64,000 nt of DNA from a virus (Duplodnaviria > Caudoviricetes), in the IMG/VR virus record IMGVR_UViG_3300021400_001341, positions 44,027 to 108,026 of that record; one strand, written 5' to 3'. Numbering within the stretch: position 1 is the first letter of the stretch; the number at the start of each line of letters is the position of its first letter. The translations under genes and the position numbers were made by a program. Positions 1-64,000 of the stretch are shown piece after piece. Under the pieces are notes generated by a model, which saw nothing but the letters and a program-made list of their open reading frames with translations, was not told the origin of the DNA and searched no databases.

Positions 1-2
1 CA

Positions 3-1217
3 TATAGAAATATAAGCGGTTTGTATATTAATCGATATGTAAACGGTTCAAATAGTACGATATTTACTAAGGATTATTCTAATTCCATCACATTTACGCT
101 TGATGAAGATACAGACGGAATTAATCTTTCTGCTTTGCTTAACGATGGGGATTTGAGCGATTATGCTATTCAACTTGAATTCGGCTCCACTGCAACTGCC
201 TACGAACCCTCTCAATGCGAAATCTACGACATCTCTTTCCCCTCCGACGCCGGAACAGTTTACGGTGGAGAACTGACAATCCACGCTGACGGGACAGGAG
301 AGTTGGTGGTGGACAGAGGTCTGTGGAATCTTGATGGGACGGAAGACTGGGTAATAACAACAGCATCAAGTGGCAGAAGGTTCCAACTGTCAGTGTCGAA
401 CCTTGCTGGTATGGCAGGCGCAGGAAATGCATCAAATGTGCTTTCAGACAAATTTGTTTGGAGCGAAACAGCTAACAACTCATTCGGTCATATACGATTG
501 ATATCTAATTATCTTAACCTATGTGACAACGGATCTATATTTGCCAATGCTGCCGAACTTAAGGCATGGCTTGCTAAGAACAGAGCGCAAGTGCTCGCAC
601 CTCTTGCAACTATAAGTACTTATCAGCTTTCAACACCACAAGTCCGTACCTTGCTTGGGCTCAACCATATTTTTGCGGACGTTGGAGATATCGAGTCGAT
701 CACGTATCCGGTGGACACAACAACTGCTCTCGACAATCAGACTACGACCATACATGGCATGATCGCAGAATCAGATTCTCCTGTTGCAGCAGAAAGTCAC
801 GCTGTTGGGGATGTGTTTATCTGCGATAATAAACTGTATAAGGCAACGGATGCCATTGCTATTGGCGAATCAGTTATCGAAGGGTCAAACGTTGCGCAGA
901 CAAGCGTGGCTGAGTTGCTGCTGAACAAGCCAAACTTTGTATTCAATGCGGCTGTTGTGAAGGATCATCCGGTTTCTGTCACGTTGAGCAATCAATCCAG
1001 AGCAATCGTGTTCGCAACAGGAGCAGACGCAGAACGGGTAGCACTTATATCATTGTATAGTAGTTCTATTCGGGCATTTGCATGGGACATTTACGCATCC
1101 GAACAGCTTACTGCTACCATTAACGGGACAACTGTCACATTGGCTTATTCCGGAGCTGGGAGTTGCTTTATTGATATTCTCAAGCTCAATGGTGATGTAA
1201 CAGCCACAATGACTTAA
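3..1217 (+). CDS. Tail fibre/receptor-binding protein, C-terminal part (5' end outside window)
   Basis: Frame open from base 3; shares FPSxAGTVYGGxLTIHADGTGELVVxR, YQLxxPQVRTLLG and HxVGDxFICxxKLYKAT blocks with 3350..8752. Confidence 0.7.
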   Translation, partial: YRNISGLYINRYVNGSNSTIFTKDYSNSITFTLDEDTDGINLSALLNDGDLSDYAIQLEFGSTATAYEPSQCEIYDISFPSDAGTVYGGELTIHADGTGELVVDRGLWNLDGTEDWVITTASSGRRFQLSVSNLAGMAGAGNASNVLSDKFVWSETANNSFGHIRLISNYLNLCDNGSIFANAAELKAWLAKNRAQVLAPLATISTYQLSTPQVRTLLGLNHIFADVGDIESITYPVDTTTALDNQTTTIHGMIAESDSPVAAESHAVGDVFICDNKLYKATDAIAIGESVIEGSNVAQTSVAELLLNKPNFVFNAAVVKDHPVSVTLSNQSRAIVFATGADAERVALISLYSSSIRAFAWDIYASEQLTATINGTTVTLAYSGAGSCFIDILKLNGDVTATMT

Positions 1218-1241
1218 ATAATGAAAGAAAGGTAATCCAAC

Positions 1242-1555
1242 ATAAAACACGCAATCATCAAAGTTGTCAACGGAAACTATATCGCCCATGTTGAGGGTAT
1301 CACTGACATGTTTGCTACCAAAATATAGTTCCACGGTCTGTGCTAGACCGTGTGGGATATCCTGGACATTCTGACAGCAGAGGTTACAATCATCAACGAG
1401 CAGTTGAGCATCGTAAACGGCCATATGGAATATATCCACCACGATCTTGTACATGTCGATCCTGAACCTATGAAAGGTGATGACGAACGACATCTTAGTG
1501 GTGGATTATTCCGGCGGCCACGATTGGTGCCGCGGTAGGAATCCTGCTTGTTGTT
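1242..1555 (+). pseudogene. Two degenerate small genes (ATA start with TAGs at 1326 and 1344; ACG start at 1487 with a TAG), the second a decayed paralog of 11417..11509
   Basis: RBS-like AAAGG before ATA; 1499-1553 (WWIIPAATIGAAVGILLV) aligns with 11429-11483 (WWLIPAVMIGASVGILLV). Confidence 0.55.
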
Positions 1556-1570
1556 ATACGAAACATTGAG

Positions 1571-1915
1571 GTGACTCATATGATTAAGATTGATGGAACA
1601 AACATCACAATCACAAGAGGAGACTGTGAACCTTTTACCATAACTTTAACGGGAGAAGACGTTCCGGCTGATGGCGAAAAAGTCTTGTTTTCTGTAAAGA
1701 AAACTCAATTTGAAACAAATACTGTGATCAAAAAAATACTTGAAATTTCTCATTCTCAAATTGTTATTCAACTTAATAATGCAGATACAAAAAAACTACC
1801 ATTTGGCGATTATTTTTGGGATATACGTTTTCCAAATTATTATGGTGAAAACGAACCATATACTCCTATGTCCCCTGCTGTTTTTACAGTTGCAGAGGTG
1901 ATCGGAAATGTCTAA
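1571..1915 (+). CDS. BppU-like baseplate upper protein N-terminal domain
   Basis: ITRGD...VLFSVKK...DTKKLPFGDYFWDI pattern; position in tail module. Confidence 0.55.
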   Translation: MTHMIKIDGTNITITRGDCEPFTITLTGEDVPADGEKVLFSVKKTQFETNTVIKKILEISHSQIVIQLNNADTKKLPFGDYFWDIRFPNYYGENEPYTPMSPAVFTVAEVIGNV

Positions 1916-2174
1916 AGAATTGGACATTGCTATTGCTGTTGAAAGAGAAAATCAGAATATTCAAATTGACCTTGGAACAAGTAGTAACAATATACAAATT
2001 GAGTTGGAAAAAAGAGCTATGATATACGAAAATGATTATAATAACCTAATACATCATCCACAAATTAACAGCACATCATTGATTGGAAATAAAACATCAT
2101 CAGAGTTAGGCTTACAGGATGAGCTTCCTCTTATTACAAGGTCAGAGATCAGAGATATTATTAACAATCTTTAA
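1908..2174 (+). CDS. Hypothetical tail-associated protein
   Basis: RBS GAGGTGA; DYNNLIHHPQIN..LIGNKTSSELGL motif common in tail-fibre proteins. Confidence 0.55.
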   Translation: MSKELDIAIAVERENQNIQIDLGTSSNNIQIELEKRAMIYENDYNNLIHHPQINSTSLIGNKTSSELGLQDELPLITRSEIRDIINNL

Positions 2175-2182
2175 TTGACGAG

Positions 2183-3334
2183 GTGAAAATAATGGCTGTA
2201 CAAGGTTTCACTATGTCCAAGAATGAATTGTCCTACCTCCTTGGAATTATTTGGGACACATTCCAGAAGGCACAAACAGGAAAAGGACTTAGTACGGAAG
2301 ACTTTACAACTGCTTTAAAATCGAAGCTTGAAGGTATTGCTGCTGGTGCTCAGGTGAACGTTATTGAAAACGTTAAACTAAACAACACAGCTCTTGAGAC
2401 AACCGGAAAAGCTGTTAATATCCCCGTTTTTAGTGGAGCTAATGCAAGCAGCAACGGAACTGTCGGTGCTGTTCCCGCCCCTACAAAAGGAAATCAGGAT
2501 AAATACCTGAAGGCAGACGGTAGTTGGAGTTCTCCTCCCGATAATAACACAACTTATACCATCACGCAGGATGGAACGAACCCTAATAAAATTACGCTGA
2601 GTGGTAGTGATGGAACAAACGTTGAAATCACTCTCCCCTCTCTTCAAACTGCAACAGCATCAACGCTTGGTGGAATCAAAATCGGGTTTAGCCAAACTGG
2701 AAAGAAATACCCTGTTGCATTGTCTGATGGAAAAGCCTACGTAGAAGTCCCGTGGTCAAATACGACATATGACCCAGCTACAACTACTGTAGATGGCTTG
2801 ATGAGCGCAGCCGACAAGACAAAACTGAATGGCATCGCAGAAGGAGCTACGGCAAACGAAGGAACCATTACAGGCATCACAATGAACGGTGCGAGCAAAG
2901 GTACAAGCGGTGTTGTTGACCTTGGCACTGTAATTACAGCTCATCAAGATATTTCAGGAAAAGCAAACATCGCAAGTCCAACATTTACAGGAACGCCTAA
3001 AGCTCCTACCGCAAATGCTGGTACGAACACAACGCAGATTGCAACAACTGAATTTGTAGGTACTGCGATTACGAATGCATTAAGCGGAATTACTGGAATT
3101 ACATTTGAGTTTGTTCAGACTCTTCCTGCAACAGGAAAAACTGGCACGTTCTACTTCGTACCTGACGCAAGCGGTAGCGGAACGAACAACTTCATCGAGT
3201 ATGTCTGGAATTCAAATGCGAACAAATTCGAAGAAATTGGAAGACCGCAAGTTGATCTTTCCGGCTATATGAAGAGTGCGGATTATCCACTTATTACGGA
3301 GGCAGAAATCGATGAGATTATCGCTTCTATATAA
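2183..3334 (+). CDS. Tail/head fibre protein
   Basis: GKGLSTEDFT, GLMSAADKTKL and ASPTFTGTPKAPT fibre motifs. Confidence 0.7.
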   Translation: MKIMAVQGFTMSKNELSYLLGIIWDTFQKAQTGKGLSTEDFTTALKSKLEGIAAGAQVNVIENVKLNNTALETTGKAVNIPVFSGANASSNGTVGAVPAPTKGNQDKYLKADGSWSSPPDNNTTYTITQDGTNPNKITLSGSDGTNVEITLPSLQTATASTLGGIKIGFSQTGKKYPVALSDGKAYVEVPWSNTTYDPATTTVDGLMSAADKTKLNGIAEGATANEGTITGITMNGASKGTSGVVDLGTVITAHQDISGKANIASPTFTGTPKAPTANAGTNTTQIATTEFVGTAITNALSGITGITFEFVQTLPATGKTGTFYFVPDASGSGTNNFIEYVWNSNANKFEEIGRPQVDLSGYMKSADYPLITEAEIDEIIASI

Positions 3335-3349
3335 GGGCGGTGACGAATA

Positions 3350-6300
3350 ATGAGTGATACTCTTAAGAGTTGGTCAATAGAAAAAGTTACACGGCTAATC
3401 AGTGGTTTGCTTAAGAAAAAGGAAATTACTGACACGAAGAATGCTGTCGATTCTATCTGTGATGTTGAAATTGCACAGCTTAATGGTGACCATTACATTA
3501 CAACAAGCGGAAGCACCGCAAACATTAATGATCCGGAAAGCGCAAGCGACTGGGCATGTGCTGTTATGCCGTGCCAGCCCGGGGACGTATTCACGGTTAC
3601 TGGAGCCGGTGGAACAAAGCCGAGGCTGTGGGCGTTTGTTGACGCAAATACTCCTGCGAACGTGCTGTCAAAAGCGAACGCAGGTGTTGTCTCTGACAAT
3701 CTGGAAATTGAAGCGCCTGCAAACGCTGCCTATGTGGTGTTCAACACACGCACGAATACCGAAACAAAACCCGCATTTTACAATGGAACACCGATATCAA
3801 CGTCCATTGATAAAAAAGCGAATATTGCTTCCCCCACATTTACCGGAACGCCCAAGGCTCCTACTGCACCTGCCGGAACAAATAACACGCAGATCGCAAC
3901 GACAGCCTTTGTAAACCAGGCGTTTCAGATTAACGACGCAATGGTGTTCAAGGGAACCATCGGAACTGGCGGTACTGTGACGGAACTCCCAGCAACGCAC
4001 TATCAAGGCTGGACGTACAAGGTAGTTACTGCCGGGATATATGCCGGAGAGATGTGTGAAATCGGTGACATGATCATCTGCGTCACGGATGGAACTGTCG
4101 CAAGCGATGGAGACTGGACAGTTGTGCAGTCCAATGTAGACGGTGCGGTGACTGGGCCTCGCTATTCTGAAGACTATTCGCTTGCTGCATTTAACGGAAC
4201 AAGTGGCAAAGTAATTCGCAACACGGATATAAAAACAGACATAAATGGTTCTCTGATTAGAGGAGCTAAAGCAGGAACTACTGTAGGAACAGGCGGTTTT
4301 GCGTTTGGTCGGGATGTCGAGGCACGCGGAGATTATTCTCATGCAGAAGGAGAGTATACATCTGCAATAGCTACTGGGTCTCATGTAGAAGGCAGATATT
4401 CACAGGCAAGGGGAATTGCTTCACATGCCGAAGGCCTTTATTCGACAGCAATAGCCGGAACATCTCATGCTGAAGGCGATCATTCTACAGCAATGGGCGA
4501 AGCATCTCACGCTGAAGGGAAATCATCGTCTGCATTTGGAAATTATGCACATTCTGAAGGTGCATATACAGGAGCAAACGGCAGATCTCAACATGTATTT
4601 GGTGAGTATAACGTTATCGATAATGTTCCAGGTCCAACACAGCGTGGCACATATGTAGAGATTGTTGGTAACGGAACTGATACTGATAACAAGTCCAATG
4701 CCCGTACACTTGATTGGGACGGCAACGAGGAACTTGCCGGGGATCTGACGATTAACAAGGGTAGCGCCTACGAGGTGAAGGTAGGCGAAGTAATCGCCTC
4801 CAAGGAAGATGCGCTGTACAAGGTTGCCGACACTCCTGCAAGCATTGTAACCATCGATGACGGCGCTGATGACATGCCAGTCAAAGAGATGGAGATCGCT
4901 ATTGAACCGGTGCAAGACTTGAACGGGTATGACCGTCCGTGGCCTGCTGGTGGTGGGAAGAATCTGCTTGATGATTCTACAAATGTCCATAAAATGGCAA
5001 TAAACGCAAGTGGAGAGATGGTTAGTAATGCCAATGGAAATTATTCTCAGTTGATCCCCGTAACAGCGGGGGAAACATACACGTTTAGTGCTATCAGCAA
5101 ACAAAATACATGGACACGCAGAGTGCATGGATATACGGGCGAAACGTGGGTAGAACAGCTTGGTGCTACTGCAAACTCTGTACCAAGCGGTCAGAAATAC
5201 GCAATAACAGCAACCATTCCGAATGGCATTGATGCCATAAGAATTTCGTACTGCGAACTGGATGAAGAAGCACAGTTTGAATTAGGAAGCGAAGCCACGG
5301 ACTATGCTCCATTCACCAACATCTGCCCCATTACTGGGCGGACGGGGTGCGAAATTTCAAAAAGCGGTAAAAATTTGTATAATCCTATCAGAATTTCCGG
5401 ATCGGGTAACTCTGGGACTGCAGTGGCTTATGTTAAGTGCAAACCCGGCGATAAGTTTGTAATCAAACGTTTCGGAGAGGCAATATCTTCTTCACTTCTA
5501 AACGGCGATTGCTCTTATGGATGGTGTGATGCAAAGAAAACAAGAAACCGTATTGGGGCAGCGAAATACTGGCAGAATAACGATTACATGAACGAAGTAA
5601 CTGTTATCATGCCGGAGGGTGCCGAATATCTTTACGTAGGGGCATACGCAAGCAAGGGTTTACAAGACTATGTACTGAATAATGCCGTTCAGTTAGTTAT
5701 ACAAAAAGACACCGTTCCTACAGAATTTATTCCGTTCATTGGCGCAACGTATCCGATCGCTTTCCCGTCCTCTGCCGGGACAGTCTACGGCGGAAACCTA
5801 ACAATTCACTCTGATGGCACAGGGGAGTTGGTGGTGGATAGGGCATTTTTTGAGATAGATGGTAGCGGCACTGGGTATGGTGTTGGTGGGAACACGTACA
5901 AATATGTAAGATATACACCGGAATCTTCGATCTATTACTACGGGACACCGACAGATGGCATATCAAATATGTTTACAGAGCAAGCCATTGGCAATACTAA
6001 TGCTGATATAGGCTTTGGATTTGCTAACGGAAGAGATATTAGAATCCGTTATGGATTATTCACAGAACTTACAATAGCAGAAGCAAAGGAATGGCTTGCG
6101 GAGCATCCTGTTCAAGTCTGTTATAAGATTGCAAGTCCTATGCTCTATCAGCTTACCGCTCCTCAGGTCCGTACACTCCTTGGCTTTAACCATATCTGGG
6201 CAGACACGGGCAATATCAATGAGCTTACGTACACTGCTGACGGGGCCCTCGCAAATGAATTCAAGCGTGTTGATGCAAAAATAGCTGATAAGGCCGATTC

Positions 6301-8752
6301 AATCTATAAAACGATTGACACGCATGCTGATGTAGTCACCATTGAAAACTGTGCAGATGATCTACCTGTGCGGGAGATGCGGATTGCCATTGAGCCTGTA
6401 CAGGACTTGAACGGGCAGGATAGTCCGTACCCGGCAGGTGGTGGGAAGAATCTTTTGTCAGGGCTGGAAGTTGGCGGCATTGATGTTGAGACTGGCGAAA
6501 ACATTGTGAATGATACGGTAAGAAGAACCATCGATTATATTCCTGTAGATGTATCAAGAAATTATACAATAAGCGGATTTACAGATACAGGAAATAATAA
6601 AGTCAGAGTATTTTATTATAGCAGTAATAAAACTTATCTGAATAGTGAAATGCTAAATTTAAGCAACAAGACAGCAACGTTTAGTCTGTATTCGGATGCA
6701 AGTTATATTCGACTGCAATGGAATTATTTGAACGCGGAAGTAACTGACAAAGTACAAATTGAAGTCGGTTCTGAAGCAACATCCTATGCGCCATATTCCA
6801 ACATCTGCCCAATCAGTGGACGGACGTGGTGCAATGTGCAGAGGACAGGGAAAAATCTGTTTGTTTTCAGCGAATGGCAGACAGTATTTGACTATAAGTT
6901 ACAACGTAAAGATTTTGCACAAAACGGATATACGATTACTTATCCTGCAAACAAGAGCATCGGAAACGATTATCCTGCGTTGAGAGTCATTCTTCCATGT
7001 AAACATCTGATTGGAGAAAAAGTTATATTCCATGTAAAAATAAACGATCCAAATAAATTTGGGAGTGCTAATTTTAGGGTTGGCGAAAAAAACGAAGATA
7101 GTTCATCTACGGCCACAGCAAATTGGTTTGGACAACAAGCAACAACAGCTCACGATCCAAATAAAGAAAACGAAGAAGCTGTATTCTCTGCTATTATTAC
7201 GATGCCATATTTGCTTGTTGCAATGTCACCGAAAGGTGATAATACAACAAAAACAACTGCATATCCAATAACATGGGATATACAGATGGAAATCGGTGAC
7301 ACAGCTACAGAAATGGTTTCACCGCAAACAGTAAACTACCCCATCACATTCCCTTCCGAAGCCGGAACTGTTTATGGTGGCAACCTGACCATCCACGCTG
7401 ACGGAACAGGGGAGCTGGTGGTGAATAGGGCAACACATGAATTTACAGGAACAGAAAACATTCTGCTGAACGCATCAGCAGGAAAATTCAAACTTGTGAA
7501 CAACTTCGGATGGATGAGAGACTCAAATGATGGTCAAGGGTTATCCAATATGCTGAAATGGGCAATCAGTGGTGACTACTTCTTTGCGTTAAGCGATCAA
7601 ATTTATTTTGGATGGGCAGAATGTGAAACAGTTGCGAGTTTTAAAAGCAAACTGGCAGAACTGTACAACGCAGGAACTCCGCTTGTTATATCATACAGAC
7701 TCGCAACCGCCATATCCTATCAGCTTACGGCGCCACAGGTCCGTACTCTGCTCGGCACCAATAACATCTGGTCGAACACGGGCGTTATTAAGCAGCTGAC
7801 CTATCCTGTGGATGGTAATATCGCTCCGGAAATCAAGTTGGCCTTAAACAGCGTTGACAAAACCAACCGGATGATATCATCAATCGAGAGCGCCGTTGCC
7901 ACTGAAAACCACAAGATTGGCGATACGTTCATCTGCAACGGCAAGCTGTATAAAGCCACGACTGCAATTGAAATCGGAGATGCGCTTGTTGAAGACGTGA
8001 ATATCACCGAGGTAACGATCACGGACGAACTGAGCGACATCAGGAACGACAACGGAAATGCACGGATCTTCTCCTGTGTGTGCGATACAGCGGGAGGGTA
8101 CGCGATCAAGCGTGTTGACTGCGAAGAGTGCGATGAACTGAGAGAAGGCGATATCTTCATTATCGAGTTCCTCGCTGCTCAAACATACAACGGTGCAGCG
8201 ACTCTGCAAATCAACGACTTCGGTGCGAAAAACATCCGCAGAATTCATGGTACAAATATCTCCCGCTATGAATGGAGCGCGGGTGAAACCTTAACCTTCC
8301 GGTACAACGGCACTCACTTTATCATCTCAAACGCAGGACTTGCTACGACCACGTATTACGGCAGGACGAAACTTTATACAGGTGCTGCGTCTACATCCAC
8401 CGCACTTGCCTTGACTCCCGCGTCGCTGAACTCTTTTGCTAATGGTACGGCATGTCCGTATTATAGCGCAAGCAAGACTTACGAAGTAGGCGATAAAGTT
8501 CGGTACGGCAACTATATTTACCAATGCGTTAACGCCATACCTACAGCTCAATCATGGACAGCGGCAAACTGGGAAGTTGGTCCCACTCTGCAAGAACAAG
8601 TTAGTGGAAAACTTGATAAGAATCAAGGTTCTGCCAATGCTGATAAATTTATGAAGGTTGGTTCTGACGGAAACATTGTACTTATTTCATTGAATGATCT
8701 TGCACAGATGCTTATGGAAGAAATTTCAGTGTGGGAAGGAGGTAGCTACTAA
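3350..8752 (+). CDS. Large modular tail fibre/adhesin (YadA-head-like SHAEG repeats, duplicated carbohydrate-binding-like modules, C-terminal CBM5/12-like motif)
   Basis: 14-aa SHAEG repeats; internal duplication IEPVQDLNG..PAGGGKNLL; YSASKTYEVGDKVRY..IYQC motif. Confidence 0.75.
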   Translation: MSDTLKSWSIEKVTRLISGLLKKKEITDTKNAVDSICDVEIAQLNGDHYITTSGSTANINDPESASDWACAVMPCQPGDVFTVTGAGGTKPRLWAFVDANTPANVLSKANAGVVSDNLEIEAPANAAYVVFNTRTNTETKPAFYNGTPISTSIDKKANIASPTFTGTPKAPTAPAGTNNTQIATTAFVNQAFQINDAMVFKGTIGTGGTVTELPATHYQGWTYKVVTAGIYAGEMCEIGDMIICVTDGTVASDGDWTVVQSNVDGAVTGPRYSEDYSLAAFNGTSGKVIRNTDIKTDINGSLIRGAKAGTTVGTGGFAFGRDVEARGDYSHAEGEYTSAIATGSHVEGRYSQARGIASHAEGLYSTAIAGTSHAEGDHSTAMGEASHAEGKSSSAFGNYAHSEGAYTGANGRSQHVFGEYNVIDNVPGPTQRGTYVEIVGNGTDTDNKSNARTLDWDGNEELAGDLTINKGSAYEVKVGEVIASKEDALYKVADTPASIVTIDDGADDMPVKEMEIAIEPVQDLNGYDRPWPAGGGKNLLDDSTNVHKMAINASGEMVSNANGNYSQLIPVTAGETYTFSAISKQNTWTRRVHGYTGETWVEQLGATANSVPSGQKYAITATIPNGIDAIRISYCELDEEAQFELGSEATDYAPFTNICPITGRTGCEISKSGKNLYNPIRISGSGNSGTAVAYVKCKPGDKFVIKRFGEAISSSLLNGDCSYGWCDAKKTRNRIGAAKYWQNNDYMNEVTVIMPEGAEYLYVGAYASKGLQDYVLNNAVQLVIQKDTVPTEFIPFIGATYPIAFPSSAGTVYGGNLTIHSDGTGELVVDRAFFEIDGSGTGYGVGGNTYKYVRYTPESSIYYYGTPTDGISNMFTEQAIGNTNADIGFGFANGRDIRIRYGLFTELTIAEAKEWLAEHPVQVCYKIASPMLYQLTAPQVRTLLGFNHIWADTGNINELTYTADGALANEFKRVDAKIADKADSIYKTIDTHADVVTIENCADDLPVREMRIAIEPVQDLNGQDSPYPAGGGKNLLSGLEVGGIDVETGENIVNDTVRRTIDYIPVDVSRNYTISGFTDTGNNKVRVFYYSSNKTYLNSEMLNLSNKTATFSLYSDASYIRLQWNYLNAEVTDKVQIEVGSEATSYAPYSNICPISGRTWCNVQRTGKNLFVFSEWQTVFDYKLQRKDFAQNGYTITYPANKSIGNDYPALRVILPCKHLIGEKVIFHVKINDPNKFGSANFRVGEKNEDSSSTATANWFGQQATTAHDPNKENEEAVFSAIITMPYLLVAMSPKGDNTTKTTAYPITWDIQMEIGDTATEMVSPQTVNYPITFPSEAGTVYGGNLTIHADGTGELVVNRATHEFTGTENILLNASAGKFKLVNNFGWMRDSNDGQGLSNMLKWAISGDYFFALSDQIYFGWAECETVASFKSKLAELYNAGTPLVISYRLATAISYQLTAPQVRTLLGTNNIWSNTGVIKQLTYPVDGNIAPEIKLALNSVDKTNRMISSIESAVATENHKIGDTFICNGKLYKATTAIEIGDALVEDVNITEVTITDELSDIRNDNGNARIFSCVCDTAGGYAIKRVDCEECDELREGDIFIIEFLAAQTYNGAATLQINDFGAKNIRRIHGTNISRYEWSAGETLTFRYNGTHFIISNAGLATTTYYGRTKLYTGAASTSTALALTPASLNSFANGTACPYYSASKTYEVGDKVRYGNYIYQCVNAIPTAQSWTAANWEVGPTLQEQVSGKLDKNQGSANADKFMKVGSDGNIVLISLNDLAQMLMEEISVWEGGSY

Positions 8753-10194
8753 TGGCATTAGACAAACTTATTGATAGTAATCGACTTGATGCTGCATTAA
8801 CGGCTACTGCAAATGCCATACGGGATAAAGACCCAAACGCTGCGGCATCCATCCCATGGGATCTTGACACAGGGTTTGCAAGTGCCATTGGTAATATCTC
8901 TACAGGCAGTGGCGCAGAAGATGAATTAATAGCAAGAACTGTCAGTACTTATGAGAATTCGACTGCAACAAATATTGGGGAATATGCGTTTTATTCTTAC
9001 AGCAGTCTTTCGACTGTAAGCTTTCCGGTTTGTACGAATATTGAGAGTAGCGCATTTTATAGCTGCACTAACCTTTTAACTGTAAATTTCCCTGCTTGTA
9101 TGAGCATTGGATATAACGCATTTCAAGGATGCTTCAATCTTTTATCTGCAAGTTTTCCTGTTTGCACAAACATTGAAAGTAGCGCATTTTATAGTTGCTC
9201 CAATCTTACAGCTGCGAGTTTTCCAGCTTGTACAAATGTTGGGAGTAATGCATTTTATGGATGCTTCAATCTTACAACTATAAATTTTCCTACTTGCACA
9301 AGTATTGGGAGTTATGCATTTTATAGTTGCTCTAATCTTTTGACTGCAAGTTTTCCAGCTTGTACAAATGTTGGAAGTTATGCGTTTGATAGGTGTGTCA
9401 ATCTTACAACCATAAATTTTCCTATTTGCACGAGTGTTGGGAGTGCTGCGTTTTATGGATGCTCCAGTCTTTCAACTGCAAGTTTTCCTGTTTGCACGAG
9501 TATTGAAAATAGTGCATTTTATAATTGCTTCAATCTTACAACTATAAGTTTTCCTGTTTGTACAAACATTAAGAGTTATGCATTTCATAGTTGCTACAGT
9601 CTTACAACTGCAAGTTTCCCTGATTGCACAAGTATTGGAGATTATGGCTTTGATAATTGTTCCAATCTTACAACTGCGAGTTTTCCTGCTTGTACAAATA
9701 TTGGGAATGCGGCATTTCGAAGTTGCAGTAATCTTACAATTGCAAGTTTCCCTGCTTGCACGAGCATTAAGAGTTATGCGTTTGACAGTTGCTACAGTCT
9801 TACAACCGCGAGTTTTCCTGCTTGCACGACCATTGGAAGTTGTGTGTTTTATGATTGCTTTAGTCTTACAGCCGTAAGTTTTCCTGTTTGCACGATCATT
9901 GGGAGTCTTGCATTTCACGAATGCTCTAATCTTTCAACTGCAAGTTTTCCAGCTTGTACAACGATTCAGAGTAGTGCATTTTTTAAGTGTTACAGACTTC
10001 TTTCGTTATATTTGATGGGATCTTCTGTTGTAAGGTTAATGAGCAGCTCTGTTTTTGTTAGCACTCCAATTTCAACTTATACAACTTATACAAGTGGCGA
10101 ATATGGAAGTATTTATGTTCCAGCATCTTTGCTTGCGGATTATAAAATAGCAACTAACTGGAGTAGATATAGCAGTCGTTTTGTAGGAATTTAA
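8752..10194 (+). CDS. BspA-like leucine-rich repeat (LRR_5) protein, Cys-rich
   Basis: 15 FPxC-containing 22-aa repeats (TASFPACTSIGSYAFYSCSNL); C-terminal IYVPASL..YK.ATNW cap. Confidence 0.85.
   Translation: MALDKLIDSNRLDAALTATANAIRDKDPNAAASIPWDLDTGFASAIGNISTGSGAEDELIARTVSTYENSTATNIGEYAFYSYSSLSTVSFPVCTNIESSAFYSCTNLLTVNFPACMSIGYNAFQGCFNLLSASFPVCTNIESSAFYSCSNLTAASFPACTNVGSNAFYGCFNLTTINFPTCTSIGSYAFYSCSNLLTASFPACTNVGSYAFDRCVNLTTINFPICTSVGSAAFYGCSSLSTASFPVCTSIENSAFYNCFNLTTISFPVCTNIKSYAFHSCYSLTTASFPDCTSIGDYGFDNCSNLTTASFPACTNIGNAAFRSCSNLTIASFPACTSIKSYAFDSCYSLTTASFPACTTIGSCVFYDCFSLTAVSFPVCTIIGSLAFHECSNLSTASFPACTTIQSSAFFKCYRLLSLYLMGSSVVRLMSSSVFVSTPISTYTTYTSGEYGSIYVPASLLADYKIATNWSRYSSRFVGI
8965..10010 (+). 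repeat. 66-bp coding tandem repeat (about 15-16 units)
   Basis: Recurrent aatcttacaactgcaagttttcctgcttgtac at 66-bp period. Confidence 0.85.
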
Positions 10195-10204
10195 GGAGGA
10201 TTAA

Positions 10205-11179
10205 ATGAAATTACAGATTCTTATACCGCAATATAAAGAAACTGATGAAATAATTAAACAATTACTGGATAGTATAGCCATTCAGCAAAATGTTCCATTT
10301 GATCAGATCGGAGTAATTATTTGTAACGATGGAAGCGATATATTTCTGTCAGATGAATTATTGCATAGTTATCCGTTTGTGATTGAATATCATAAAGAAC
10401 CTCACCGGGGAGTATCCGCAACAAGGAACGCTTGTCTTGATTATGCCACAGCTGAATACGTTATGTTCTGTGATGCAGATGATATGTTTTATAACGCATG
10501 TGGATTGTGGATTGTGTTTCGTGAAATGGAAACAGGATTCGATAGCCTTGTGTCTGTATTTACTGAAGAAACACGGCATCCGGAAACAAAAGAAGTCATT
10601 TATACCAATCATGAAATGGATAGCACTTTTGTTCATGGAAAAATTCACCGGCGGCAGTATCTGATCGATAAAGGTATACGTTGGAATGATAAACTTACGA
10701 TCCATGAGGACAGTTATTTTAACATTCTCTGTCAGAATCTTTCTACAAATGTAAAATACTGTCAAACTCCATATTATCTTTGGAAATGGCGTGATGATTC
10801 TGTATGCCGACATGATCCAAAATATATCCTAAAAACTTATCGTAATTTGCTTGATTCCAACGATGCGTTAATCGATGAATTTTTAAGCAGAGGAATTCAG
10901 GATAAAGTTATGTTTTTTACTGCATTTATGATTTTTGACGCATATTATACCATGAACAAGCCGGAATGGATCGATCAGGAAAATCAGGAATATCGAAACA
11001 GTACAGAAAAGCATTTCGCCGTGTGGTATAAAAAGCATGAAGATATTTGGGAAAGCGTTCCGATCAACGACAAGATGATGATCAGTAATCAAGTCCGAAG
11101 CAGATCCGTAATGGAAGGAATGCGAATGGAAGCTGTAACTATTAATGCGTGGCTTAAACATATTAAGGAAATGAATTAA
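10205..11179 (+). CDS. Glycosyltransferase family 2
   Basis: ILIPQY, ICNDGS, GVSATRN, FCDADD (DxD) and HEDSYF motifs. Confidence 0.9.
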   Translation: MKLQILIPQYKETDEIIKQLLDSIAIQQNVPFDQIGVIICNDGSDIFLSDELLHSYPFVIEYHKEPHRGVSATRNACLDYATAEYVMFCDADDMFYNACGLWIVFREMETGFDSLVSVFTEETRHPETKEVIYTNHEMDSTFVHGKIHRRQYLIDKGIRWNDKLTIHEDSYFNILCQNLSTNVKYCQTPYYLWKWRDDSVCRHDPKYILKTYRNLLDSNDALIDEFLSRGIQDKVMFFTAFMIFDAYYTMNKPEWIDQENQEYRNSTEKHFAVWYKKHEDIWESVPINDKMMISNQVRSRSVMEGMRMEAVTINAWLKHIKEMN

Positions 11180-11208
11180 AGAACACTTTCTAAAGGTGGT
11201 GATGTGAA

Positions 11209-11358
11209 ATGATTGGAGAAGGAGTGTCTCCGCTTACGATAGATAGTCCCGACGCGGACTGCCCTGCACAAGCGTTTGCGTGTAATTGGTGTCCGTTTAG
11301 GGACTACTGCGAAAAGAAACTTAAAGAACACTTTAAGTGTATATCAGTGTGTATCTGA
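11209..11358 (+). CDS. Small Cys-rich protein (49 aa; not in ORF track)
   Basis: RBS AAGGTGGTGA; MIGEGVSPLTIDSPDADCPAQAFACNWCPFRDYC. Confidence 0.4.
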   Translation: MIGEGVSPLTIDSPDADCPAQAFACNWCPFRDYCEKKLKEHFKCISVCI

Positions 11359-11416
11359 ACACACGCCGGGAGAGATGCCAGTATCGTTCCCGGTTTCCTT
11401 TTGAGGTGGTGAAACG

Positions 11417-11509
11417 ATGATATCCGCATGGTGGCTAATCCCGGCGGTGATGATCGGTGCTTCTGTTGGAATCCTGCTTGTTGCACTGATCACAGCTAAC
11501 AAGGAATGA
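11417..11509 (+). CDS. 30-aa single-transmembrane peptide
   Basis: RBS GAGGTGGTGA; MISAWWLIPAVMIGASVGILLVALITANKE. Confidence 0.6.
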   Translation: MISAWWLIPAVMIGASVGILLVALITANKE

Positions 11510-11845
11510 CAACGAGCAATGTCGGTTTGCCAGATTAAAAAAGCGATGGCTGGCTGTAATTGGGGCGTACTCCATCCGATTTAAGAACACTAAGGAATGA
11601 TATGTTTATAGTTATAAACGCCAAAACAAATCATATAACAAATCTCTTTTCAGAAGAGAGTACTAACTCAGAACTTGTTATATAAATTAATCCAGACGCA
11701 ACAGACAATCTTAATTTTGAGAACAACAGCGAGTCTATTATAGATAAAGATAGTGATTTGACGATTAGTATCCCTCGGGATTGTGCTTGCGCTTTATGCA
11801 ACGCGCTGAAGTTCTCACTCAATATTTAAAAAGGAGTGATTCCCC

Positions 11846-12427
11846 GTGGGAGAAGTTACCAAAGTTGTCGGTCAATGGATCGCCGACAACGTACCTTGGG
11901 CTGTACTTATCTGCGTATTTATCTTTTGTCTTTTCTTTGAGATTTCCAAAATCAAAGTCTATCCGTTAAGGTGGCTCTGGAAAGCAATTTCCTGGCCATT
12001 CCGAAAAATTGACGAACAGAGAACAGGGTCGTTTAAGAACCTTGTAGCTGAACTGAAAACTGACATCGATAAAAAAATGAGAGAAATGCGCGAAGACAGT
12101 GTGTCAAACTGTGCGTCTGTCAAAGCGTGTTTCGTTGAGTTAGAAAAGCGTTTCGACAAACTTGACGATAAGCAAGTGGAAACAGAAGAGCGGCTTGATA
12201 TGCTTGCAGCCGCACGTATCAAGAATCATGTTTTGAATTTTGCCAGGCAATGCCGAAAAAATGAACATCATTCTCATGAGGATTTTGCCAATCTTTTCAA
12301 AGAGAATAAAGATTATGAAAAGCTAGTCCGTAAATATGGCTGGGATAACGACGTTTATAAACATGATTTTGCTTACATTAAACGCGTTTACGATGAGTGT
12401 AACGACAGAGGCGAATTCTTGGAATGA
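11846..12427 (+). CDS. Membrane-anchored coiled-coil protein of lysis region
   Basis: N-terminal TM helix; RBS AAGGAG. Confidence 0.6.
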   Translation: MGEVTKVVGQWIADNVPWAVLICVFIFCLFFEISKIKVYPLRWLWKAISWPFRKIDEQRTGSFKNLVAELKTDIDKKMREMREDSVSNCASVKACFVELEKRFDKLDDKQVETEERLDMLAAARIKNHVLNFARQCRKNEHHSHEDFANLFKENKDYEKLVRKYGWDNDVYKHDFAYIKRVYDECNDRGEFLE

Positions 12428-12436
12428 GGTGATCGC

Positions 12437-12778
12437 ATGACTAATTGTCGGATTGATCCGAGAAAACAGTTTAGCAAGCGATTAGCCAGATGGACCGCTA
12501 TATTTTGGTTTTTCTATATGACGTGGCTTTCGGTGATCATGATTATCTCGCCAACAGCCGCGCTTTATTCTGTTTACATGGGGATTATTGTAACGGCCGT
12601 AATGATTCTAAATGTATGGGCTTATACAAGAAACAGCATCTACGAGAAGAGCGTGTTCGCTATGCTGGATAAAACAAAGCTAGAACTCAGTTTAAAGGAT
12701 TCTGCAGAGACCAATGTTGGCACACGCACAAACAACGAAGAAGAAGAACAATCAGACGAAGAAGGTGGTAACGGATGA
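12437..12778 (+). CDS. Two-TM membrane protein (holin-like)
   Basis: Two hydrophobic helices, acidic tail, directly before endolysin. Confidence 0.55.
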   Translation: MTNCRIDPRKQFSKRLARWTAIFWFFYMTWLSVIMIISPTAALYSVYMGIIVTAVMILNVWAYTRNSIYEKSVFAMLDKTKLELSLKDSAETNVGTRTNNEEEEQSDEEGGNG

Positions 12779-13500
12779 CTTATCCTGAAGTTGTTAGAAG
12801 ATTTCTGGAAAAAGTGCTTGCTATCTTTAATTCCAACCCGAAGCGTCGTGAACCTGGCGATGGATCAGACGGGTATTGTGACTGTATTGGATTAATTATT
12901 GGGGCCATTCGTAGAATGGGCCTTAAATGGACAGGCATTCATGGCTCAAACTGGGCCGCCAGAAAAGAGATTGTTGGTCTTGAAAAGTGTACAAGCGTTA
13001 ATCAGCTTGAACTTGGAGACATTATTCTCAAAGGGTGCAGCCAGGGAACAAAAGGCTGGGCTTTGCCTTCGAGATATAAAAAAGGCGGCAAATATTACAA
13101 TGGCGATCTTACTGATTATTATCATGCCGGCGTTGTATATAGCCTTAATCCATTTCAAATCAGACACATGTCCAGCAGAATGACCGTTGATACGAAGCTT
13201 GGTAATTGGAATTATCACGGCAAATCTAGGCAGCTTGTAAACGCAGCAACAGAAGTTATGCCTACTCCTATTCCTACTTCTGGCACACAGGCTGTTCTCG
13301 TGGCTCCTTCCGGCAGAACAGTTAATCTTCGTAGAACTCCCAGTCTTAAAGGAGCTCTAATTAAACAAATTCCTCTTGGTACTATAATTAACATCATTTC
13401 TCCCGGTGAGGAATGGTGCAAGGTTTCCTATTCTAAATGGACTGGTTATATGATGGCTAAATTCCTCGATATTGTTGGAGACGGAAAAGGTAATTATTGA
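12775..13500 (+). CDS. Endolysin (NlpC/P60-like amidase plus SH3b)
   Basis: CDCIGLI catalytic Cys, YYHAGV His, C-terminal VNLR..PS..W.KV..GYM SH3. Confidence 0.75.
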   Translation: MTYPEVVRRFLEKVLAIFNSNPKRREPGDGSDGYCDCIGLIIGAIRRMGLKWTGIHGSNWAARKEIVGLEKCTSVNQLELGDIILKGCSQGTKGWALPSRYKKGGKYYNGDLTDYYHAGVVYSLNPFQIRHMSSRMTVDTKLGNWNYHGKSRQLVNAATEVMPTPIPTSGTQAVLVAPSGRTVNLRRTPSLKGALIKQIPLGTIINIISPGEEWCKVSYSKWTGYMMAKFLDIVGDGKGNY

Positions 13501-13514
13501 AAGGAGATTTTTTT

Positions 13515-13844
13515 ATGACTATCGATTTAACTCAAATTATTTTAGCTGTTATCACTCTTTTATTTGGTTTGCTCATGAGGTATGTTATCCCGAATGTTAA
13601 AGCTAAGACCACTACTGATCAGATGGAGTTGATTCGAGCCGCTGTGAAAACTGCTGTATATGCAGTTGAACAGCTTTATAAGTCTAAGCCCGGACAGGAA
13701 AAGAAGCAGCTTGTAATCGACTTCTTAAAAGAACAGGGCTATATTGTCGACGATGAAAAAATTGAAACAAGCATTTCGTTCATGATTGAAGAGATTGTTA
13801 AAGAGCTTAACATCGAACAAAAAGAACATACGGAGCAGAAATAA
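13515..13844 (+). CDS. Holin, LL-H family
   Basis: N-terminal TM; AVYAVEQL...GQEKK motif. Confidence 0.8.
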   Translation: MTIDLTQIILAVITLLFGLLMRYVIPNVKAKTTTDQMELIRAAVKTAVYAVEQLYKSKPGQEKKQLVIDFLKEQGYIVDDEKIETSISFMIEEIVKELNIEQKEHTEQK

Positions 13845-14530
13845 TGAGTGAGAAGATTATTTGGGATTATCTGATGAGTAAGATCGGCAACCCTTATGGG
13901 GTTGCCGGTCTGATGGGAAATCTTTATGTCGAAAGCAGGTTAAGCTCAACCTGTTTACAGAGCTCATATGCTAAGAAACTTGGTATGACAGGCGACGAAT
14001 ACACGAGAAAAGTTGACGACAAGTCTTACGCAAATTTCGTGAATGACGCTGCTGGATATGGGCTAGCTCAATGGACTCATTCCAGTCGTAAACAGTTGCT
14101 GTTAAACTTCGCTCAGCAAAGAGGATCTTCTATCGGAGATCTGAACATGCAGCTGGACTATCTTTGGCAGGAGATTCAGACGTATACGACAGTTATCAAC
14201 ACTCTGAAGTCTGCTAAAAGCGTAAGAGAGGCTTCTGACATTGTCGTTAAAAGGTATGAAAAGCCTAAACATCAGGAAGAATCATATCTGAAAAACAGGG
14301 CAGATTTTGGTCAGAAGTATTACGCGAAGTTCACGGCAAAAGGAAAGTTGGTTCATCCAACTACAGACAGAGTGAATGTTCGAGTTGGCAACGGCCTGAA
14401 ATATCGTAGGATTTTACAAGCTAATAAAATTGATTCCTTTGAATATGTCGGCACTATCGGCAACTGGCACGCAATCGTCGTTAATGATCAAGTCGGATGG
14501 ATCAGCGCTGACTTTACTAAGGTGGAATAA
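13844..14530 (+). CDS. Phage lysozyme-2-type muramidase plus SH3
   Basis: GVAGLMGNLYVES, GYGLAQWT, QLDYLWQE, YEKP. Confidence 0.85.
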   Translation: MSEKIIWDYLMSKIGNPYGVAGLMGNLYVESRLSSTCLQSSYAKKLGMTGDEYTRKVDDKSYANFVNDAAGYGLAQWTHSSRKQLLLNFAQQRGSSIGDLNMQLDYLWQEIQTYTTVINTLKSAKSVREASDIVVKRYEKPKHQEESYLKNRADFGQKYYAKFTAKGKLVHPTTDRVNVRVGNGLKYRRILQANKIDSFEYVGTIGNWHAIVVNDQVGWISADFTKVE

Positions 14531-14570
14531 AAAAGGGGTGACCTCTCTTCTGAGGTCACCCCAATTTTTT
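14529..14570. terminator. Bidirectional intrinsic terminator between convergent late and HU units
   Basis: A-run, GGGGTGACCTC/GAGGTCACCCC stem, T-run. Confidence 0.85.
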
Positions 14571-14634
14571 TCGCAATCGGAACTGCTCCGCCTTTTAATG
14601 GCGGAGCGTTCCTCTTATCAACCGGCACAAAATC

Positions 14635-14901
14635 TTACTTAACAGCTTTCTTAAACGCTTTGCCCGGCTTAAACGCGGGCACATTATGAGCGGCAATCTT
14701 CAGTGTCGCTCCGGTCTGCGGATTTCTGGCGTCACGAGCAGCCCTCTCACGGGCTTCAAACGTGCCAAACCCAACCAGCTGTACGTTGTCTCCATTCGCT
14801 ACAGCTTCCTTGACGGTTTCAATAAATGCGTTCAGAACTTTCTCGGCTTTCTTTTCGCCAGACTTTTCGATAAGCTTTTCAACCAATTCCTTCTTGTTCA
14901 T
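14635..14901 (-). CDS. hup: HU family DNA-binding protein
   Basis: [36 protein letters not shown]. Confidence 0.95.
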
Positions 14902-17007
14902 TTCCTTCTATCCTTTCGTTGTCGTTGCCGGTTGATCTATTCAAAGGACACGATTCCGTGTCTCTGAATAACGCCATTGAAAACAGGCCTTCATGCGACA
15001 GCCTGTTAATAATGTTACGTTCGCAGGACATGTTGCTGCATTCGTTTCCGCACCAGGTTATATCATCATGAATCCAGCCACTCAAACTTGTCATAATCGC
15101 ACATCTCCAGTTTGCCATTCTTTAACACATACCACACGCAATACGAATCAACATCTTCAATAATGTCGCGTTCTGTAAATTTGAGCCGATGTTTCATGAA
15201 AGATTGTGTAACAGCGGATGCTACCAGCTGTTTGAATCTTTTTGATTCATCTAAGTCTGCCATATAACTCATGGCTATCTTTCGTATTGTCGTTTTGTCT
15301 TTTTTCACAGTTGGAATTATGTGGACGTTGCCACATCCTTTGCATTGATTCATATCGTAAGGATCGAAATAACCGCATTCATAAACTTCATCGCAGAACG
15401 GGCATTTAAAGACGGGCTTGTGTGCTTTGCTCCATTTGGCCGGCACTCTGATCCAGTCAGACATATGGATCTTCCTTCCATGGTGTATTGTTCATTTCTT
15501 TTTCAGTTGGCATTTCGTTCCACACCCTATAGTTCCAGTTATAGTCCGGACATTCGTCTTCGTCACACTCTTCCATAAGAAGATAATGTTTTCCGTTAGT
15601 AAAATCTAGTCCATTGAATTGTAATGTATAGATTTTATGTTTAAGATGCCGCACTTCTTCAAATACAAACTGTTTAGGCTGAACCGTTTTCAGCTCTTTG
15701 TATGTCATAACATGCGCCATAGCGTGTCATCTCCCTTGTTTATGCGCCATCAGCACAGTAATGGTTTTCCGGTCTTGCAAACCTATGTAGGTTGCACCAA
15801 ACCATTCTTTTATCTAAAATCTCTTTATTACAATATTTACAATCTTTGCATTTTATAATCTCTTTTAACGGACACCAGTTCGGTCGCTGCTCAGTCATCC
15901 AGATTTTATCTTGGTAATACATATACCGGCCATCCGGCAGACATCTAAAACAGTCTTTACCGTTATATACTTTCAGAAAGTTGCATTCCGCACAGCACTT
16001 TGGCATTTCCATGTTTATTTGAATCACTTTTGTTTCACCGTCTTTCTCCGTCGGCACAATACCAGTCAGCGATTGTGAATATATGATTTATTGCGCAGTG
16101 TCCATTGTGCTCTTTGTTCCAGTATTTGCATTTCAGGCACCTGACAATCGCTTCTTGCTTTTTCAGCAGGGCGTTAATCGCCATGTTCAATGCTTTTCGA
16201 TATTGTCCGCTCAGGTAGTCGTGGTGAATTTTCATGTCGTTGCGGATCATTTCAGCTGCTTCATTGTTTGTTATTCCAATTTCACCAGTCTTCCTGCTTT
16301 CTGTTGTCGTAATGAAGAGCAATAGGCATTTCAATACCGTCAAATATTTCTCCGCAGTTAGGACAGCTAAATGGTACAATTGTTTCCTTACTGATAAATT
16401 TCGAACCATGCTTTTCTATGTCTTTTGAGTAGTTAATGACACTAAATATTTGATTGCCACATTTACTGCATATTGGCTTGAAATGTATTTTTGGCATTTT
16501 CAATCTTCTCATCGTTGCTTGATTCTTTTCTGTGTTGGCAAAACAGAGAACATCCACAGCATGGCAATCCGGTTACTCCGCACACATATTCATTGAACAT
16601 TTTACTCACCTTTTACTTCGTAATACAGTAATTTTCTTCTTCAATCATTTCTATATAACGATTCCCATCCTCAATAAGTTCCTGCTCAAGTTTATTTGAT
16701 TCAGCTATATCCTGTTGCAAGCCTTTTCCGTAGCAATCATTCAAATCTCCAAACAAATTAGTTCCACCGACCTTTCTATACATCCTTAAACATTCTGCTG
16801 AGCAATGTATCATTTTCGTGACCTCACGAAAATGTTCAGCAATGGTACGAGGTTGGGCATAGGCCCATTCCCATGCCCGTATCCTCTATCACACAGGTGG
16901 TTTTCAGTAGCCGGATATACTTTCACCCTTTATCACCGGACTGACCATCCGTTACTTCATAATACAGCAATTTTAAACAACACGGTTACCGATATATGTT
17001 AATACTA

Positions 17008-17059
17008 TGGACAGCACCGGAGTCGAACCGGTCCACCGTAAGTCACCTCTACGCCGCCC
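17008..17059 (-). ncRNA. Minimal tRNA-like element (acceptor plus T arm only)
   Basis: GGGCGGC/GCTGTCC stem, ACCGG-TTCGACT-CCGGT T arm, only 20 nt between them. Confidence 0.45.
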
Positions 17060-17857
17060 GATAATATCCGGCATATATCAGCTAAATTATGTGTTCTTTA
17101 AGTTACTTCCATGCTCTGTTTCCGATTACAGCCTGTGCTTCTTCATAGCATAAGTGATTGAACCATTTCCATTGACTAAATGTTTGATTAATACGCTTAT
17201 GTCGAATGATAAAACGCAAGATGTTTCTAATAAATCGATGCATCGTTTCCCCTCGTTTGTGTTCTTTAATCCGTTTCATCTGCGGCCTTATTTTGCTTTT
17301 CCCTTGTGGCTTCGCAAATATAAGGCGGCTCACAGATTTCCCAGTACGGGCAATCATGGCAAATTGGCCACATATCATCAATGTTATTCATTATTACTCC
17401 ATGTGTTCTTTAACTAATATGGCTACGGGGTAGGATTTTCCTACATACTGACATGGTTTTTTGTTAGCGTCCTTGTCTCCCGGTCTTTGGTTGGGAGCAG
17501 TTAAACGACCCGTATATGTTACTTAAGCTATTTGGTGGCGAGTGCCTGTACCGTCACCGCTCAGTATTGTTCACAACTTCTTCTCTTTAACTGCTGAGTT
17601 TTCTACAAGTTCAAATTTGCTTGTATACTGCACTCCGCAAAAATCACATTTGCCCTCGCCGTACTTCAGTGTAACTGTTCCACCGCATTTTGGACATACG
17701 ATTGGCTTGACCGCAATAATATTGGCCTGCAATGCATATGTTTTACCGTTAACCGATATGGAGTGAATAAACCCGTCAACTTTTCGCTCGTTACCTTTTT
17801 CATCAACGATAGTTGGCATAATATCACCCTTTCAAACAAATTGTCACATCAAAGTCT

Positions 17858-18040
17858 ATAAGCGGGTGAGGATTTGCACCTCACATACGGGCTTTATTCT
17901 CCACAGTTCCGAGTTTTTACGTCCTCTACGACTGGAGCCGCTTTTTCGGCGCGTAGTCTCAACTCTCGCATGCCCGCCAACCGTCTACTGCTGCATCCCT
18001 GTGGATTTGTATTTTTGCCTACCTATTCCACCACCGCTTA
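17858..18040 (-). ncRNA. tRNA-Leu-like RNA with large insertion replacing the anticodon arm
   Basis: TAAGCGG/CCGCTTA stem, GGAATAGGTAG D-loop, GTGAGG-TGCAAAT-CCTCAC T arm. Confidence 0.5.
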
Positions 18041-18057
18041 TCATTATTTACTGAACG

Positions 18058-18624
18058 TCAGTCATTGTTTTCTTCTGGCGGTTTGATCGTGGCGTAAATA
18101 TCACAATAGGTGGAATCAAAGGCATCATCAATCCTGCAGATGAACCATGGCTGATCTTTCACCTCGTTACAGTAATACGGCCAGTTTCCGCCGCCGATTC
18201 TTGCATGGATATAAAGAACGTCAGGCCTGCCGCAATAACGATTGAATAATTCAAGCTGTTCACGATTACGCCGATAAGCAGTTTTAATAACATACTTGAA
18301 CTTCTTGCGCTTTTTACCATGAATACGATCCCATCTGACTCCGATAGGTGTGAAATGATCTGTGTCATACTTCAGGTACTTTCGCTTGATTCGACGGGTT
18401 CTGTCTGAACATTCGAAACAGTAGGCGTTGATCCGAAAGTCTGATTCACAGAGAGCTTCACATTCTTGCAGGCCCAATTGATTGGCAGATTCTGAAATAT
18501 CGTCTGCAGAAATTGCTTTTTCCTGACTCATCAGCCTAAGTCCGCGCAGTCTTGGAACTGTGATTCCGTTGTCTACCAGGATTTTGTCAAGATTTTCAAT
18601 TTGTGCGTAGGCTCCCAAATCCAT
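18058..18624 (-). CDS. Hypothetical phage protein
   Basis: RBS AAGGAG; 188-aa ORF. Confidence 0.7.
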   Translation of the reverse strand: MDLGAYAQIENLDKILVDNGITVPRLRGLRLMSQEKAISADDISESANQLGLQECEALCESDFRINAYCFECSDRTRRIKRKYLKYDTDHFTPIGVRWDRIHGKKRKKFKYVIKTAYRRNREQLELFNRYCGRPDVLYIHARIGGGNWPYYCNEVKDQPWFICRIDDAFDSTYCDIYATIKPPEENND

Positions 18625-18658
18625 AATATTTTCTCCTTTTTAAGATGTGTTTGATTGA

Positions 18659-18808
18659 TTGAGCGGGTGAGGATTTGCACCTCACATGACAGCCTTTACC
18701 AAGATCGCGGGTCGCATGAGCCATAGCTCCTTCTTCTCTCGGAGTAACGTTACCTCTCCGATGGTAGCTGTCTCCCGGTAGCACGTCTACCTTTTCCGTC
18801 ACCTCTCG
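18659..18808 (-). ncRNA. Second tRNA-Leu-like RNA with a different insertion
   Basis: 26-nt identity with 17861-17886; ACGGAAAAGGTAGACGT D arm. Confidence 0.5.
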
Positions 18809-20548
18809 TTATACAGTAATTTAATAGCATCACTTTTTCTGCGTTTCTCGTGCTTCAAAACACGAGTTACAAGCTCTTGCATCCATTTCACAATCCCACT
18901 TGTCACAGTAATTGTAATACCAATGGTAATGTATGCAATCGTCACAACTCATTTTGTATTCACCTCCGAAACAGCTAGTAAAACAGCAATCTTAATTGTC
19001 TGTTTTTCGCCTATCTACATAGTCTCCGATATTCACGGAATTATAATAATCTTCCGTAACATTCCACCATTCTTTTCCATCTTCGTTCTCGACAAGAATG
19101 CTCCATGAATCAGAATGTGATATCCATCGTGGAATAATCTGTGTATGTTTATTCTGTATCATTATAATAGGTTGATATGTTCGATGTGCTGGAACAAACG
19201 ATTTGTTTTTAACTGTTCCGTTATTTATATGGGTGCAACCTGTCAGACAAACCATCATGGCAAATAGGAGTGCCACAATTATGATGCGTTTCATACTATG
19301 TTGTCGCCTTCTTCCTTGGCTAGTATCTGCATTTTCCATTTTCCATCTTTGATTCCCATTTCAATTAACGGGCACCATTCTGGTCTCTTTGTAAAAGGAT
19401 CATCTATTTCATCATCGTAAAAACTTTTATGATTGATTCCACAGTTTACATAATCATTGTTACATGGGCAATCTGAACGATTCTTAGGCATAGGAATATC
19501 AATTATTATCATCCCATTTCACAGGCTTCCCACACTCATGGCAAAACTTGTCATTCGGATTGATCGCTGTTTTGCAGTTCCCACAGACATTCCACCATGT
19601 GGTACCGCCGCCGGAATGTTCACGCTCCGGTTTTACTGCTTCCTGCTCTTTTAGCGGACACCATTCCGGTCTTTTCTTGTCATCCGTATTTCCGCAGAAA
19701 TTGTCTGGCATTGCTTTACAAAAATCGTATTCCGTATTAAATCGGCACTCATCGCAATTGTCCGGCATGTCTATATCAATCATAATCATTTCACTTCACC
19801 GACCTTCCACTTCATCATCCATTTTTGCACCGCAATGTCCGCAAAACTGTGACAGTTTCTTTTTCATCGGATATCTGTCGAACATCTTAGTATGGCATTC
19901 AGAACAGTAAACCCCTTCGTTTGCACAAAATTGCAAGTAAATCCAATGCCCGGTCTTTGGTTCAACCGCTTTCTGCTCTTTCAGCAGAGCAAGGGTATCC
20001 TCGATCATCTGTCCCATGCAGTATTCAGGTTCACTTATCGCTCTGAACTCCATGCCTTTACAGAGTTCATACGGATTGCTGTCCCTAAATATTTCCCATG
20101 CTTCGATGAGCCTGTCAATATCATGCATTTCGCTTCACCGCCTTACAGCACACTTTGGGCAATCAATTTCAGGTTTATTTTTGTTTCCAAACGGCTTACA
20201 TATGGTATAGCCACATACCGGGCATTTCCACATCCATTGTTCAATCATTCTTCGTCTATCTTCGCTATGCACCTTGGTATATCCATCATATTTCCATTCA
20301 GTCATTCCACTTCACCTCTTGTCCACATTCAAAGCAGAACCTTCCTTTTAAAACCGCATTACATTTCGGACATCTCCTGTTCAGGAAACTGTCCACAACC
20401 GGCTCAAGTGGCTCCTGCTTCTTCATGTATTTAACCGCATGTATAAGATAGCCTACATGAACGCGGACAAGAATCTTATCCATATTCTCATCAATTATTT
20501 TTTGTATATTATCAATGCATTCTTTACGTGTCATCCAACGTCACCACC

Positions 20549-20821
20549 TTAAAGTGTTCCTAATATAAATTGAATAGCATTGATTTTTTCTTCTTTTGAC
20601 ATAGTTGATACTATTTCTTCTATTCTTCGCCTGTCTTTTGCTTCAGCGTCTGTAACTTCTCCAAGGAAATGTGTGATGGCATCTTCGTGCTTTGATGGAA
20701 TTTTTGATACGCCGGAAAGCCACTTTGAAATCATGCTTCTCGAAACGCCAATACGATCTGCTAATTCAGAAGGTTTTATCCCTTTCAACACTAAGGAATA
20801 TCGCAAGTCTTTACTTGTCAT
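20549..20821 (-). CDS. XRE-family helix-turn-helix regulator
   Basis: ELADRIGVSRSMISKWLSG. Confidence 0.85.
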   Translation of the reverse strand: MTSKDLRYSLVLKGIKPSELADRIGVSRSMISKWLSGVSKIPSKHEDAITHFLGEVTDAEAKDRRRIEEIVSTMSKEEKINAIQFILGTL

Positions 20822-21217
20822 TCCACATCACCGCCTGCCCGCAATATCCGCACCAATGCGGATATGTATCGTTCCACATTACAATGCCACACTTCGGACA
20901 GTGCCCGCGTTTGATGCTGAATATTTGTTCCGTTACTTCAACATGCTTCGGTTCATGCATTTTCAGTAGTTCCTCCGCCATTTCTTTAGCCCATGGATCA
21001 ACGTCCATTGCTGTTTTTATGTGGTCAATCAGGGATTGTATTGGTACTTTCCATTTATACATAGTAGAACCATCCTTTTTCAATAGTCTCGTTCCGCTTG
21101 GCGGCATTCTCTATCCAAGCTCTTCTACTCGCAAGCGTTACTCGCCTGTGTTTTCATCGTGTGACCACGCCCTCGCGTATCCAGTGGGGAGACTGTTATT
21201 TGAATTGTTGTACGAGA

Positions 21218-21247
21218 TTGACATTTCTATTTTTCTTCCACTATAAT
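21218..21247 (+). promoter_or_regulatory. Consensus sigma-A promoter for integrase
   Basis: TTGACA-N18-TATAAT, followed by RBS AAGGAG and ATG at 21272. Confidence 0.8.
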
Positions 21248-21271
21248 CTCTCTTTAAAGGAGAGTGTTTAT

Positions 21272-22381
21272 ATGTCTGACAAGAAAGGTAAACCTAAAGG
21301 TAGAGGTAACGGTCAGGGTACCGCCATTCTTTCAAAAAATAAGAAATCATGGATTGCCATAGTAACTGTCGGCAAAAAGATTGTTGATGGCAAATTCTAT
21401 ACTGTCAGAAAGAAAAAGAGTGGTTTCCCTACAAAGAAAGCTGCCCTTGCTTACTGTCCTACTCTTTTAGCTGAAGGCCGTATAGACAAACATGCACGTT
21501 ATACGCTTCAAGAGGTTTATGAAATGTGGGAATCATATTATGAACCTCGTGTTGGAACTTCAACAATGGACAACTATAAATACGCTTATAAACATTTTAA
21601 GCCGCTACATTCAATATACATAGACAGTATAGAGCCTGAGAACTTACAGGAATGCATCGATAAGTGTAAGTCCGGAAAACGTACTCATCAGAACATGAAG
21701 GTTACAGCCGGGCTCATCTGGGCATGGGCTGTAGACCACAAGATTTTAGATAGAGACATTACGCGAAACTTATTTATCGGTCATTTAGAATCCACAAAAC
21801 GTGAACCGCTTACAGACGAAGAAGTAAAAATGTTTAAGAACGCTATCGGTAAAGAGAAGTACGCTGAGTACATTTACTGCTTGTGTTATCTTGGTTTCCG
21901 TCCAGGTGAACTGTTGGAGCTTAAGAAGGACGCTCTTCATGAAGAAGAAATAGACGGAAAGAAAATCTATTATTTCATCGGTGGCAAGAAGACAGAGGCC
22001 GGACGAAACAGGACGGTCATTATTCCATCTCAGATACTGGATATCGTTCTCCAACGGAAAGAAGTCGAAGGAACAGACTTATTATTTCCACAGTATGTCT
22101 ATTCCAAAAAGAAGCCATATGACTTTATCAGATTTAAACAGATGACTGATGAATATCTTCGAGATTCCATATTTAAGAAGATGGCTAAGAAGTTCGGTAT
22201 TGATTCCAAGAAGGTTCCGTATTGTGCAAGACATACTTATGCTGATAAACTTGAGAAAGCTGCCGGCAAAGATAAAGACAAAGCGAAGCTCATCGGGCAC
22301 TCGGACTTTTCATTCACTCAGCACAAATATCAGTCTACAGATATCGCCGACTTAAATACGGTCGTAGAGAGCATAGAATGA
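21272..22381 (+). CDS. int: Tyrosine integrase
   Basis: GFRPGEL (R), KTEAG (K), YCARHTY, LIGH, catalytic Y in HKY; N-terminal arm-binding region. Confidence 0.92.
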   Translation: MSDKKGKPKGRGNGQGTAILSKNKKSWIAIVTVGKKIVDGKFYTVRKKKSGFPTKKAALAYCPTLLAEGRIDKHARYTLQEVYEMWESYYEPRVGTSTMDNYKYAYKHFKPLHSIYIDSIEPENLQECIDKCKSGKRTHQNMKVTAGLIWAWAVDHKILDRDITRNLFIGHLESTKREPLTDEEVKMFKNAIGKEKYAEYIYCLCYLGFRPGELLELKKDALHEEEIDGKKIYYFIGGKKTEAGRNRTVIIPSQILDIVLQRKEVEGTDLLFPQYVYSKKKPYDFIRFKQMTDEYLRDSIFKKMAKKFGIDSKKVPYCARHTYADKLEKAAGKDKDKAKLIGHSDFSFTQHKYQSTDIADLNTVVESIE

Positions 22382-22566
22382 TGGAAATTCTTCTTTGAAT
22401 GGTATCTTTGTTGGTATTTCAATTGCGTTAAACGGAACATTACAATGTGGACAAAATCGGGGTGTTACTATGTTATCTTCGCAATCTATACGTTCTTCAA
22501 TTATTTTTCTGCAGTTAGTACAAACTGGAAGAAATTTAATCGATGTTGCTATCATATTTTTTACTC

Positions 22567-22769
22567 CTATTGTTCCGCTATTGTTCCATAAATGCCTGGA
22601 AGCTTTATTTTATAGTCTTATCTGCTTGAATGGGGTTCAAGAGGCCGGAGGTTCGAATCCTCTCACCCAGACTGAAAATCCTTGAGTTGTAAAGCTCGGG
22701 GATTTTTCTTTTTTGAAAAAATTCGTATTGATTTGAAAAAACTTGTTGTATTGTTCCACCTATTGTTCC
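22567..22769 (+). mobile_element. attP: core is the 3' half of tRNA-Pro(GGG) (22623-22672), flanked by paired TATTGTTCC arm-type repeats
   Basis: CTTGA-ATGGGGT-TCAAG anticodon arm, GGAGG-TTCGAAT-CCTCT T arm, no 5' half; TATTGTTCC at 22568, 22579, 22749 and 22761. Confidence 0.85.
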
Positions 22770-23182
22770 GCTAATGTTATCCGTAATTCCTTTTTATATC
22801 GATAATAAGTGTTCCTAGCAATATTTAATTTTTTTATTAATTCGGTGTCTGTCATTAATCCATTAAAATCTTTAGAGTATTTTAGTATTTCTGGTTTTAT
22901 AAATGTTGATTTTTTTGTTGTCAGTTTAACGCCCTTTTTCCCGCCTAACTGTTTGCCTTCTTGTTTACGACGTTTTAATCCAAGCTTAGTTAGTACTCCT
23001 TTTGGCGTAAGTCTATTATGACAAGGCTCGCATATTGCAATCCAGTTTTCTATTATATCTGGTCCATCTACACATAAAGGTATGATGTGATGAATCTCTA
23101 GAGGCCTATTTCGTCCGCAGAGTTCACATACGTTATATTCTTTTAAGTAGTCCTTATGCGTATATGCTTTATATTCTTTCAT
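22760..23182 (-). CDS. HNH domain fused to resolvase-type C-terminal HTH
   Basis: CELCG..LEIHHIIP..N..ICEPCH; IARNTYYRYK. Confidence 0.7.
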   Translation of the reverse strand: MKEYKAYTHKDYLKEYNVCELCGRNRPLEIHHIIPLCVDGPDIIENWIAICEPCHNRLTPKGVLTKLGLKRRKQEGKQLGGKKGVKLTTKKSTFIKPEILKYSKDFNGLMTDTELIKKLNIARNTYYRYKKELRITLAEQ

Positions 23183-23388
23183 CGGCTATCATTTCCTTCA
23201 AACCATTTTATAAAAGCCTGTCGCGGTATTTTCACTCGTGTGCCAATCTTTGATGCAGAAAACCCAAGCTGTTTTATATCTTGCGCAGCTTGATAACGTA
23301 TAACATTAGGATCGCATTCCAATATAGGTGCAACGTCATTAGGAGTAAGGATTTCCTTACTCATTTTTTTTATATCTTCAATTGTCAT
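23179..23388 (-). CDS. Excisionase-like HTH protein
   Basis: ILTPNDVAPIL...KIGTRVKIPR; adjacent to attP/int. Confidence 0.65.
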   Translation of the reverse strand: MTIEDIKKMSKEILTPNDVAPILECDPNVIRYQAAQDIKQLGFSASKIGTRVKIPRQAFIKWFEGNDSR

Positions 23389-23423
23389 AAGATCCTCCGC
23401 ATATAAACAGTTTACAAGTTAAA

Positions 23424-23497
23424 CTGGGGTGGCTGGACTCGAACCAGCGCGTCCGGGAGTCAAAGTCCCGTGCCTTAACCAGCTTGGCTACACCCCA
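23424..23497 (-). tRNA. tRNA-Gln (UUG)
   Basis: Complete cloverleaf, loop CT-TTG-AC. Confidence 0.92.
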
Positions 23498-23620
23498 TAG
23501 TGGCAACTGGATAGCTAATCCTTCTTCTGACCGACAGTTGCCATGCCGTCATTCGTTTCAGTTTTTGTCATTCTTTGTGTGGTGAAACGAATCAAGAACC
23601 ACACATCAGTCGCGACAACG

Positions 23621-23693
23621 TACTTCCGGCTGGATTCGAACCAGCGACCGACGGCTTATAAGGCCGCAACTCTCACCTCTGAGTTACGGAAGC
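23621..23693 (-). tRNA. tRNA-Ile (UAU)
   Basis: Complete cloverleaf, loop CT-TAT-AA. Confidence 0.88.
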
Positions 23694-23856
23694 AAAAGGA
23701 AGGCAGAAGTTCTTTTATCATGAACTTGGAACCTGTTTTTATTCATGGTTTTATTATGCGCACCCAAGTCCTTTTTATCCGCCCGACTAAGGAAGCGGGC
23801 CAATCTGTGCATTTGGTGAACTTCTCTAAGGGGCGTCCCCCTATGTGAACCCTCCA

Positions 23857-23943
23857 TGGTGCCATTGGCGGGATTTGAACCCGCAATCCCTTTCGGGCGT
23901 CAGATTTTAAGTCTGAATTGTATACCGGTTCCAACACAATGGC
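23857..23943 (-). tRNA. tRNA-Leu (UAA)
   Basis: Cloverleaf with long variable arm, loop CT-TAA-AA, encoded CCA. Confidence 0.92.
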
Positions 23944-24164
23944 GTGAACGAGGAGATGTGTTAGCATCTCCTTTGTAAATTATGATGAAGTGATTGCTAA
24001 AGATATTTCTTTACGCTGATCCCCTGGATAACGAGCCGGCGCATTAATACCAAGCAGCCACACAACGGTTTCGTCTTCTTCCTGATCATATGTGTATGCA
24101 ACTATATATGTTGTGTTTATTCGAACGCTCATTTCTTTTCCTTTGAGACTTACATACTTTAAAT

Positions 24165-24347
24165 TCATGCTGTATTACCTCTGTAGGATAAATCTTCTGC
24201 TGTTTTAAATCTGCATATTGCTTTTTCATAAGTCGTGAATTTTCTTGAACATTTTGGACATTCTCTTCTTCGTTTTGTTTGATGGTCGGATGTTTCTCTC
24301 GTGTCAATCACCCTTGTTTTTTTGTTTCCGCATTCAGGGCATATCAT
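24165..24347 (-). CDS. NrdR-like zinc ribbon without ATP-cone
   Basis: MICPECG...TRVIDTR....KRRRECPKC..KFTTYE. Confidence 0.75.
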   Translation of the reverse strand: MICPECGNKKTRVIDTRETSDHQTKRRRECPKCSRKFTTYEKAICRFKTAEDLSYRGNTA

Positions 24348-24792
24348 TCAGATCACCACCGTTAATCCATTGGCAAAAGCAGGCTTATTGCAAAAGTAAA
24401 AAATACAGCAACAAAAAGCATTACATAAAAAAACTCATCATTCGGATCCATTCTCATTTGCGTTTTCCTCCTCTGATAATATCCATTGGCCAATCTTTGT
24501 TCCGCACTTATGGCAGAACTTCGGCTTGTTTTTGAGAGGCAATCTGCAACCACAGCTTCCGCAATACCAGTGAGTCTTATCTTTTGCTTTCGGGTTAACT
24601 TCGTTTTTATATGCTTTTCTGATTAAATTGAGAACATCTCTGTTAAGGTCTGTCCAGCATATAAGCCTGGCCTGATCATATTTAGAATAATACGGGCATT
24701 TAAGTTCCTCGCACGACACGTCACTTGTTGTCATACGAATACAGCACTCAACACCTTTTATCACTTTGTCTACATCCGGCATAACAAACTCC

Positions 24793-25068
24793 TTATAAGT
24801 AATTTTTGCCAAACAGCTTCATCCACATTTCATGAGAATATTTCTTCTCAAAAGCTTTCTGCGCTATGCATTCAAGTTTTCTGTCAAGATCTTTATCTTT
24901 ATCGTGAAGTAATCTATGAATGTCACTTCTGAGCCAAACCCACAAGCCATACTTATCAGCAATTTTTCTGTTAGCAAAGCCGTGGATGCAATGATGTTGT
25001 TCAAGATTGATCTGGCTTCCAGAAATAAAGCATTTCTTTTCTCCTGTCTGGATTATCGAATCAGCCAT
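24793..25068 (-). CDS. Small HNH-like Zn-binding protein
   Basis: KCFISG...LEQHHCIHG...LWVWL. Confidence 0.55.
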   Translation of the reverse strand: MADSIIQTGEKKCFISGSQINLEQHHCIHGFANRKIADKYGLWVWLRSDIHRLLHDKDKDLDRKLECIAQKAFEKKYSHEMWMKLFGKNYL

Positions 25069-25594
25069 GTCTCTTTTTTCCCCAAAGTTCAAGCAAGCGA
25101 TCTGTTTCTTTTTCAGTCATCGTGCTTATGCCGAGAGCGTCAGCATCTTGCTTGAGCGAATCGATAAGCGCAGACATTTGGCCAGCGTCATACGTCGATG
25201 AACCGTACCAGAGAGTAACGTTCATAAAGCCTTCGAAGGCGCTTTCTACGGCTTCTGTTTGCCACCCTTCCCCGTGTGCTTCCCAGCCTTTACATAGGTG
25301 CTCTACGGCTTCTGAGGCAACGCAAACGATGTCTGATACACCACCGATATCACGTATTGCATTTCTGTACACTTCAGATTTTTTCATATGCTGTTTTTCG
25401 GCTATTTTATCTATAATAGACCAACAATAAGCATTTGCGTCTAGACTTCTGCGTTTGAAGAATCTTTTTATTTCAACAACTATATCTTTACCAAACAACT
25501 CGTCGAACGTTTCTCTGAAATCTGACTGGACAACTACTGTTATATTCTGCGTTCCATCAAGATTGACGGTTAGATCTTTTAGTTTTCCAAGCAT
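25061..25594 (-). CDS. NinB/Orf-like recombination protein
   Basis: KRRSLDANAYCW and GSSTYD..MS.LID motifs. Confidence 0.6.
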   Translation of the reverse strand: MLGKLKDLTVNLDGTQNITVVVQSDFRETFDELFGKDIVVEIKRFFKRRSLDANAYCWSIIDKIAEKQHMKKSEVYRNAIRDIGGVSDIVCVASEAVEHLCKGWEAHGEGWQTEAVESAFEGFMNVTLWYGSSTYDAGQMSALIDSLKQDADALGISTMTEKETDRLLELWGKKRHG

Positions 25595-25617
25595 ATAGTT
25601 CCCTCACTTGCTGCTTG

Positions 25618-26031
25618 TTAAGCTATGAATTTTATTTTGATCAATCTGTCTCCGTTTTGAAAACAACGGTTACCTTTCGCTGTTCCTTTAACGACAATGT
25701 GGTTCTGTAATTCGTTTTTTGAAAACTTGATATCGCTTATTGTTTCAAAGCATGGCATGCAAACAGCATGTTTAAAGTCAGATGCACATTTGAATCCTGT
25801 CGGAATTACAAACTCATGATTGTCTGTTAAGCTGATGTTGCTTGGACAATACATTTCATACGTGTTGAATGCTGACCATGACGGCGGTAACAAAAATTCA
25901 TGTTGTATTGTCAGCCAATGTTCCATGTTGCTGTCATTTCCAGTTTCAAAAAAGGTAAGATATTCTTCAAGAGGAACCTTTTCAAAAACTATTTCCACAT
26001 GGATCTCCTCCTTAAAAAGACCCTGCCTCAA
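25618..26031 (-). CDS. Degenerate dUTPase-like protein
   Basis: FEKVP, VIPTGFK and GDRL resemble clostridial dUTPase, but RS/GxxDxDY motifs are absent. Confidence 0.4.
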   Translation of the reverse strand: MRQGLFKEEIHVEIVFEKVPLEEYLTFFETGNDSNMEHWLTIQHEFLLPPSWSAFNTYEMYCPSNISLTDNHEFVIPTGFKCASDFKHAVCMPCFETISDIKFSKNELQNHIVVKGTAKGNRCFQNGDRLIKIKFIA

Positions 26032-26445
26032 ATGAGGCAGGGAATAGTCAATCTTCGTTCAGAAGTTTCATAAATTCATCTTCAGATATGCTAAAGTTGT
26101 GGACATCATTGATTATCTTATATAGTTTTCTAAAATATTGATCTAAAATTTTGTCGAGCTCAATTCTTACTTTCTTACCGAGGATCTCGGCGTCAATGTG
26201 CGATGCGTCTGCGTTGATGTTAAGAGTGTTTGAAACCCAGTCTCTATATGGACTGTTCATCGTAATCCAATTATCATACGTGTTGTTGGTCGTTGTGTAT
26301 ATGGTGTTTGCGTGTGTGCCAACCGTAATTTCGTCTAAGTTAGCAGTAGTCCACGTAGTTCCAGTTACGTATTCGCCAAGCGGATCTGCTGTATAATCGG
26401 TGTTTACCGTTAAAGGTGTTCTAAATTCCGGGTCATGAGGTGGCA

Positions 26446-27036
26446 TTAAATATCATCTACCTTACTTGCTAACATGTCTGCTGCGTGAGTCCAGTATACG
26501 TTCTGATATTTACGAATAGCTTTGTCGAATTCCGTCCATTCTTCTTTCTCGTATGGGCCCATATGATATCGGATGCACAGCATTTCTTCTTCTGTCAACG
26601 TAATAAACTGAGACAGGATCATGACAGACTTAGATCCGTGTCCTTTTAACATGGTGTCGTTGTTGTATTCATAGTGGTATCCTGTCGGCCCTGTTATTTC
26701 GGTTCCATTATATGTAACGACTGTACCACCGACCTTCTTGTACTGATCACACTTACACAGGTCGTGGAACATTCCAACGATAAACGGACTTTCTGGGCGT
26801 TGCCATGTCAGACCGTTGTTTTCTGTAAGATTTCTCAGTCTAATAAATACCTGCCTGCTGTGATCATACAATCCTCCTTCATAAGCTCCGTGGTATTTTG
26901 TCGAAGCTGGGGATGTAAAGAAATTATCGTTTAAATACGCCATAAGATCAGGATTTACCACGAGACGTAACCCGCCCTCTGAAGCAAAGTCGCTCCAGAG
27001 GTTAGCAAAATCTGTTATCCGTTCATCTTTTGTCAT
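26446..27036 (-). CDS. HD-domain hydrolase
   Basis: PASTKYHG...DHS, FHDLCK, GHG, IRYHMG, ADM. Confidence 0.85.
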   Translation of the reverse strand: MTKDERITDFANLWSDFASEGGLRLVVNPDLMAYLNDNFFTSPASTKYHGAYEGGLYDHSRQVFIRLRNLTENNGLTWQRPESPFIVGMFHDLCKCDQYKKVGGTVVTYNGTEITGPTGYHYEYNNDTMLKGHGSKSVMILSQFITLTEEEMLCIRYHMGPYEKEEWTEFDKAIRKYQNVYWTHAADMLASKVDDI

Positions 27037-27789
27037 ATCGTACTCCTATACTGCTCAACACACATTGTAATTGCTTCGAGCCTGTCGGAAATCTTGTTAT
27101 ACTCGCTCGTCATTTCGTCAATCTTTGTTCTGTATTCCTGCTTCTTTTCTGTCAAAGTTTTCATTTCAGTCTCCATTGCAGTAATAAGAGACGTATCGTC
27201 TGTAATCTTTGCAACAGGTTCTGGCGTAACTTTCACTACAGGCTCCGGCATAACCTTTACAATAGGTCCAACAGCAACCTTTACTTCTTTGGATGGCTTT
27301 GTGTCGTCTTTATGTCGCCTCATTCCAAAGCGATTGTATTCATACATATACACACGTTTCTTTGCTTTCTGCTCTGGAAGATTGAGATTATTCATACACC
27401 ATTTTACAGGGTCGCCGGAAGCAACTGCGTCTTCGTACCATTTTGAAACCGGGCGCTCGGTTTCCTTCTTCCCTTTATTCATCTCTACTACCTCTTCTTT
27501 AATCTCAATGGGAACTTCTTTATTTTTTCTTACGAATGGATTGTTGACTTCCGGCTCTGACGCCTTGGGGGCGTCAATGCCGTCGTAAAGCTCGAGAGCC
27601 CTAATCCCCGCACTGCACTTCTGCGCACACTCCCGGCACGGGCCAATCGCTCCCTGGCTTTTGGCGCACCACTTCATAATTTTGCGCCTTAAATCAATGA
27701 GATCCATTTGATCGACATCGTATTGATTTGGAAACTCAAATTTTGTGCTTTTACTCAACAAGGGATCGTATGGCATTGTAGTGTTCTCC

Positions 27790-28416
27790 TTATTCAAATA
27801 TCATCCATGAGTTATCAAGTGTGTGAGCCCAGTCAATAAACTGTTTCCATTCAACAAGTTTATGGCCTTCTCTTTGTTTTACAATGTTTCGAAGTGCAGC
27901 ATATGACATACAGACAGTACGTTTCTGCAGATATGATTGAGGAAGAGCCTGAATAATGCTTCTCCAGATTTCTTTCTTTTCTTCAGGATTGTGCTCAAAT
28001 CTCCAGGCTTCCATGCTTGTGTTTAAACTCTCTATTACATAATCCAGAAAGTCATTGTTCATGCTGTCGTGCTCAAAGTCGTCTCTTGTTAAAGGTCTGG
28101 CCATTAATTTATGCATTGTGGAACATGAAACCTTTTCGACTCCTGCGCGATATGTGTCAAATTCGTTCCACCAGTATCTGGGCGCAGTTATGTCTGTCCA
28201 CACAAATATCATTCTTAAGTGTTTGCAGTGTTCCGAACCAGCCCGTTGAAGACGAACAGACAGCTCTTTATCTGTTTCTCCAACTTCATATTTTAGTTTT
28301 GAATCATCGTTATGATATATCAATCGTGAATCTGACTTATCCCAGCTGTCCATCGGATTTCTCATTCCGTGAATGGCTGGAAATACTCCTGATATTTCTT
28401 TAGTCTCTATATTCAT
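27790..28416 (-). CDS. ThyX-like (flavin-dependent thymidylate synthase family) protein
   Basis: GMRNP..SW, H.K.LR, APRYWW.EFDTY, SCSTMH, LPQSY, R..HKL.EW. Confidence 0.6.
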   Translation of the reverse strand: MNIETKEISGVFPAIHGMRNPMDSWDKSDSRLIYHNDDSKLKYEVGETDKELSVRLQRAGSEHCKHLRMIFVWTDITAPRYWWNEFDTYRAGVEKVSCSTMHKLMARPLTRDDFEHDSMNNDFLDYVIESLNTSMEAWRFEHNPEEKKEIWRSIIQALPQSYLQKRTVCMSYAALRNIVKQREGHKLVEWKQFIDWAHTLDNSWMIFE

Positions 28417-28644
28417 GTCCTGTCGCCTCCTTGTATGCGTTTCTTACTTTGACAAGCTCTTCAAGAATTTCATCGTTTGTTTGCTGAAGAGCGTAATTGT
28501 CTCTGATTAATTTCTCAACACACTCTTTTACATCTCTTGTGTTGTAATCTTCAGGACAATATGCGCATAGCCGCATACATGGGCCTTCATATGATGTGAG
28601 CTTATGTATAAGCTCTTTCGGAGTTAAAGACATGATAACCCTCC

Positions 28645-29268
28645 TCACAAAATATCTTCTAAAGTGTTGATAATTTGTTCGCAGGCTTTGTTTTCAATGC
28701 AGTATTTTGCGTCGAGTTCCCAGTCATTATTCCGCTTCTTCATGATAAGAGATTTGGAAATTCCAGAATGGTCAGCAATAAACTCTTTCATCTTCTTAAG
28801 TTGTTTCTTATAGCTTTCTGTTGCGTCAAGAACTTTTACAGCGTCTCCGCTAATTTCGTTCTGACCTTCATGTATAATCATTTTAGAATTTTTCATCATA
28901 TAGCGCTTATGACCAGCTAAGAAAATAAGCGCAGCTGCAGATCCAGCCATGAACAAATTGATCGTATAAATCGGGGTAATAGATGCTTCCATTGTGTCGA
29001 TCAAAGGCCACATATAGAATACCAAGCCGCCAGAGGAATGAACAAACATTTTGATTGGCTGTCTGTCTTCGACTTTCTTTCCTTTGTCTTCAAGATTCCA
29101 CCGCACAATCATTCTTTGAACTGCCATAACATCGTATTCGATATCACAGTCAAGATAAATAATCCGCTCTTTTTCAAGAATGTAATATGTTATTTGATCT
29201 GGATCTGGCAGACATAAACTTTGAGCTTCTGCAACAGCTTCCGGGAATTGAATAATTTCCAAAGTCAT
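28645..29268 (-). CDS. ClpP-like protease
   Basis: RIIYL, VHSSGG, AGSAAALI (Ser), IIHE (His), DWEL. Confidence 0.8.
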   Translation of the reverse strand: MTLEIIQFPEAVAEAQSLCLPDPDQITYYILEKERIIYLDCDIEYDVMAVQRMIVRWNLEDKGKKVEDRQPIKMFVHSSGGLVFYMWPLIDTMEASITPIYTINLFMAGSAAALIFLAGHKRYMMKNSKMIIHEGQNEISGDAVKVLDATESYKKQLKKMKEFIADHSGISKSLIMKKRNNDWELDAKYCIENKACEQIINTLEDIL

Positions 29269-30122
29269 TCCTCCTTATTTAGCAGGTCTGCCAGTTTTGC
29301 TGTTTCGCTTCTTACAGATTCCTGCAAATGTATATAAGAAAACAACCTATTGCCCTGAAGTCTGGTAATCGCCGCTTCAAGCCCGTTGTCTTCTTCAAAC
29401 GCTTTTGCGTCAATCTGGCGGCAATCACCTTCCAGAATTAAAATAGATCCTTCTGCTACTCGTCCAAGCAAAAGCTGAACATGCTCTCTCGTAAGATGTT
29501 CTGCTTCTGTTGCAAATATAATGCTGTTGGAAATGTTTCTTCCTCGAAGAAAACCAAGATGCTCAACTTCTACAGACCCTCTTTCGATAGCTTGCTCAAA
29601 TTGGTCTACTCCTCCAAGAAAGTCAATAAGTGGACCAGCCCATACAGCCATCTTCTCTAGATAAGATCCTTTCAGAAAGCCTATTGAGTTTGAATTCTTA
29701 ACTTCAATTGTGTTTCTCACATATGTAAGTTTTTCAAACTTGCCTTCTTCGATAGCTTTAAAAGCGAATGCAAGTCCAAGAAAGGACTTGCCGCTTCCAA
29801 AAGGACCGGATATTGTTTTCACTGTAACAGTTGGATCATCAAGCATATCCATTAAGCATTCCTGCTCAACATTTTTTGCTTTTATTTTTCCATGAATTGA
29901 AGACGAAAACGGTTTGGGGATAACACGTTTCATTTCTCCGTCCTGCCATTTCAGGCGGTCAGCAACAGTCCCATCTTCATTCATCAGAACCAGATACTCG
30001 TTCTCTTTCAGCAGGAATGGATTCTTCTTCTGTTCCTTGTAAAGAATTTCCACGTTCGGTGCTGAAGTCGATACTTTCAAATAGCCCTGATATGTTGTTC
30101 CTACGCTCCGCATACCATTCAC
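29265..30122 (-). CDS. phoH: PhoH family ATPase
   Basis: GPFGSGKS, GFLKG, FLRGR, GD..QID. Confidence 0.85.
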   Translation of the reverse strand: MNGMRSVGTTYQGYLKVSTSAPNVEILYKEQKKNPFLLKENEYLVLMNEDGTVADRLKWQDGEMKRVIPKPFSSSIHGKIKAKNVEQECLMDMLDDPTVTVKTISGPFGSGKSFLGLAFAFKAIEEGKFEKLTYVRNTIEVKNSNSIGFLKGSYLEKMAVWAGPLIDFLGGVDQFEQAIERGSVEVEHLGFLRGRNISNSIIFATEAEHLTREHVQLLLGRVAEGSILILEGDCRQIDAKAFEEDNGLEAAITRLQGNRLFSYIHLQESVRSETAKLADLLNKEE

Positions 30123-30371
30123 CTACCGTCGATCTTATTTTCCTGATGTATTCCTCTTCATCCTTCGGAAGGAGTTCGAACGGACCTGGATGTTTCTTCG
30201 AATCAGTCATTCCGACTTTGAATGTTCTGAACAGGTTATACCGCCGATCTTTGTAAATCATCTGGAAATTGTTTATTGCATAATTTTTATTTCTGGCATA
30301 ACAGAACGCAATTTCCTCTACGTTTGGATGGTGACCCATCTCAACCCTGTAGATATATGTTATCTTCTCGC

Positions 30372-30944
30372 TCATTTCTGAGCCTCCTCAATTTGATGAT
30401 TTTGAATCAGCCATGCAATTGCGACAGCTGTTGCGTCTGACTCGTCATCGTTTTTATATTCCTGTTTTCCGACGTAATCGGACAGGGCGTTGGCAACATC
30501 CTGCTTTTCAGCTTTGCCAGACCCCGCGACCAGACATTTAATTGTTACCGGGTATATTTCATACCATTCTTTGTTGTCAAGATAATAGTCCATTATCCCA
30601 ACAACCTTGGCAACATCTCTTTCGGATGGCACTTTTTTATTCATGACCATCTTTTCACGAACATAAAATATCCAGTCGTCACAGAATGGCAGATCTGTTT
30701 CTGCAATAAAATCATTAAACGCAGAATATATTTCTCGTAAAATCTGCCCATGTGATTTATTACGTTTTGTTTTGTTGTCTACTGACATCAAACTTACGTT
30801 TACAATGTTTGCAACACCGGCTCTGTTAACAACTTCCAACAGACAAAATCCCGGTCTTCTTAGGCTTAAGTCTGCTCCACAAACATAATAATGCTGAGGA
30901 AATATAATCTCTTCAGTCGGCGTAGCCTCTTTCTTTTTAGGCAT
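30372..30944 (-). CDS. RuvC-like Holliday junction resolvase
   Basis: GADLSL, VRE, GSGKAEK, DDESDA. Confidence 0.8.
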   Translation of the reverse strand: MPKKKEATPTEEIIFPQHYYVCGADLSLRRPGFCLLEVVNRAGVANIVNVSLMSVDNKTKRNKSHGQILREIYSAFNDFIAETDLPFCDDWIFYVREKMVMNKKVPSERDVAKVVGIMDYYLDNKEWYEIYPVTIKCLVAGSGKAEKQDVANALSDYVGKQEYKNDDESDATAVAIAWLIQNHQIEEAQK

Positions 30945-30955
30945 ACGCTTTCTCC

Positions 30956-31756
30956 TTATTCGCGGTTAAGTTTTGATATAAGTTCAGCTCTTGCGTCGCA
31001 TGCTTCATCCGGAGTATTGTATGTTCCTGCAAGATATTTTTTTCCTTTGTGATAGTACACAGCTTGGTATTTTCCATAGTGCCAATAAACGCCCTTAAAC
31101 GGGTTTATTTTACATTGTTTATTGAATGTGTCTATTAGTTCATTCACACGATTGGAGACGTCTTTTAGGCACTTCTGCATGGCAACAGTTGCCTCTTCCT
31201 CAGTGCTGAATCCGTATTCATAGAAACGCTGGCCATAACGCACAATTTCGTATTCCCACTTTTTGCCGTGCAGTCTTACATGCTTAGCGTTTGTGTTGCT
31301 TGCATTTTCAGATCGTGTAACAATTCGTAGATTTTGTTTGCGATTATCCAGAGAATTACGATTGATATGATCTATTTCCATCGGCCCATAATAATCAAGA
31401 ATCAGCCGATGCAGCTTTAAATGTGTTGGGTGTTTTGAATAAATATAAGTTTGTGTTTTTGTCGGAAGTACATTCCATTTTCTTTTAGATACCTTATCAA
31501 CATCTTCAAGATCAATAATGGTTACAGCAACTATTTCATTTCTTTTATTGCGTATAACCATTTCAGCATAGTCTTCATGTTTGATAATTTCATTTTTATC
31601 ATGTGTTGTACGAGCTGTTGGATCTGTGATCATATCATATTTTTTTAGCTGTATATAATGTTTATCACATAGAAACATATTATGCTTAGAACGATATGAA
31701 ACTTTTTTTGTTTCATTTGTGACTCCGCAGACATCACATGTCTTTATTGTTTTCAC
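30956..31756 (-). CDS. HNH endonuclease with AP2-like domains
   Basis: LHRLI..IDHINRNSLDNRKQNLR..N. Confidence 0.85.
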   Translation of the reverse strand: MKTIKTCDVCGVTNETKKVSYRSKHNMFLCDKHYIQLKKYDMITDPTARTTHDKNEIIKHEDYAEMVIRNKRNEIVAVTIIDLEDVDKVSKRKWNVLPTKTQTYIYSKHPTHLKLHRLILDYYGPMEIDHINRNSLDNRKQNLRIVTRSENASNTNAKHVRLHGKKWEYEIVRYGQRFYEYGFSTEEEATVAMQKCLKDVSNRVNELIDTFNKQCKINPFKGVYWHYGKYQAVYYHKGKKYLAGTYNTPDEACDARAELISKLNRE

Positions 31757-32899
31757 ACGGTTTCACCTCAGTTAGTATTTTCGCTCTTCCATTTTCTTTC
31801 CGCACATAGGACAGAAAGCAAATGTTGGCTTATCAGAAGACCAGTCAAAGTTTCTCGGAGGTTTCCATGCTTTTTCAGCTTTCCTGGGTCTCCATAAAGC
31901 ATCAAAAAAAGCCCCGCATTCGGAGCAGTTCCATCCACAGAATGATGCATTTAACAACAATTTGGCTGGGGTATCCAAACTGATCACCTCTTAAAGAATA
32001 AGGGCAGGAGTCCATCCCTGCCCCGTTGAGATTTTATATTATTCCTTTTCGAGCTTACGGTATTCTTCGTCGAGAATTTCGTTCAGTTCCATCTCGGCGC
32101 TTGCCAAAGCGTCGCCAGCGTTTCTCTGTGCAGTTTTATGATTATCAATCTCATCGAGTAATTCGTGAATCTTTTTGTTGGCTTCCTGAGATTTAATCTC
32201 CATAAACGGCTCCTCCTTGTTGGCTCGGATCATTTCCATTAGATCGTTTTGGTCTTCGTCACCGTAATTATCTTCGTCCTCATAATAGCTCAAGGACATC
32301 TCTCCTTTCATAATCAAAATAGGTAATCAACTATATATGAGAACCGTTGGACGAGGCGGTTGTCATCTCAACAAATTTATCTTTGAATTGATTGATTCTA
32401 AAGAACGGCAACGTTCTGGTAACAGGATTAAACTCTTTTAAAGCTTTTTCAGACCATTCCATATGGAAAAACCTTGGATTCTGGCTTGTGTTTATTCGAT
32501 AATCCTGATCGCCGATAACTCCTATTTTTCCGCATATTGGACAGTATTTTCCAATTGTAAGTTCAGCAGTTTTATAAAAGCCTTTTTCCTTAGAGTAACC
32601 AACAGAGTCTGTTTCATAAACACAGTTTTCCCATTCATGTTTATGGTTCGACTTTTTCGGTGTTTTCTTTTGTGACTTCTTCCGGTATTTCGGTACATCC
32701 TCCATTTTCAGCCTCCAGTAAAGCTTGGAACACATCTGGATCTATGTCTTTCATGGATTTTTGCTGAAACACAATGTTTGTGCATTCAACTCTTAATGTT
32801 GGCTGCATATCATATCCGGTTGACATAGAACACTCAACAACTTTTCCTTTGATTATATTGCCGCTATTATCTGTTATATAAACATCGCACAGATTTCTA

Positions 32900-33268
32900 T
32901 CAAATATCATCTCCGACATCCTCTTCGAAATCTTCGTCGTCGCCTTCGTATGCTTTTACTTCTTGTGATTCTTTGCCGTTAGGCCATTCATTTGCTTTTT
33001 TGATTAACGTCATTATCCTTCTGACCGTTAGAGGAGAAGCTATTACTGTTCCGTTATCAAGAAATACAGCTGATTTTGCTTTGTTGGTTCCAGCTGCGTT
33101 AATCAGCGTGCCGTTCTTTTTTTCTGCGGCTATTGTCTTTCTTGCCTGATAAATTTCAGTAGACATCATTGCCACAATTCGCGTAGCGCATACAGCAACA
33201 TCAAACTGCTTATTATCGCTTCTTCCAACGCTCACCTTCACGAAATTCAGGGGCAGCATATAACCCAT
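32900..33268 (-). CDS. RemA/DUF370-like protein
   Basis: RIVAMMS.E....RKTI...K..G.LINA.G..KAKSAVFLDNG.VIAS matches the RemA pattern. Confidence 0.65.
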   Translation of the reverse strand: MGYMLPLNFVKVSVGRSDNKQFDVAVCATRIVAMMSTEIYQARKTIAAEKKNGTLINAAGTNKAKSAVFLDNGTVIASPLTVRRIMTLIKKANEWPNGKESQEVKAYEGDDEDFEEDVGDDI

Positions 33269-33363
33269 ACGGATACACCTTCCTATAAAAAATGAATCGA
33301 GGGGCGCTTTTGATGCGCCCCTCGGAAACTCCCGTATAGATTATTTTGAGAAAATCTTATTAT

Positions 33364-33708
33364 TTAAAAGTCGACGAACCCATCGTCGGGAAAGAACCCA
33401 ACTTGATCCGCTAACAATCCATCTGCGACAAACCCTTCATATCCTCCAGCTGAATTAAACACTTCATCGTATCCAAGAGGGCCTTCCATTGTAAATCCTG
33501 CATACTGTCCTTCTGAATTAAAGTGATCTTGATCAGCGATTAATCCATCCATCGAAAAACCTACACAATGTCCAGATGAATCAAAGTGATCCTGCACCCC
33601 ATCTAAGACTCCATCCATGCTAAAGCCTACAAGACGGCCGGACTCATCAAAATGATCCGTTACGCCATCAAAGAATCCAGGCATACTAAAATATACACTC
33701 ATGTTCAT
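33364..33708 (-). CDS. Acidic repeat protein (5 x 21-22 aa)
   Basis: FSMDG..D..DHFD.SG..VG repeats; RBS AAGGAG. Confidence 0.7.
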   Translation of the reverse strand: MNMSVYFSMPGFFDGVTDHFDESGRLVGFSMDGVLDGVQDHFDSSGHCVGFSMDGLIADQDHFNSEGQYAGFTMEGPLGYDEVFNSAGGYEGFVADGLLADQVGFFPDDGFVDF

Positions 33709-33740
33709 TTCTCCTTATTAGTTTCAGTCGGGAGTTATAG

Positions 33741-36700
33741 TTAAGCAGTCTTTATTATCATGTATTTTGATACCCAATATTCTTTTTCTCCCGGAATAGG
33801 AATTCGCTGTCCGTCCTTATATGAGAATCTTGGGGACTCTCTTCCTTCGATTATTCTCAAGATCTGATTTGGCTCAAACGGATGTTTTGCAAAATCATCT
33901 TTTCGAATTCGGACATCTCCTGTCTTTCCGGTACGAATAGAATATAACTTAGCCTTGGCTCCATACTTTGTATCGACTTCTCGTACAAAATACAAGCTTT
34001 GTTTCATGTCAGGCTCAGAAGTCAGGCATAGTCCTATGTTATCATGTTCGCATATCAGTCGTTGAGAGATCGGTAGTGGAATATCTTCCTGTGCTTTTTC
34101 GAACTCACGACATGCATTAAGCCTGGCTTCAAATGATTTTACAGTTTTTGTCAGCTTTTTCTCTCCGTTAAAGAATTCTTCATATACATTCATTAGCTTT
34201 CCGGACTGTCCAAAGTCACTGAAATAATCAAGTTCGATCAAGATTTTTAACGTTCTTGTGTCGACCGGCGTATTCATTTGAATAGCCCGCAAAACATCAG
34301 TAAATGTATCATATTTCTTTTGACCGATTTCATATAACGCTCTTGCGTCTGCTTTGGAAATATATCTGATTGATGACAGTGACTGCGATATTGTGCGGTT
34401 TTCTTTATCTGCGGTCCAGTCTCTGTTGTCTTGTCCAAACTTTCCTGGAATCAGTCTTATCTCTTTGTATCTTCTCATTTCAGAAATGATTTGGGCAATT
34501 TTATCTTTGTTTTTCTTTTCATCGTATAGTTTTAATAACGTTATATACAGCTCATATGGATAATGAACCTTCAGCCATGCTGCATACAGACTGTCACAAG
34601 CCATACTAAACGCATGAGCGGCACAGAACATATAGTTGGCAGCATTTTCAATGATTGTCCAGACCTGCTCAACAACCTTGTGAGCCTTTGCTTCGTCTGC
34701 GCCTTCTGTTTGTTTAAGGTAATTCGTAAATCCTTCTTTAAACCTTTCCTTGTACGAAGCTACTTTGTCGGCCTTCTTTTTCTTAATGGCCTTGGTCGCA
34801 GCATAAGCATCAGCCGCAGGAATGCCAGCCGCAATAAGTATTTGAAGAATCTGTTCATCATACAACAAGAATGAATCCGGTATTTCTTTTGTGGCCAACA
34901 GCTTATCAAGTGAGGGTATGTTATACGCAAACCTGTCCCTTGATATGAATGTGTTTAGCATTGACTTAAAACCAGGCCGAATGCCGGCTATGAATGCTGT
35001 CAACTCACATACATTCTTTGGCTTGTACTGCATGACCCTCTGTGTTGACTTTTCCCGTTCGACCTGATTGAGAGCCATCGTATAACCTTTAGCATATAGA
35101 TCCCAGATTTCTGGTTCGTTCTCTGCCGCTTTAAGCAGCTCATCAACGGTCATCACGGGAATACCAACAAGATTAAACGTTTCATAGATTAGTTTTACGA
35201 CATCAACTCTTAGAAAGTCGGCCTTCAAATAGTTGTAGGAATCAGCAGTTTTACCGTCAATGAATGCTGCGTATACCGGTTCTTTCCCGCCGGACTTTGA
35301 TTTGACTCGTATTACTCCGATCTCTTTCCTGATGTCTTTATCCAACAACAAATGAGCGCATGGGTGTGGCACCAGAGTCGTGATAATTCCACGGTACTGT
35401 TTTGATGCTTCTATCAGTTCAAGATACTTTTCATCTATATAGTTCTCGATATGAATATCGTCGTTTACATCGTAATCTGGATCGTCAGCATTGTTTTCAA
35501 TTGCATGCTTTACATCCATTTCATAGTTCTTAATCTGCTTTGATATTTCATTTGAAGTTTCAAAGTCGAGATCTCTGGCTCTTGCCAGAAGCTTGAACGC
35601 TGATAGCGTCTTGACCGTACCGTATGCGATCATCGGCAGGCATCCATATTCTCCAAGAACTTCCTTTCCGGCTTTCTCAAATGCCGGAACGTTCGCCATA
35701 TTCAGATCCAAGTCCGGAAGACCATTGACCAATCTATCCTTTGAAATAAATCTTTCGGGATACATCTTCACAGGGCAATGAAGTCTATTAATCGAACTGA
35801 ATCCAAGCGAGTAATTTGTAGAGAATGAAGCGCCAGATCCTCTGCCAGTCTTTGTTAAAACACCACCGTACTGGATGCCTTTTTCAACTATCTCTTTCAG
35901 AATAAGGAAATAATCTGCGGTACCAGTATCCGTGATCATATCCATTTCCTTATGGATCTCAGCTGCTTCCTGCGGATTTGGCATGCCGGACTTCTGAATG
36001 TATTCATTGCATACTGTTTTCTTAAACAGAAAATTTCTGCGATCCATCGGAAGTTCCGGATGGGAATTTGGTATCTTCTTTTCGTTAGTAAAACTGACTC
36101 CTTCAAACTCTCTGAGAATCAATGTGTTTTCCATTGCTTCCTGTATTCTGGAATTAGAAAACACTCCTTGCTGATGGAACATCTCGACGGCTTCTTCGGC
36201 CGTCGGAAGATACAGAAGAAACTCGTCTTCCTGACCATACGTTATGCCGGATGACAACAACAGCTCTCTTCTTAATTCTTTTTCCTCTTTGTAAACATAG
36301 TGACTGTCTGTGCCATAAATCAGCGGCCATTTGTATTTCTGATACAGCTTCTGAATCTTCTGATTCGTTTCTACCTGAATTTCCTGCGGATGATGCTGAA
36401 TTTCCAGATAAAAACTGTCTCTGAATATCTCATGAAGCTGACAAGCAAGCTGCTCATAAGTTGGATCTTTCATGATTCCACCAACACACGCAGTCGTACA
36501 TATGAAATTATTTCTATTCAGCATTCCCAGAAGTTCAAAGTCAACTCTTGCATGATAATAAAATCCTGTAAGATTTGCTTCTGATAATATTTGATTCAGC
36601 TGATAGAATCCTTCCATATTCTTAGCAATAAGGATCAAGTGAAAGTTTCTGTTGTCCTTCTTTCCATCGATTTCAATCTTTCTGTCTGGAACAAAATAGA

Positions 36701-36929
36701 CTTCTGCTGCAGCCAAAGGTGTCAGCTTGAACGTGTCGTCTGAATACTTCTTTGCCAGTTCAAACTGTTGCCAGACGTTCGAACGGTTTCCATGTTCTGA
36801 AATACACAATATATGGTGTCCACGTTCTTTATAAACCTTGGCATAATCCTCAATGGACATGGTGCTGTCAGGAGCTGTTAATGCGTTACTATAACTTGAG
36901 TGTACATGGTACGGTTCAAACTGTAACAT
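33741..36929 (-). CDS. dnaE: DNA polymerase III alpha subunit (PHP plus Pol-C family)
   Basis: HVHS, GTDSHY, GRGSG, PDLDL, HPCAH, KADFL, YMFCAAHA. Confidence 0.92.
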   Translation of the reverse strand: MLQFEPYHVHSSYSNALTAPDSTMSIEDYAKVYKERGHHILCISEHGNRSNVWQQFELAKKYSDDTFKLTPLAAAEVYFVPDRKIEIDGKKDNRNFHLILIAKNMEGFYQLNQILSEANLTGFYYHARVDFELLGMLNRNNFICTTACVGGIMKDPTYEQLACQLHEIFRDSFYLEIQHHPQEIQVETNQKIQKLYQKYKWPLIYGTDSHYVYKEEKELRRELLLSSGITYGQEDEFLLYLPTAEEAVEMFHQQGVFSNSRIQEAMENTLILREFEGVSFTNEKKIPNSHPELPMDRRNFLFKKTVCNEYIQKSGMPNPQEAAEIHKEMDMITDTGTADYFLILKEIVEKGIQYGGVLTKTGRGSGASFSTNYSLGFSSINRLHCPVKMYPERFISKDRLVNGLPDLDLNMANVPAFEKAGKEVLGEYGCLPMIAYGTVKTLSAFKLLARARDLDFETSNEISKQIKNYEMDVKHAIENNADDPDYDVNDDIHIENYIDEKYLELIEASKQYRGIITTLVPHPCAHLLLDKDIRKEIGVIRVKSKSGGKEPVYAAFIDGKTADSYNYLKADFLRVDVVKLIYETFNLVGIPVMTVDELLKAAENEPEIWDLYAKGYTMALNQVEREKSTQRVMQYKPKNVCELTAFIAGIRPGFKSMLNTFISRDRFAYNIPSLDKLLATKEIPDSFLLYDEQILQILIAAGIPAADAYAATKAIKKKKADKVASYKERFKEGFTNYLKQTEGADEAKAHKVVEQVWTIIENAANYMFCAAHAFSMACDSLYAAWLKVHYPYELYITLLKLYDEKKNKDKIAQIISEMRRYKEIRLIPGKFGQDNRDWTADKENRTISQSLSSIRYISKADARALYEIGQKKYDTFTDVLRAIQMNTPVDTRTLKILIELDYFSDFGQSGKLMNVYEEFFNGEKKLTKTVKSFEARLNACREFEKAQEDIPLPISQRLICEHDNIGLCLTSEPDMKQSLYFVREVDTKYGAKAKLYSIRTGKTGDVRIRKDDFAKHPFEPNQILRIIEGRESPRFSYKDGQRIPIPGEKEYWVSKYMIIKTA

Positions 36930-37548
36930 GGTTTCGTACCATCCTTTTGTTTATGGGTTCAGTGATTGCTCTATCAAGACTCCATCCATTCTGAATTCTT
37001 GAACGCAATGTTAAAGGTGATATTTTATATTTTCGAGCCAAGTCTGTTAAACATAACTGTTCTCCATCTATTGGATCAGTTATTATATGCCAACGAGTTG
37101 TTTCACAGTGTTGCTGAGTTAATGCTCTTTCCAAAGGCATATTGTATTTATCGATTCTTTTTCTAAATGTTTCTTCTGGAATATTGTATTTTCTTGCAAT
37201 TGCGGCTAAACATAGCTGTTCTCCGTCAAATGGATCAATAAAGCATCTATTGTTTCTTCTATTTCTTTGTTGTTCTTCTAACGTTATAAATCGACAATTA
37301 TCAGGATCATAATTTTTATTTGTGTCAATTCTATCTATGCTTAAACCAGGTTCAAATCCATTGCTTAAGCTCCATTCAAAGAAGTTCGAAAACTTTCGCC
37401 ACTCATTGCAAACAGTTATACCACGTCCACCATAATTGGCATAGTTTGGAGAGTTTGGATTTATGCATCTTGTTATCATTGAACCCCATTTACATCTTAA
37501 TATTTTATATTCTTTGGGATACAATTTCTTTAATTTAGAAGCACTCAA
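36916..37548 (-). CDS. HNH-type homing endonuclease-like protein
   Basis: YGGRGI.VC.EW, SIDRID...Y.PDNCR; duplicated C-terminal HTH. Confidence 0.8.
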   Translation of the reverse strand: MSASKLKKLYPKEYKILRCKWGSMITRCINPNSPNYANYGGRGITVCNEWRKFSNFFEWSLSNGFEPGLSIDRIDTNKNYDPDNCRFITLEEQQRNRRNNRCFIDPFDGEQLCLAAIARKYNIPEETFRKRIDKYNMPLERALTQQHCETTRWHIITDPIDGEQLCLTDLARKYKISPLTLRSRIQNGWSLDRAITEPINKRMVRNHVTV

Positions 37549-37817
37549 TCACATCACTCCTTAAGATATTATTAGATTCCTTTACTGACGACAACTCCGT
37601 TGATTACTCTATATTTTCTTGTTTTAGTTACACGTCCATTAGAACTTATGTGAGTTTCGTAAATTGTATTAATTTTATTTTCTTTTGCGAATTGCCGTGC
37701 ATCAGACAGCTTTTCAAACATATGCTTTTCGTTTTCAATATCATATACGGCAAACCATAGACGCCTTATTTTTTCTTTTTTAGGTTTACAGTTTTTCAAA
37801 ATTCTTCTCATCCTCCC

Positions 37818-38609
37818 TTATTTCTTTCCGTTCGGACATTCTCTGCGCACACCGCATATCTCCATGCAATAGAAATCCTGTTTCTTGCATTCAAGCCAGT
37901 CAAGTACTTCATACGTTTCTATTTTATGGATTATGTCTGAAGCCCATCCTATTGCACTTCTAAATTGATCCAGCGTGAACAACCGTTCCATCTTTTTTCC
38001 ACCTTCGTTGAACAGGTGGAACATGCACGAATACGGCCATTCTCCATACTGTTCCTGAACATATGCCGCATATAAAAGCTGTTGCATGTACATTGCATTT
38101 TCTGCCTTCTTAAATGCAGATAACGACTTGGACTTGTGGTCACAAATGATTAGTTCATTACTCCAGTTCTTCCTCAGAATCATATCCACAATGCCTGTAA
38201 ATTTGCGCGTAGACCCGTTTGTAAGTGGAAGATCGATCGTGAACTTCTCCTCGGCTGAGACGACCTTATAACCATCAAATTCGTCGAAATTCGTAAGGAA
38301 ATCAATTCCCTGCTGATATGCTTTTTCTGTATAACCTTTAGCCGCCAGCATACGAGGAAATGCTGTTACGACCTCATTCGAATATCTGCGTTCGTATTCA
38401 TGAACCATATCTTCTTTCGTAAGAATTTTCTTTGCCCACTTATCCAGAAGATCGTGAATTAAAGATCCTCGTTCGGCAAATCCATTTGACACTGTTTCTT
38501 GAACGCTTTCAATACGTTGAAGATAAAATGAGTAAGGGCATTCGTCGAACGAGGACAGCTGAGAATAACTATACACATGTTTTTCGGGTATTAATCCCAA
38601 CGGAATCAC
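37818..38609 (-). CDS. PD-(D/E)xK (Cas4/AddB-like) exonuclease
   Basis: SYSQLSSFDECP, GIVD, ICDHKS, QQLLY, C-terminal C..C...C. Confidence 0.85.
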   Translation of the reverse strand: MIPLGLIPEKHVYSYSQLSSFDECPYSFYLQRIESVQETVSNGFAERGSLIHDLLDKWAKKILTKEDMVHEYERRYSNEVVTAFPRMLAAKGYTEKAYQQGIDFLTNFDEFDGYKVVSAEEKFTIDLPLTNGSTRKFTGIVDMILRKNWSNELIICDHKSKSLSAFKKAENAMYMQQLLYAAYVQEQYGEWPYSCMFHLFNEGGKKMERLFTLDQFRSAIGWASDIIHKIETYEVLDWLECKKQDFYCMEICGVRRECPNGKK

Positions 38610-39059
38610 CTCTGTTCTATCAGGATTTCATCGACATAAAATTCTTTGCCTGCGGCCTCATAGCCGCATTCGTAACATTGCCACAAGTCCTGATCATCTG
38701 GTTCATGCGTTACACAGATACAATCGTCTTTTACTTCTGTGCATAATCCATATTCATCCAGCAACCATTCCTGCACTACATGACCACAGGCAATAAACCT
38801 TTTTCCTTTACACTTCGGACATATTCTCATTTTCTATTCTCCGATGATGTCTCTTGCTCTATCCAATGACGCAGCCACAGTATAGATAAACGAATCAACA
38901 ATCCTATCATTTTCGTCAACTTCACCAATGACTGTTGTGCACTCATGGTTGTTGTTTTGTGAATCCAGCCATTGTTCTGCCTGAGCGATTGTCGGAAATC
39001 TGTCCGATATTCTCCCAGATGGCATAATCAATATTGCTATATATTTCATCATATACTCC

Positions 39060-40910
39060 TTAGAAAGGTTGTTTGTTTTCGTCGACGCCATTCTGAATTT
39101 TAAACTCATCAAGCGTGCAGGCAGGATTCTCAGGAAGAGGAATGTCCGTATGATCCCAACCATACACAACACGATCACCAGTAGAAGACTGATAAATACG
39201 ACGATTGCAAGGATCGTAACTGCAATGGATGAATCCAGTAATTCCGAAGGAACGATTCTTAGTAACCCTAATTCCTTTAGGAGACTTTTCAACATTAATA
39301 ACCACATCAGCCAGATTTGTAATTGCACTCGAACCAGACACAGAATCGTTTGAGAACACAGAATCGGCTTTCTCCTTTCTGGGATGAGCGACGAGGATCA
39401 CATGAGCCTTATATTTACTTGCGAACGCTTTGAGCTGCGCGGTGAACTTAGCCTGCGCCTTATTTTCTTCGTCAGCAGAAGTAAGTGCAGCCATAAGATT
39501 GTCAACTAAGAAAAGCTTACAACCATAACGACGAGCACACGCTTCAAACACCTTCAGAATAGATTCAGTCTGGCTTGTTTCCTGCACGACTGTATTGTCA
39601 TACAGGAAGAACTTTCCGGACAGCCACTGTTTGATCCTCTGCTGAATCACAGGAGATACAAAGCAGATGTTCTTTCCAGATCTGGTATCCATCTTATAAG
39701 AGATGTACTTGCTCTCAGTAGCCTGAAGCATAATCCACTCAAGGAATTTGTAAGCAGGCAATTCGCCGGAATAGGCACATACGCTATGACCCTGCTGTAT
39801 AGCCTGAAGCATCAGAGGGCCGGCAAGGGTTGATTTACCCTCTCCGCGCTTTCCTGAAAATACACTTACACCGCCTTCTTCGAGGCCACCAATCATATGA
39901 TCAAGCTCAGGAATCTTGGTCATGATCCGCGGAATGCTGGCAGGATCGACAAACGGGATAGAGGCCAGGTCAAGAATTCCTTTGATAGGAGCAGGTTCAC
40001 AACCGTCTACCATCTGCTTCAGAGTTTCCGGACCATAGGCGAACAGAATTTCATTTGCGTCTTTGCAAGCTCTGTTATAATCCTTTCCTTCATAGATCAA
40101 TTCGGGATATTCTTTGGGAACCATGCACCGATCTTCACCCAGACGTTTCATCAGCGTGGAAACCATATCCATACCAGGCTCGTCGTTGTCTCCAAACAGA
40201 ATAATCTGGTTAAAGTTTTCCAGCCACTCCCAGTTGTTGTTAATCCAGTCAAGATTGTTGCACCCGGAAGGAACAGAAACCGCATTTGTGCATCCTGCTT
40301 CATACAGAGACAGGCAATCAATTTCTCCTTCGCAAATAACCAGAGGCATGTTGAAAGAAACCATATTCATTCCGAACAGAATGGGCATAGTGTTGGCCAT
40401 CTGCCATTCTTTTGGGCCGTCTTCTTTCTTATGCTTCTTGGGCTTGCGATATTTAACATAAGTCAGAACATCTTTATCATCATAAAACGGGAATACAATA
40501 TTTCCATCCTTATCAGCCGCAATGTGAAAGTCTTTCAGCGTCTGTTCTGAAATACGTCTTCCAGCAAAATAAGTTATAATCTCATCCGTAATCTCTTTGA
40601 GATCATCCGGGTTTGGTTTAACAAAAGTTTTCTTTGTCTGAACCATTACTTTTCCAAGACCGCGCACATCAGACGCGTCTTCGCCAAAGTAGTCAGCCAG
40701 TTCTTTGAAGGATCCTTTTTTCTTAGAGCATTTTCCCCTTAGGCAGTTCCATGCGCCATTATGCAGACCGATAGCAAATGTGTCATAATCTCCATTCTGT
40801 CCGCCTTTGCAGAACGGGCAGTATTCAACTTTAACCTGGCCATTCTTTATTCTGAAGTTGCCTAAATGTTTTTCCGCCAGACTCATGACGGCAGCAGCAA
40901 TAGCATCCAT
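39060..40910 (-). CDS. T7 gp4/Twinkle-like primase-helicase
   Basis: CPFC Zn finger, CEGEID and GDNDEPG TOPRIM, GKRGEGKST Walker A, VDNL, VAHPRK. Confidence 0.92.
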   Translation of the reverse strand: MDAIAAAVMSLAEKHLGNFRIKNGQVKVEYCPFCKGGQNGDYDTFAIGLHNGAWNCLRGKCSKKKGSFKELADYFGEDASDVRGLGKVMVQTKKTFVKPNPDDLKEITDEIITYFAGRRISEQTLKDFHIAADKDGNIVFPFYDDKDVLTYVKYRKPKKHKKEDGPKEWQMANTMPILFGMNMVSFNMPLVICEGEIDCLSLYEAGCTNAVSVPSGCNNLDWINNNWEWLENFNQIILFGDNDEPGMDMVSTLMKRLGEDRCMVPKEYPELIYEGKDYNRACKDANEILFAYGPETLKQMVDGCEPAPIKGILDLASIPFVDPASIPRIMTKIPELDHMIGGLEEGGVSVFSGKRGEGKSTLAGPLMLQAIQQGHSVCAYSGELPAYKFLEWIMLQATESKYISYKMDTRSGKNICFVSPVIQQRIKQWLSGKFFLYDNTVVQETSQTESILKVFEACARRYGCKLFLVDNLMAALTSADEENKAQAKFTAQLKAFASKYKAHVILVAHPRKEKADSVFSNDSVSGSSAITNLADVVINVEKSPKGIRVTKNRSFGITGFIHCSYDPCNRRIYQSSTGDRVVYGWDHTDIPLPENPACTLDEFKIQNGVDENKQPF

Positions 40911-40930
40911 TTTATTATTTCCTTTCATTT

Positions 40931-41148
40931 GTGAGTTGTTATCTCAATTTAATTGTGCTGTGATTTGGATCTGAAGCATGTCCCGAGACTGTGTTTCGGG
41001 CATGTCTTCAGATTGAAATCTCAGAATAATTAAATTTAATTAACCGACTGCGTGCGCAAGTATACGCACGCAGTCAGCAAGAAGGAACAATGTTAATCTG
41101 TCGATGAAACCAAGCAGAGTTCTTTCGAACAAGACATAACAAACTCAC
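40931..41148 (-). ncRNA. Retron msr-msd-like ncRNA #1
   Basis: Terminal IR 40931-40942/41136-41148; candidate branch G 41135 opposite G 40943; triloop hairpin 41097-41118; long hairpin 40946-41036. Confidence 0.8.
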
Positions 41149-41187
41149 TTAGTTTTAGTAAGATATGTATAGTTTTATAAATATATT

Positions 41188-41373
41188 ATCTGCTATCTAA
41201 ACAATTTATGATCGTTTGCCTTAGGTCATAAATTGTTTTGAAGAGCAACGTGCGAGCCAGTTCCGCCTCCCTGGTGCAACCAGTGGAGGCGGAGACGGGC
41301 TTCGCTACGTTGCTATGTTAAGACTTTGTAGTTCTGTTGATTACACCAAGCAGGAAATTTGCTCATAGCAGAT
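41188..41373 (-). ncRNA. Retron msr-msd-like ncRNA #2
   Basis: 9-bp IR 41188-41196/41365-41373; G 41364 opposite G 41197; triloop hairpin 41334-41353; hairpins 41199-41238 and 41244-41314. Confidence 0.8.
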
Positions 41374-41756
41374 TAGAAGACTAACGTATCAGAGTCTTCA
41401 TTTGATTCGCCCCTTTGGGCGGTCTTTACACGATTTACAGGTTCAACAGAGGAAGCCTTGATGTTCAAAGACTGCCCGGCAGCACCCGTCTTTTTGTTCG
41501 TATAGGGCTGAGCGATCAGCTCGCCGGTTGCCCAAATCTGAGTGCCTTTCTGAAGCTTCGGGAACAGATATTCGGCAGGCTTGCCCCAGATAGAAACATT
41601 ATAGAAGTTGGGTTCGTAACCATCTTCACCATTCTGTTTCTTCAAAGTTGTAGAAACGGCAATAGAGAACGACACCACAGTATTATTGTTAACAGTGTTC
41701 TTTTCGGGTTCCTTAATCAGATTTCCCAGTACGGTAATTTTCGCATTGTTTGGCAT
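41373..41756 (-). CDS. ssb: Single-stranded DNA-binding protein
   Basis: ITVLGNL..EPE, FSIAV, FYNVSIWG, KGTQI; acidic tail. Confidence 0.9.
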   Translation of the reverse strand: MPNNAKITVLGNLIKEPEKNTVNNNTVVSFSIAVSTTLKKQNGEDGYEPNFYNVSIWGKPAEYLFPKLQKGTQIWATGELIAQPYTNKKTGAAGQSLNIKASSVEPVNRVKTAQRGESNEDSDTLVF

Positions 41757-41776
41757 AATATTTTACCTTCCTTTTC

Positions 41777-42514
41777 TTATCCTGCTTTGTCCAGTTTTAC
41801 AAGCGCCTCCAGAAGCGCATTAAGCTTTACCGGATCATCAGCCTTTAAATAGTTTGCCTGACCGATATGTTTGATAATGACGTCATTAGCGAATTTACGC
41901 TTTTCCTCAGGTTCCATGCTTGCGGTCAGTTTTCTTACATGGGCGTCAACCTTCTTGATCACATCCTGAATAGATTCAGTCGGGGCCGGAATGTTTGTTG
42001 ATGCCGGCTGTGAATCTCCAGACATTGTATATTTCGTCCTATCTGAAGCGAAATAAATGTCATGAGAGAAACCAAGCGACTTACATGCGATAGACAAAGC
42101 ATCGGTATAAGCCATCTTATATGCTTCATCGTTGCAGTACTTTCCGCTTTTCTGAGACACAAGAAACTTATTGCCACCAATACCAGTGATTGGCTTCGAC
42201 TGTTCTTTTGTTGCAGGGTCAACTACAACAAGTTCCAGTGTACAGAATGCAGCAATTTCACCAGTCGCTTCACACGTCTCAAACACGAACTTTTCATTCT
42301 GTGTCCACCATCCGAACCCAGCAGGCCCAAAGATCTCTGTAAGCTTCTTAATTCGCCACATCGGATTAATATCCGTTCCGGAGAAGCGACCATTATTGAA
42401 TGCTTTCTGCGCTTCTTGTGGCGTGTCCTGAACCTCGCCATAGAATCTCATGTTCTGATCAAGTTTCGGATTGTTCGGCTTTTCCGCTTGTTCAGTTTTT
42501 GTTCTTGGTGCCAT
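41777..42514 (-). CDS. Sak/Rad52-like single-strand annealing protein
   Basis: TDINPMWRI..LTEIFGPAGFGW; EAYKMAYTDALS.AC..LG. Confidence 0.7.
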   Translation of the reverse strand: MAPRTKTEQAEKPNNPKLDQNMRFYGEVQDTPQEAQKAFNNGRFSGTDINPMWRIKKLTEIFGPAGFGWWTQNEKFVFETCEATGEIAAFCTLELVVVDPATKEQSKPITGIGGNKFLVSQKSGKYCNDEAYKMAYTDALSIACKSLGFSHDIYFASDRTKYTMSGDSQPASTNIPAPTESIQDVIKKVDAHVRKLTASMEPEEKRKFANDVIIKHIGQANYLKADDPVKLNALLEALVKLDKAG

Positions 42515-43003
42515 TCTTCTTTTTTCCTTTCAGTTTAGTTTTATTCAAAACCGGAGGTTGATACATCTTTGGTTTAACGCTTGAGCTGAAATTCTGGAGC
42601 ATATTCGGCTCATGCGAAAACAGGTACGGTATCGTTTTCCTCTCGGGTTTGTCGGGATTAATTCTTTTAAATTCTCGTTTTCTGTTGAAATCCCACATCA
42701 AGTCTTCAATTGGAACCTTGTGAACATAGATCAGATTTCCAGTAGGATCACCGTATGCATTGCACTCATACCAACATACGGCTCCTTCTGGATGGTAGTG
42801 TTTTCCTTTAAAACCGTCCTGTGTCTGATAAACAGACATGTAATTTACAAGGTCCTGATGTTTTTTAGGATCTGTCACAAGAACCTTTGGAATGTTTGAT
42901 GTCGGTATGCCGCCATAGTATTTAACAATTCTTAATCCTGTTCTATTTGGGGATGTGAGCCAGGATTTGCATAAGACATATGAGGGCCAGAACGATCCCT
43001 TTA

Positions 43004-45823
43004 TTATGTCCTTCCGAAGCGTAATGCCAAGGAAATAATACGTTCTGACTCCTCCTCTTTTTTCTTGCGGTATCTTCTGCTGTCGTAGTCTTTCTTGATG
43101 CTTTCTCTGTGTTTCTTTTGACATGATTCACATCTGCATTGACGCGAATTCAGTCGTTCAAATGTTTTTCCACAGTCTTCACACTCAAAGAAACCATGAG
43201 AAGTCTTAATACATACATGATTGGTGTCCCACGATGGAACTCTTGACTTGCAGTCAGGGCAGATATCACAAGATATTAAATTGCGTTTTATATTCTGAAG
43301 AGCTATATCTCCATACACTCTCCAGAACATTTGTTTATGTGCGGCTTTATCAACATTTTCTCCGGCAAATAAATACTTCACAATATATGGATATGATTTT
43401 TCGAGCGGGCCAAACGCCTCTCTCATTTCCTGCGCAATCATTTCAGCAAGAAGTTCGTAACCGGCTATCTGTTCGCGTTCATTGATGTATGGAAGATCTT
43501 GAGATTCAATTACGTTTGAAATATTTATATTATCGAATTCGCAGAACAGTTGCGGAATTTCTGGTCTTATTACAACGCATGGTTCTGATATCAACATCTT
43601 CCAATTGAACTTTAAAATACCGGCATAATTCAAATCTATATTTCCAATATCTGTAAACGATGCGCAAATTCTATTCATTGTCGATGCGTTTGGCTTTGCA
43701 TAGTTTTTCTTAGGTTTTCCAGGTTCTTGTTTTCTTCCGTTTCTGCTAAATTGAAAAAAGTATGGTTGTCTTCCATGCTTTCCGCCGACGGCTTTGCTAA
43801 TTCTTTTTGCAACTTCTGGATATTTTTCATATGTATTAATCAATCCTGATTTCGCGCCGTCTATGACTTGATTGTTGTAGTATGTAAGCCAAGCTGCAGC
43901 CAGCCTGTCTGGCTTATCTCTATTCCACAATCTTGTCAGCATGTTGGATATTTCTCCAATTCCTGAACAGTCATGTGCTCTCTTAAGCCCATGAAACTGT
44001 CCTTCCTTTGAAATAACTTCAGGAGCAGCTTTATTTGCGTCATAAAATAGAGGGACAACATCGTATTTATTTATGTTTCTTTCCGCTATCTCTACTATTA
44101 GGGGATCTACGACAACATTTAGCTGGTCTCCATCGTTATCAAACTGAAGAATTCTTGAAATTAAATCATGACATGATGTATAAACACCATTTGTATAGAA
44201 CCATTCATATACATTGTTATCATGACATATATTTCGCACTGCATGCTCCATATATAAGTGAGGAGAACGCAGCACATCGGCTTTATCCTGTCTGCGGAAT
44301 ATCAAACATGCAATTTCGCCGTTTTTTAGCAAGCCTTGGGGATGTTCCTGCTTGAGGAACCAGTGCTCGCATGCTGCATACATGTCCGGTATTGCAAACA
44401 ATCTTTTGTTGTTTGTTTTTATTTTTCCTGATTTAGCGTCATACAACATTCGTTTTCGAATGTCTTTGAGCTGATTTCTGGTATACGCTTCTCTTAACAA
44501 CTCTGGATATAAAGCAAGAGCCGCCTTATAAGGCGACTCCGAAAGCTCGTTTGCGTGAAGCGTTCGCAACATTGCGTCTTTGTTTTTTGCTAAATTGCTT
44601 ATTCGATCATGCTCTCTGTGCGTAAACCTGTTTATTTCATCGTCAGTCATATCTTCCAGTGTTTGCAGAATCTGATAGTTTGTATATGTTTCTTCAATGT
44701 CTTCTTCTTCATATTGTGTTTTACAGAACCTTGCTCCACACTTTTTAAAGTTGTCTTTATATTCCTTCCATGTCTCATAGTATTTCCACATTTTAAACTG
44801 ACTTGTTGTAAATACAATCTGGATATTTTCTTTTTCAAGATCGTGCTCTAAACCCCAAGCGTCAGTTAAGACAGGCAGAATGTTATGAAATTTACAAAAC
44901 CGCATATAGTCGAATGAAGCAAGAAGTCCTTTAAACCATGGGCCACGAATCATGAAATTACTTCTTGATACGGCCGGAAGCATCATACCGCAGCCATCTG
45001 TATGATCAATCACAACAGTTCTTATATCTGTTTCACAGCTATAGTCAGATTTGATATACATCATTCGGTCTGTAACTTCACCTTCAAATTCAGGTATTAC
45101 AATACATCGATCTATATCAAAATCCGTCCATTCGTCTGAGGCTGAACTTGATAGCGCTACATACGCAAGATATTTGTTTACGTTCGCACCAGACTTTTCG
45201 TTAATTTTATCCCATGATAATCCGCATTCCAGTCTTTCATGAATCTTGTTCCACATATCATCAGACATAAATACACATTTATCTCTTCTGAGTTGCCCGC
45301 TGGACGCAGTAAAACATCTGTAGTGTTTATTCGATACCGTACCGTCAGGATTTAAAATCGGAAAATAAAAGCCATCAAGAACAAGCTGCTGTAGCACATC
45401 TGCAGACTTCCATTTAATCACGATTTTATCAAATGTATAATCAAGATGCGATAATCCCATTGCTCTTGATAGCTCTGATGAAAATTCTGTTATTTTCTTT
45501 GAAAACTTTAATGTTTTCCACGTTGCTCCTTCGGGAAATGGTTCGCTGTCTTTTTTATTGTATAAAATACTTTTCAGTCGTACTGTTCTTGGTTTACCGC
45601 TATGGAGTTTGACGAGTGCAACCAGCTTGTCGACGGCATCTTTCTTTTGTTTTTTTAACCAAGGAACTTTTTCGTTTGCAGGATCTTTATCCGCAAGTCG
45701 GTTAAGTTCATTCTTTGCTTCTACGATTTTCATATACAGATCATATTCCTGATCTGTAAACAAATCATAGTTAGTCAGCGACACCAGTCTGATTTGATTT
45801 TTCAGATAGCTCTTATCTGACAT
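43004..45823 (-). CDS. YonO-like single-subunit RNA polymerase (cellular RdRP superfamily)
   Basis: ASSGQLR, HTDGCG, IRGPWFKG, RSPHL, QFDNDGD, VIDGAKSG. Confidence 0.85.
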   Translation of the reverse strand: MSDKSYLKNQIRLVSLTNYDLFTDQEYDLYMKIVEAKNELNRLADKDPANEKVPWLKKQKKDAVDKLVALVKLHSGKPRTVRLKSILYNKKDSEPFPEGATWKTLKFSKKITEFSSELSRAMGLSHLDYTFDKIVIKWKSADVLQQLVLDGFYFPILNPDGTVSNKHYRCFTASSGQLRRDKCVFMSDDMWNKIHERLECGLSWDKINEKSGANVNKYLAYVALSSSASDEWTDFDIDRCIVIPEFEGEVTDRMMYIKSDYSCETDIRTVVIDHTDGCGMMLPAVSRSNFMIRGPWFKGLLASFDYMRFCKFHNILPVLTDAWGLEHDLEKENIQIVFTTSQFKMWKYYETWKEYKDNFKKCGARFCKTQYEEEDIEETYTNYQILQTLEDMTDDEINRFTHREHDRISNLAKNKDAMLRTLHANELSESPYKAALALYPELLREAYTRNQLKDIRKRMLYDAKSGKIKTNNKRLFAIPDMYAACEHWFLKQEHPQGLLKNGEIACLIFRRQDKADVLRSPHLYMEHAVRNICHDNNVYEWFYTNGVYTSCHDLISRILQFDNDGDQLNVVVDPLIVEIAERNINKYDVVPLFYDANKAAPEVISKEGQFHGLKRAHDCSGIGEISNMLTRLWNRDKPDRLAAAWLTYYNNQVIDGAKSGLINTYEKYPEVAKRISKAVGGKHGRQPYFFQFSRNGRKQEPGKPKKNYAKPNASTMNRICASFTDIGNIDLNYAGILKFNWKMLISEPCVVIRPEIPQLFCEFDNINISNVIESQDLPYINEREQIAGYELLAEMIAQEMREAFGPLEKSYPYIVKYLFAGENVDKAAHKQMFWRVYGDIALQNIKRNLISCDICPDCKSRVPSWDTNHVCIKTSHGFFECEDCGKTFERLNSRQCRCESCQKKHRESIKKDYDSRRYRKKKEEESERIISLALRFGRT

Positions 45824-45890
45824 CGTCCTCCTCCTTTACCGTAATGTTTCAATTTCAAATGATCTTCTTTTAAAACGAACGGTGTTCCTT

Positions 45891-45921
45891 TCCTATATAT
45901 CTATTCTCGAATGGTGGAATT
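45891..45921 (-). promoter_or_regulatory. Motif B putative phage promoter (AATTCCACCATTCGAGAAT-N3-TATATAGGA)
   Basis: 28/31 identical to 57978-58008; follows a terminator and precedes the RNAP gene. Confidence 0.65.
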
Positions 45922-45937
45922 ATGTTTTATCAAATAT

Positions 45938-45974
45938 AAAAAAATACGGGCACCGCTGTCTGGCGGCACCCGCA
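45938..45974 (-). terminator. Intrinsic terminator closing the Ubl-RT-ncRNA operon
   Basis: CGGGTGCCGC/GCGGTGCCCG stem plus U tract. Confidence 0.8.
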
Positions 45975-45981
45975 TAGTTCC

Positions 45982-46292
45982 TCTGTATCGCCGCAATCTA
46001 AATACGAAGTATTTAAGAAACGGAGCTTGCGATCCTTGAGTTCCTGAAATTGATTTCAGGAACGAAATGATAAAAGCTCCGTTTCTATCAGCGGATGCTG
46101 GACGGTGGCGACGTTGACGTCGCACACGGTCCGAGCAGTAGCGTAGCGAATGCGGGTTTAAGGCGCCTGTTCTGGGTTTCAACCCATGAACGTGGCGCCT
46201 ATGCCTGCAGAGCGTTAGCATAACCATATCATTATTCTTTCGATGACAGCAAAAGAGTTCTATATAGAACACCTCATTGCTTTAGATACAGA
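45982..46292 (-). ncRNA. Retron msr-msd-like ncRNA #3 (directly downstream of RT)
   Basis: Interrupted IR 45982-45997/46276-46292; G 46275 opposite G 45998; triloop hairpin 46236-46256; hairpins 46016-46086, 46096-46137 and 46161-46200. Confidence 0.8.
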
Positions 46293-47432
46293 TTAGATTT
46301 TCCCAGAAATATAAGCTTTCATCATTGTTTTGACGTCAACGCCCCATTTCATATTTGCTTTGTCGACAACCATTTTGAAATAGTCTGGCTCAATTTGCAT
46401 ATACCAGTTCATTTCACCATGAAGGTGCTGAACATCTCCGAGCTCCCAATATTTCTTGTTCTTTGTATCGAGAATAAACGAACATAATGCCGCCTTAAAA
46501 TATTTCTTTGCACGATATCCTACAGTGATATCAAAATTCCCATTTAGCATCATGCCAAGCATCCAGTTCTGGCCTTTGAACGAGCCGAAATGCGTTTTCT
46601 CGTCTTTGATTGTATACGGCGCATCAAACTCTTTAAATGTATCAATCATGAATTTGACAACATTCTTATATGGAAATCTTTCCTCTGCAGAAATATGAGT
46701 ATCGTCGGCATATCTTGTGTAAACCATTTTCCGTTTTGCAAATTCGTTTGCCAGCTTAAAATCAATAGGAATAAAGATCATATTCGTAAGAGTCGGACTT
46801 AATGGAGATCCTTGTGGCAATGCTCCGTTAAGGAACCCTAAAGAAAGAGCTTTCTTCAGTTCTTCTTTTCCGTCTTTGTCTTTAATTATTTCAGACAACG
46901 GAAATACCATTGACAGCATTTTCATAGTAAAATCAAGAGTTGTCGATGGAAAGAATCCTGACAGATCGGTTTTCAGATACCACTGAGACTTTGCTCTTAC
47001 GTGTTTCTTAGCAACGTCTTGTACGCATCTGCCAGGGATGTATGCATACGCAGATGTATGATATAAAACGCCGCATGTATCAGTTAGAATTGCCGATAAT
47101 CTGGACATAGCGTGTTTTAATTCATCGCATGGCGCATCTATCCGTCTGAATCCACCAGTCGCCTTAGGAATATAGAATGTTGTGTACATTGAGGATCTTT
47201 CTTTTTCGAATAAATGTTTACAATCCTCATTGAACCGTTTAAACTCGTGTATCATTTGAGATACGTTTATCTTATTCATAATATCGTAAGGAATAAACGC
47301 CATTTGTTTGGTTATAGTCGCAGAAGAATCAGATTCAACATTTAATTGATTTGGATTTACGGTTTCAAATAATACGTCTTCCCATTTCAGTTGTTTTGGT
47401 TTTCTATGTTGTTTTACAGTTACATAAATCAT
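46293..47432 (-). CDS. Retron-type reverse transcriptase
   Basis: YTTFYIPKATGGFRRIDAP, AYAY...VAKKH (region X-like), KTDLSGFFPS, LPQGSPLSP, YTRYADD, MLG (VTG-like). Confidence 0.9.
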   Translation of the reverse strand: MIYVTVKQHRKPKQLKWEDVLFETVNPNQLNVESDSSATITKQMAFIPYDIMNKINVSQMIHEFKRFNEDCKHLFEKERSSMYTTFYIPKATGGFRRIDAPCDELKHAMSRLSAILTDTCGVLYHTSAYAYIPGRCVQDVAKKHVRAKSQWYLKTDLSGFFPSTTLDFTMKMLSMVFPLSEIIKDKDGKEELKKALSLGFLNGALPQGSPLSPTLTNMIFIPIDFKLANEFAKRKMVYTRYADDTHISAEERFPYKNVVKFMIDTFKEFDAPYTIKDEKTHFGSFKGQNWMLGMMLNGNFDITVGYRAKKYFKAALCSFILDTKNKKYWELGDVQHLHGEMNWYMQIEPDYFKMVVDKANMKWGVDVKTMMKAYISGKI

Positions 47433-47445
47433 TATAATCTTCCTC

Positions 47446-47780
47446 GCGTAATCTAAAAATAATTGAAGGCGTTTAAGCTTGCAGGGACCCAGTCTATTTA
47501 TATTCGAGTTTAAGAGTATATTTATTGAAGTATAATGAATGTTAGTGTAAGTTTCACGACTTGTACGAGATTTGGTCTATAAATATAGTACTTCTTTTGG
47601 AACTTGATTTTATTAATTTTCTTGTTTTGATGTGAAAACGCGTTAAGTTCCAGCTTTACCCGAGTTAATAGATCCAGGGAACAGCAGCCGGCGCCTACAG
47701 CCAGCGATTATTCGCTGAGCAAGGCTATACAGCTCATTACATAAACTGCTTGATAGATAACTATCAGAACGACATTACGC
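47446..47780 (-). ncRNA. Retron msr-msd-like ncRNA #4 (between E1 and RT)
   Basis: 7-bp IR 47446-47452/47774-47780; G 47773 opposite G 47453; hairpin UGAUAG/CUAUCA; 8-bp GUA-triloop hairpin 47730-47748. Confidence 0.68.
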
Positions 47781-47781
47781 A

Positions 47782-48468
47782 TTAAATTTCTTCGAGCATA
47801 AAATTAAAGGCATCCATAATCATTGCCTGTTTTAATTCATGCTTTTTGACAAAGTTAATAAAGTTACATACTCCAACGTTGCACACCATGCGAACGGTCG
47901 GAGCAACACAAAGACTTACCCTGCAAGCCGACATCGGAACAGCTTTTTGAGCTTCTTCGTGTGTGAAATCCATAGTATTTAACAAGGCTTTCTTATGAGA
48001 CATATCTGACCAGTCAGCAGCATAATGCTGAGCATCTGTTAAACCTGTTCTAAAATCAAACATAGCTTTTATTGAATCGTTGAATTTATTTTCAGTAACG
48101 ATCTTTCTTCGCAGTTCAATATTGTCTACACACAGAAACACATACCCATATAGTTTTTCTCCTTGCCATCCTTCGCCAAATAGCTCAAGACATTCAGTAA
48201 GGTCTTTACGGTCTTCTTCTGGGACAATGCGGATCAGATTGTTAGCTACACATTCAACTTTAGGTTTATACAGATCATCACCTGTAAACATCTGATTGAC
48301 CAGATTCCTGTCTTCTACGACGTCAAAGTCGTATAAAGAAATATTTTTCAGGCCAAACCGAATCAGCAGTTCAGCCACAGTAGATCCTACAGAACCGCAC
48401 CCAATAATATGGATGCGGTCTGTAAATTCATCAGGGTTAAAAAAATCAAAAGATTTGCTTAAGTTCAA
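47782..48468 (-). CDS. ThiF/E1-like adenylyltransferase
   Basis: IIGCGSVGS, YDFDVVE..NL.NQ, CVDN, DFR; candidate catalytic Cys in PMSAC. Confidence 0.9.
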   Translation of the reverse strand: MNLSKSFDFFNPDEFTDRIHIIGCGSVGSTVAELLIRFGLKNISLYDFDVVEDRNLVNQMFTGDDLYKPKVECVANNLIRIVPEEDRKDLTECLELFGEGWQGEKLYGYVFLCVDNIELRRKIVTENKFNDSIKAMFDFRTGLTDAQHYAADWSDMSHKKALLNTMDFTHEEAQKAVPMSACRVSLCVAPTVRMVCNVGVCNFINFVKKHELKQAMIMDAFNFMLEEI

Positions 48469-48471
48469 TTG

Positions 48472-49317
48472 TTAATCCCACCCTTCATGTCCAAAACCGT
48501 CACACCAGTACCACGCTTTACCTTCTGGCTTTTCTTCTTCTTCCTTTTTTTTATCAGCTTTCTTGTCTTTTTGGCCAGCAAAATCTTCAAATGTTTTGAC
48601 TTTGCTTTCGCCATAATATCCTGAATAACCGTAATATGAGGTTTGATTACCTCCTGAATAAGTCATGCTTGTAACTTTATCTTTCAGACTGTTAATAAAT
48701 TCTGTGATAGATCCGAACTCATCATCTTCTACAATAACTTCAATGTCATTTTTATCATAGAAAAGGTTATTATCCAGATCATATAGGAACGAGTTGATAT
48801 CAAGTGATTTATTCCATATCTGAAATAGATAAAAGCCTTTTCCACCCATATTTTTTACTGTAGAAGCCTGATTCTCCAGATCTACAGAAGACGGGCTTGT
48901 CGACATGTTTACATGAGAATGAGCCTGAAAATGCAGGAACTCTGCCTGCTCATCACTTAAAGTTTCATAGAATTCAATCATGTCGTCATCATCAGTTACA
49001 ACGCGACCACCAGATACTTTCTGGTTACAGACGATGATGTCGTATACTTGAAACTTTTTTGCGTCCAGCCTACGAATCAAACCATACCATCCAATCTCTG
49101 AAGAATAGTTCTTCACCATCTCCAGACACCGCAGATATGCCTGCGGAGTAAACTGAATGATCATCTTTTCTTTAGCTTTTACAGAAAAGCTCTGTTCATA
49201 TGTAAACTTTGATTCATTGATATTAAACTCATAATCATCTAAAGCTTTAATAAACTCTTTTACCATTCCATTAAGCAGAGTTTCTTTAGCTTGCTTACTT
49301 AGTGTTATCGGTTTCAT
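48472..49317 (-). CDS. JAB/MPN+ metallo-isopeptidase
   Basis: EIGW ... HSHVNMSTSPSSVD (E-HxH-x7-S-x2-D). Confidence 0.85.
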   Translation of the reverse strand: MKPITLSKQAKETLLNGMVKEFIKALDDYEFNINESKFTYEQSFSVKAKEKMIIQFTPQAYLRCLEMVKNYSSEIGWYGLIRRLDAKKFQVYDIIVCNQKVSGGRVVTDDDDMIEFYETLSDEQAEFLHFQAHSHVNMSTSPSSVDLENQASTVKNMGGKGFYLFQIWNKSLDINSFLYDLDNNLFYDKNDIEVIVEDDEFGSITEFINSLKDKVTSMTYSGGNQTSYYGYSGYYGESKVKTFEDFAGQKDKKADKKKEEEEKPEGKAWYWCDGFGHEGWD

Positions 49318-49343
49318 ATAATTCTCCTTTTAGAACGGCATGA

Positions 49344-50792
49344 TTATTCCTGATCGTTCATGTTCTGCTTAGACAGCCACAAAAGCGCTTCTTCCGGTGT
49401 CATTGCAACGCCTTCATTGTTCTGGATAATCTTATTCTTTGAGGACAAAACTTCCTGAAGAAACGGCCTGAACGTGTACTCAGTTTCATCAATGTTCACA
49501 GATCCAATAGCCGCGATTGAACATTCGATTGCAGACATAATATCCGCTCTGCGTAAGCATTGAGAGATTTGCTCTCTGTTTCGTCCTGGACATCCATGAA
49601 TCTTGAAGTGCGGATTTGTAATATAGTTCTTCAACGACGGATTGTCTTCTGCGATCATCTGACCGCGCTGAGCGATCATATCGCACAGAGTAATCTTCAA
49701 TTCAATATAGCCTTTCATTCTGATATACAGCAAAGGCCTGCTATTGAAGATGTTATCCAACAGAAGCTTTCTTTTCGACTTGTCTCTGAATATGCTGTCT
49801 TCTGGTAATCTATAGCTGTCATAGATATTATATCTGCGAACAGCGTTATTCCACTTATTCAGATCGAAGTTTGTCAACAGATTATCCGCACAGAAACACA
49901 GAGTGCCGTCAATATACTGAATATCGTGAATCCTCGGACAACTGGACAGATAGTCAATAGCTTCCTGTTCTTCCTGATTTCGACCGTCGCTGTTGACAAC
50001 TTGAAGTCCTTCAAACTGAACAATAAGTTCGTTATATCTTTCCATCATATGGCGATAATCGCTCATAATGGTGTCAAGCCTATCGTTGACGTTATCGAGC
50101 TCCTGACGGCACCTGTCGATTCTTCCCTGCCTGAAACCCTTGAAACACTGAGTAAGCTCCTGACGAAGCAGATCTGCTTTCATATACTGGAGAACAGCAG
50201 AAGTCTTCTCAATAAAGTTTGTCGTTGTTTTATTTGTAAGACTTTTCAAAATTTCTGTTTCCTCTTTTGTAAGAGGATGAGTTTTGAATAAAGCCGGATA
50301 CAACAAAGGAATAAACGAGATTGATAAATGATAAAGCGCATATGAAGTGGAGTTCACCACCAAAAATGCTGCATTGTTTTCTGGATTAATAAACACGAGA
50401 TACGCAGAGTTATTAAGCTGTTGAGCTATAAAATTTTCAACTGAAATAAGCTCTTTCAATCCTATGTTTTTAGCGTGATCTCTTATTGCATTCAGATTAT
50501 TTGCACTAAGATTGACAAGCAAATAATAGAACGCAGGAATATTGTTGACGACTTCTTCGCTCGACTCTGAACGAACTCTGTTCCAGTCGTCAATACTGTT
50601 CAGTACGTCCTGTTCATTGGACGCATACAGATAAGCGCCCGTTATACCGTTATAGTTGTTTACTCTTGGTTTAATAAGTGCAGTAGCAAGACTAATGAGA
50701 GAAAAGTCAGGATCTTGCGCAACTCTCATTAAAGAATTTACATATGTTGTTGTCAGTGGAGCAATCGGATTAGAAATAGTTTGATTAAACAT
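49344..50792 (-). CDS. Coiled-coil protein with putative prokaryotic E2-like C-terminal domain
   Basis: NPHFKIHGCPG (His then Cys, as in E2 active sites); operon context. Confidence 0.5.
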   Translation of the reverse strand: MFNQTISNPIAPLTTTYVNSLMRVAQDPDFSLISLATALIKPRVNNYNGITGAYLYASNEQDVLNSIDDWNRVRSESSEEVVNNIPAFYYLLVNLSANNLNAIRDHAKNIGLKELISVENFIAQQLNNSAYLVFINPENNAAFLVVNSTSYALYHLSISFIPLLYPALFKTHPLTKEETEILKSLTNKTTTNFIEKTSAVLQYMKADLLRQELTQCFKGFRQGRIDRCRQELDNVNDRLDTIMSDYRHMMERYNELIVQFEGLQVVNSDGRNQEEQEAIDYLSSCPRIHDIQYIDGTLCFCADNLLTNFDLNKWNNAVRRYNIYDSYRLPEDSIFRDKSKRKLLLDNIFNSRPLLYIRMKGYIELKITLCDMIAQRGQMIAEDNPSLKNYITNPHFKIHGCPGRNREQISQCLRRADIMSAIECSIAAIGSVNIDETEYTFRPFLQEVLSSKNKIIQNNEGVAMTPEEALLWLSKQNMNDQE

Positions 50793-50855
50793 CTTATAAT
50801 CTCCTTCGAAAAAATAGGGGGAGGGATCACAGTCCTCTCCCCCGTCGGGTGGAGA

Positions 50856-51461
50856 TTACATCAGCGTAATAGCTTCACGAATCTCCTGTTCCTTGTTGTT
50901 TGCAGCTTCAATCTTCTCAGGCACTTTGCCTTCCAGTTCGTTCAGGCGAAGCAGAGCGGTACCCAGCTTGTCAGTCACAGCCTGAACCTTATCTTCTACG
51001 GCAGGATCAATTACGGTAGTAATAACAGCATATCCGTCATGATCAGCACGAGTGGAGAACACAGCGCCATTGTTGTTCAGCGACCCCATGTTCTCGTCAA
51101 TGGCAACCAGGAAAATGGGCTCATTGTCCTCGTTGTACAGGCCAAAGTCAGGTTCGAACTTCAGAACTTTCTTCCAGTCATCCAGCTTCACACCAGACTT
51201 GATAATGCACGCATCACCAGTCAGAATGATCTTTGCGGCATTGTCCATCTTCACGATAGAAGACATACGGCAGGTCTCTCCGACACCCAGTTCACGGAGG
51301 GTCTTGTTCAGGTCGCCAACGCGCAGCGGCACAGAGTCGATAGTGTTCGTGCAGGAGTCGTAATTGACGTCATTCTCTTCATAGATTTCACGAAGAGTCT
51401 TAGCCTCGCTGGCGATAACGGTTTTACGTCCTGCGTTAGTGATGAGGGTGATCTTTACCAT
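50856..51461 (-). CDS. Ubiquitin-like (beta-grasp) domain (aa 1-75) fused to a second domain
   Basis: Beta-beta-alpha-beta pattern with DLNKTLRELGV (cf. ubiquitin RTLSDYNI), ending ..IVKMDNA; operon with E1/JAB. Confidence 0.6.
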   Translation of the reverse strand: MVKITLITNAGRKTVIASEAKTLREIYEENDVNYDSCTNTIDSVPLRVGDLNKTLRELGVGETCRMSSIVKMDNAAKIILTGDACIIKSGVKLDDWKKVLKFEPDFGLYNEDNEPIFLVAIDENMGSLNNNGAVFSTRADHDGYAVITTVIDPAVEDKVQAVTDKLGTALLRLNELEGKVPEKIEAANNKEQEIREAITLM

Positions 51462-51607
51462 GGTTTTCTTCTCCTTTTAAAATGTAGTTTGGGAATGAGT
51501 AAACGGAACCGCCTCCAGATTTTCCAGAGGCGGCTCCAAGCGGTCATTTACGACGACCGTTGCCGAAAACAACATGCTCCCGCAAAGCCACAGCAAGCAT
51601 GAAATTT

Positions 51608-52114
51608 TTAAATTACCTGAATTCCGATAACAGACAGAAAGTCATTTCCTACAGCATTTTCCTTTTCTGCTGCAAGAGCTTCGGCTTCCTGTTGTTCCAT
51701 AATCTTCTTTTCCAGTTGTTCAAAGACAAGCCTGTCGTCTCCGTCTGTATCTGCGTATCCGTCTTCATCGTCTTCATCGTCTTCTTCATAGCAATAAACG
51801 TCATATCCGCAGATAAATACGCTTTCTCCGTTTCTTGCATGTTCAAGCGAGTAGCCGCAGTCTTCTTTTTCAGATTCTGCCCTATTCTCAGCCCAGTATC
51901 TAAGTTCATTCATATATCCATCGTAGTTTAATTCTTTTAAAACATCTGATGGGTTAAACTCGTATCCACAAACTTCTACTCTATCGCTATCGTCAAGATA
52001 TTCATCAAAACCTTCGGTGTCGTCTGTCCAATAATCTGTGGAAATACATGTTTCAAGTACATCATCAACATCATCATATCTTTGATCTGGGTCGTTGTTT
52101 ATCAGATAGTACAT
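51608..52114 (-). CDS. Highly acidic hypothetical protein
   Basis: RBS AAGGAGG; D/E-rich. Confidence 0.7.
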   Translation of the reverse strand: MYYLINNDPDQRYDDVDDVLETCISTDYWTDDTEGFDEYLDDSDRVEVCGYEFNPSDVLKELNYDGYMNELRYWAENRAESEKEDCGYSLEHARNGESVFICGYDVYCYEEDDEDDEDGYADTDGDDRLVFEQLEKKIMEQQEAEALAAEKENAVGNDFLSVIGIQVI

Positions 52115-52322
52115 AATTCCTCCTTGATAATATCGGAAGCCGCATGCTCCCCATTGCAAACGGCTCCCGTAGTCGAATATTCCGATCCGGAGATATGAAT
52201 CGGAAGGCAATTGTTAAAATAAAATTTGATTCATTTATATATGAAAATATTTAAAAACGATATATAAATTAACCATAGAGGTTTTACCATAGACGTTGTT
52301 TGTTTTTGTTAGATTAGCCAAG

Positions 52323-52352
52323 TCATTCGTATTTGCCAGGGCTTTAGCCCGG
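52323..52352 (-). promoter_or_regulatory. Motif A copy (CCGGGCTAAAGCCCTG-N5-TAC-N3-TGA)
   Basis: One of five fixed-spacing copies. Confidence 0.65.
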
Positions 52353-54087
52353 GAAGATTCAAACGTATAAAATAAAAAAGAAATTTAAAAAAGAAATTGA
52401 AAACAACATTACTTGAAAAATGTAGAAACGTTGATTTTTAAGGATTTTGGCATTGCGTAAAAAAGCAAGATTAAAATTTTCAGAAGAATAAAACATCTTG
52501 AATTTCAGTTGTTTCTATCTGTCTGATAAATTCATTTATGTAATACTGTATATATTTTTTTATTCAAGCAAAATTTTTTACTTTGATGTATATACAGGAA
52601 TTGAATAATAAACGAACTTTTTCTTTTCTCCTTCTCTTTTTTCAGGTTTCTTTCTTGGAGGAGCTGTGATCGACTTAAGCCGCTGTGGTGTATGTATCGG
52701 ATTCATTGCCTTTCCTGCTGTAGAGTCAATATACCCTTCCTTGTTTCTCATATTTTTCCCTCCAACATTTTTCGATTGTGTTGCCAAGTCCCAATTAAAG
52801 ACCGTATTACATTTTTTTAGATCTGTTTTTAAACATCAAACCTCTTATAAAGTGGAGTATCTTCATTATTTATTTCGTAGACATCTGTAATTCTAATCTC
52901 TATTATGTCGTCCTGAGTTACGGGTATAGTCTCAGTTGTTGTAATCAAATCAGCCTGCTTATCGGCCTCTTCATTGTTATTTGCTTTTACCCGCAATGTT
53001 TTTACAGCATACAGTTCAACTGTATATTCATATTCATTCATAATCTTCTCCTATTAAGCTTGCAAAATCGATTTCAGAAACGTTGCCATCAAGATCGTCT
53101 TTATGCCACGACTGAAGATATTCCGGAGGATAAGCGTGAGAATCATCTCCAGACAGTAATATTTTTCCATTGTATTTACATCCTTCAACTTTGTATACCT
53201 TACCACCTACCAGTTTTAAAACTCTAGCGTTATTGTCGTTAAGACGGCCATTCATTTTAAGATATTCGTCTACTGTAATTATTCTTACATAATCACCTTC
53301 GAAAATGTCTTTTTGCCAGCCAGTCATTGTATGCCTCCTAACAGCGCTTCGTATGCTTTTTCCTCTATGCTGGCTGTGGCCACAGACATATCAAGAAGCT
53401 CAAGTTCATACTCTTCCCACATGTATTGGCTTATATGAACTCCTGCCGCAAACTCATCTTGTCGGCTTTCAGGTTTTGCTAAAAAAGAGATTTTGTATCT
53501 TCTTCCGACGATATTTTTTCGTACCTCTGTGATTTCACATATTTTGTTCTGCCACTTATCAATAGCAGAACCGCCCTGAACTTTGACTCCTTTAAGCTCG
53601 TTCGCCGCTTTAATTCTTACGTGATCGCCAATTGCATAGCTCATACAATCCCCCTGCGCCTCTGAAAGTCATGTTCCCGGTCGCGGACATGGGCGACCAA
53701 CAGCTTCTGTTCGTTGTCTGATAGGTCGTTATATTTGCATCCAAATATCATGGCCGCATATTTGTCCAAAGTCTTCATCTCGCTCTGAGTAAACATTGGA
53801 AATGTTACAAACATCGTAATATCTCCTTACAAATCTTGTTTTGCATCCTTTTTGAGAACGGTATCTGTTGTTTGTATGATGACACATATAAGGTGTTCGT
53901 CCTTTAGGATGATTCATAAACAAACCAGAATTCAAAGCAACATCACAGTTACCCCATTTTTCAGTTGCATCACACGGGTGCCAATGCTCACAGTTTGCGC
54001 AAATTCTTGCTTCGTTATTTCTTAGCTTCGAATTTATTCTATTGTGATAGCTCATAGTTTTCATTCCTTTTGTCTGATATTGAAAAG

Positions 54088-54190
54088 AGCTTCCGCCAGG
54101 ACTCGAACCTGGATTACTGTTGACATGTGTTCCAGTTGTATCCCGCTGTTTCAGAGACCACTCCAAACTTTCCCATTAAGTTACAGAAGC
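54088..54190 (-). ncRNA. tRNA-like RNA with enlarged anticodon/variable region
   Basis: GCTTCTG/CGGAAGC acceptor, ACTT-AATGGGA-AAGT D arm, CCAGG-TTCGAGT-CCTGG T arm. Confidence 0.5.
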
Positions 54191-54324
54191 AAAGCCGATT
54201 CCGTCATATATACATACAGCTATATGCAGTCGTACCTACACATAGTTAAGGAGTTCAATTTATATACCGCCCACTTGCTTTTGCAAGACTGGCCAAGATG
54301 TACGACACTCATCGGCGGTTAGAG

Positions 54325-54395
54325 TCGAAGATGTCAGAGTCGAACTGCTACTCGTCGTCCCAAGCGACGCGTGTTACCGTTACACCACATCCTCG
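54325..54395 (-). tRNA. tRNA-Pro (UGG), imperfect T stem
   Basis: GTGT/ACAC D arm, CGTCG-CTTGGGA-CGACG anticodon arm, TTCGACT loop. Confidence 0.75.
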
Positions 54396-54414
54396 ATAAA
54401 CGCTGGAAGGAATC

Positions 54415-54735
54415 ATACCGAACCTATTACATGAAGCCTATCTCGCCATAGCTTCAAAACCAGCAAATGCCAATCCTTCTTCCAGGGCCCGCTCAGGAGG
54501 CATTGGCTGAAAGTCACTATCCGTTATTAGCAGGCTAGAGATAGCGACATAAAGCCGGTAAACCGCAGGGATGTAAATCCGGCAACTTGCTTCTTCGTAT
54601 GGTTCCGGTCTGTCCTTTCGCCATACAACGTGCTTCTTAGCTTTCGCTCCACTCTGTTTTTCTACCCCTACTCTAGGCGCAAGTCTTTGTGCGTTTCGGC
54701 TGGACATAAGTAGACTCGGTCCAGACACTCGGTTT
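54415..54735 (-). ncRNA. Unidentified multi-hairpin structured RNA
   Basis: Six or more hairpins in a region lacking a credible ORF. Confidence 0.45.
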
Positions 54736-54746
54736 AAATCATTGTT

Positions 54747-54938
54747 TTATTTATTTCTTGGTATTGCGTTCCATTCTGTAATTGCTTTTAATCTTGCTTG
54801 AGGATCGCATTGCTCATCCCAGTCGGCATAATAGCCAGTCTTTGTGCATTTCTTTTTGCACTCAATCCAGGTATACGGCAATTTGTATCGTACTTTTGCC
54901 TGTTTTCCGCAAATCGGACACGGTTTAATGTCTTCCAT
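54747..54938 (-). CDS. Lar-like (restriction alleviation family) Zn-ribbon protein
   Basis: IKPCPICG..A ... AI.EWN. Confidence 0.55.
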   Translation of the reverse strand: MEDIKPCPICGKQAKVRYKLPYTWIECKKKCTKTGYYADWDEQCDPQARLKAITEWNAIPRNK

Positions 54939-56689
54939 CTTTTTGCCTTTCTTGAAATAGTCACGCCACAGGCGTTTCGTTCTCTTGATCCCAAATCTGA
55001 AACCAGTTAAGCTCGCGAATAAAGTCATTAAACTCATTTAAATCGTCAGCTTCCATCCAGTACATGTCACCGTCAATTTCTCCAAATGCCTCATACTTTT
55101 TATGTTGTTTTTCGGCTTTTTCAGTCATATAATTCCTCCAAACCTGGAAAGCCAGTCACAGGTTTTCCGTTTTCAGCATCAACTTGTCTGCCAACTTGGT
55201 AAATTTTCGGTGTTTTTTCAAAAAATAACTTTAAATCAGTCACGCTTACTTTTAAAAAATGGCATTTTTTAAACTAACATGCCGGTTTTCAGTCACGCTT
55301 ATTTAAAAAATGCCGAATTTTTAAATTCAGTCACGTTCAAGCCTTAATCTCCAAATAATCGACGATAAGTCTTTGATTCGCTTTTTCTCTTCTGTTATGC
55401 ATATGCCGTTTTTCATCATAAAAACTCGATTTCCGGTTGCCTTACAGCCCACAAACCAAGCTTGAAACTGTTTACCCGCTATTTCAAAGTCAACTAACGG
55501 ATAATCTTCAGGATAAGCAAAGCAGGTCTGCATCATGTTCTTAATCAGATCACAGTTATCAAAATCAATTTCAAGAATTTGTTCTGTATTCAGCTCAGCT
55601 ACAAGCACATTAATCCCACTCAATCATCTTGTTATCTGCCATGCGGTTAACAATTGTCGCAACACACTGTATTGCGATATTAAAATCATCTTGTTCTTCC
55701 TTTGGGATCTGAAGCCTGTCTTTCAACAAACATACGTAATTAAGCACGCAGTTCATTTCTGCCCGTGTCTTTCCGTGAAACATTCGTTCCATAAGACCCA
55801 CCCCAGTCATATTGATGATTCGAAGCCATGCTCATAAAGGATACGCTCGGCTTCATCTTCTCCTACGTTGTCAATCAGATGTGTTTTCAGATATTTATAT
55901 TCAAGCTTTCTTATTTCAGCATCAAGCCGGCTGTCTTCTTTTGTGTCTCTATAGGCTTTATGAAGGATCTGCGTATCCCTCAGCCATTCACTAACACTTC
56001 TGTAAACCGGCCTTCGGCATAAGTGCATTGGACTCACCTTTCTCCCTTGAGAAAGCCCTCCAAAGTCTCTATTGTCAAAATGCCCCAATCCAGAATTTCA
56101 ATCAGGTCTTTATATCTCCGATCTATGCAACCATATAACTTATCGTTATCCTTATAGTATGGACATTGTTTGCATACGTCATCTTCAGCTGTCATATTGC
56201 ACAGCTCTACAGACTTTTTTGCTTTCAAAATTTTTTCTTTATTCATTCTTTTTACCTCATCCATGGAGATTCAGGATCATAGATCCATTTCTCTTTCATA
56301 ATCTCCTCGTACATCTTTTTCAGCCGTTTCAGCGTATTAGACATCAGCTCTTCCCTTGCCTTGTGCAAGTCGCCGAACTTTGACGGGTAACAGTTTGTCA
56401 AAATCCGGACCATAACTTCCATTTCTTTCCTTGCGGAGGCTTTCATTTCTTCGGTGGTCATAGTTTTCCTTTCTCCGGCTGAAACTCGGCCATAATTCTG
56501 TCTGCACTTTCTTCCCCGGCCAGTTTAACCAGGTACATTCTTATATACCTTGCTTCAAGTTCTTTAATTTCATTCTTCAGCCCTTGGTCTCTATTTGCCG
56601 CATGGTATGCGTCCATAAACAGACGACTATCTTCTATCCACCCGGCTAAGTTCTTCTCCCCGGCCTTATAAAAGCGCACAACAGCTTCC

Positions 56690-57290
56690 TCCTTATTTAT
56701 AGTATTTAAATAAATAAATTATTTTTTAGAATATGAATTTCCAGTCATTAATAGATAAGTTATTCTAGTAGTACGATATAAGTTACTATATGCAGTAATT
56801 GCAATATATTCTCTTCGGTAATTGAATGGGAATACTAATTCCCTCTCAAGATAAAAAGAAATTTATAAACTATATTTTCAGTCATTACAAAATAATCTAA
56901 GTAATAATCTAATAACACACTATCAGTCATGTTTAAGTTTATTATAGAAAAAGAATTTAATTCATATATATTCATATTTAAAAAATGAATTTCCGGTTAT
57001 TATAGAGGATTTAAATAAAAGATTGTTTTCTTATTTTTATGAAAGATATATTTTTAGTTATTATACAGGAAGAAGATATATTTTTAATTGTTAGATGGGA
57101 GGAAGATATTTTTTTAGTTATAATACAGGAGGAAGATATATTTTTAGTTATATAATTCCCTATCAGTAATTCAATTAATCCTGTTAAATAATATAATCAA
57201 TATTTCCATTCATTGTTGAATAATTTATTAGAAAGAGAATAATTCTTCTTATATTATATATATTATATATAAATAAGAAATATTTCTTCA
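56690..57290. other. AT-rich non-coding region, candidate replication origin
   Basis: Very AT-rich, no ORFs, contains direct repeats. Confidence 0.5.
57041..57152. repeat. Four 30-bp tandem direct repeats (iteron-like)
   Basis: AAGATATWTTTTTA at 57043, 57073, 57103 and 57133. Confidence 0.85.
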
Positions 57291-57515
57291 GAGATTCGGT
57301 CTGTCACAGCCATATGGCCTGCGCAGGAGCTGGATGACGCAATGTGATCCGAACAGAGAGAAGAAATACAGACTTTCACAGACAGTCCGCCAGCCCTTAC
57401 AGAAAGGAGGTGATGCTTTTATGGCACAAAGAAGGTTTTGACTGCAAGCTTGAGTCCTCTCTTACGGGATATTCACCCCGTATGCAATCGTCTCGCTGTG
57501 AGACGGGTCTCTCTT

Positions 57516-57546
57516 TCCTATATAGCCATTTTCGAATGTGTGAAAA
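57516..57546 (-). promoter_or_regulatory. Motif B copy (diverged)
   Basis: TCCTATATAGCCATTTTCGAATG on + strand. Confidence 0.55.
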
Positions 57547-57977
57547 AACATTTGATCAAATATAATCACACGGCACGAGGTACGCACTAAAAAGCAGCAT
57601 AATGCGTTGGAGATGCCGTGCCGACTCCCTACAGCACGAGAGACGCTGGTTCGCATCAGCATCGTCCGGGTAAGCCTGACAAATTTTATATGCTATCCGG
57701 ACTTAAGAGGTGATGTCGCCTGAGTTGCTGTATTACTCTGTATGAAATTGGCAGCGCAGGGAGACGAGCCCTGCATTAAGACTGTCGTGTCACTGCATGA
57801 CGGCAGACCTGGCTTAATAGAGTGCCGGCCTGGTCAGCGAGAAAATTTTTTAAGCGAGTCGAACCGGTGGAAGATTGGGGGCCGGGAAAAGAGGAGCGGT
57901 CTGAAAAGCAGCAGGTCTGGAAAAGAGCGGGGCCTCATCAAAAAAATAGAGCCAAGCAAAGGCATGGCTGTTCTCTC

Positions 57978-58008
57978 TCCTATATAGGCATTCTCGAATG
58001 GTGGAATT
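57978..58008 (-). promoter_or_regulatory. Motif B copy
   Basis: Near-identical to 45891-45921; also directly after a terminator (58017-58050). Confidence 0.65.
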
Positions 58009-58067
58009 TCCCGAAGAAAAAAATGGGGCACAGCCAATCGGCCATGCCCCTGTTTATCGGGTTCTAC

Positions 58068-58445
58068 TTACTCTTCCTCGAAGGGAAGCTCCGCAGCGGT
58101 CTCACCGGCTTCAGCAGCCTGACCGTTCGGATTGGCACCGCTGAACTCCACCATGTCAGCACGCAGTTCCAGGCGAGCGCCAGGCTGACCGTACTTGTTG
58201 ATGTAGGTGTTCAGGTGAATCGGACCACGCACCTCAACCCGGCGACCCTTGCTCAGGTACTTCGCGCAGCTGTCGCCCAGACCACGCCAGGCATTGACAC
58301 GCACGAACTCGGGTTCGGCACCTTCGCCAAAGCTGTTACGCACGGCGATCGTGAAATTGGTGACGGTAACTTCCTTATCACCGGACTTCACCTTGTTGGA
58401 AATGGGATCAGCAGTCAGATAACCAGTCATGATAGCGCAATTCAT
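58068..58445 (-). CDS. ssb: Second single-stranded DNA-binding protein
   Basis: MTGYLTADP, FTIAV, FVRVNAW, YLSKGRRV.V.G, ELPF tail. Confidence 0.9.
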   Translation of the reverse strand: MNCAIMTGYLTADPISNKVKSGDKEVTVTNFTIAVRNSFGEGAEPEFVRVNAWRGLGDSCAKYLSKGRRVEVRGPIHLNTYINKYGQPGARLELRADMVEFSGANPNGQAAEAGETAAELPFEEE

Positions 58446-58511
58446 AGTTTTTTCTCCTTTCAAATTTAAAGTTTTTGTTTGTTTTGCGCAGCGTGAGGGT
58501 TTTCGTTTCCC

Positions 58512-58541
58512 TCATTCGTACCAACCAGGGCTTTAGCCCGG
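58512..58541 (-). promoter_or_regulatory. Motif A copy upstream of ssb
   Basis: TCATTCGTACCAACCAGGGCTTTAGCCCGG on + strand. Confidence 0.65.
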
Positions 58542-58850
58542 TCGATACAGGAATGTTTGGAAAATAGGGATATTATGAATCGGAATTAATGGAAACCGTT
58601 GCTCTCCCGTTTTGCCGGAGGTGTTCCTCGAATTCGGGAGGCAACTGCATCTTGTGCCTGGACACGTATGGGCCGACAGGATCGTCAGCGTCAGCGTTTG
58701 CTCTGATCCGGAGATACTGCTTTTCAAGAGCATAACGTCTGTCTTCCTCTGCCTGCTTGTGAAACCGTTCTGCCAGCGTAAGACCGGAAATAAAAGAACA
58801 GACTATGAGAAACAGCGTAATAATCAGGATCGTAACGAACTCTACTGCTG

Positions 58851-58991
58851 TCATAGCCAATCCTCCCATGGATCGACATACTCGTCGAAATACTCTTCTG
58901 CCCACGCGTCGAAGAACTCGTCTTCGTCATGGGTCAGATCTCCATCCGGCATTTCTCCGGTGAAGATGTCGTCAACAATCTCGTAGTTCAT
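58851..58991 (-). CDS. 46-aa extremely acidic peptide
   Basis: RBS GAAGGTGA; no K or R residues. Confidence 0.6.
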   Translation of the reverse strand: MNYEIVDDIFTGEMPDGDLTHDEDEFFDAWAEEYFDEYVDPWEDWL

Positions 58992-59419
58992 CCACGCATC
59001 ACCTTCCTGATCTGCTCGCGGGCGATAGCATCGCAACGCTCGTTATAAACTTCGCCGGAATGACCCTGAACTTTGACGACCTTGATTTTGTGGCCGCCCT
59101 TGTTGCCGGCTTCGATCAGCTGAATCCAGAGATCCTTGTTCGGGAAATCTTTCTTCTTCAGCCACGCCCTCATGGACTTACAGCCTGTAACAACATACTG
59201 GGAATCAGTAACAACCTGAACCTGGCACGGCATCTTGAGAGCGAGTACACCCTGAATCACAGCGGTGAGCTCCATCCTGTTGTTAGTCGTGCCAATCGCG
59301 TTTCCGCGGATGACTTTCTCGTGCTCTCCGAAAACAAGAATCGCACCGTAGCCGCCGATGGCATTCTTAGCCCCGTTATGGGAGCAGGCGCCATCGGTAT
59401 GAATCGTGACCTGATACAT
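58988..59419 (-). CDS. rnhA: Ribonuclease HI
   Basis: HTDGACS, TTNNRMEL, TDSQYV, NKDLW, GHSG..NERCD. Confidence 0.95.
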   Translation of the reverse strand: MYQVTIHTDGACSHNGAKNAIGGYGAILVFGEHEKVIRGNAIGTTNNRMELTAVIQGVLALKMPCQVQVVTDSQYVVTGCKSMRAWLKKKDFPNKDLWIQLIEAGNKGGHKIKVVKVQGHSGEVYNERCDAIAREQIRKVMRG

Positions 59420-59458
59420 GGGGTTCAACTCCTTTTTTATATAGTGACCGTTGATTGG

Positions 59459-59488
59459 TCATAAGTACCGAGCAGGGCTTTAGCCCGG
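59459..59488 (-). promoter_or_regulatory. Motif A copy upstream of rnhA
   Basis: TCATAAGTACCGAGCAGGGCTTTAGCCCGG. Confidence 0.65.
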
Positions 59489-59821
59489 CGGGAAAATTTT
59501 TTATTAAGGGGAGCGTAGCCGGGTAATTTTTTCCCGCAGGAAATGGATGCGTTTTGGTGGCGCTCAAAGTGGGCAGAGGATGGGTCTCCGTAATCAGACG
59601 ACCAAATACTCATCCGAAAGCTGGAAGCGCCGGAAGGCCCCTTAGAAGCCCGGAAACGAGCATCGAAAAAAATGGCAACGGATAGACGCTCGCCGACGTC
59701 TTTAATCCGTTGCCGCTGAAGGAGGTGTCGGACAGTTTAGCGTCATGTCCGGGACAAAAGGAGGAGGTTCATGAAGAAGCGTAACCGACCGGCTATTAAG
59801 CGGCAGCCAGCTACGATAAGG

Positions 59822-59977
59822 TCATTTGACTACCTGCACCCGCAGGTCACAGAGGTCGGAGCCAATCCACATGGTTCCGTCACGGGCTTCGACGATCTTG
59901 TCGAGGAAGTTCAAGTCCTGAGTGTTGTTGACAACGGTCTGTTTGCCGTCTGGATGTACTGCGATAAGCTGAACCAT
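59822..59977 (-). CDS. 51-aa hypothetical protein (not in ORF track)
   Basis: RBS GGAGGT; MVQLIAVHPDGKQ...; preceded by motif A. Confidence 0.6.
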   Translation of the reverse strand: MVQLIAVHPDGKQTVVNNTQDLNFLDKIVEARDGTMWIGSDLCDLRVQVVK

Positions 59978-60016
59978 ACTGCTACCTCCAAGTAACATTA
60001 TTCAGAGCGAACTCTG

Positions 60017-60046
60017 TCACCAGTACCAAGCAGGGCTTCAGCCCGG
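60017..60046 (-). promoter_or_regulatory. Motif A copy
   Basis: TCACCAGTACCAAGCAGGGCTTCAGCCCGG. Confidence 0.65.
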
Positions 60047-60280
60047 TAAAACAAAACAACAATGAGATATAGACAAAGTATGATTAAACGGCAAAAAATA
60101 TATGGCTCACCTCTATGGGCTCACCTTAAAATATATAAAAATTCCAGATCTGGACGTCCAGGTCTGGAAGGAATTTAGAACCTGAAGAGGCCGTCTCCAT
60201 CGGAGGCGGTCTATTCAGATTGGGTAGTTTAACGTCCTGCCCAGGACGGCCATCTCGGAGAGGCTCCCGTGTATCAAGAT

Positions 60281-60676
60281 TCAATCGTACTCTGTAACGG
60301 AGAACATTTTGATTCCACGGTACGTGTAGAACGCTCTGTCAAGCTTCTTTGCTCCAGCATCGGTCATGGTGGCGTGTCTAAGTTCGAAGCATCCCAGGCT
60401 GTCCCAGTCAATCAGCTTTGCGCCAAGGTAGCTGTCGGACTTTCGTCCTTCCCACTCGGCAGTTGCCCACTCAGGCCAATCAGAACTCTTCAGATTCTCC
60501 GGCTGATGATTCTGGCGAGCGTTCCATATCTTAAACGAGTTTTCATTCACCGTGATGATGGGGCATCCAAGGCTCATTAAGTTTTTCCATATGATGTTGG
60601 CGGTATTCCTGTCGTTTTCTTCTATGCAGTCGATTTCGCCAAACTCACGGTCTGTTGTTACAAAGATTTTATACAT
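60281..60676 (-). CDS. Hypothetical protein
   Basis: RBS AAGGAGG before MYKIF. Confidence 0.65.
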   Translation of the reverse strand: MYKIFVTTDREFGEIDCIEENDRNTANIIWKNLMSLGCPIITVNENSFKIWNARQNHQPENLKSSDWPEWATAEWEGRKSDSYLGAKLIDWDSLGCFELRHATMTDAGAKKLDRAFYTYRGIKMFSVTEYD

Positions 60677-60698
60677 GTTGCATCCTCCTTCAAAATAA

Positions 60699-60728
60699 TC
60701 AAAAGTACCCGCCCGGGCTTTAGCCCGG
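60699..60728 (-). promoter_or_regulatory. Motif A copy right after the early RNAP gene
   Basis: TCAAAAGTACCCGCCCGGGCTTTAGCCCGG. Confidence 0.65.
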
Positions 60729-60743
60729 ACGGGAAAGTAAACG

Positions 60744-63164
60744 TTAGTCAGCAGAGAACACTTCGTCATCGTCGTCGAAGTCTTCGAACTCTTCATCGAA
60801 GTTGTCTTCGGCACGCTCGATGAAGCAGCCGTTCTTCTGCAGGGCTTTAACGGCCCGATCACCAAACACACGCCAGAAGCACTGCTTGGTCACGGTGTCC
60901 ATGCCATCAGTCATCTTCGAAGCGAACATGAGCGTGACAATGGAATCGTAAGCGGCGTCCAGAATGCTGTCATCGCTGACGCGGGTCAGATCGCGATCCG
61001 CATACAGGTTGCGGACGTAGTACACGATCTCCTGCAGAGCTTCATGCTTGCAGGCTTCTTCCCACTCGTCACGATGCATCTTGGCGTCGGCGGTGCTCAT
61101 CAGAGCGTTCCACTCGTCAGAGTGACGGAACGCGATCTGATTGAAGAGCCCGGTATCCTCATAGGTACCAAGCTCCATGTTGAATTTGCCCTTCTTGAAC
61201 AGACCAGGAACCAGCTTACGATCAGCCTTGATCTTCAGCATGTACGGGTCGAAGATCTCATCTTCGATACCGTCGATGGTCAGTTCTTCCGGGACGTTCT
61301 CCTTGACGGCCTTGGAATACATGTCTAGGAAGGAGCCGCTATACTGCACACGAGGAGTGCCCGTGTACTTGCGGATCTCATCCCAATAGGGATCATCTGC
61401 AGGATGCTCTGCATCAGCCTTCGCGTAACGGGCGAACTCAGGCAGCGGAACTGCAGACAGCGCCTTCACGGGTTCAGGCTTATCGATCTTCACAGCCGCG
61501 TGCTTCGCAGCATCGATCAGCACATTACCCGCATAGGTCAGCCAGTCGCAGGTATCACGGTTGTACTGGCTGTTCCACATCTTCGTCATGGTGTCAGCAT
61601 AGATACCGATCTCAGAACCATGAAGAAGATTGGTGATGAAGCTGCAGATCGCAGACTTCGTGATCGCAACCTTCTCTGCCTTACCGACATCCCAGTCAAT
61701 CGGGATATTCTTCAGCTGTTCGAAGGTGCGATTAACCAGATCGAGCAGATACTCGTCCTGGCTGTACCAGACATGGTCTCCATCATAATCCGCACGGATC
61801 TGAATGGTGGTCATGTCGAAGATATTGATGAACATCGTGGGACCTTCGCAGAAGGGCATATCCATGTTGTTCATCAGGACGACGTGAGCGTTATCCAGAT
61901 GAGGATTCCTTGTCACGTCTACAGGGCCTTCATGCGCTGCGTGGCAGCAGCATTCTCCGGCCTTCAGGAAGCCCTTGATCTCGAGACCGAAGAGGTGCTC
62001 AACGAAGGCAACCATATCCGGAGCCAGGAAAGCGTTGTATCCCAGTTCAGGAATACGACCACCAAGCATGTCCATACGCTTGGAGGCATACTTCTCCTGA
62101 ACGGACTTCCGGGTATGCCGTTCATTCAGGAGAGCCGGATACATCCGGACAGCGAGACGATGCTCACCACGCAGAAGCTTTGCGGCTTCCTGCGGATCGT
62201 GATACTTGAAGACGGTAGCCTTAGCGTGCTGCATGAAATGCAGAGCGTCGTCTTCAGTACCCATCAGGGTCTGACCCTGCTGATAGGGCATACCCTTGAG
62301 GCGGGGCTTGTGCTCACGAACGCACACGCAGATGGTGTGACCCATCTGCTCGAAAGCATCCTGATACTGAGTCCAACTCTGATAGAGCTTAGCTGCTTTG
62401 AAGCAGGACTCTGTGAGGATAACATCGACGTCCGCAAGGCGAACGGTGTTGCCCCAGAAATCTTTGAACTCCGGCTTGATGCCATGTTCGTAGGCGAACG
62501 CGGCAATATCCTTGAAGTTCACTGCCTGCACGAACGCCTTGAGCCACGGGCCACGAAGAGTGCAGGATTCTCCGTTAGTCAGCGTTCTGCGAATGATGCC
62601 AAATCCATCGAAAGCGTTGATCTCGCAGGAACGATCAACGTCATGGGTCACATCGCCGCTGACGAGGTCAACGACGGAGTTAACAGTGACTGAGCCATCC
62701 GGGATGATCGCCACACGGCGGATATCGATAGTTCTGCCGAACACCTCGACGAAAGGCTTGGAAGCAGAACTCAGCAATCCCAAGTACGCCATGTACTTGT
62801 TGATCGCAAGCTTGATGTCTGCAGTCTTGAGGCCGCAAAGGCACCATTTGCCCATGATGGGCAGGAGCTCCTCCCGGAGCCAGAGGGACGTGGCCTTCCT
62901 GATATCGGAAGAGCCGGCCTCGAACGGGAAATACCGATGACCGTTGTGGTCGAAGCCTTGAGCGCACCAATGGGTGAGCTTGCTCTTGGCTTCGGCTTCC
63001 TTGGCTTCAACGTCAGACTTCTTGCCTGACGGAACCTCGGCACAGATCTTGATGATGGCGTCTTCGACGCCGATGGTCTCCAGCTTGCGAGTGAACTCGG
63101 AAGAGAAGACGGCGATCTTCTCATAAGTGTTGCTGGCGACGTTGTACTTTACGATAGTATCCAT
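60744..63164 (-). CDS. Second YonO/RdRP-like RNA polymerase
   Basis: AGSSDIRK, AFDGFG, LRGPWLKA, RNPHL, RADYDGD, LIDAAKH. Confidence 0.82.
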   Translation of the reverse strand: MDTIVKYNVASNTYEKIAVFSSEFTRKLETIGVEDAIIKICAEVPSGKKSDVEAKEAEAKSKLTHWCAQGFDHNGHRYFPFEAGSSDIRKATSLWLREELLPIMGKWCLCGLKTADIKLAINKYMAYLGLLSSASKPFVEVFGRTIDIRRVAIIPDGSVTVNSVVDLVSGDVTHDVDRSCEINAFDGFGIIRRTLTNGESCTLRGPWLKAFVQAVNFKDIAAFAYEHGIKPEFKDFWGNTVRLADVDVILTESCFKAAKLYQSWTQYQDAFEQMGHTICVCVREHKPRLKGMPYQQGQTLMGTEDDALHFMQHAKATVFKYHDPQEAAKLLRGEHRLAVRMYPALLNERHTRKSVQEKYASKRMDMLGGRIPELGYNAFLAPDMVAFVEHLFGLEIKGFLKAGECCCHAAHEGPVDVTRNPHLDNAHVVLMNNMDMPFCEGPTMFINIFDMTTIQIRADYDGDHVWYSQDEYLLDLVNRTFEQLKNIPIDWDVGKAEKVAITKSAICSFITNLLHGSEIGIYADTMTKMWNSQYNRDTCDWLTYAGNVLIDAAKHAAVKIDKPEPVKALSAVPLPEFARYAKADAEHPADDPYWDEIRKYTGTPRVQYSGSFLDMYSKAVKENVPEELTIDGIEDEIFDPYMLKIKADRKLVPGLFKKGKFNMELGTYEDTGLFNQIAFRHSDEWNALMSTADAKMHRDEWEEACKHEALQEIVYYVRNLYADRDLTRVSDDSILDAAYDSIVTLMFASKMTDGMDTVTKQCFWRVFGDRAVKALQKNGCFIERAEDNFDEEFEDFDDDDEVFSAD

Positions 63165-63255
63165 AGTTTTGCCTCCTTCAAGTTTGTAGTTTTGGTAAAC
63201 AGAAAAAGCCTTTGGCGGCTAACCTTGTGCAAACTCTAAGCGATGCACAACTCGC

Positions 63256-63597
63256 TTAATACCTGATAACTCTGGTAGGCCTATTCTTCATAAGCTGTAT
63301 CATGTTACAGGTGCCTTTGGACTTCCCGTCCCAGAAAGCAACGAGAGCATCGGCGACACGCGCCATCTCCTCGTTACGCCGGAACCCAGCAGACTTTCCG
63401 TATTTCTCCCAGTTGGCAGGATACGAGAGAACTGTGTAGCCACGTTCTTCTGCGTACCTTCTTCCGAGAGCGTCTGCTCCACGAGCCTCTCCACATACGA
63501 TCTGAATATCCTTCTGCCTGGACAGAATGACATCAAGCTTTCTGGAGAGAAGCTCGTAGTTGCTGAAGTCGCGACCTCCAGCGACGATAATCTTCAT
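63256..63597 (-). CDS. DUF2493/SLOG (YspA-like) protein
   Basis: IIVAGGRDF, GEARGAD, AGFRRNEEM, AFWDGKSKGT. Confidence 0.85.
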   Translation of the reverse strand: MKIIVAGGRDFSNYELLSRKLDVILSRQKDIQIVCGEARGADALGRRYAEERGYTVLSYPANWEKYGKSAGFRRNEEMARVADALVAFWDGKSKGTCNMIQLMKNRPTRVIRY

Positions 63598-64000
63598 ACG
63601 GCTACCTCCCTCCTTCATCGAAGACGACATAGGCGTCTTCTCCGGAGCGAAGAAGCTCTTTAACGCGAAGTTCCGCAGCCACAGGGCTGCGGAACTGCGT
63701 ATCGATGTGATCGTCAACGTATACGTAGTACACGACAACAACCTCCTCAAATATATTTCTTAATCACGGGGATCGTGGAAAAGATCGTAGAGTCTTCCAT
63801 TGGGGTCCTTGATCTCGTATTCGAGCCAAAGAACCCCAAAGATGATGGCAACGATGAGATAGATCATTTCTTCTCCTCCTTTGCGAGATACTAAAGCAGC
63901 AGATCGCTGGTCAGCTTGTCATCGAGATGATTCTTGTAGATGACGTTGACATAGCCGGTTCCTCCACAGGTGTAGAGTTTCTGCCAACGCTTTTCCCATT

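Follow-up and report, generated by a model that had tools for sequence, protein, structure and literature searches.

Two diverged YonO-family RNA polymerases encoded by a single rumen phage: a proposed temporal relay

Why should a single phage encode two RNA polymerases of the YonO type? Among the RNA polymerases of cellular type, the RdRP-like branch has, to our knowledge, one characterised member from a bacterial virus, YonO of the Bacillus phage SPbeta, and we know of no promoter or specificity factor defined for it to date. It is a single-chain, two-barrel, DNA-dependent enzyme that transcribes the late genes of SPbeta, one long operon, as a single unit (PMC5467207). The question is raised by an uncultured rumen phage of about 108 kb, represented by a single IMG/VR record of 108,026 bp with a 107-bp terminal overlap, which carries both genes. 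A stretch of 64,000 nucleotides of this record, called here the window, had received a first-pass annotation in which two open reading frames were described as highly diverged YonO/RdRP-like paralogs with different codon bias, acting either in a two-step transcription cascade or, for one of them, on RNA templates. Both frames are exactly as annotated (Table 1). YonO had been described as a single-copy gene, and this is true for deposited phages, with one locus in each matching GenBank record (39 records for P0001, 32 for P0002). A literature search, of incomplete coverage, returned no report of two YonO-like genes in one phage.

Table 1. Positions of the polymerase genes, candidate signals and neighbouring features in the window.
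Feature	Position	Strand	Remarks
tRNA-Gln(UUG), tRNA-Ile(UAU) and tRNA-Leu(UAA) genes	23424..23943	-	
Toprim-DnaB primase-helicase gene	39060-40928		
Type-1 RNA polymerase gene P0001	43004..45823	-	939 aa
Motif B copy, CATTCGAGAATAGATATATAGGAAAG	45888..45913	-	26 nt; about 65 nt upstream of the type-1 start codon
Intrinsic-terminator-like hairpin	45944..45975	-	13 pairs, then TTTTTTT; directly upstream of motif B and the type-1 gene
Motif A hairpin, copy 1	52329..52352	-	outside the island, upstream of a 200-aa ORF
tRNA-Pro(UGG) gene	54324-54395		
GC-rich island, proposed early	57300..64000	-	51% GC vs 40% elsewhere; crosses the record end to genome position ~1130
Motif B copy, island border	57513..57538	-	exact pattern
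Motif B copy, island border	57975..58000	-	exact pattern
Terminator-like hairpin ending the island	58025..58050	-	motif B follows directly
SSB gene	58068..58463	-	PF00436, E 1.2e-14; last conserved island gene
Motif A hairpin, copy 2	58518..58541	-	upstream of the SSB gene
RNase H gene	58988..59428	-	PF00075, E 8.5e-30; in the island
Motif A hairpin, copy 3	59465..59488	-	upstream of the RNase H gene
Motif A hairpin, copy 4	60023..60046	-	
Motif A hairpin, copy 5, CCGGGCTAAAGCCCGGGCGGGTAC	60705..60728	-	8 nt past the type-2 stop codon; also listed by the terminator scan
Type-2 RNA polymerase gene P0002	60744..63164	-	806 aa
SLOG (YAcAr) family protein gene	63256..63597	-	PF10686, E 3.8e-19; directly upstream of the type-2 gene

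That both proteins are YonO/RdRP-like finds support in their sequences and catalytic residues, in their predicted folds and in the recurrence of the genes in relatives. P0001, or type 1, aligns with SPbeta YonO over its full length (32% identity over 96% of P0001, E 3e-116), and P0002, or type 2, over 65% of its length (28% identity, E 1e-44). The HMM search suggested in the annotation gave a divided answer: the Pfam RdRP model PF05183, whose gathering cut-off is 23.8 bits, accepts P0001 (35.3 bits) and narrowly misses P0002 (22.9 bits), while 28 of 30 close relatives of P0002 match the model at E <= 1e-3 (best E 9.5e-11). The high divergence that had been noticed is real, since BLASTP aligns the two proteins at 24% identity over 797 residues (E 2e-49). 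The five shared motifs DGxG, RGPWxK, RxPHL, DxDGD and IDxAK follow each other in the same order in P0001 (DGCG 276-279, RGPWFK 293-298, RSPHL 519-523, DNDGD 562-566, IDGAK 654-658) and in P0002 (DGFG 186-189, RGPWLK 204-209, RNPHL 419-423, DYDGD 459-463, IDAAK 550-554). The two-barrel superfamily is defined by eight invariant residues, namely the first-barrel D, R/K...K, R-x-P and D-x-D-x-D (PMC2919709). All eight are kept in P0001 (D276, R293, K298, R519, P521, D562, D564, D566) and in P0002 (D186, R204, K209, R419, P421, D459, D461, D463), and they are invariant in a 30-sequence alignment of each type.

The fold, whose absence from either protein had been named as one result that would overturn the annotation, was assessed by comparing predicted AF2 models with solved structures, the pattern sought being a single chain with both barrels as in QDE-1 and RDR2. 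Both models match these two enzymes: P0001 (pLDDT 86) at E 1e-14 to 1e-16, the best structures being 7rqs (E 3.6e-16) and 2j7n (E 4.7e-14), and P0002 (pLDDT 77) at E 1e-12 to 1e-14, with 7w82 (E 2e-14) and 2j7n (E 1.7e-12) as the best. Foldseek also relates them to structures of the gp64-type non-virion RNA polymerase of Thermus phage P23-45 (type 2, E 1e-6; type 1, E ~1e-3). Searching solved structures by sequence yielded no informative match, whether the query was P0001, P0002 or the N-terminus of the tape measure protein discussed below. In NCBIfam, none of the three polymerase lineages has a matching model. The conserved residues and the predicted fold argue that each gene specifies a YonO-family enzyme, a single-chain RNA polymerase with two barrels and full catalytic competence; both enzymes are most likely DNA-dependent. 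That one of them copies RNA in the manner of QDE-1 or RDR2, with the structured ncRNAs of the phage as template, is very improbable. It is true that the closest solved folds are those of eukaryotic RdRPs and that the surroundings of the type-1 gene include a reverse transcriptase and ncRNA loci. However, the fold match reflects only which members of the family have solved structures, no link between either gene and the ncRNAs was seen, and neither the proteins nor their neighbourhoods show anything that would specifically indicate RNA templates. Besides, the work on YonO, which is the closest relative with a known biochemistry, describes a strictly DNA-dependent enzyme with a strong preference for DNA templates (PMC5467207), so this part of the annotation found no support.

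In the phylogeny, which had also been suggested, P0001 falls inside a clade with YonO (SH-aLRT support 99%), while P0002 lies outside it in a separate clade of more than 200 metagenomic relatives (support 100%, stem 1.57). Judged by sequence, the two are real, ancient paralogs; type 1 fits into the canonical YonO clade at the level of an orthologue, and type 2 represents a deep clade sister to YonO. Type 1 resembles the SPbeta enzyme in its tree placement, in all catalytic motifs, in its N-terminal extension (about 100 aa in the YonO clade) and in a C-terminal CxxC..CxxC zinc ribbon (C881, C884, C898, C901; invariant in the type-1 alignment), beside which it carries a basic helix. In contrast to SPbeta and the 39 matching GenBank phage records, which have one copy, this phage has a second, diverged paralog that, like the rest of its clade, lacks both the extension and the ribbon and ends in an acidic, D/E-rich tail.

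The pair is not peculiar to this genome. A single-sequence scan of IMG/VR with P0002 returned no matches, but an alignment-based scan of the same resource did find relatives, and the six genomes above 100 kb with type 2 (G006-G011) also have type 1. Five of them (G006-G010) hold one intact gene of each type; in G011 the type-2 gene is intact and the type-1 gene is in pieces. In a seventh genome, the syntenic phage G001, type 1 is accompanied by a third polymerase lineage that occupies the type-2 slot. The phage studied here (G000) and G006 are sisters in both the type-1 and the type-2 clade, and the divergence is alike in the two genes (61% vs 65% identity), which argues for joint inheritance and for purifying selection on both. 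Most likely the two genes have been passed on together within one clade of siphophages, which live in the ruminant gut, have genomes of 105-150 kb and carry giant tape measure proteins.

The two genes differ in composition as the annotation had it (P0001: GC 38%, GC3 0.34; P0002: GC 54%, GC3 0.68). The type-2 gene belongs to an island, shared with the SLOG protein, RNase H and SSB genes, and near 57.3 kb, at its edge, GC content steps up abruptly (40% to 51%). Such a jump could come from an assembly chimera or from a recent foreign insertion of a GC-rich element into an AT-rich phage. This origin has almost no probability and was rejected: an independent Logan contig of 10,779 nt from the source run crosses the junction with zero differences, read depth is even on either side of it in an independent assembly of that run, and six further IMG/VR genomes, which come from other samples, show the same arrangement of a GC-rich island bearing a type-2 gene, with type 1 encoded far away. 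A matching GC step was found in five relatives.

Codon choice follows the same division. The phage encodes four tRNAs, and the codons that they serve (ATA, TTA, CAA and CCA) account for 1 of the 154 Ile, Leu, Gln and Pro codons of the type-2 gene vs 68 of the 202 in the type-1 gene. The island genes in general avoid these codons, whereas the type-1 gene uses them heavily. The split between the two types is repeated in G006, G007, G009 and G010; it is weak in G008 and G001 because the entire early arm is GC-rich there. In this sense, the possibility that the two polymerases are redundant, or conditional alternates that help, say, in evading a host inhibitor or in serving different hosts, is quite unlikely. 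Full catalytic motifs are indeed kept in both, and the very different lineage in the type-2 slot of G001 suggests a replaceable module, but redundancy does not predict systematic differences in codon use, position and upstream signals; moreover, all near-complete relatives examined retain the pair, and the two genes have diverged to a similar extent.

Two classes of short elements accompany the genes. The exact pattern of motif B has three matches in the window against zero expected by chance, and a fourth copy lies upstream of the 57-kb late operon, at genome position 1543. The motif is thus placed at three kinds of sites: behind a terminator before the type-1 gene, at the island border, and before the late operon. 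Variants occur at all three in G006, before the type-1 gene and at the island border in G007, and before the type-1 gene in G010. In G001 they stand before the late operon and at two additional sites. Since motif B stays similar in G001, where type 2 is replaced, it appears to pair with type 1. If type 1 reads motif B, its own gene stands behind its own promoter, and read-through or another polymerase is needed to start the loop. Alternatively, motif B could be read by type 2, and type 1 would then be left with no assigned promoter. The single promoter-like motif before the 57-kb late arm recalls the SPbeta late operon, which is one unit. No clear counterpart of motif B was seen in the SPbeta region upstream of yonK.

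Motif A is a hairpin with five copies, vs zero expected by chance. Its exact form was not found in the relatives, where analogous but different hairpins are present in G001, G006, G007 and G009. These hairpins could be terminators or RNA processing sites instead of promoters. Scans for sigma-70-type promoters stayed at chance level, which says little if the host is not E. coli. The divergent control region showed no sigma-70-like promoter, which speaks for the relay proposed below. With respect to the host, a GTDB search gave as its sole match a 9.7-kb contig in a Paludibacteraceae MAG from yak reticulum; the strong GGAGG ribosome-binding sites of the phage are the reason why this assignment is not trusted. 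The source sample has few contigs from an RNA library, and these match P0001, SSB and RNase H, with none for P0002; given this sparseness, and as the library may contain DNA, no conclusion on expression was drawn.

Taken with these observations, a temporal relay of two YonO-family polymerases, type 2 early and type 1 late, is fairly probable; we infer the enzymatic activities, the temporal order and the assignment of polymerases to motifs. The island would probably first be read either by an RNA polymerase-like domain fused to the tape measure protein or by the host RNA polymerase. Type 2 would be the early enzyme, its gene lying in the island, promoter-proximal within the leftward arm, and needing, in all likelihood, no tRNAs but those of the host for its translation. 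Type 1 would be made later, from a gene preceded by a terminator and motif B and well supplied with phage-tRNA codons, and would probably transcribe the 57-kb late operon bearing motif B, as YonO does. The cascade of the first-pass annotation is consistent with the GC-rich island, the tRNA independence of type 2, the terminator and motif B before type 1, and motif B before the late operon; its order of steps is a deduction, and it did not include the third polymerase-like domain.

This putative domain lies at the N-terminus of a tape measure ORF of 5,006 aa, where an RxP...Q..DxDGD pattern is invariant in five relatives. The region aligns with the YonO alignment in hhalign with a modest signal (72% probability, E 3.5e-5); it has no Pfam match and no PDB sequence match, and direct BLASTP detects no similarity to P0001 or P0002. 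It is probably also part of the transcription programme. A fully host-independent relay based on two-barrel enzymes only is possible, though doubtful: an injected tape-measure-fused polymerase would read the GC-rich island, whose codons suit the host tRNAs, type 2 would transcribe the next class including the phage tRNAs, and type 1, kept in check until then by the terminator, motif B and its dependence on phage-tRNA codons, would amplify itself and fire the 57-kb late operon.

The neighbourhood of the type-2 gene also allows a different function, in which type 2 is a replication-linked polymerase that makes an origin transcript or R-loop primer, processed by RNase H and stabilised by SSB, and type 1 alone runs phage transcription. 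The RNase H and SSB genes are directly downstream of the type-2 gene, RNase H being conserved there in 8 of 10 related loci, and the island ends at an AT-rich region (56.7-57.3 kb, 19% GC) with 30-bp tandem repeats, an iteron region. This function is nonetheless unlikely. The phage encodes a separate Toprim-DnaB primase-helicase, several genes, over a distance of about 3.5 kb, separate the type-2 gene from the AT-rich region, and the spread of five motif A elements before separate genes is easier to reconcile with gene expression than with a single origin transcript.

The proposed relay can be compared with other phages that use several polymerases. Coliphage N4 employs three in succession (a virion RNA polymerase, RNA polymerase II and the host enzyme, which serves the late stage), and its early promoters, which require SSB for their use, are short hairpins. 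The N4 virion polymerase and RNA polymerase II are T7-like single-subunit enzymes, unlike the two-barrel polymerases described here; the likeness is in the island, with its SSB gene and its repeated short GC hairpins with fixed downstream sequence, which are only candidate promoters. Thermus phage P23-45 has a tape-measure-fused virion RNA polymerase, gp96, and a non-virion one, gp64 (PMC10770324). Its likeness to the rumen phage lies in a giant tape measure (about 5,000 aa) with an N-terminal two-barrel polymerase-like domain (RxP...DxDGD), a candidate one in the rumen phage, in distinct motif classes that mark the stages, or would mark them here, and in a free-standing two-barrel polymerase gene in the first-transcribed block, a block that is proposed here from position, GC content and tRNA independence. 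However, P23-45 has one free-standing polymerase and leaves its late genes to the host enzyme, while here there are two, the second being the likely late enzyme; both are of the YonO family instead of the gp64 family, and no sequence similarity to gp96 or gp64 exists. Jumbo phages carry paired multisubunit polymerases, virion and non-virion (PMC7824862), which are likewise two paralogous two-barrel polymerases; they share early and later transcription, as is proposed here. Those are split homologues of beta and beta-prime in phages above 200 kb, whereas the present ones are single chains of the RdRP/YonO branch in genomes of 105-150 kb.

Multi-polymerase programmes are known from P23-45, N4 and the jumbo phages, and what appears to be new is the presence of two diverged YonO-family enzymes in one phage. 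A clade of such phages provides a natural experiment on how minimal two-barrel polymerases gain promoter specificity: the accessory parts differ (zinc ribbon and basic helix vs acidic tail) and two conserved, non-random classes of candidate motifs are available. The avoidance of phage-tRNA codons in the early island would be a simple and transferable predictor of temporal classes in uncultured phages. If the three-polymerase relay were true, timing would be enforced at the level of both transcription and translation, and the tape-measure-fused polymerase strategy of Thermus phages would have a counterpart, with three polymerases, in an unrelated lineage of gut phages.

The two RNA polymerase genes of the phage genome (G000) occupy the reading frames reported by the first-pass annotation, both in position and in length, and the motifs that it had listed are found in both products with their order kept in each. 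The type-1 protein (P0001) and the type-2 protein (P0002) are indeed diverged paralogs, with 24% identity over 797 aligned residues (BLASTP, E 2e-49). The assignment to the Pfam RdRP family (PF05183, cut-off 23.8 bits) holds for P0001, with 35.3 bits, while P0002 stays slightly under the cut-off with 22.9 bits; both match PHROG 8308, to which no function is assigned. Among GenBank phages (tblastn), SPbeta YonO is similar to P0001 over the full length (32% identity, E 3e-116) and to P0002 over 65% of that protein (28% identity, E 1e-44). In agreement with the earlier description of YonO as a single-copy gene, each matching record is hit at one place, and none of the records matched by P0001 or P0002 carries two copies.

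Two-barrel RNA polymerases are defined by eight invariant residues (Ruprich-Robert and Thuriaux, PMC2919709). All eight are present in P0001 and in P0002, and none of them varies among 30 relatives of each type. AlphaFold models built on these 30-relative alignments are of usable quality (pLDDT 86 and pTM 0.78 for P0001; 77 and 0.66 for P0002), and the best Foldseek matches of both are plant RDR2 and Neurospora QDE-1 (E 1e-12 to 1e-16), followed by the P23-45-type non-virion RNA polymerases. The double-psi-barrel fold, on which the first-pass reading had hinged, is predicted for both proteins. That one of the two works on RNA templates is considered very improbable.

The window makes up the final 64 kb of an IMG/VR record of 108,026 bp, the two ends of which share a 107-bp overlap. 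The GC content rises from ~40% to ~51% near window position ~57.3 kb, and P0002 (54% GC) lies inside the richer block, the island; because of this abrupt step, it was asked whether the pairing of the two genes is a chimera. A Logan contig of 10,779 nt, assembled independently from what is probably the source run, spans 50858-61636 with zero differences, read depth in that assembly is even on either side of the junction, and the same arrangement recurs in related IMG/VR genomes. A chimera is thereby refuted, its probability being practically nil. An alignment-based scan found the P0002-type gene in ten IMG/VR contigs. Five of them, all >100 kb (G006-G010), were tested first, and every one has a P0001-type gene (57-62% identity); one is a 150.8-kb record with terminal repeats. 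Another relative, G011 (132.7 kb), combines a P0002-type gene with a P0001-type gene split in three pieces. Type-1 genes in two or three pieces with stops between them are seen in G011 (L122, L127, L129) and in the related contigs G002 (L089, L093) and G003 (L090, L091), and phi3T-like Bacillus phages likewise have yonO annotated in parts; such splits could reflect introns, inteins, inserted homing endonucleases or decay. The syntenic genome G001 (111 kb) has a P0001 orthologue (53% identity) and, at the position and in the orientation of P0002, a third and very divergent two-barrel gene, P0004. According to the runs containing the sequence, the habitat is the ruminant gut. Among GTDB genomes a type-2 gene occurs on a single contig, JAGCQO010000179.1 (L139, 9.7 kb), which is binned in a Paludibacteraceae MAG from yak reticulum and is probably a mis-binned phage fragment, since the phage has strong GGAGG ribosome-binding sites.

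Positions of the polymerase genes, their neighbours and the associated control elements (window coordinates except where a genome is named)
Feature	Position	Strand	Remarks
P0001, type-1 RNA polymerase gene, 939 aa	43004..45823	(-)	
P0002, type-2 RNA polymerase gene, 806 aa	60744..63164	(-)	
SLOG (YAcAr) protein gene			directly upstream of P0002, in island
RNase H gene and SSB gene			downstream of P0002, same GC-rich island; conserved in relatives
Strong terminator	45975-45944		then motif B 45913-45888, ~65 nt ahead of P0001 start codon
Island-closing terminator behind SSB gene	58050-58025		then motif B copies at 58000 and 57538
Motif B	genome position 1543		~60 nt ahead of the gene that opens the 57-kb rightward structural arm
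P0004 gene, third two-barrel lineage, 937 aa	G001 68268-71081 (L092:601-3414)	minus	DNDGD; type-2 slot of G001

Trees made with FastTree (97 rows) and IQ-TREE (36 rows) contain three well-supported polymerase lineages, and the phylogeny proposed earlier as a check places P0001 and P0002 in separate ones. The canonical YonO clade constitutes type 1 and holds SPbeta YonO and a seven-sequence subclade from this phage group; type 2, the P0002 clade, has a stem with a length of 1.6-2.0 substitutions per site; P0004 and its small family, 8 clusters in a collection of 5.8 billion proteins, make up type 3. Type 2 is common in metagenomes (>200 clusters, 55-96% identity), and it is named only as RdRP in Pfam, with no name in NCBIfam or PHROGs. 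Type 1 has, as in YonO, an N-terminal extension of ~100 aa and a C-terminal CxxC..CxxC ribbon (invariant) with a basic helix after it. Type 2 has neither extension nor ribbon, and its C-terminus is a conserved tail that is rich in D/E and contains phenylalanines. In both clades G006 is the sister of G000, and the two genomes show similar divergence in the two polymerases (61% and 65% identity), which argues, on sequence comparison, that the two genes are inherited together and both under constraint. That they are redundant or conditional alternates is quite unlikely.

The leftward arm starts in a non-coding divergent region (genome 1130-1600, traced across the record end), and P0002 is about its seventh gene. 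Of five relatives examined, four have a type-2 gene that lies 10-15 GC points above the type-1 gene (only about 4 points in the fifth, G008); the GC step is therefore not peculiar to G000. G001 is also bimodal, in another pattern, with 51-55% GC in the early and replication arm (24-84 kb) and 40-46% in the structural arm (L094-L099). The phage encodes tRNA-Ile(UAU), tRNA-Leu(UAA), tRNA-Gln(UUG) and tRNA-Pro(UGG), and the codons read by them (ATA, TTA, CAA, CCA) were counted against all Ile, Leu, Gln and Pro codons. The difference in codon bias noticed at first pass is borne out, with 1/154 such codons in P0002 against 68/202 in P0001. The island RNase H and SSB genes have zero, the SLOG gene only a few ATA (14% of Ile codons), and these codons are frequent in the tape measure and tail genes. 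The split between the polymerases is also found in G006, G007, G009 and G010, and is weak in G008 and G001, in both of which the whole arm is GC-rich. The simplest reading of this split is that island genes, type 2 included, are translated before the phage tRNAs become available, and type 1 and the structural genes afterwards.

Directly after the island, window 56700-57300 has 19% GC and contains a 30-bp unit (AAGATATATTTTTAGTTATTATACAGGAGG) repeated four times in tandem, besides other AT-rich repeats; it could be a replication origin or control hub. This AT-rich iteron region would fit the alternative that type 2 is an origin or R-loop polymerase working with RNase H and SSB, an alternative that we regard as unlikely. 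The SSB genes are two, in parallel to the polymerases, at 58068-58463 (early island) and 41373-41756 (replication module). The second gene upstream of type 1, at 46293-47432, encodes a reverse transcriptase (RVT_1, E 2e-19), and the terminator stands between the two. The divergent control region (G000 1140-1540, L004; also L100 8000-8330) is strongly strand-asymmetric, the early sense strand being purine- and T-rich with repeated TTGGA/GGAGA units, and the closest relative, G006, shows the same asymmetry. Polypurine tracts are known from P23-45-type phages. No sigma-70-like promoter is found in this region, which is weak evidence where the host may use another consensus.

Two repeated elements accompany the genes. 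The hairpin element motif A, CCGGGCTAAAGCCCTG-N3-GGTAC-N3-TGA, has five copies (0 expected by chance), all in the coding orientation of the leftward arm; four are within the island. Each precedes a gene by 20-50 nt, and P0002 has none in front of it. Analogous elements in relatives sit downstream of the type-2 or type-3 gene: GGCGCAAGCGCC-N11-TGAA in G007 and G009 (three copies apiece), CGGCGCAAGCGCCG then TCGATAAGGTGAGAA in G006, and GCCGCCCGAGGACGGGCGGC then N-CCATGGTGA in G001 (two copies). They could be promoters, for which N4-type hairpin promoters with SSB offer a parallel. By analogy they could equally be terminators, since the pre-early block of P23-45 has a conserved terminator motif (PMC10770324), or they could be RNA processing sites. 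Motif B, the promoter-like CATTCGARAA-N4-TATATAGGARAG, has three copies in the window (0 expected) and one more beyond it (table). Variants are found at all three kinds of site in G006 (type-1 gene, island border, late operon), ahead of the type-1 gene and at the island border in G007, and once, ahead of the type-1 gene, in G010; G001 has one ~400 nt upstream of its late operon and two more elsewhere in the arm. Because motif B is little changed in G001, where type 3 replaces type 2, and the hairpin elements vary between phages, we infer from these few genomes that motif B may be paired with type 1, and the island elements with a polymerase that is either injected or specific to the island. 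Should type 1 be the reader of motif B, its gene would lie behind its own promoter and need read-through for first expression; should it be type 2, type 1 is left with no assigned promoter. A candidate regulatory motif separate from both is the 11-mer TTAAAGAACAC, with five copies (11176 and 11321 on the plus strand; 17101, 17269 and 17413 on the minus strand), each 10-25 nt ahead of a ribosome-binding site with its start codon.

A further, candidate polymerase-like domain lies in the tape measure, which would be a resemblance to P23-45. This 5,006-aa ORF contains GEDFDGD; conservation of its N-terminal ~1,500 aa extends to the giant ORFs of G001, G006, G007 and G008, where RxP...Q..DxDGD is invariant, and searches of Pfam and of PDB sequences give no match. 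Profile comparison with the YonO alignment aligned the RxP...DxDGD region (72% probability, E 3.5e-5).

Multi-polymerase programmes are already known in N4 and P23-45, and YonO has been characterised. They are known in jumbo phages as well (PMC7824862). In the searchable literature we found no description of any phage clade that carries two free-standing paralogs of the YonO family, of the type-2 clade, of its ribbon-less, acidic-tailed architecture, or of a polymerase split coupled to a codon/tRNA split. We consider it rather likely that both enzymes are active RNA polymerases that work in succession. The island would first be read by the injected (tape-measure-fused) domain or by the host RNA polymerase, type 2 would then act as the early polymerase, and type 1 would be the late one, as YonO is in SPbeta (PMC5467207).

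What the first reader, a model, noticed from the sequence alone, without database searches (positions are those of the whole stretch)
46293..51461. Ubiquitin-like conjugation cassette (Ubl, E2-like, JAB, E1) directly upstream of the retron RT
SEEN: contiguous co-oriented genes Ubl-fusion, E2-like (NPHxxxxxC), JAB (HSH..S..D), ThiF/E1, ncRNA#4, RT, ncRNA#3, terminator. ncRNA#4 starts 1 nt after the E1 stop and ends at the RT RBS. One hairpin (50817-50844) lies between Ubl and E2. No classical retron toxin effector is adjacent. KNOWN: bacterial E1/E2/JAB/Ubl systems (CBASS Cap2/Cap3, Bil) conjugate proteins in phage conflicts, and retrons normally pair with an effector. INFERENCE: the conjugation machinery may be the retron's effector or partner (msDNA-gated Ubl ligation, or Ubl tagging of the RT-msDNA complex), used for counter-defence or superinfection exclusion. 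I know of no described retron type with this pairing.
Basis: partly seen in the sequence, partly recalled or inferred. Interest (0 to 1): 0.88.

Follow-up and report, generated by a model that had tools for sequence, protein, structure and literature searches.

The report
Phage retron joined to ubiquitin-like cassette
A 108-kb gut or rumen phage carries one tight operon that joins a ubiquitin-like protein-tagging kit to a retron-type reverse transcriptase flanked by two template RNAs; the block stays intact in every relative examined, and I found no paper that describes the pairing.

Summary
On the minus strand lie:
- a ubiquitin-fold protein fused to a 126-aa C-domain
- a terminator-like attenuator hairpin
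- a 482-aa protein with a UBC/RWD-like C-domain and an invariant NPH-x5-C motif
- a JAMM/JAB peptidase with the exact HxH-x7-S-x2-D motif
- a minimal 228-aa ThiF-type E1
- a retron-type ncRNA
- a retron-like RT
- a second ncRNA of the same family
- an intrinsic terminator

Linkage is absolute in my survey. Across about 35 distinct related loci, every contig with enough room has the Ubl (34/34), the E1 (30/30) and the RT (25/25 in the second survey, and all earlier loci). This holds down to 36% RT identity and 21% identity for the E2-like protein, and with differing flanks.

Both ncRNAs have the retron layout: covarying a1/a2 repeats that abut a conserved G.

In split-gene relatives the Ubl ends at or just after a conserved D-N-A. 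This suggests the JAB cleaves fused forms at NA|A.

A complex prediction for RT with the E2-like protein gave only weak support.

The biological role (exclusion, defence or counter-defence) is untested.

The block fits no described retron type and is not a Bil or CBASS member. Earlier agents of this scan noted the same pairing on other genomes.

The parts
51237..51461 (-). Ubl domain (residues 1-75 of the 201-aa protein), ending in the conserved K-x-D-N-A motif
   Evidence: Beta-grasp fold. D73 is invariant and N74 and A75 nearly so. Stand-alone Ubl genes in relatives end at ...DNA*...DNAA*...ANA* or ...DNALAA*.
50856..51236 (-). C-domain (residues 76-201) fused to the Ubl: acidic, a beta-rich core plus a C-terminal helical hairpin, function unknown. 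In some relatives it is a separate gene placed before the Ubl gene.
   Evidence: Model and secondary structure. Separate 128-139-aa genes in L004, L012, L013, L022 and L023 and in two BFVD siphoviruses. No lead from the ESM Atlas.
50808..50843 (-). G+C-rich hairpin followed by a U run, between the Ubl gene and the E2-like gene. Probably a partial terminator (attenuator) that gives an excess of Ubl transcript.
   Evidence: Fold -30 kcal/mol, z = -3.7. The attenuator role is inferred.
49344..50792 (-). 482-aa E2-like protein in three parts: an N-terminal alpha/beta domain (1-190, MoaB/MogA-like), a long helix (191-266), and a UBC/RWD-like domain (271-435 and beyond) with invariant N393-P-H395-x5-C401
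   Evidence: Model pLDDT 90. VIA hits. Invariant residues. In the ESM Atlas, 17 of 30 nearest clusters are of the set that carries Prok-E2_D in a minority of members. The family has 1839 representatives at 50% identity.
48472..49317 (-). JAMM/JAB metallopeptidase (domain about residues 1-210) with a low-complexity tail that ends in an aromatic/acidic motif
   Evidence: Exact E...HxH-x7-S-x2-D motif, invariant. PADLOC JAB 1e-4. Pfam Prok-JAB 7e-4, below its cut-off. The family profile hits only Rpn11/PSMD14.
47782..48468 (-). Minimal ThiF/MoeB-type E1 (228 aa): a single adenylation domain with invariant GxGxxG, D47/D49, K70, D115 and Cys182. It has N58-Q59 where ThiF/MoeB have R-Q.
   Evidence: Pfam ThiF 2.5e-20. 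PDB relatives are ThiF-type proteins, MoeB, MccB, UBA5 and Cap2. Invariant residues. The comparison with the R-Q of ThiF/MoeB is from my own knowledge.
47445..47781 (-). Retron-type ncRNA A: a1 at 47781-47774, conserved G at 47773, two covarying hairpins, an A+T-rich body, and a2 at 47452-47445 preceded by TTTAG
   Evidence: a1/a2 pairs in 11 of 11 loci with differing sequences. Covarying P2 hairpin. Covariance model hits.
46293..47432 (-). Retron-like reverse transcriptase (379 aa) with a YADD box and a conserved 75-aa N-terminal extension
   Evidence: Pfam RVT_1. PADLOC RT_II-A 152 bits. NCBIfam retron_St85_RT 164 bits, below its 235-bit cut-off. The best PDB relatives are retron RTs: Ec83, Kva2 and Ec78.
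45982..46292 (-). Retron-type ncRNA B, a paralogue of A: a1 at 46292-46285 plus 46280-46276, G at 46275, a long hairpin before a2, and a2 at 45997-45993 plus 45989-45982
   Evidence: Fold z = -9.8. The window's own copy was a training row of the covariance model (36 bits); the independent support is that the model also finds a copy directly after the RT in L007, L009, L012 (two) and L013, none of which were used to build it. a1/a2 pairs.
45934..45975 (-). Intrinsic terminator that closes the operon
   Evidence: 13-bp stem with 8 G-C pairs, followed by a T run

Best explanation
This is one composite, co-transcribed conflict module of a temperate SPbeta-like phage: a retron-like unit (the RT plus two msr-msd-type ncRNAs) whose accessory partner is a four-gene ubiquitin-like conjugation cascade instead of a toxin.

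Proposed working, with shown and inferred steps marked:

1. The Ubl is made in excess, because an attenuator hairpin sits after its gene (hairpin shown; role inferred). In this phage it is made as a fusion. The JAMM peptidase cuts it after the conserved D-N-A. This frees a Ubl with a small C-terminal residue and a separate C-domain. The cut is inferred from relatives in which the two halves are separate genes and the Ubl ends at or within three residues of that motif.
2. The minimal ThiF-type E1 adenylates the Ubl C-terminus, possibly through Cys182. It passes the Ubl to Cys401 of the E2-like protein, which conjugates it to target proteins (inferred from the families involved).
3. The RT uses the conserved G after a1 to prime cDNA synthesis on ncRNA A and ncRNA B (inferred from the retron layout). 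The resulting RT-msDNA particle binds the E2-like protein, probably through its extra N-terminal domain and helix. It thereby gates or aims Ubl transfer, as RT-msDNA complexes gate the effectors of known retrons (inferred; the complex prediction gave weak support only).
4. The likely use is conflict with other phages or with host immunity. I lean slightly towards exclusion of competing phages by tagging their proteins, as Bil systems do. Counter-defence is nearly as likely.
For: **Identity of the parts:**

**One transcription unit.** All parts are co-oriented. The gaps are 26 nt between the E2-like gene and the JAB gene, and 3 nt between the JAB and E1 genes. ncRNA A starts 1 nt after the E1 stop codon. 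A single strong terminator follows ncRNA B.

**Strict co-inheritance.**
- All 11 loci of the first surveys keep the order Ubl / E2-like / JAB / E1 / gap / RT. RT identity falls to 36% and E2-like identity to 21%.
- Seven look-ups that started from divergent E2-like or RT proteins all gave the same block.
- In 47 further loci, wherever the contig had room: Ubl 34/34, E1 30/30, RT 25/25.

**The block is not just backbone synteny.**
- Its flanks differ: the YonO-like RNA polymerase is downstream in some loci and unrelated genes in others.
- 58 of 60 phages with a 32-40% identical YonO-like polymerase lack the block next to it.

**Retron layout.**
- The a1/a2 helices are 5-14 bp, differ in sequence between loci, and always abut a conserved G.
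- The hairpins covary.
- A covariance model finds a second copy right after the RT in five other loci that were not used to build it.

**Other points.**
- The gene order Ubl-E2-DUB-E1 equals that of BilABCD and CEHH/6C operons (10.1101/2023.09.26.559546, read).
- Complex prediction for the E2-like protein with the RT: ipSAE 0.50 (runs 0.55, 0.49, 0.50), best of 3 controls 0.00. The tool's verdict is weak support. That mark was reached by 58 of 80 solved complexes and 2 of 110 mismatched pairs. At 0.60 or under it was reached by only 7 of those 80 and by both mismatches. The runs agree in at least 90% of contacts and the partner's pLDDT is at least 80.
Against: - No experiment or expression data bears on any step.
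- The E2 assignment rests on weak structural matches (Z 5.8-6.5, below the level at which the tool says a match stands out). The rest is topology, invariant residues and gene position. No sequence model of any E2 family matches.
- The RT lacks the retron 'VTG' signature. It has xLG at that place. It also scores below NCBIfam's retron cut-off.
- The E1 has Asn where ThiF/MoeB have a conserved Arg, so its activity is not assured.
- All loci come from one broad group of uncultured gut or rumen phages. Part of the linkage could therefore be shared descent.
- The complex score is in the range where the tool says passes are more often wrong than right unless the pairing was already likely.
- Nothing shows whether the module serves defence, exclusion, counter-defence or replication.
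Confidence: 0.6

Rival explanations
1. These are two independent modules that are only neighbours. One is a Bil-like Ubl cassette. The other is an 'orphan' retron that has no effector or an effector encoded elsewhere. A conserved early region of one phage lineage keeps them side by side, and they do not work together.
For: All loci come from related uncultured phages, and other genes nearby are also syntenic in many of them: the acidic 200-aa protein, the YonO-like polymerase and the exonuclease. Orphan retrons without a linked effector are known (Mestre et al. 2020, PMC7736814). The only physical evidence for coupling is weak.
Against: - The five genes and the ncRNA stay together where the flanks have changed, and at 36-43% RT identity.
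- No locus with room lacks either half.
- The ncRNA starts 1 nt after the E1 stop codon, and the only strong terminator lies after ncRNA B.
- YonO-polymerase phages outside the subclade lack both halves together, not one of them.
Confidence: 0.17
2. The cDNA (msDNA) or the RT itself is the substrate. The E1 and the E2-like protein attach the Ubl C-terminus to the RT-msDNA particle or to a hydroxyl of the nucleic acid. The product would be a protein-DNA conjugate used as a decoy, primer or signal.
For: - The E2-like protein has an extra MoaB/MogA-like alpha/beta domain, a fold that binds nucleotides and pterins in its known members (Z 5-6.5, about 24 rows).
- It is weakly predicted to contact the RT.
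- Two or three template RNAs per RT suggest that the DNA products matter in their own right.
- Ubiquitin transfer to nucleic-acid hydroxyls by some eukaryotic ligases has been reported. This is from my own knowledge and I did not check it in the library.
Against: No direct evidence. The fold match of the N-domain is weak, and no nucleotide-binding residues were identified. Known bacterial cascades (Bil, CBASS Cap2) modify protein lysines (10.1101/2023.09.26.559546).
Confidence: 0.1
3. The 482-aa protein is not an E2 at all. It could be a Cys-His peptidase or a non-catalytic RWD-like adaptor. In that case the ThiF enzyme, JAB and Ubl would form a sulfur-carrier-like or MccB-like C-terminal modification pathway, rather than a conjugation cascade.
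For: No E2 sequence model matches. The structural Z-scores are under 8. The E1 is of the minimal ThiF/MoeB/MccB type. The N-domain resembles MoaB/MogA of the molybdenum-cofactor pathway.
Against: - The UBC topology is complete: alpha1, four strands, the motif loop, then three helices. The invariant His and Cys sit where E2s have HPN and the catalytic Cys.
- The gene sits in the E2 slot of the Bil gene order.
- A JAMM peptidase together with Ubl fusions and split forms fits a conjugation and processing system.
- No sulfur-transfer partners (MoaE or ThiG-like proteins, or a rhodanese) were seen among the operon's proteins.
Confidence: 0.1

Closest known systems
Retrons (RT plus msr-msd ncRNA plus accessory effector; 13 types in Mestre et al. 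2020, PMC7736814). The nearest RT models are type II-A / St85 and type I-A / Ec83.
   Same: The RT's nearest relatives are retron RTs. The ncRNA lies directly upstream of the RT, is flanked by a1/a2 inverted repeats, and has a conserved G right after a1. Accessory genes are tightly linked and co-transcribed.
   Different: - The accessory part is a four-gene Ubl cascade. No such domain appears in the 13 types: ThiF, JAB and ubiquitin have 0 mentions in that paper.
- There are two or three ncRNA copies per RT, one of them downstream of the RT.
- RT motif 7 has xLG instead of VTG, and the RT scores below the curated retron cut-off.
- The RT has a 75-aa N-terminal extension.
- The module is carried by large phages rather than by bacterial defence islands.
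BilABCD anti-phage operons, Type I and Type II / CEHH-6C (Hör et al., 10.1101/2023.09.04.556158; Chambers et al., 10.1101/2023.09.26.559546)
   Same: The gene order is the same: Ubl, E2, JAB deubiquitinase, E1. The Ubl is a beta-grasp; the Bil Ubl 8tyz_B is among the structural hits at Z 8.9. A JAMM peptidase probably pre-processes a Ubl that carries a C-terminal extension.
   Different: - The E1 is a 228-aa single adenylation domain. It lacks the inactive adenylation domain, the CYS domain and the four-Cys zinc site (compared).
- The E2-like protein is 482 aa with two extra parts. It has NPH-x5-C rather than the CEHH motif.
- The Ubl ends in Asn-Ala (Gly in one relative) instead of a universally conserved Gly.
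- No Bil model matched in PADLOC.
- It is obligately linked to an RT and ncRNAs.
Type II CBASS Cap2 (E1-E2 fusion) and Cap3 (JAB)
   Same: The E1 adenylation core gives its best PADLOC hits to CBASS E1-E2 models, best E 2e-16, and it hits Cap2 chains in the PDB. A JAB partner is present.
   Different: There is no CD-NTase and no E1-E2 fusion. A dedicated Ubl is present. The matches cover only about 70 residues of the nucleotide-binding core.
PRTRC cassette (ParB-related, ThiF-related) and Prok-E2_D / E1 / JAB triads of mobile elements. This lead came from earlier notes of this scan.
   Same: It combines a ThiF-type E1, a JAB and an E2-like protein on a mobile element. The ESM Atlas neighbours of the E2-like C-domain include clusters in which a minority of members carry Prok-E2_D.
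   Different: PRTRC_ThiF scores 20.5 bits against a cut-off of 144.75. No PRTRC model matches the other proteins. Pfam Prok-E2_D finds nothing in this genome. PRTRC has no RT.

Membership tests
Retron | The RT's nearest relatives are retron RTs | tested here: met
   The PADLOC top hits are all retron RT models, RT_II-A at 6.4e-45. In the PDB the best are retron Ec83, Kva2 and Ec78 RTs, 3e-19 to 5e-15, ahead of group II intron RTs.
Retron | The RT passes a curated retron RT family model | tested here: not met
   NCBIfam retron_St85_RT scores 163.8 bits against a cut-off of 235. The other retron models score far below their cut-offs.
Retron | 'VTG' signature in RT motif 7 (present in most retrons; PMC8632793) | tested here: not met
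   The equivalent position reads M-L-G in the window (QNWMLGMMLN) and xLG across the family, with L292 and G293 invariant.
Retron | An ncRNA next to the RT, flanked by inverted repeats a1/a2 | tested here: met
   a1/a2 helices of 5-14 bp in 12 of 12 ncRNAs examined. Their sequences differ, and a2 sits at a fixed place after a T/C-A-G motif and before the RT ribosome-binding site.
Retron | A conserved branching G immediately 3' of a1 | tested here: met
   The G is invariant in the alignments (G11 in A6, G13 in A8) and abuts a1 in every copy. That it actually branches cannot be tested here.
Retron | Production of msDNA (branched RNA-DNA) | not testable with these tools
This needs a nucleic-acid preparation from an expressing host.
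BilABCD (Type I/II) | Operon order Ubl-E2-JAB-E1 | tested here: met
   compared with the order stated in 10.1101/2023.09.26.559546
BilABCD (Type I/II) | A Ubl with a universally conserved C-terminal Gly, optionally followed by a few residues | tested here: not met
   The beta-grasp fold is met. The conserved end is D-N-A, and Gly replaces Ala only in L003.
BilABCD (Type I/II) | An E1 with inactive and active adenylation domains, a mobile CYS domain and a Cys4 zinc site | tested here: not met
   The E1 is 228 aa with a single adenylation domain. Only one Cys (C182) is invariant.
BilABCD (Type I/II) | An E2 (UBC fold) with a catalytic Cys and an adjacent conserved His (CEHH in Type II) | tested here: inconclusive
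   UBC/RWD-like hits at Z 5.8-6.5 and an invariant C401. The motif is NPH-x5-C and no sequence model matches.
BilABCD (Type I/II) | A JAMM/JAB deubiquitinase | tested here: met
   Exact JAMM motif, and the family profile hits Rpn11
Type II CBASS (Cap2/Cap3) | A CD-NTase with a fused E1-E2 Cap2 | tested here: not met
   PADLOC found no CD-NTase among the ten proteins scanned. The E1 and the E2-like protein are separate genes.
PRTRC cassette | The proteins pass the NCBIfam PRTRC models | tested here: not met
   PRTRC_ThiF scores 20.5 bits against a cut-off of 144.75. The other proteins have no hit.
Diversity-generating retroelement | A template repeat and variable repeat pair near the RT | tested here: not met
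   No direct repeat of 35 nt or more links 45.9-47.8 kb to any other place in the 64-kb window. The other 44 kb of the genome were not scanned. The RT's best hits are retron RTs.

The most novel reading that the evidence does not exclude
The reverse-transcribed DNA is not just a sensor but part of the chemistry. The RT-msDNA particle would be the scaffold or the acceptor for Ubl transfer. The E2-like protein's extra N-terminal domain would read the msDNA, so that this phage module makes DNA-guided, or DNA-linked, ubiquitin-like conjugates. That would be a new way to aim a protein tag with a nucleic acid.
Probability: 0.12. Interest if true: 0.95.

Novelty: new variant of a known kind. Interest (0 to 1): 0.8.

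Why it matters
Retrons are understood as RT-msDNA complexes that hold a toxin in check. Bacterial Ubl cascades (Bil, CBASS Cap2/Cap3) are understood as stand-alone taggers. Here the two are welded into one operon.

The operon is widespread. The E2-like family has 1839 representatives at 50% identity, and the RT family has more than 1000 clusters at 90% identity.

If the halves work together, this is a retron type whose output is a protein modification rather than cell killing. It would also be a Ubl system whose activity is set by a reverse-transcribed DNA.

It also offers a very small E1 (228 aa), an E2-like enzyme of an unrecognised family, and a Ubl that ends in Ala. These are useful for tracing how ubiquitin-type cascades evolved, and possibly as compact tagging tools.

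The module is carried by abundant gut and rumen phages of Clostridia, so it probably shapes phage-phage or phage-host conflict in those communities.

Tried and rejected
- **Close phage relatives.** A DNA search of the INPHARED phage collection found only one short match, so no annotated close relative exists. A protein search found one unannotated fecal phage with the same block.
- **RNA families.** Rfam has no family for either ncRNA.
- **Whole-model fold search.** Foldseek of the 482-aa model against the PDB gave nothing clear.
- **Sequence models for the E2-like protein.** The family profile against PDB sequences gave nothing. Pfam on all 36 members gave only noise. Pfam Prok-E2_D in the genome gave nothing.
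- **C-domain of the Ubl fusion.** The ESM Atlas gave no usable lead (best score 0.77). Fold searches were filled by the Ubl domain, so the C-domain's fold was barely tested.
- **DGR reading.** Rejected: no template/variable repeat pair in the window, and the RT's relatives are retron RTs.
- **Group II intron reading.** Rejected: the RT scores 72 bits against a 300-bit cut-off, and the ncRNA has the a1/a2-G layout.
- **CBASS, Bil and PRTRC membership.** Rejected; see the membership tests.
- **Part of the phage backbone.** The idea that the block belongs to the YonO-polymerase phage backbone was rejected, because 58 of 60 more distant polymerase loci lack it.
- **Other ncRNA copies.** The covariance model found none elsewhere in the window.
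- **RNAalifold on the raw alignment.** It recovered only one hairpin, because indels put the first hairpin out of register. The a1/a2 pairs were therefore tabulated by script.

Full report
**Setting.** The window is bases 44027-108026 of a 108,026-bp IMG/VR virus record with direct terminal repeats. It also encodes:
- tail-fibre proteins, an integrase, a DNA polymerase, a primase-helicase and exonucleases
- two paralogues of a YonO-like single-subunit RNA polymerase
- four tRNAs

This fits a temperate, SPbeta-like phage. Related contigs sit in metagenome bins named Ruminococcus and Acutalibacteraceae. One relative comes from human faeces.

**The parts.** The finding's coordinates hold a run of co-oriented minus-strand genes.

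*Ubl fusion (201 aa).*
- It was modelled at pLDDT 86.
- Residues 1-75 are a ubiquitin/SUMO-like beta-grasp. Foldseek gives probability 1.0 and TM about 0.6 against ubiquitin and SUMO.
- All 50 top VIA rows are Ubls at Z 8.1-9.8. They include the Bil Ubl 8tyz_B at Z 8.9 (rmsd 2.4, 74 residues aligned).
- The remaining 126 residues form an acidic domain of unknown kind.

*E2-like protein (482 aa).* It was modelled at pLDDT 90 and has three parts.
- Residues 1-190 form an alpha/beta domain. About two dozen VIA rows liken it to MoaB, MogA, Cnx1G and gephyrin-G (Z 5.0-6.5, 116-131 residues aligned).
- Residues 191-266 form one long helix.
- From residue 271 there is a domain with the order helix, four strands, loop, three helices. 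Leaving aside the rows that match only the long helix (residues 191-266), its best rows are the RWD part of the SEA complex (Z 6.5, rmsd 3.5, 94 aligned), the Knl1 RWD domain (Z 6.5, rmsd 3.3, 90 aligned) and Ubc9 (Z 5.8, rmsd 3.6, 93 aligned).
- These Z values are below the level at which the tool says a match stands out, so the fold call is moderate.
- It is strengthened by invariant N393, H395 and C401, with P394 nearly invariant. They lie in the loop after the fourth strand, where E2 enzymes carry HPN and the catalytic Cys.
- It is also strengthened by the gene's place in the E2 slot of the Bil gene order, and by ESM Atlas neighbours of which 17 of 30 belong to the set that carries Prok-E2_D in a minority of members.
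- No sequence model of any kind matches.

*JAB peptidase (281 aa).* It has E74 and H133-S-H135-x7-S143-x2-D146, all invariant in 12 relatives. A profile of the family hits only Rpn11/PSMD14 deubiquitinases.

*E1 (228 aa).* It is a ThiF-family adenylation domain.
- GxGxxG, D47/D49, K70, D115 and a single Cys (C182) are invariant.
- It has Asn-Gln where ThiF and MoeB have Arg-Gln (the comparison is from my own knowledge).

*RT (379 aa).* It has a YADD box, and its nearest relatives are retron RTs. It scores under NCBIfam's retron cut-off (164 against 235 bits), and motif 7 reads xLG rather than VTG.

**The RNAs.** The 337 nt between the E1 and the RT genes have the retron layout.
- They begin, 1 nt after the E1 stop codon, with T-GCGTAAT followed by a G.
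- They end with ATTACGCG at the RT ribosome-binding site.
- The same layout recurs in all 11 related loci with different sequences: CATGCAAT, ACTCATGAT, TCACAAT, AACTGTAAT, TATCATATAAA and others.
- The helix is always directly followed by the conserved G, and a2 is preceded by T/C-A-G.
- Because the positions of a1 and a2 are fixed by these motifs, chance pairing of 5-14 bp in 12 of 12 copies is not credible.
- Two hairpins after the G covary.

A covariance model of the 5' part finds the upstream element in loci that were not used to build it (L017, L019).
- It also finds a second copy directly after the RT in L007, L009, L012 (two copies) and L013, and an extra upstream copy in L002.
- The window's own downstream copy scores 36 bits, but it was one of the model's training rows.

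The window's downstream copy (45982-46292) has a bipartite 13-bp a1/a2. It has a long hairpin just before a2, as msd regions usually do, and it folds at z = -9.8. An intrinsic terminator follows it. The RT is therefore flanked by two template RNAs, which is unusual for retrons.

**Linkage.**
- *First survey.* RT-seeded searches of IMG/VR and of GTDB genomes, plus one GenBank phage, gave 11 loci. RT identity was 36-60%. All have Ubl / E2-like / JAB / E1 / gap / RT in that order.
- *Look-ups from divergent proteins.* Starting from the most divergent E2-like proteins and from RT homologues gave the same block each time.
- *Second survey.* Searches seeded with the E2-like family returned 47 loci, about 15 of them duplicated between collections. 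Wherever the contig had room, the Ubl was present in 34 of 34, the E1 in 30 of 30 and the RT in 25 of 25.
- *Flanks.* The YonO-like polymerase follows the block in many loci. Radical-SAM genes, small ORFs or other genes follow it in others.
- *Polymerase-anchored survey.* Among 60 phage loci chosen by their YonO-like polymerase, the two with 53-57% identity have the block and the 58 with 32-40% identity lack it.

The block is therefore a unit of its own, not a fixture of the phage backbone. Both families are large: 1839 representatives at 50% identity for the E2-like protein, and at least 1017 clusters at 90% identity for the RT.

**Processing of the Ubl.**
- In 30 distinct relatives the Ubl is fused to the C-domain across a conserved K-x-D-N-A | A junction.
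- In 5 relatives the C-domain is a separate gene placed before the Ubl gene. There the Ubl ends at ...DNA (twice)...DNAA...ANA or ...DNALAA.
- One relative has Gly in place of the Ala.
- This pattern says that a free C-terminus at the small residue after Asn is what the system needs. It also says that fusions and short tails are trimmed, most simply by the JAB. The Bil deubiquitinase does the same for its Ubl.
- The hairpin with a U run after the Ubl gene would give more Ubl message than enzyme message. That role is inferred.

**Coupling of the two halves.** Alignments were supplied for both chains.
- The median score was 0.50 (runs 0.55, 0.49, 0.50) and the best of three controls was 0.00.
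- The tool calls this weak support. The mark was reached by 58 of 80 solved complexes and 2 of 110 mismatched pairs.
- At 0.60 or under, however, it was reached by only 7 of those 80 and by both mismatches.
- The runs agree in at least 90% of contacts, and the partner's pLDDT is at least 80.
- I treat it as a hint only.

**What it most likely is.** It is a retron-like element whose partner is a Bil-like Ubl cascade built from diverged, unannotated families. I propose that the RT-msDNA particle gates or aims the E2-like enzyme. The direction of use remains open.
- For exclusion or defence: the phage has an integrase, and Bil systems tag phage parts.
- For counter-defence: the block lies among early and replication genes. 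In relatives it sits near Lar-like and Macro-domain genes.

**Comparison with what is known.**
- It fails the membership tests for Bil (E1 architecture, Ubl terminus, E2 motif), for CBASS (no CD-NTase, no E1-E2 fusion) and for PRTRC (model scores).
- It meets the structural RNA features of retrons but not the VTG signature or the curated RT cut-off.
- Mestre et al. 2020 do not mention ThiF, JAB or ubiquitin, nor does the 2021 review of prokaryotic RTs.
- Five full-text searches found no paper that describes the pairing.

**Earlier notes of this scan.** The scan recorded the same pairing on at least 16 other genomes, with the same conclusion. Those are unchecked AI notes. They gave me the PRTRC lead, which I tested and rejected.

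**Verdict.** It is a new variant of known kinds and of high interest.

Noticed in passing
window 43004-45823 and 60744-63164 (minus strand): Two paralogues of a YonO-like single-subunit RNA polymerase: phrog_8308 at 8e-182 and 6e-79, and Pfam RdRP at 7e-9 for the first. In relatives L019 and L020 the polymerase is split into 568-aa and 381-aa parts by an HNH endonuclease gene.
   Followed up: partly
window 21098-22381 (plus strand); tRNAs at 23424-23943: An integrase (phrog_1, 1.4e-38) lies next to a cluster of three tRNA genes (Gln, Ile, Leu). The phage is therefore probably temperate.
   Followed up: no
window 54088-54190 (minus strand): Rfam reports a 103-nt tRNA match (38 bits, above the gathering score) that ARAGORN does not call. 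It lies next to tRNA-Pro at 54324-54395. It may be a tRNA with an intron or insertion.
   Followed up: no
window 52323, 58512, 59459, 60017, 60699: Five copies of a 38-nt motif with the hairpin core CAGGGCTTTAGCCCGG lie in intergenic places of the early region.
   Followed up: no
window 56982-57149: Four 30-nt-spaced repeats lie in the most A+T-rich stretch of the region (GC 0.31), where the GC skew changes sign. This is a candidate iteron-type replication origin.
   Followed up: no
window 8902-10059: Fourteen tandem 66-nt (22-aa) repeats lie inside the 480-aa ORF 8752-10194. That ORF follows an 1800-aa tail-fibre-like ORF.
   Followed up: no
L014 7912-9106; L013 7366-7502: In the Ruminococcus-bin contig the RT reading frame is interrupted by about 1.2 kb between residues 305 and 307. 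In L013 the RT carries an insertion and is 456 aa long. I did not examine what the inserts are.
   Followed up: no
window 48472-48690 (C-terminal tail of the JAB protein): After the JAMM domain comes a variable low-complexity tail. In most relatives it ends in a short aromatic/acidic motif, for example WYWCDGFGHEGWD, FYWKDE..EGEW or DPFGYYGY. This may be a docking peptide.
   Followed up: partly
window 51608-52210 (minus strand): A very acidic 200-aa protein directly upstream of the operon is conserved at that place in several relatives (L007, L025, L026, L040, L042). It may be a DNA mimic or a further member of the module.
   Followed up: partly
L012 6426-6670; L023 6779-6997: Some relatives have an extra small ORF inside the block: 81 aa between the E1 gene and the ncRNA in L012, and 72 aa between the JAB and E1 genes in L023.
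   Followed up: no
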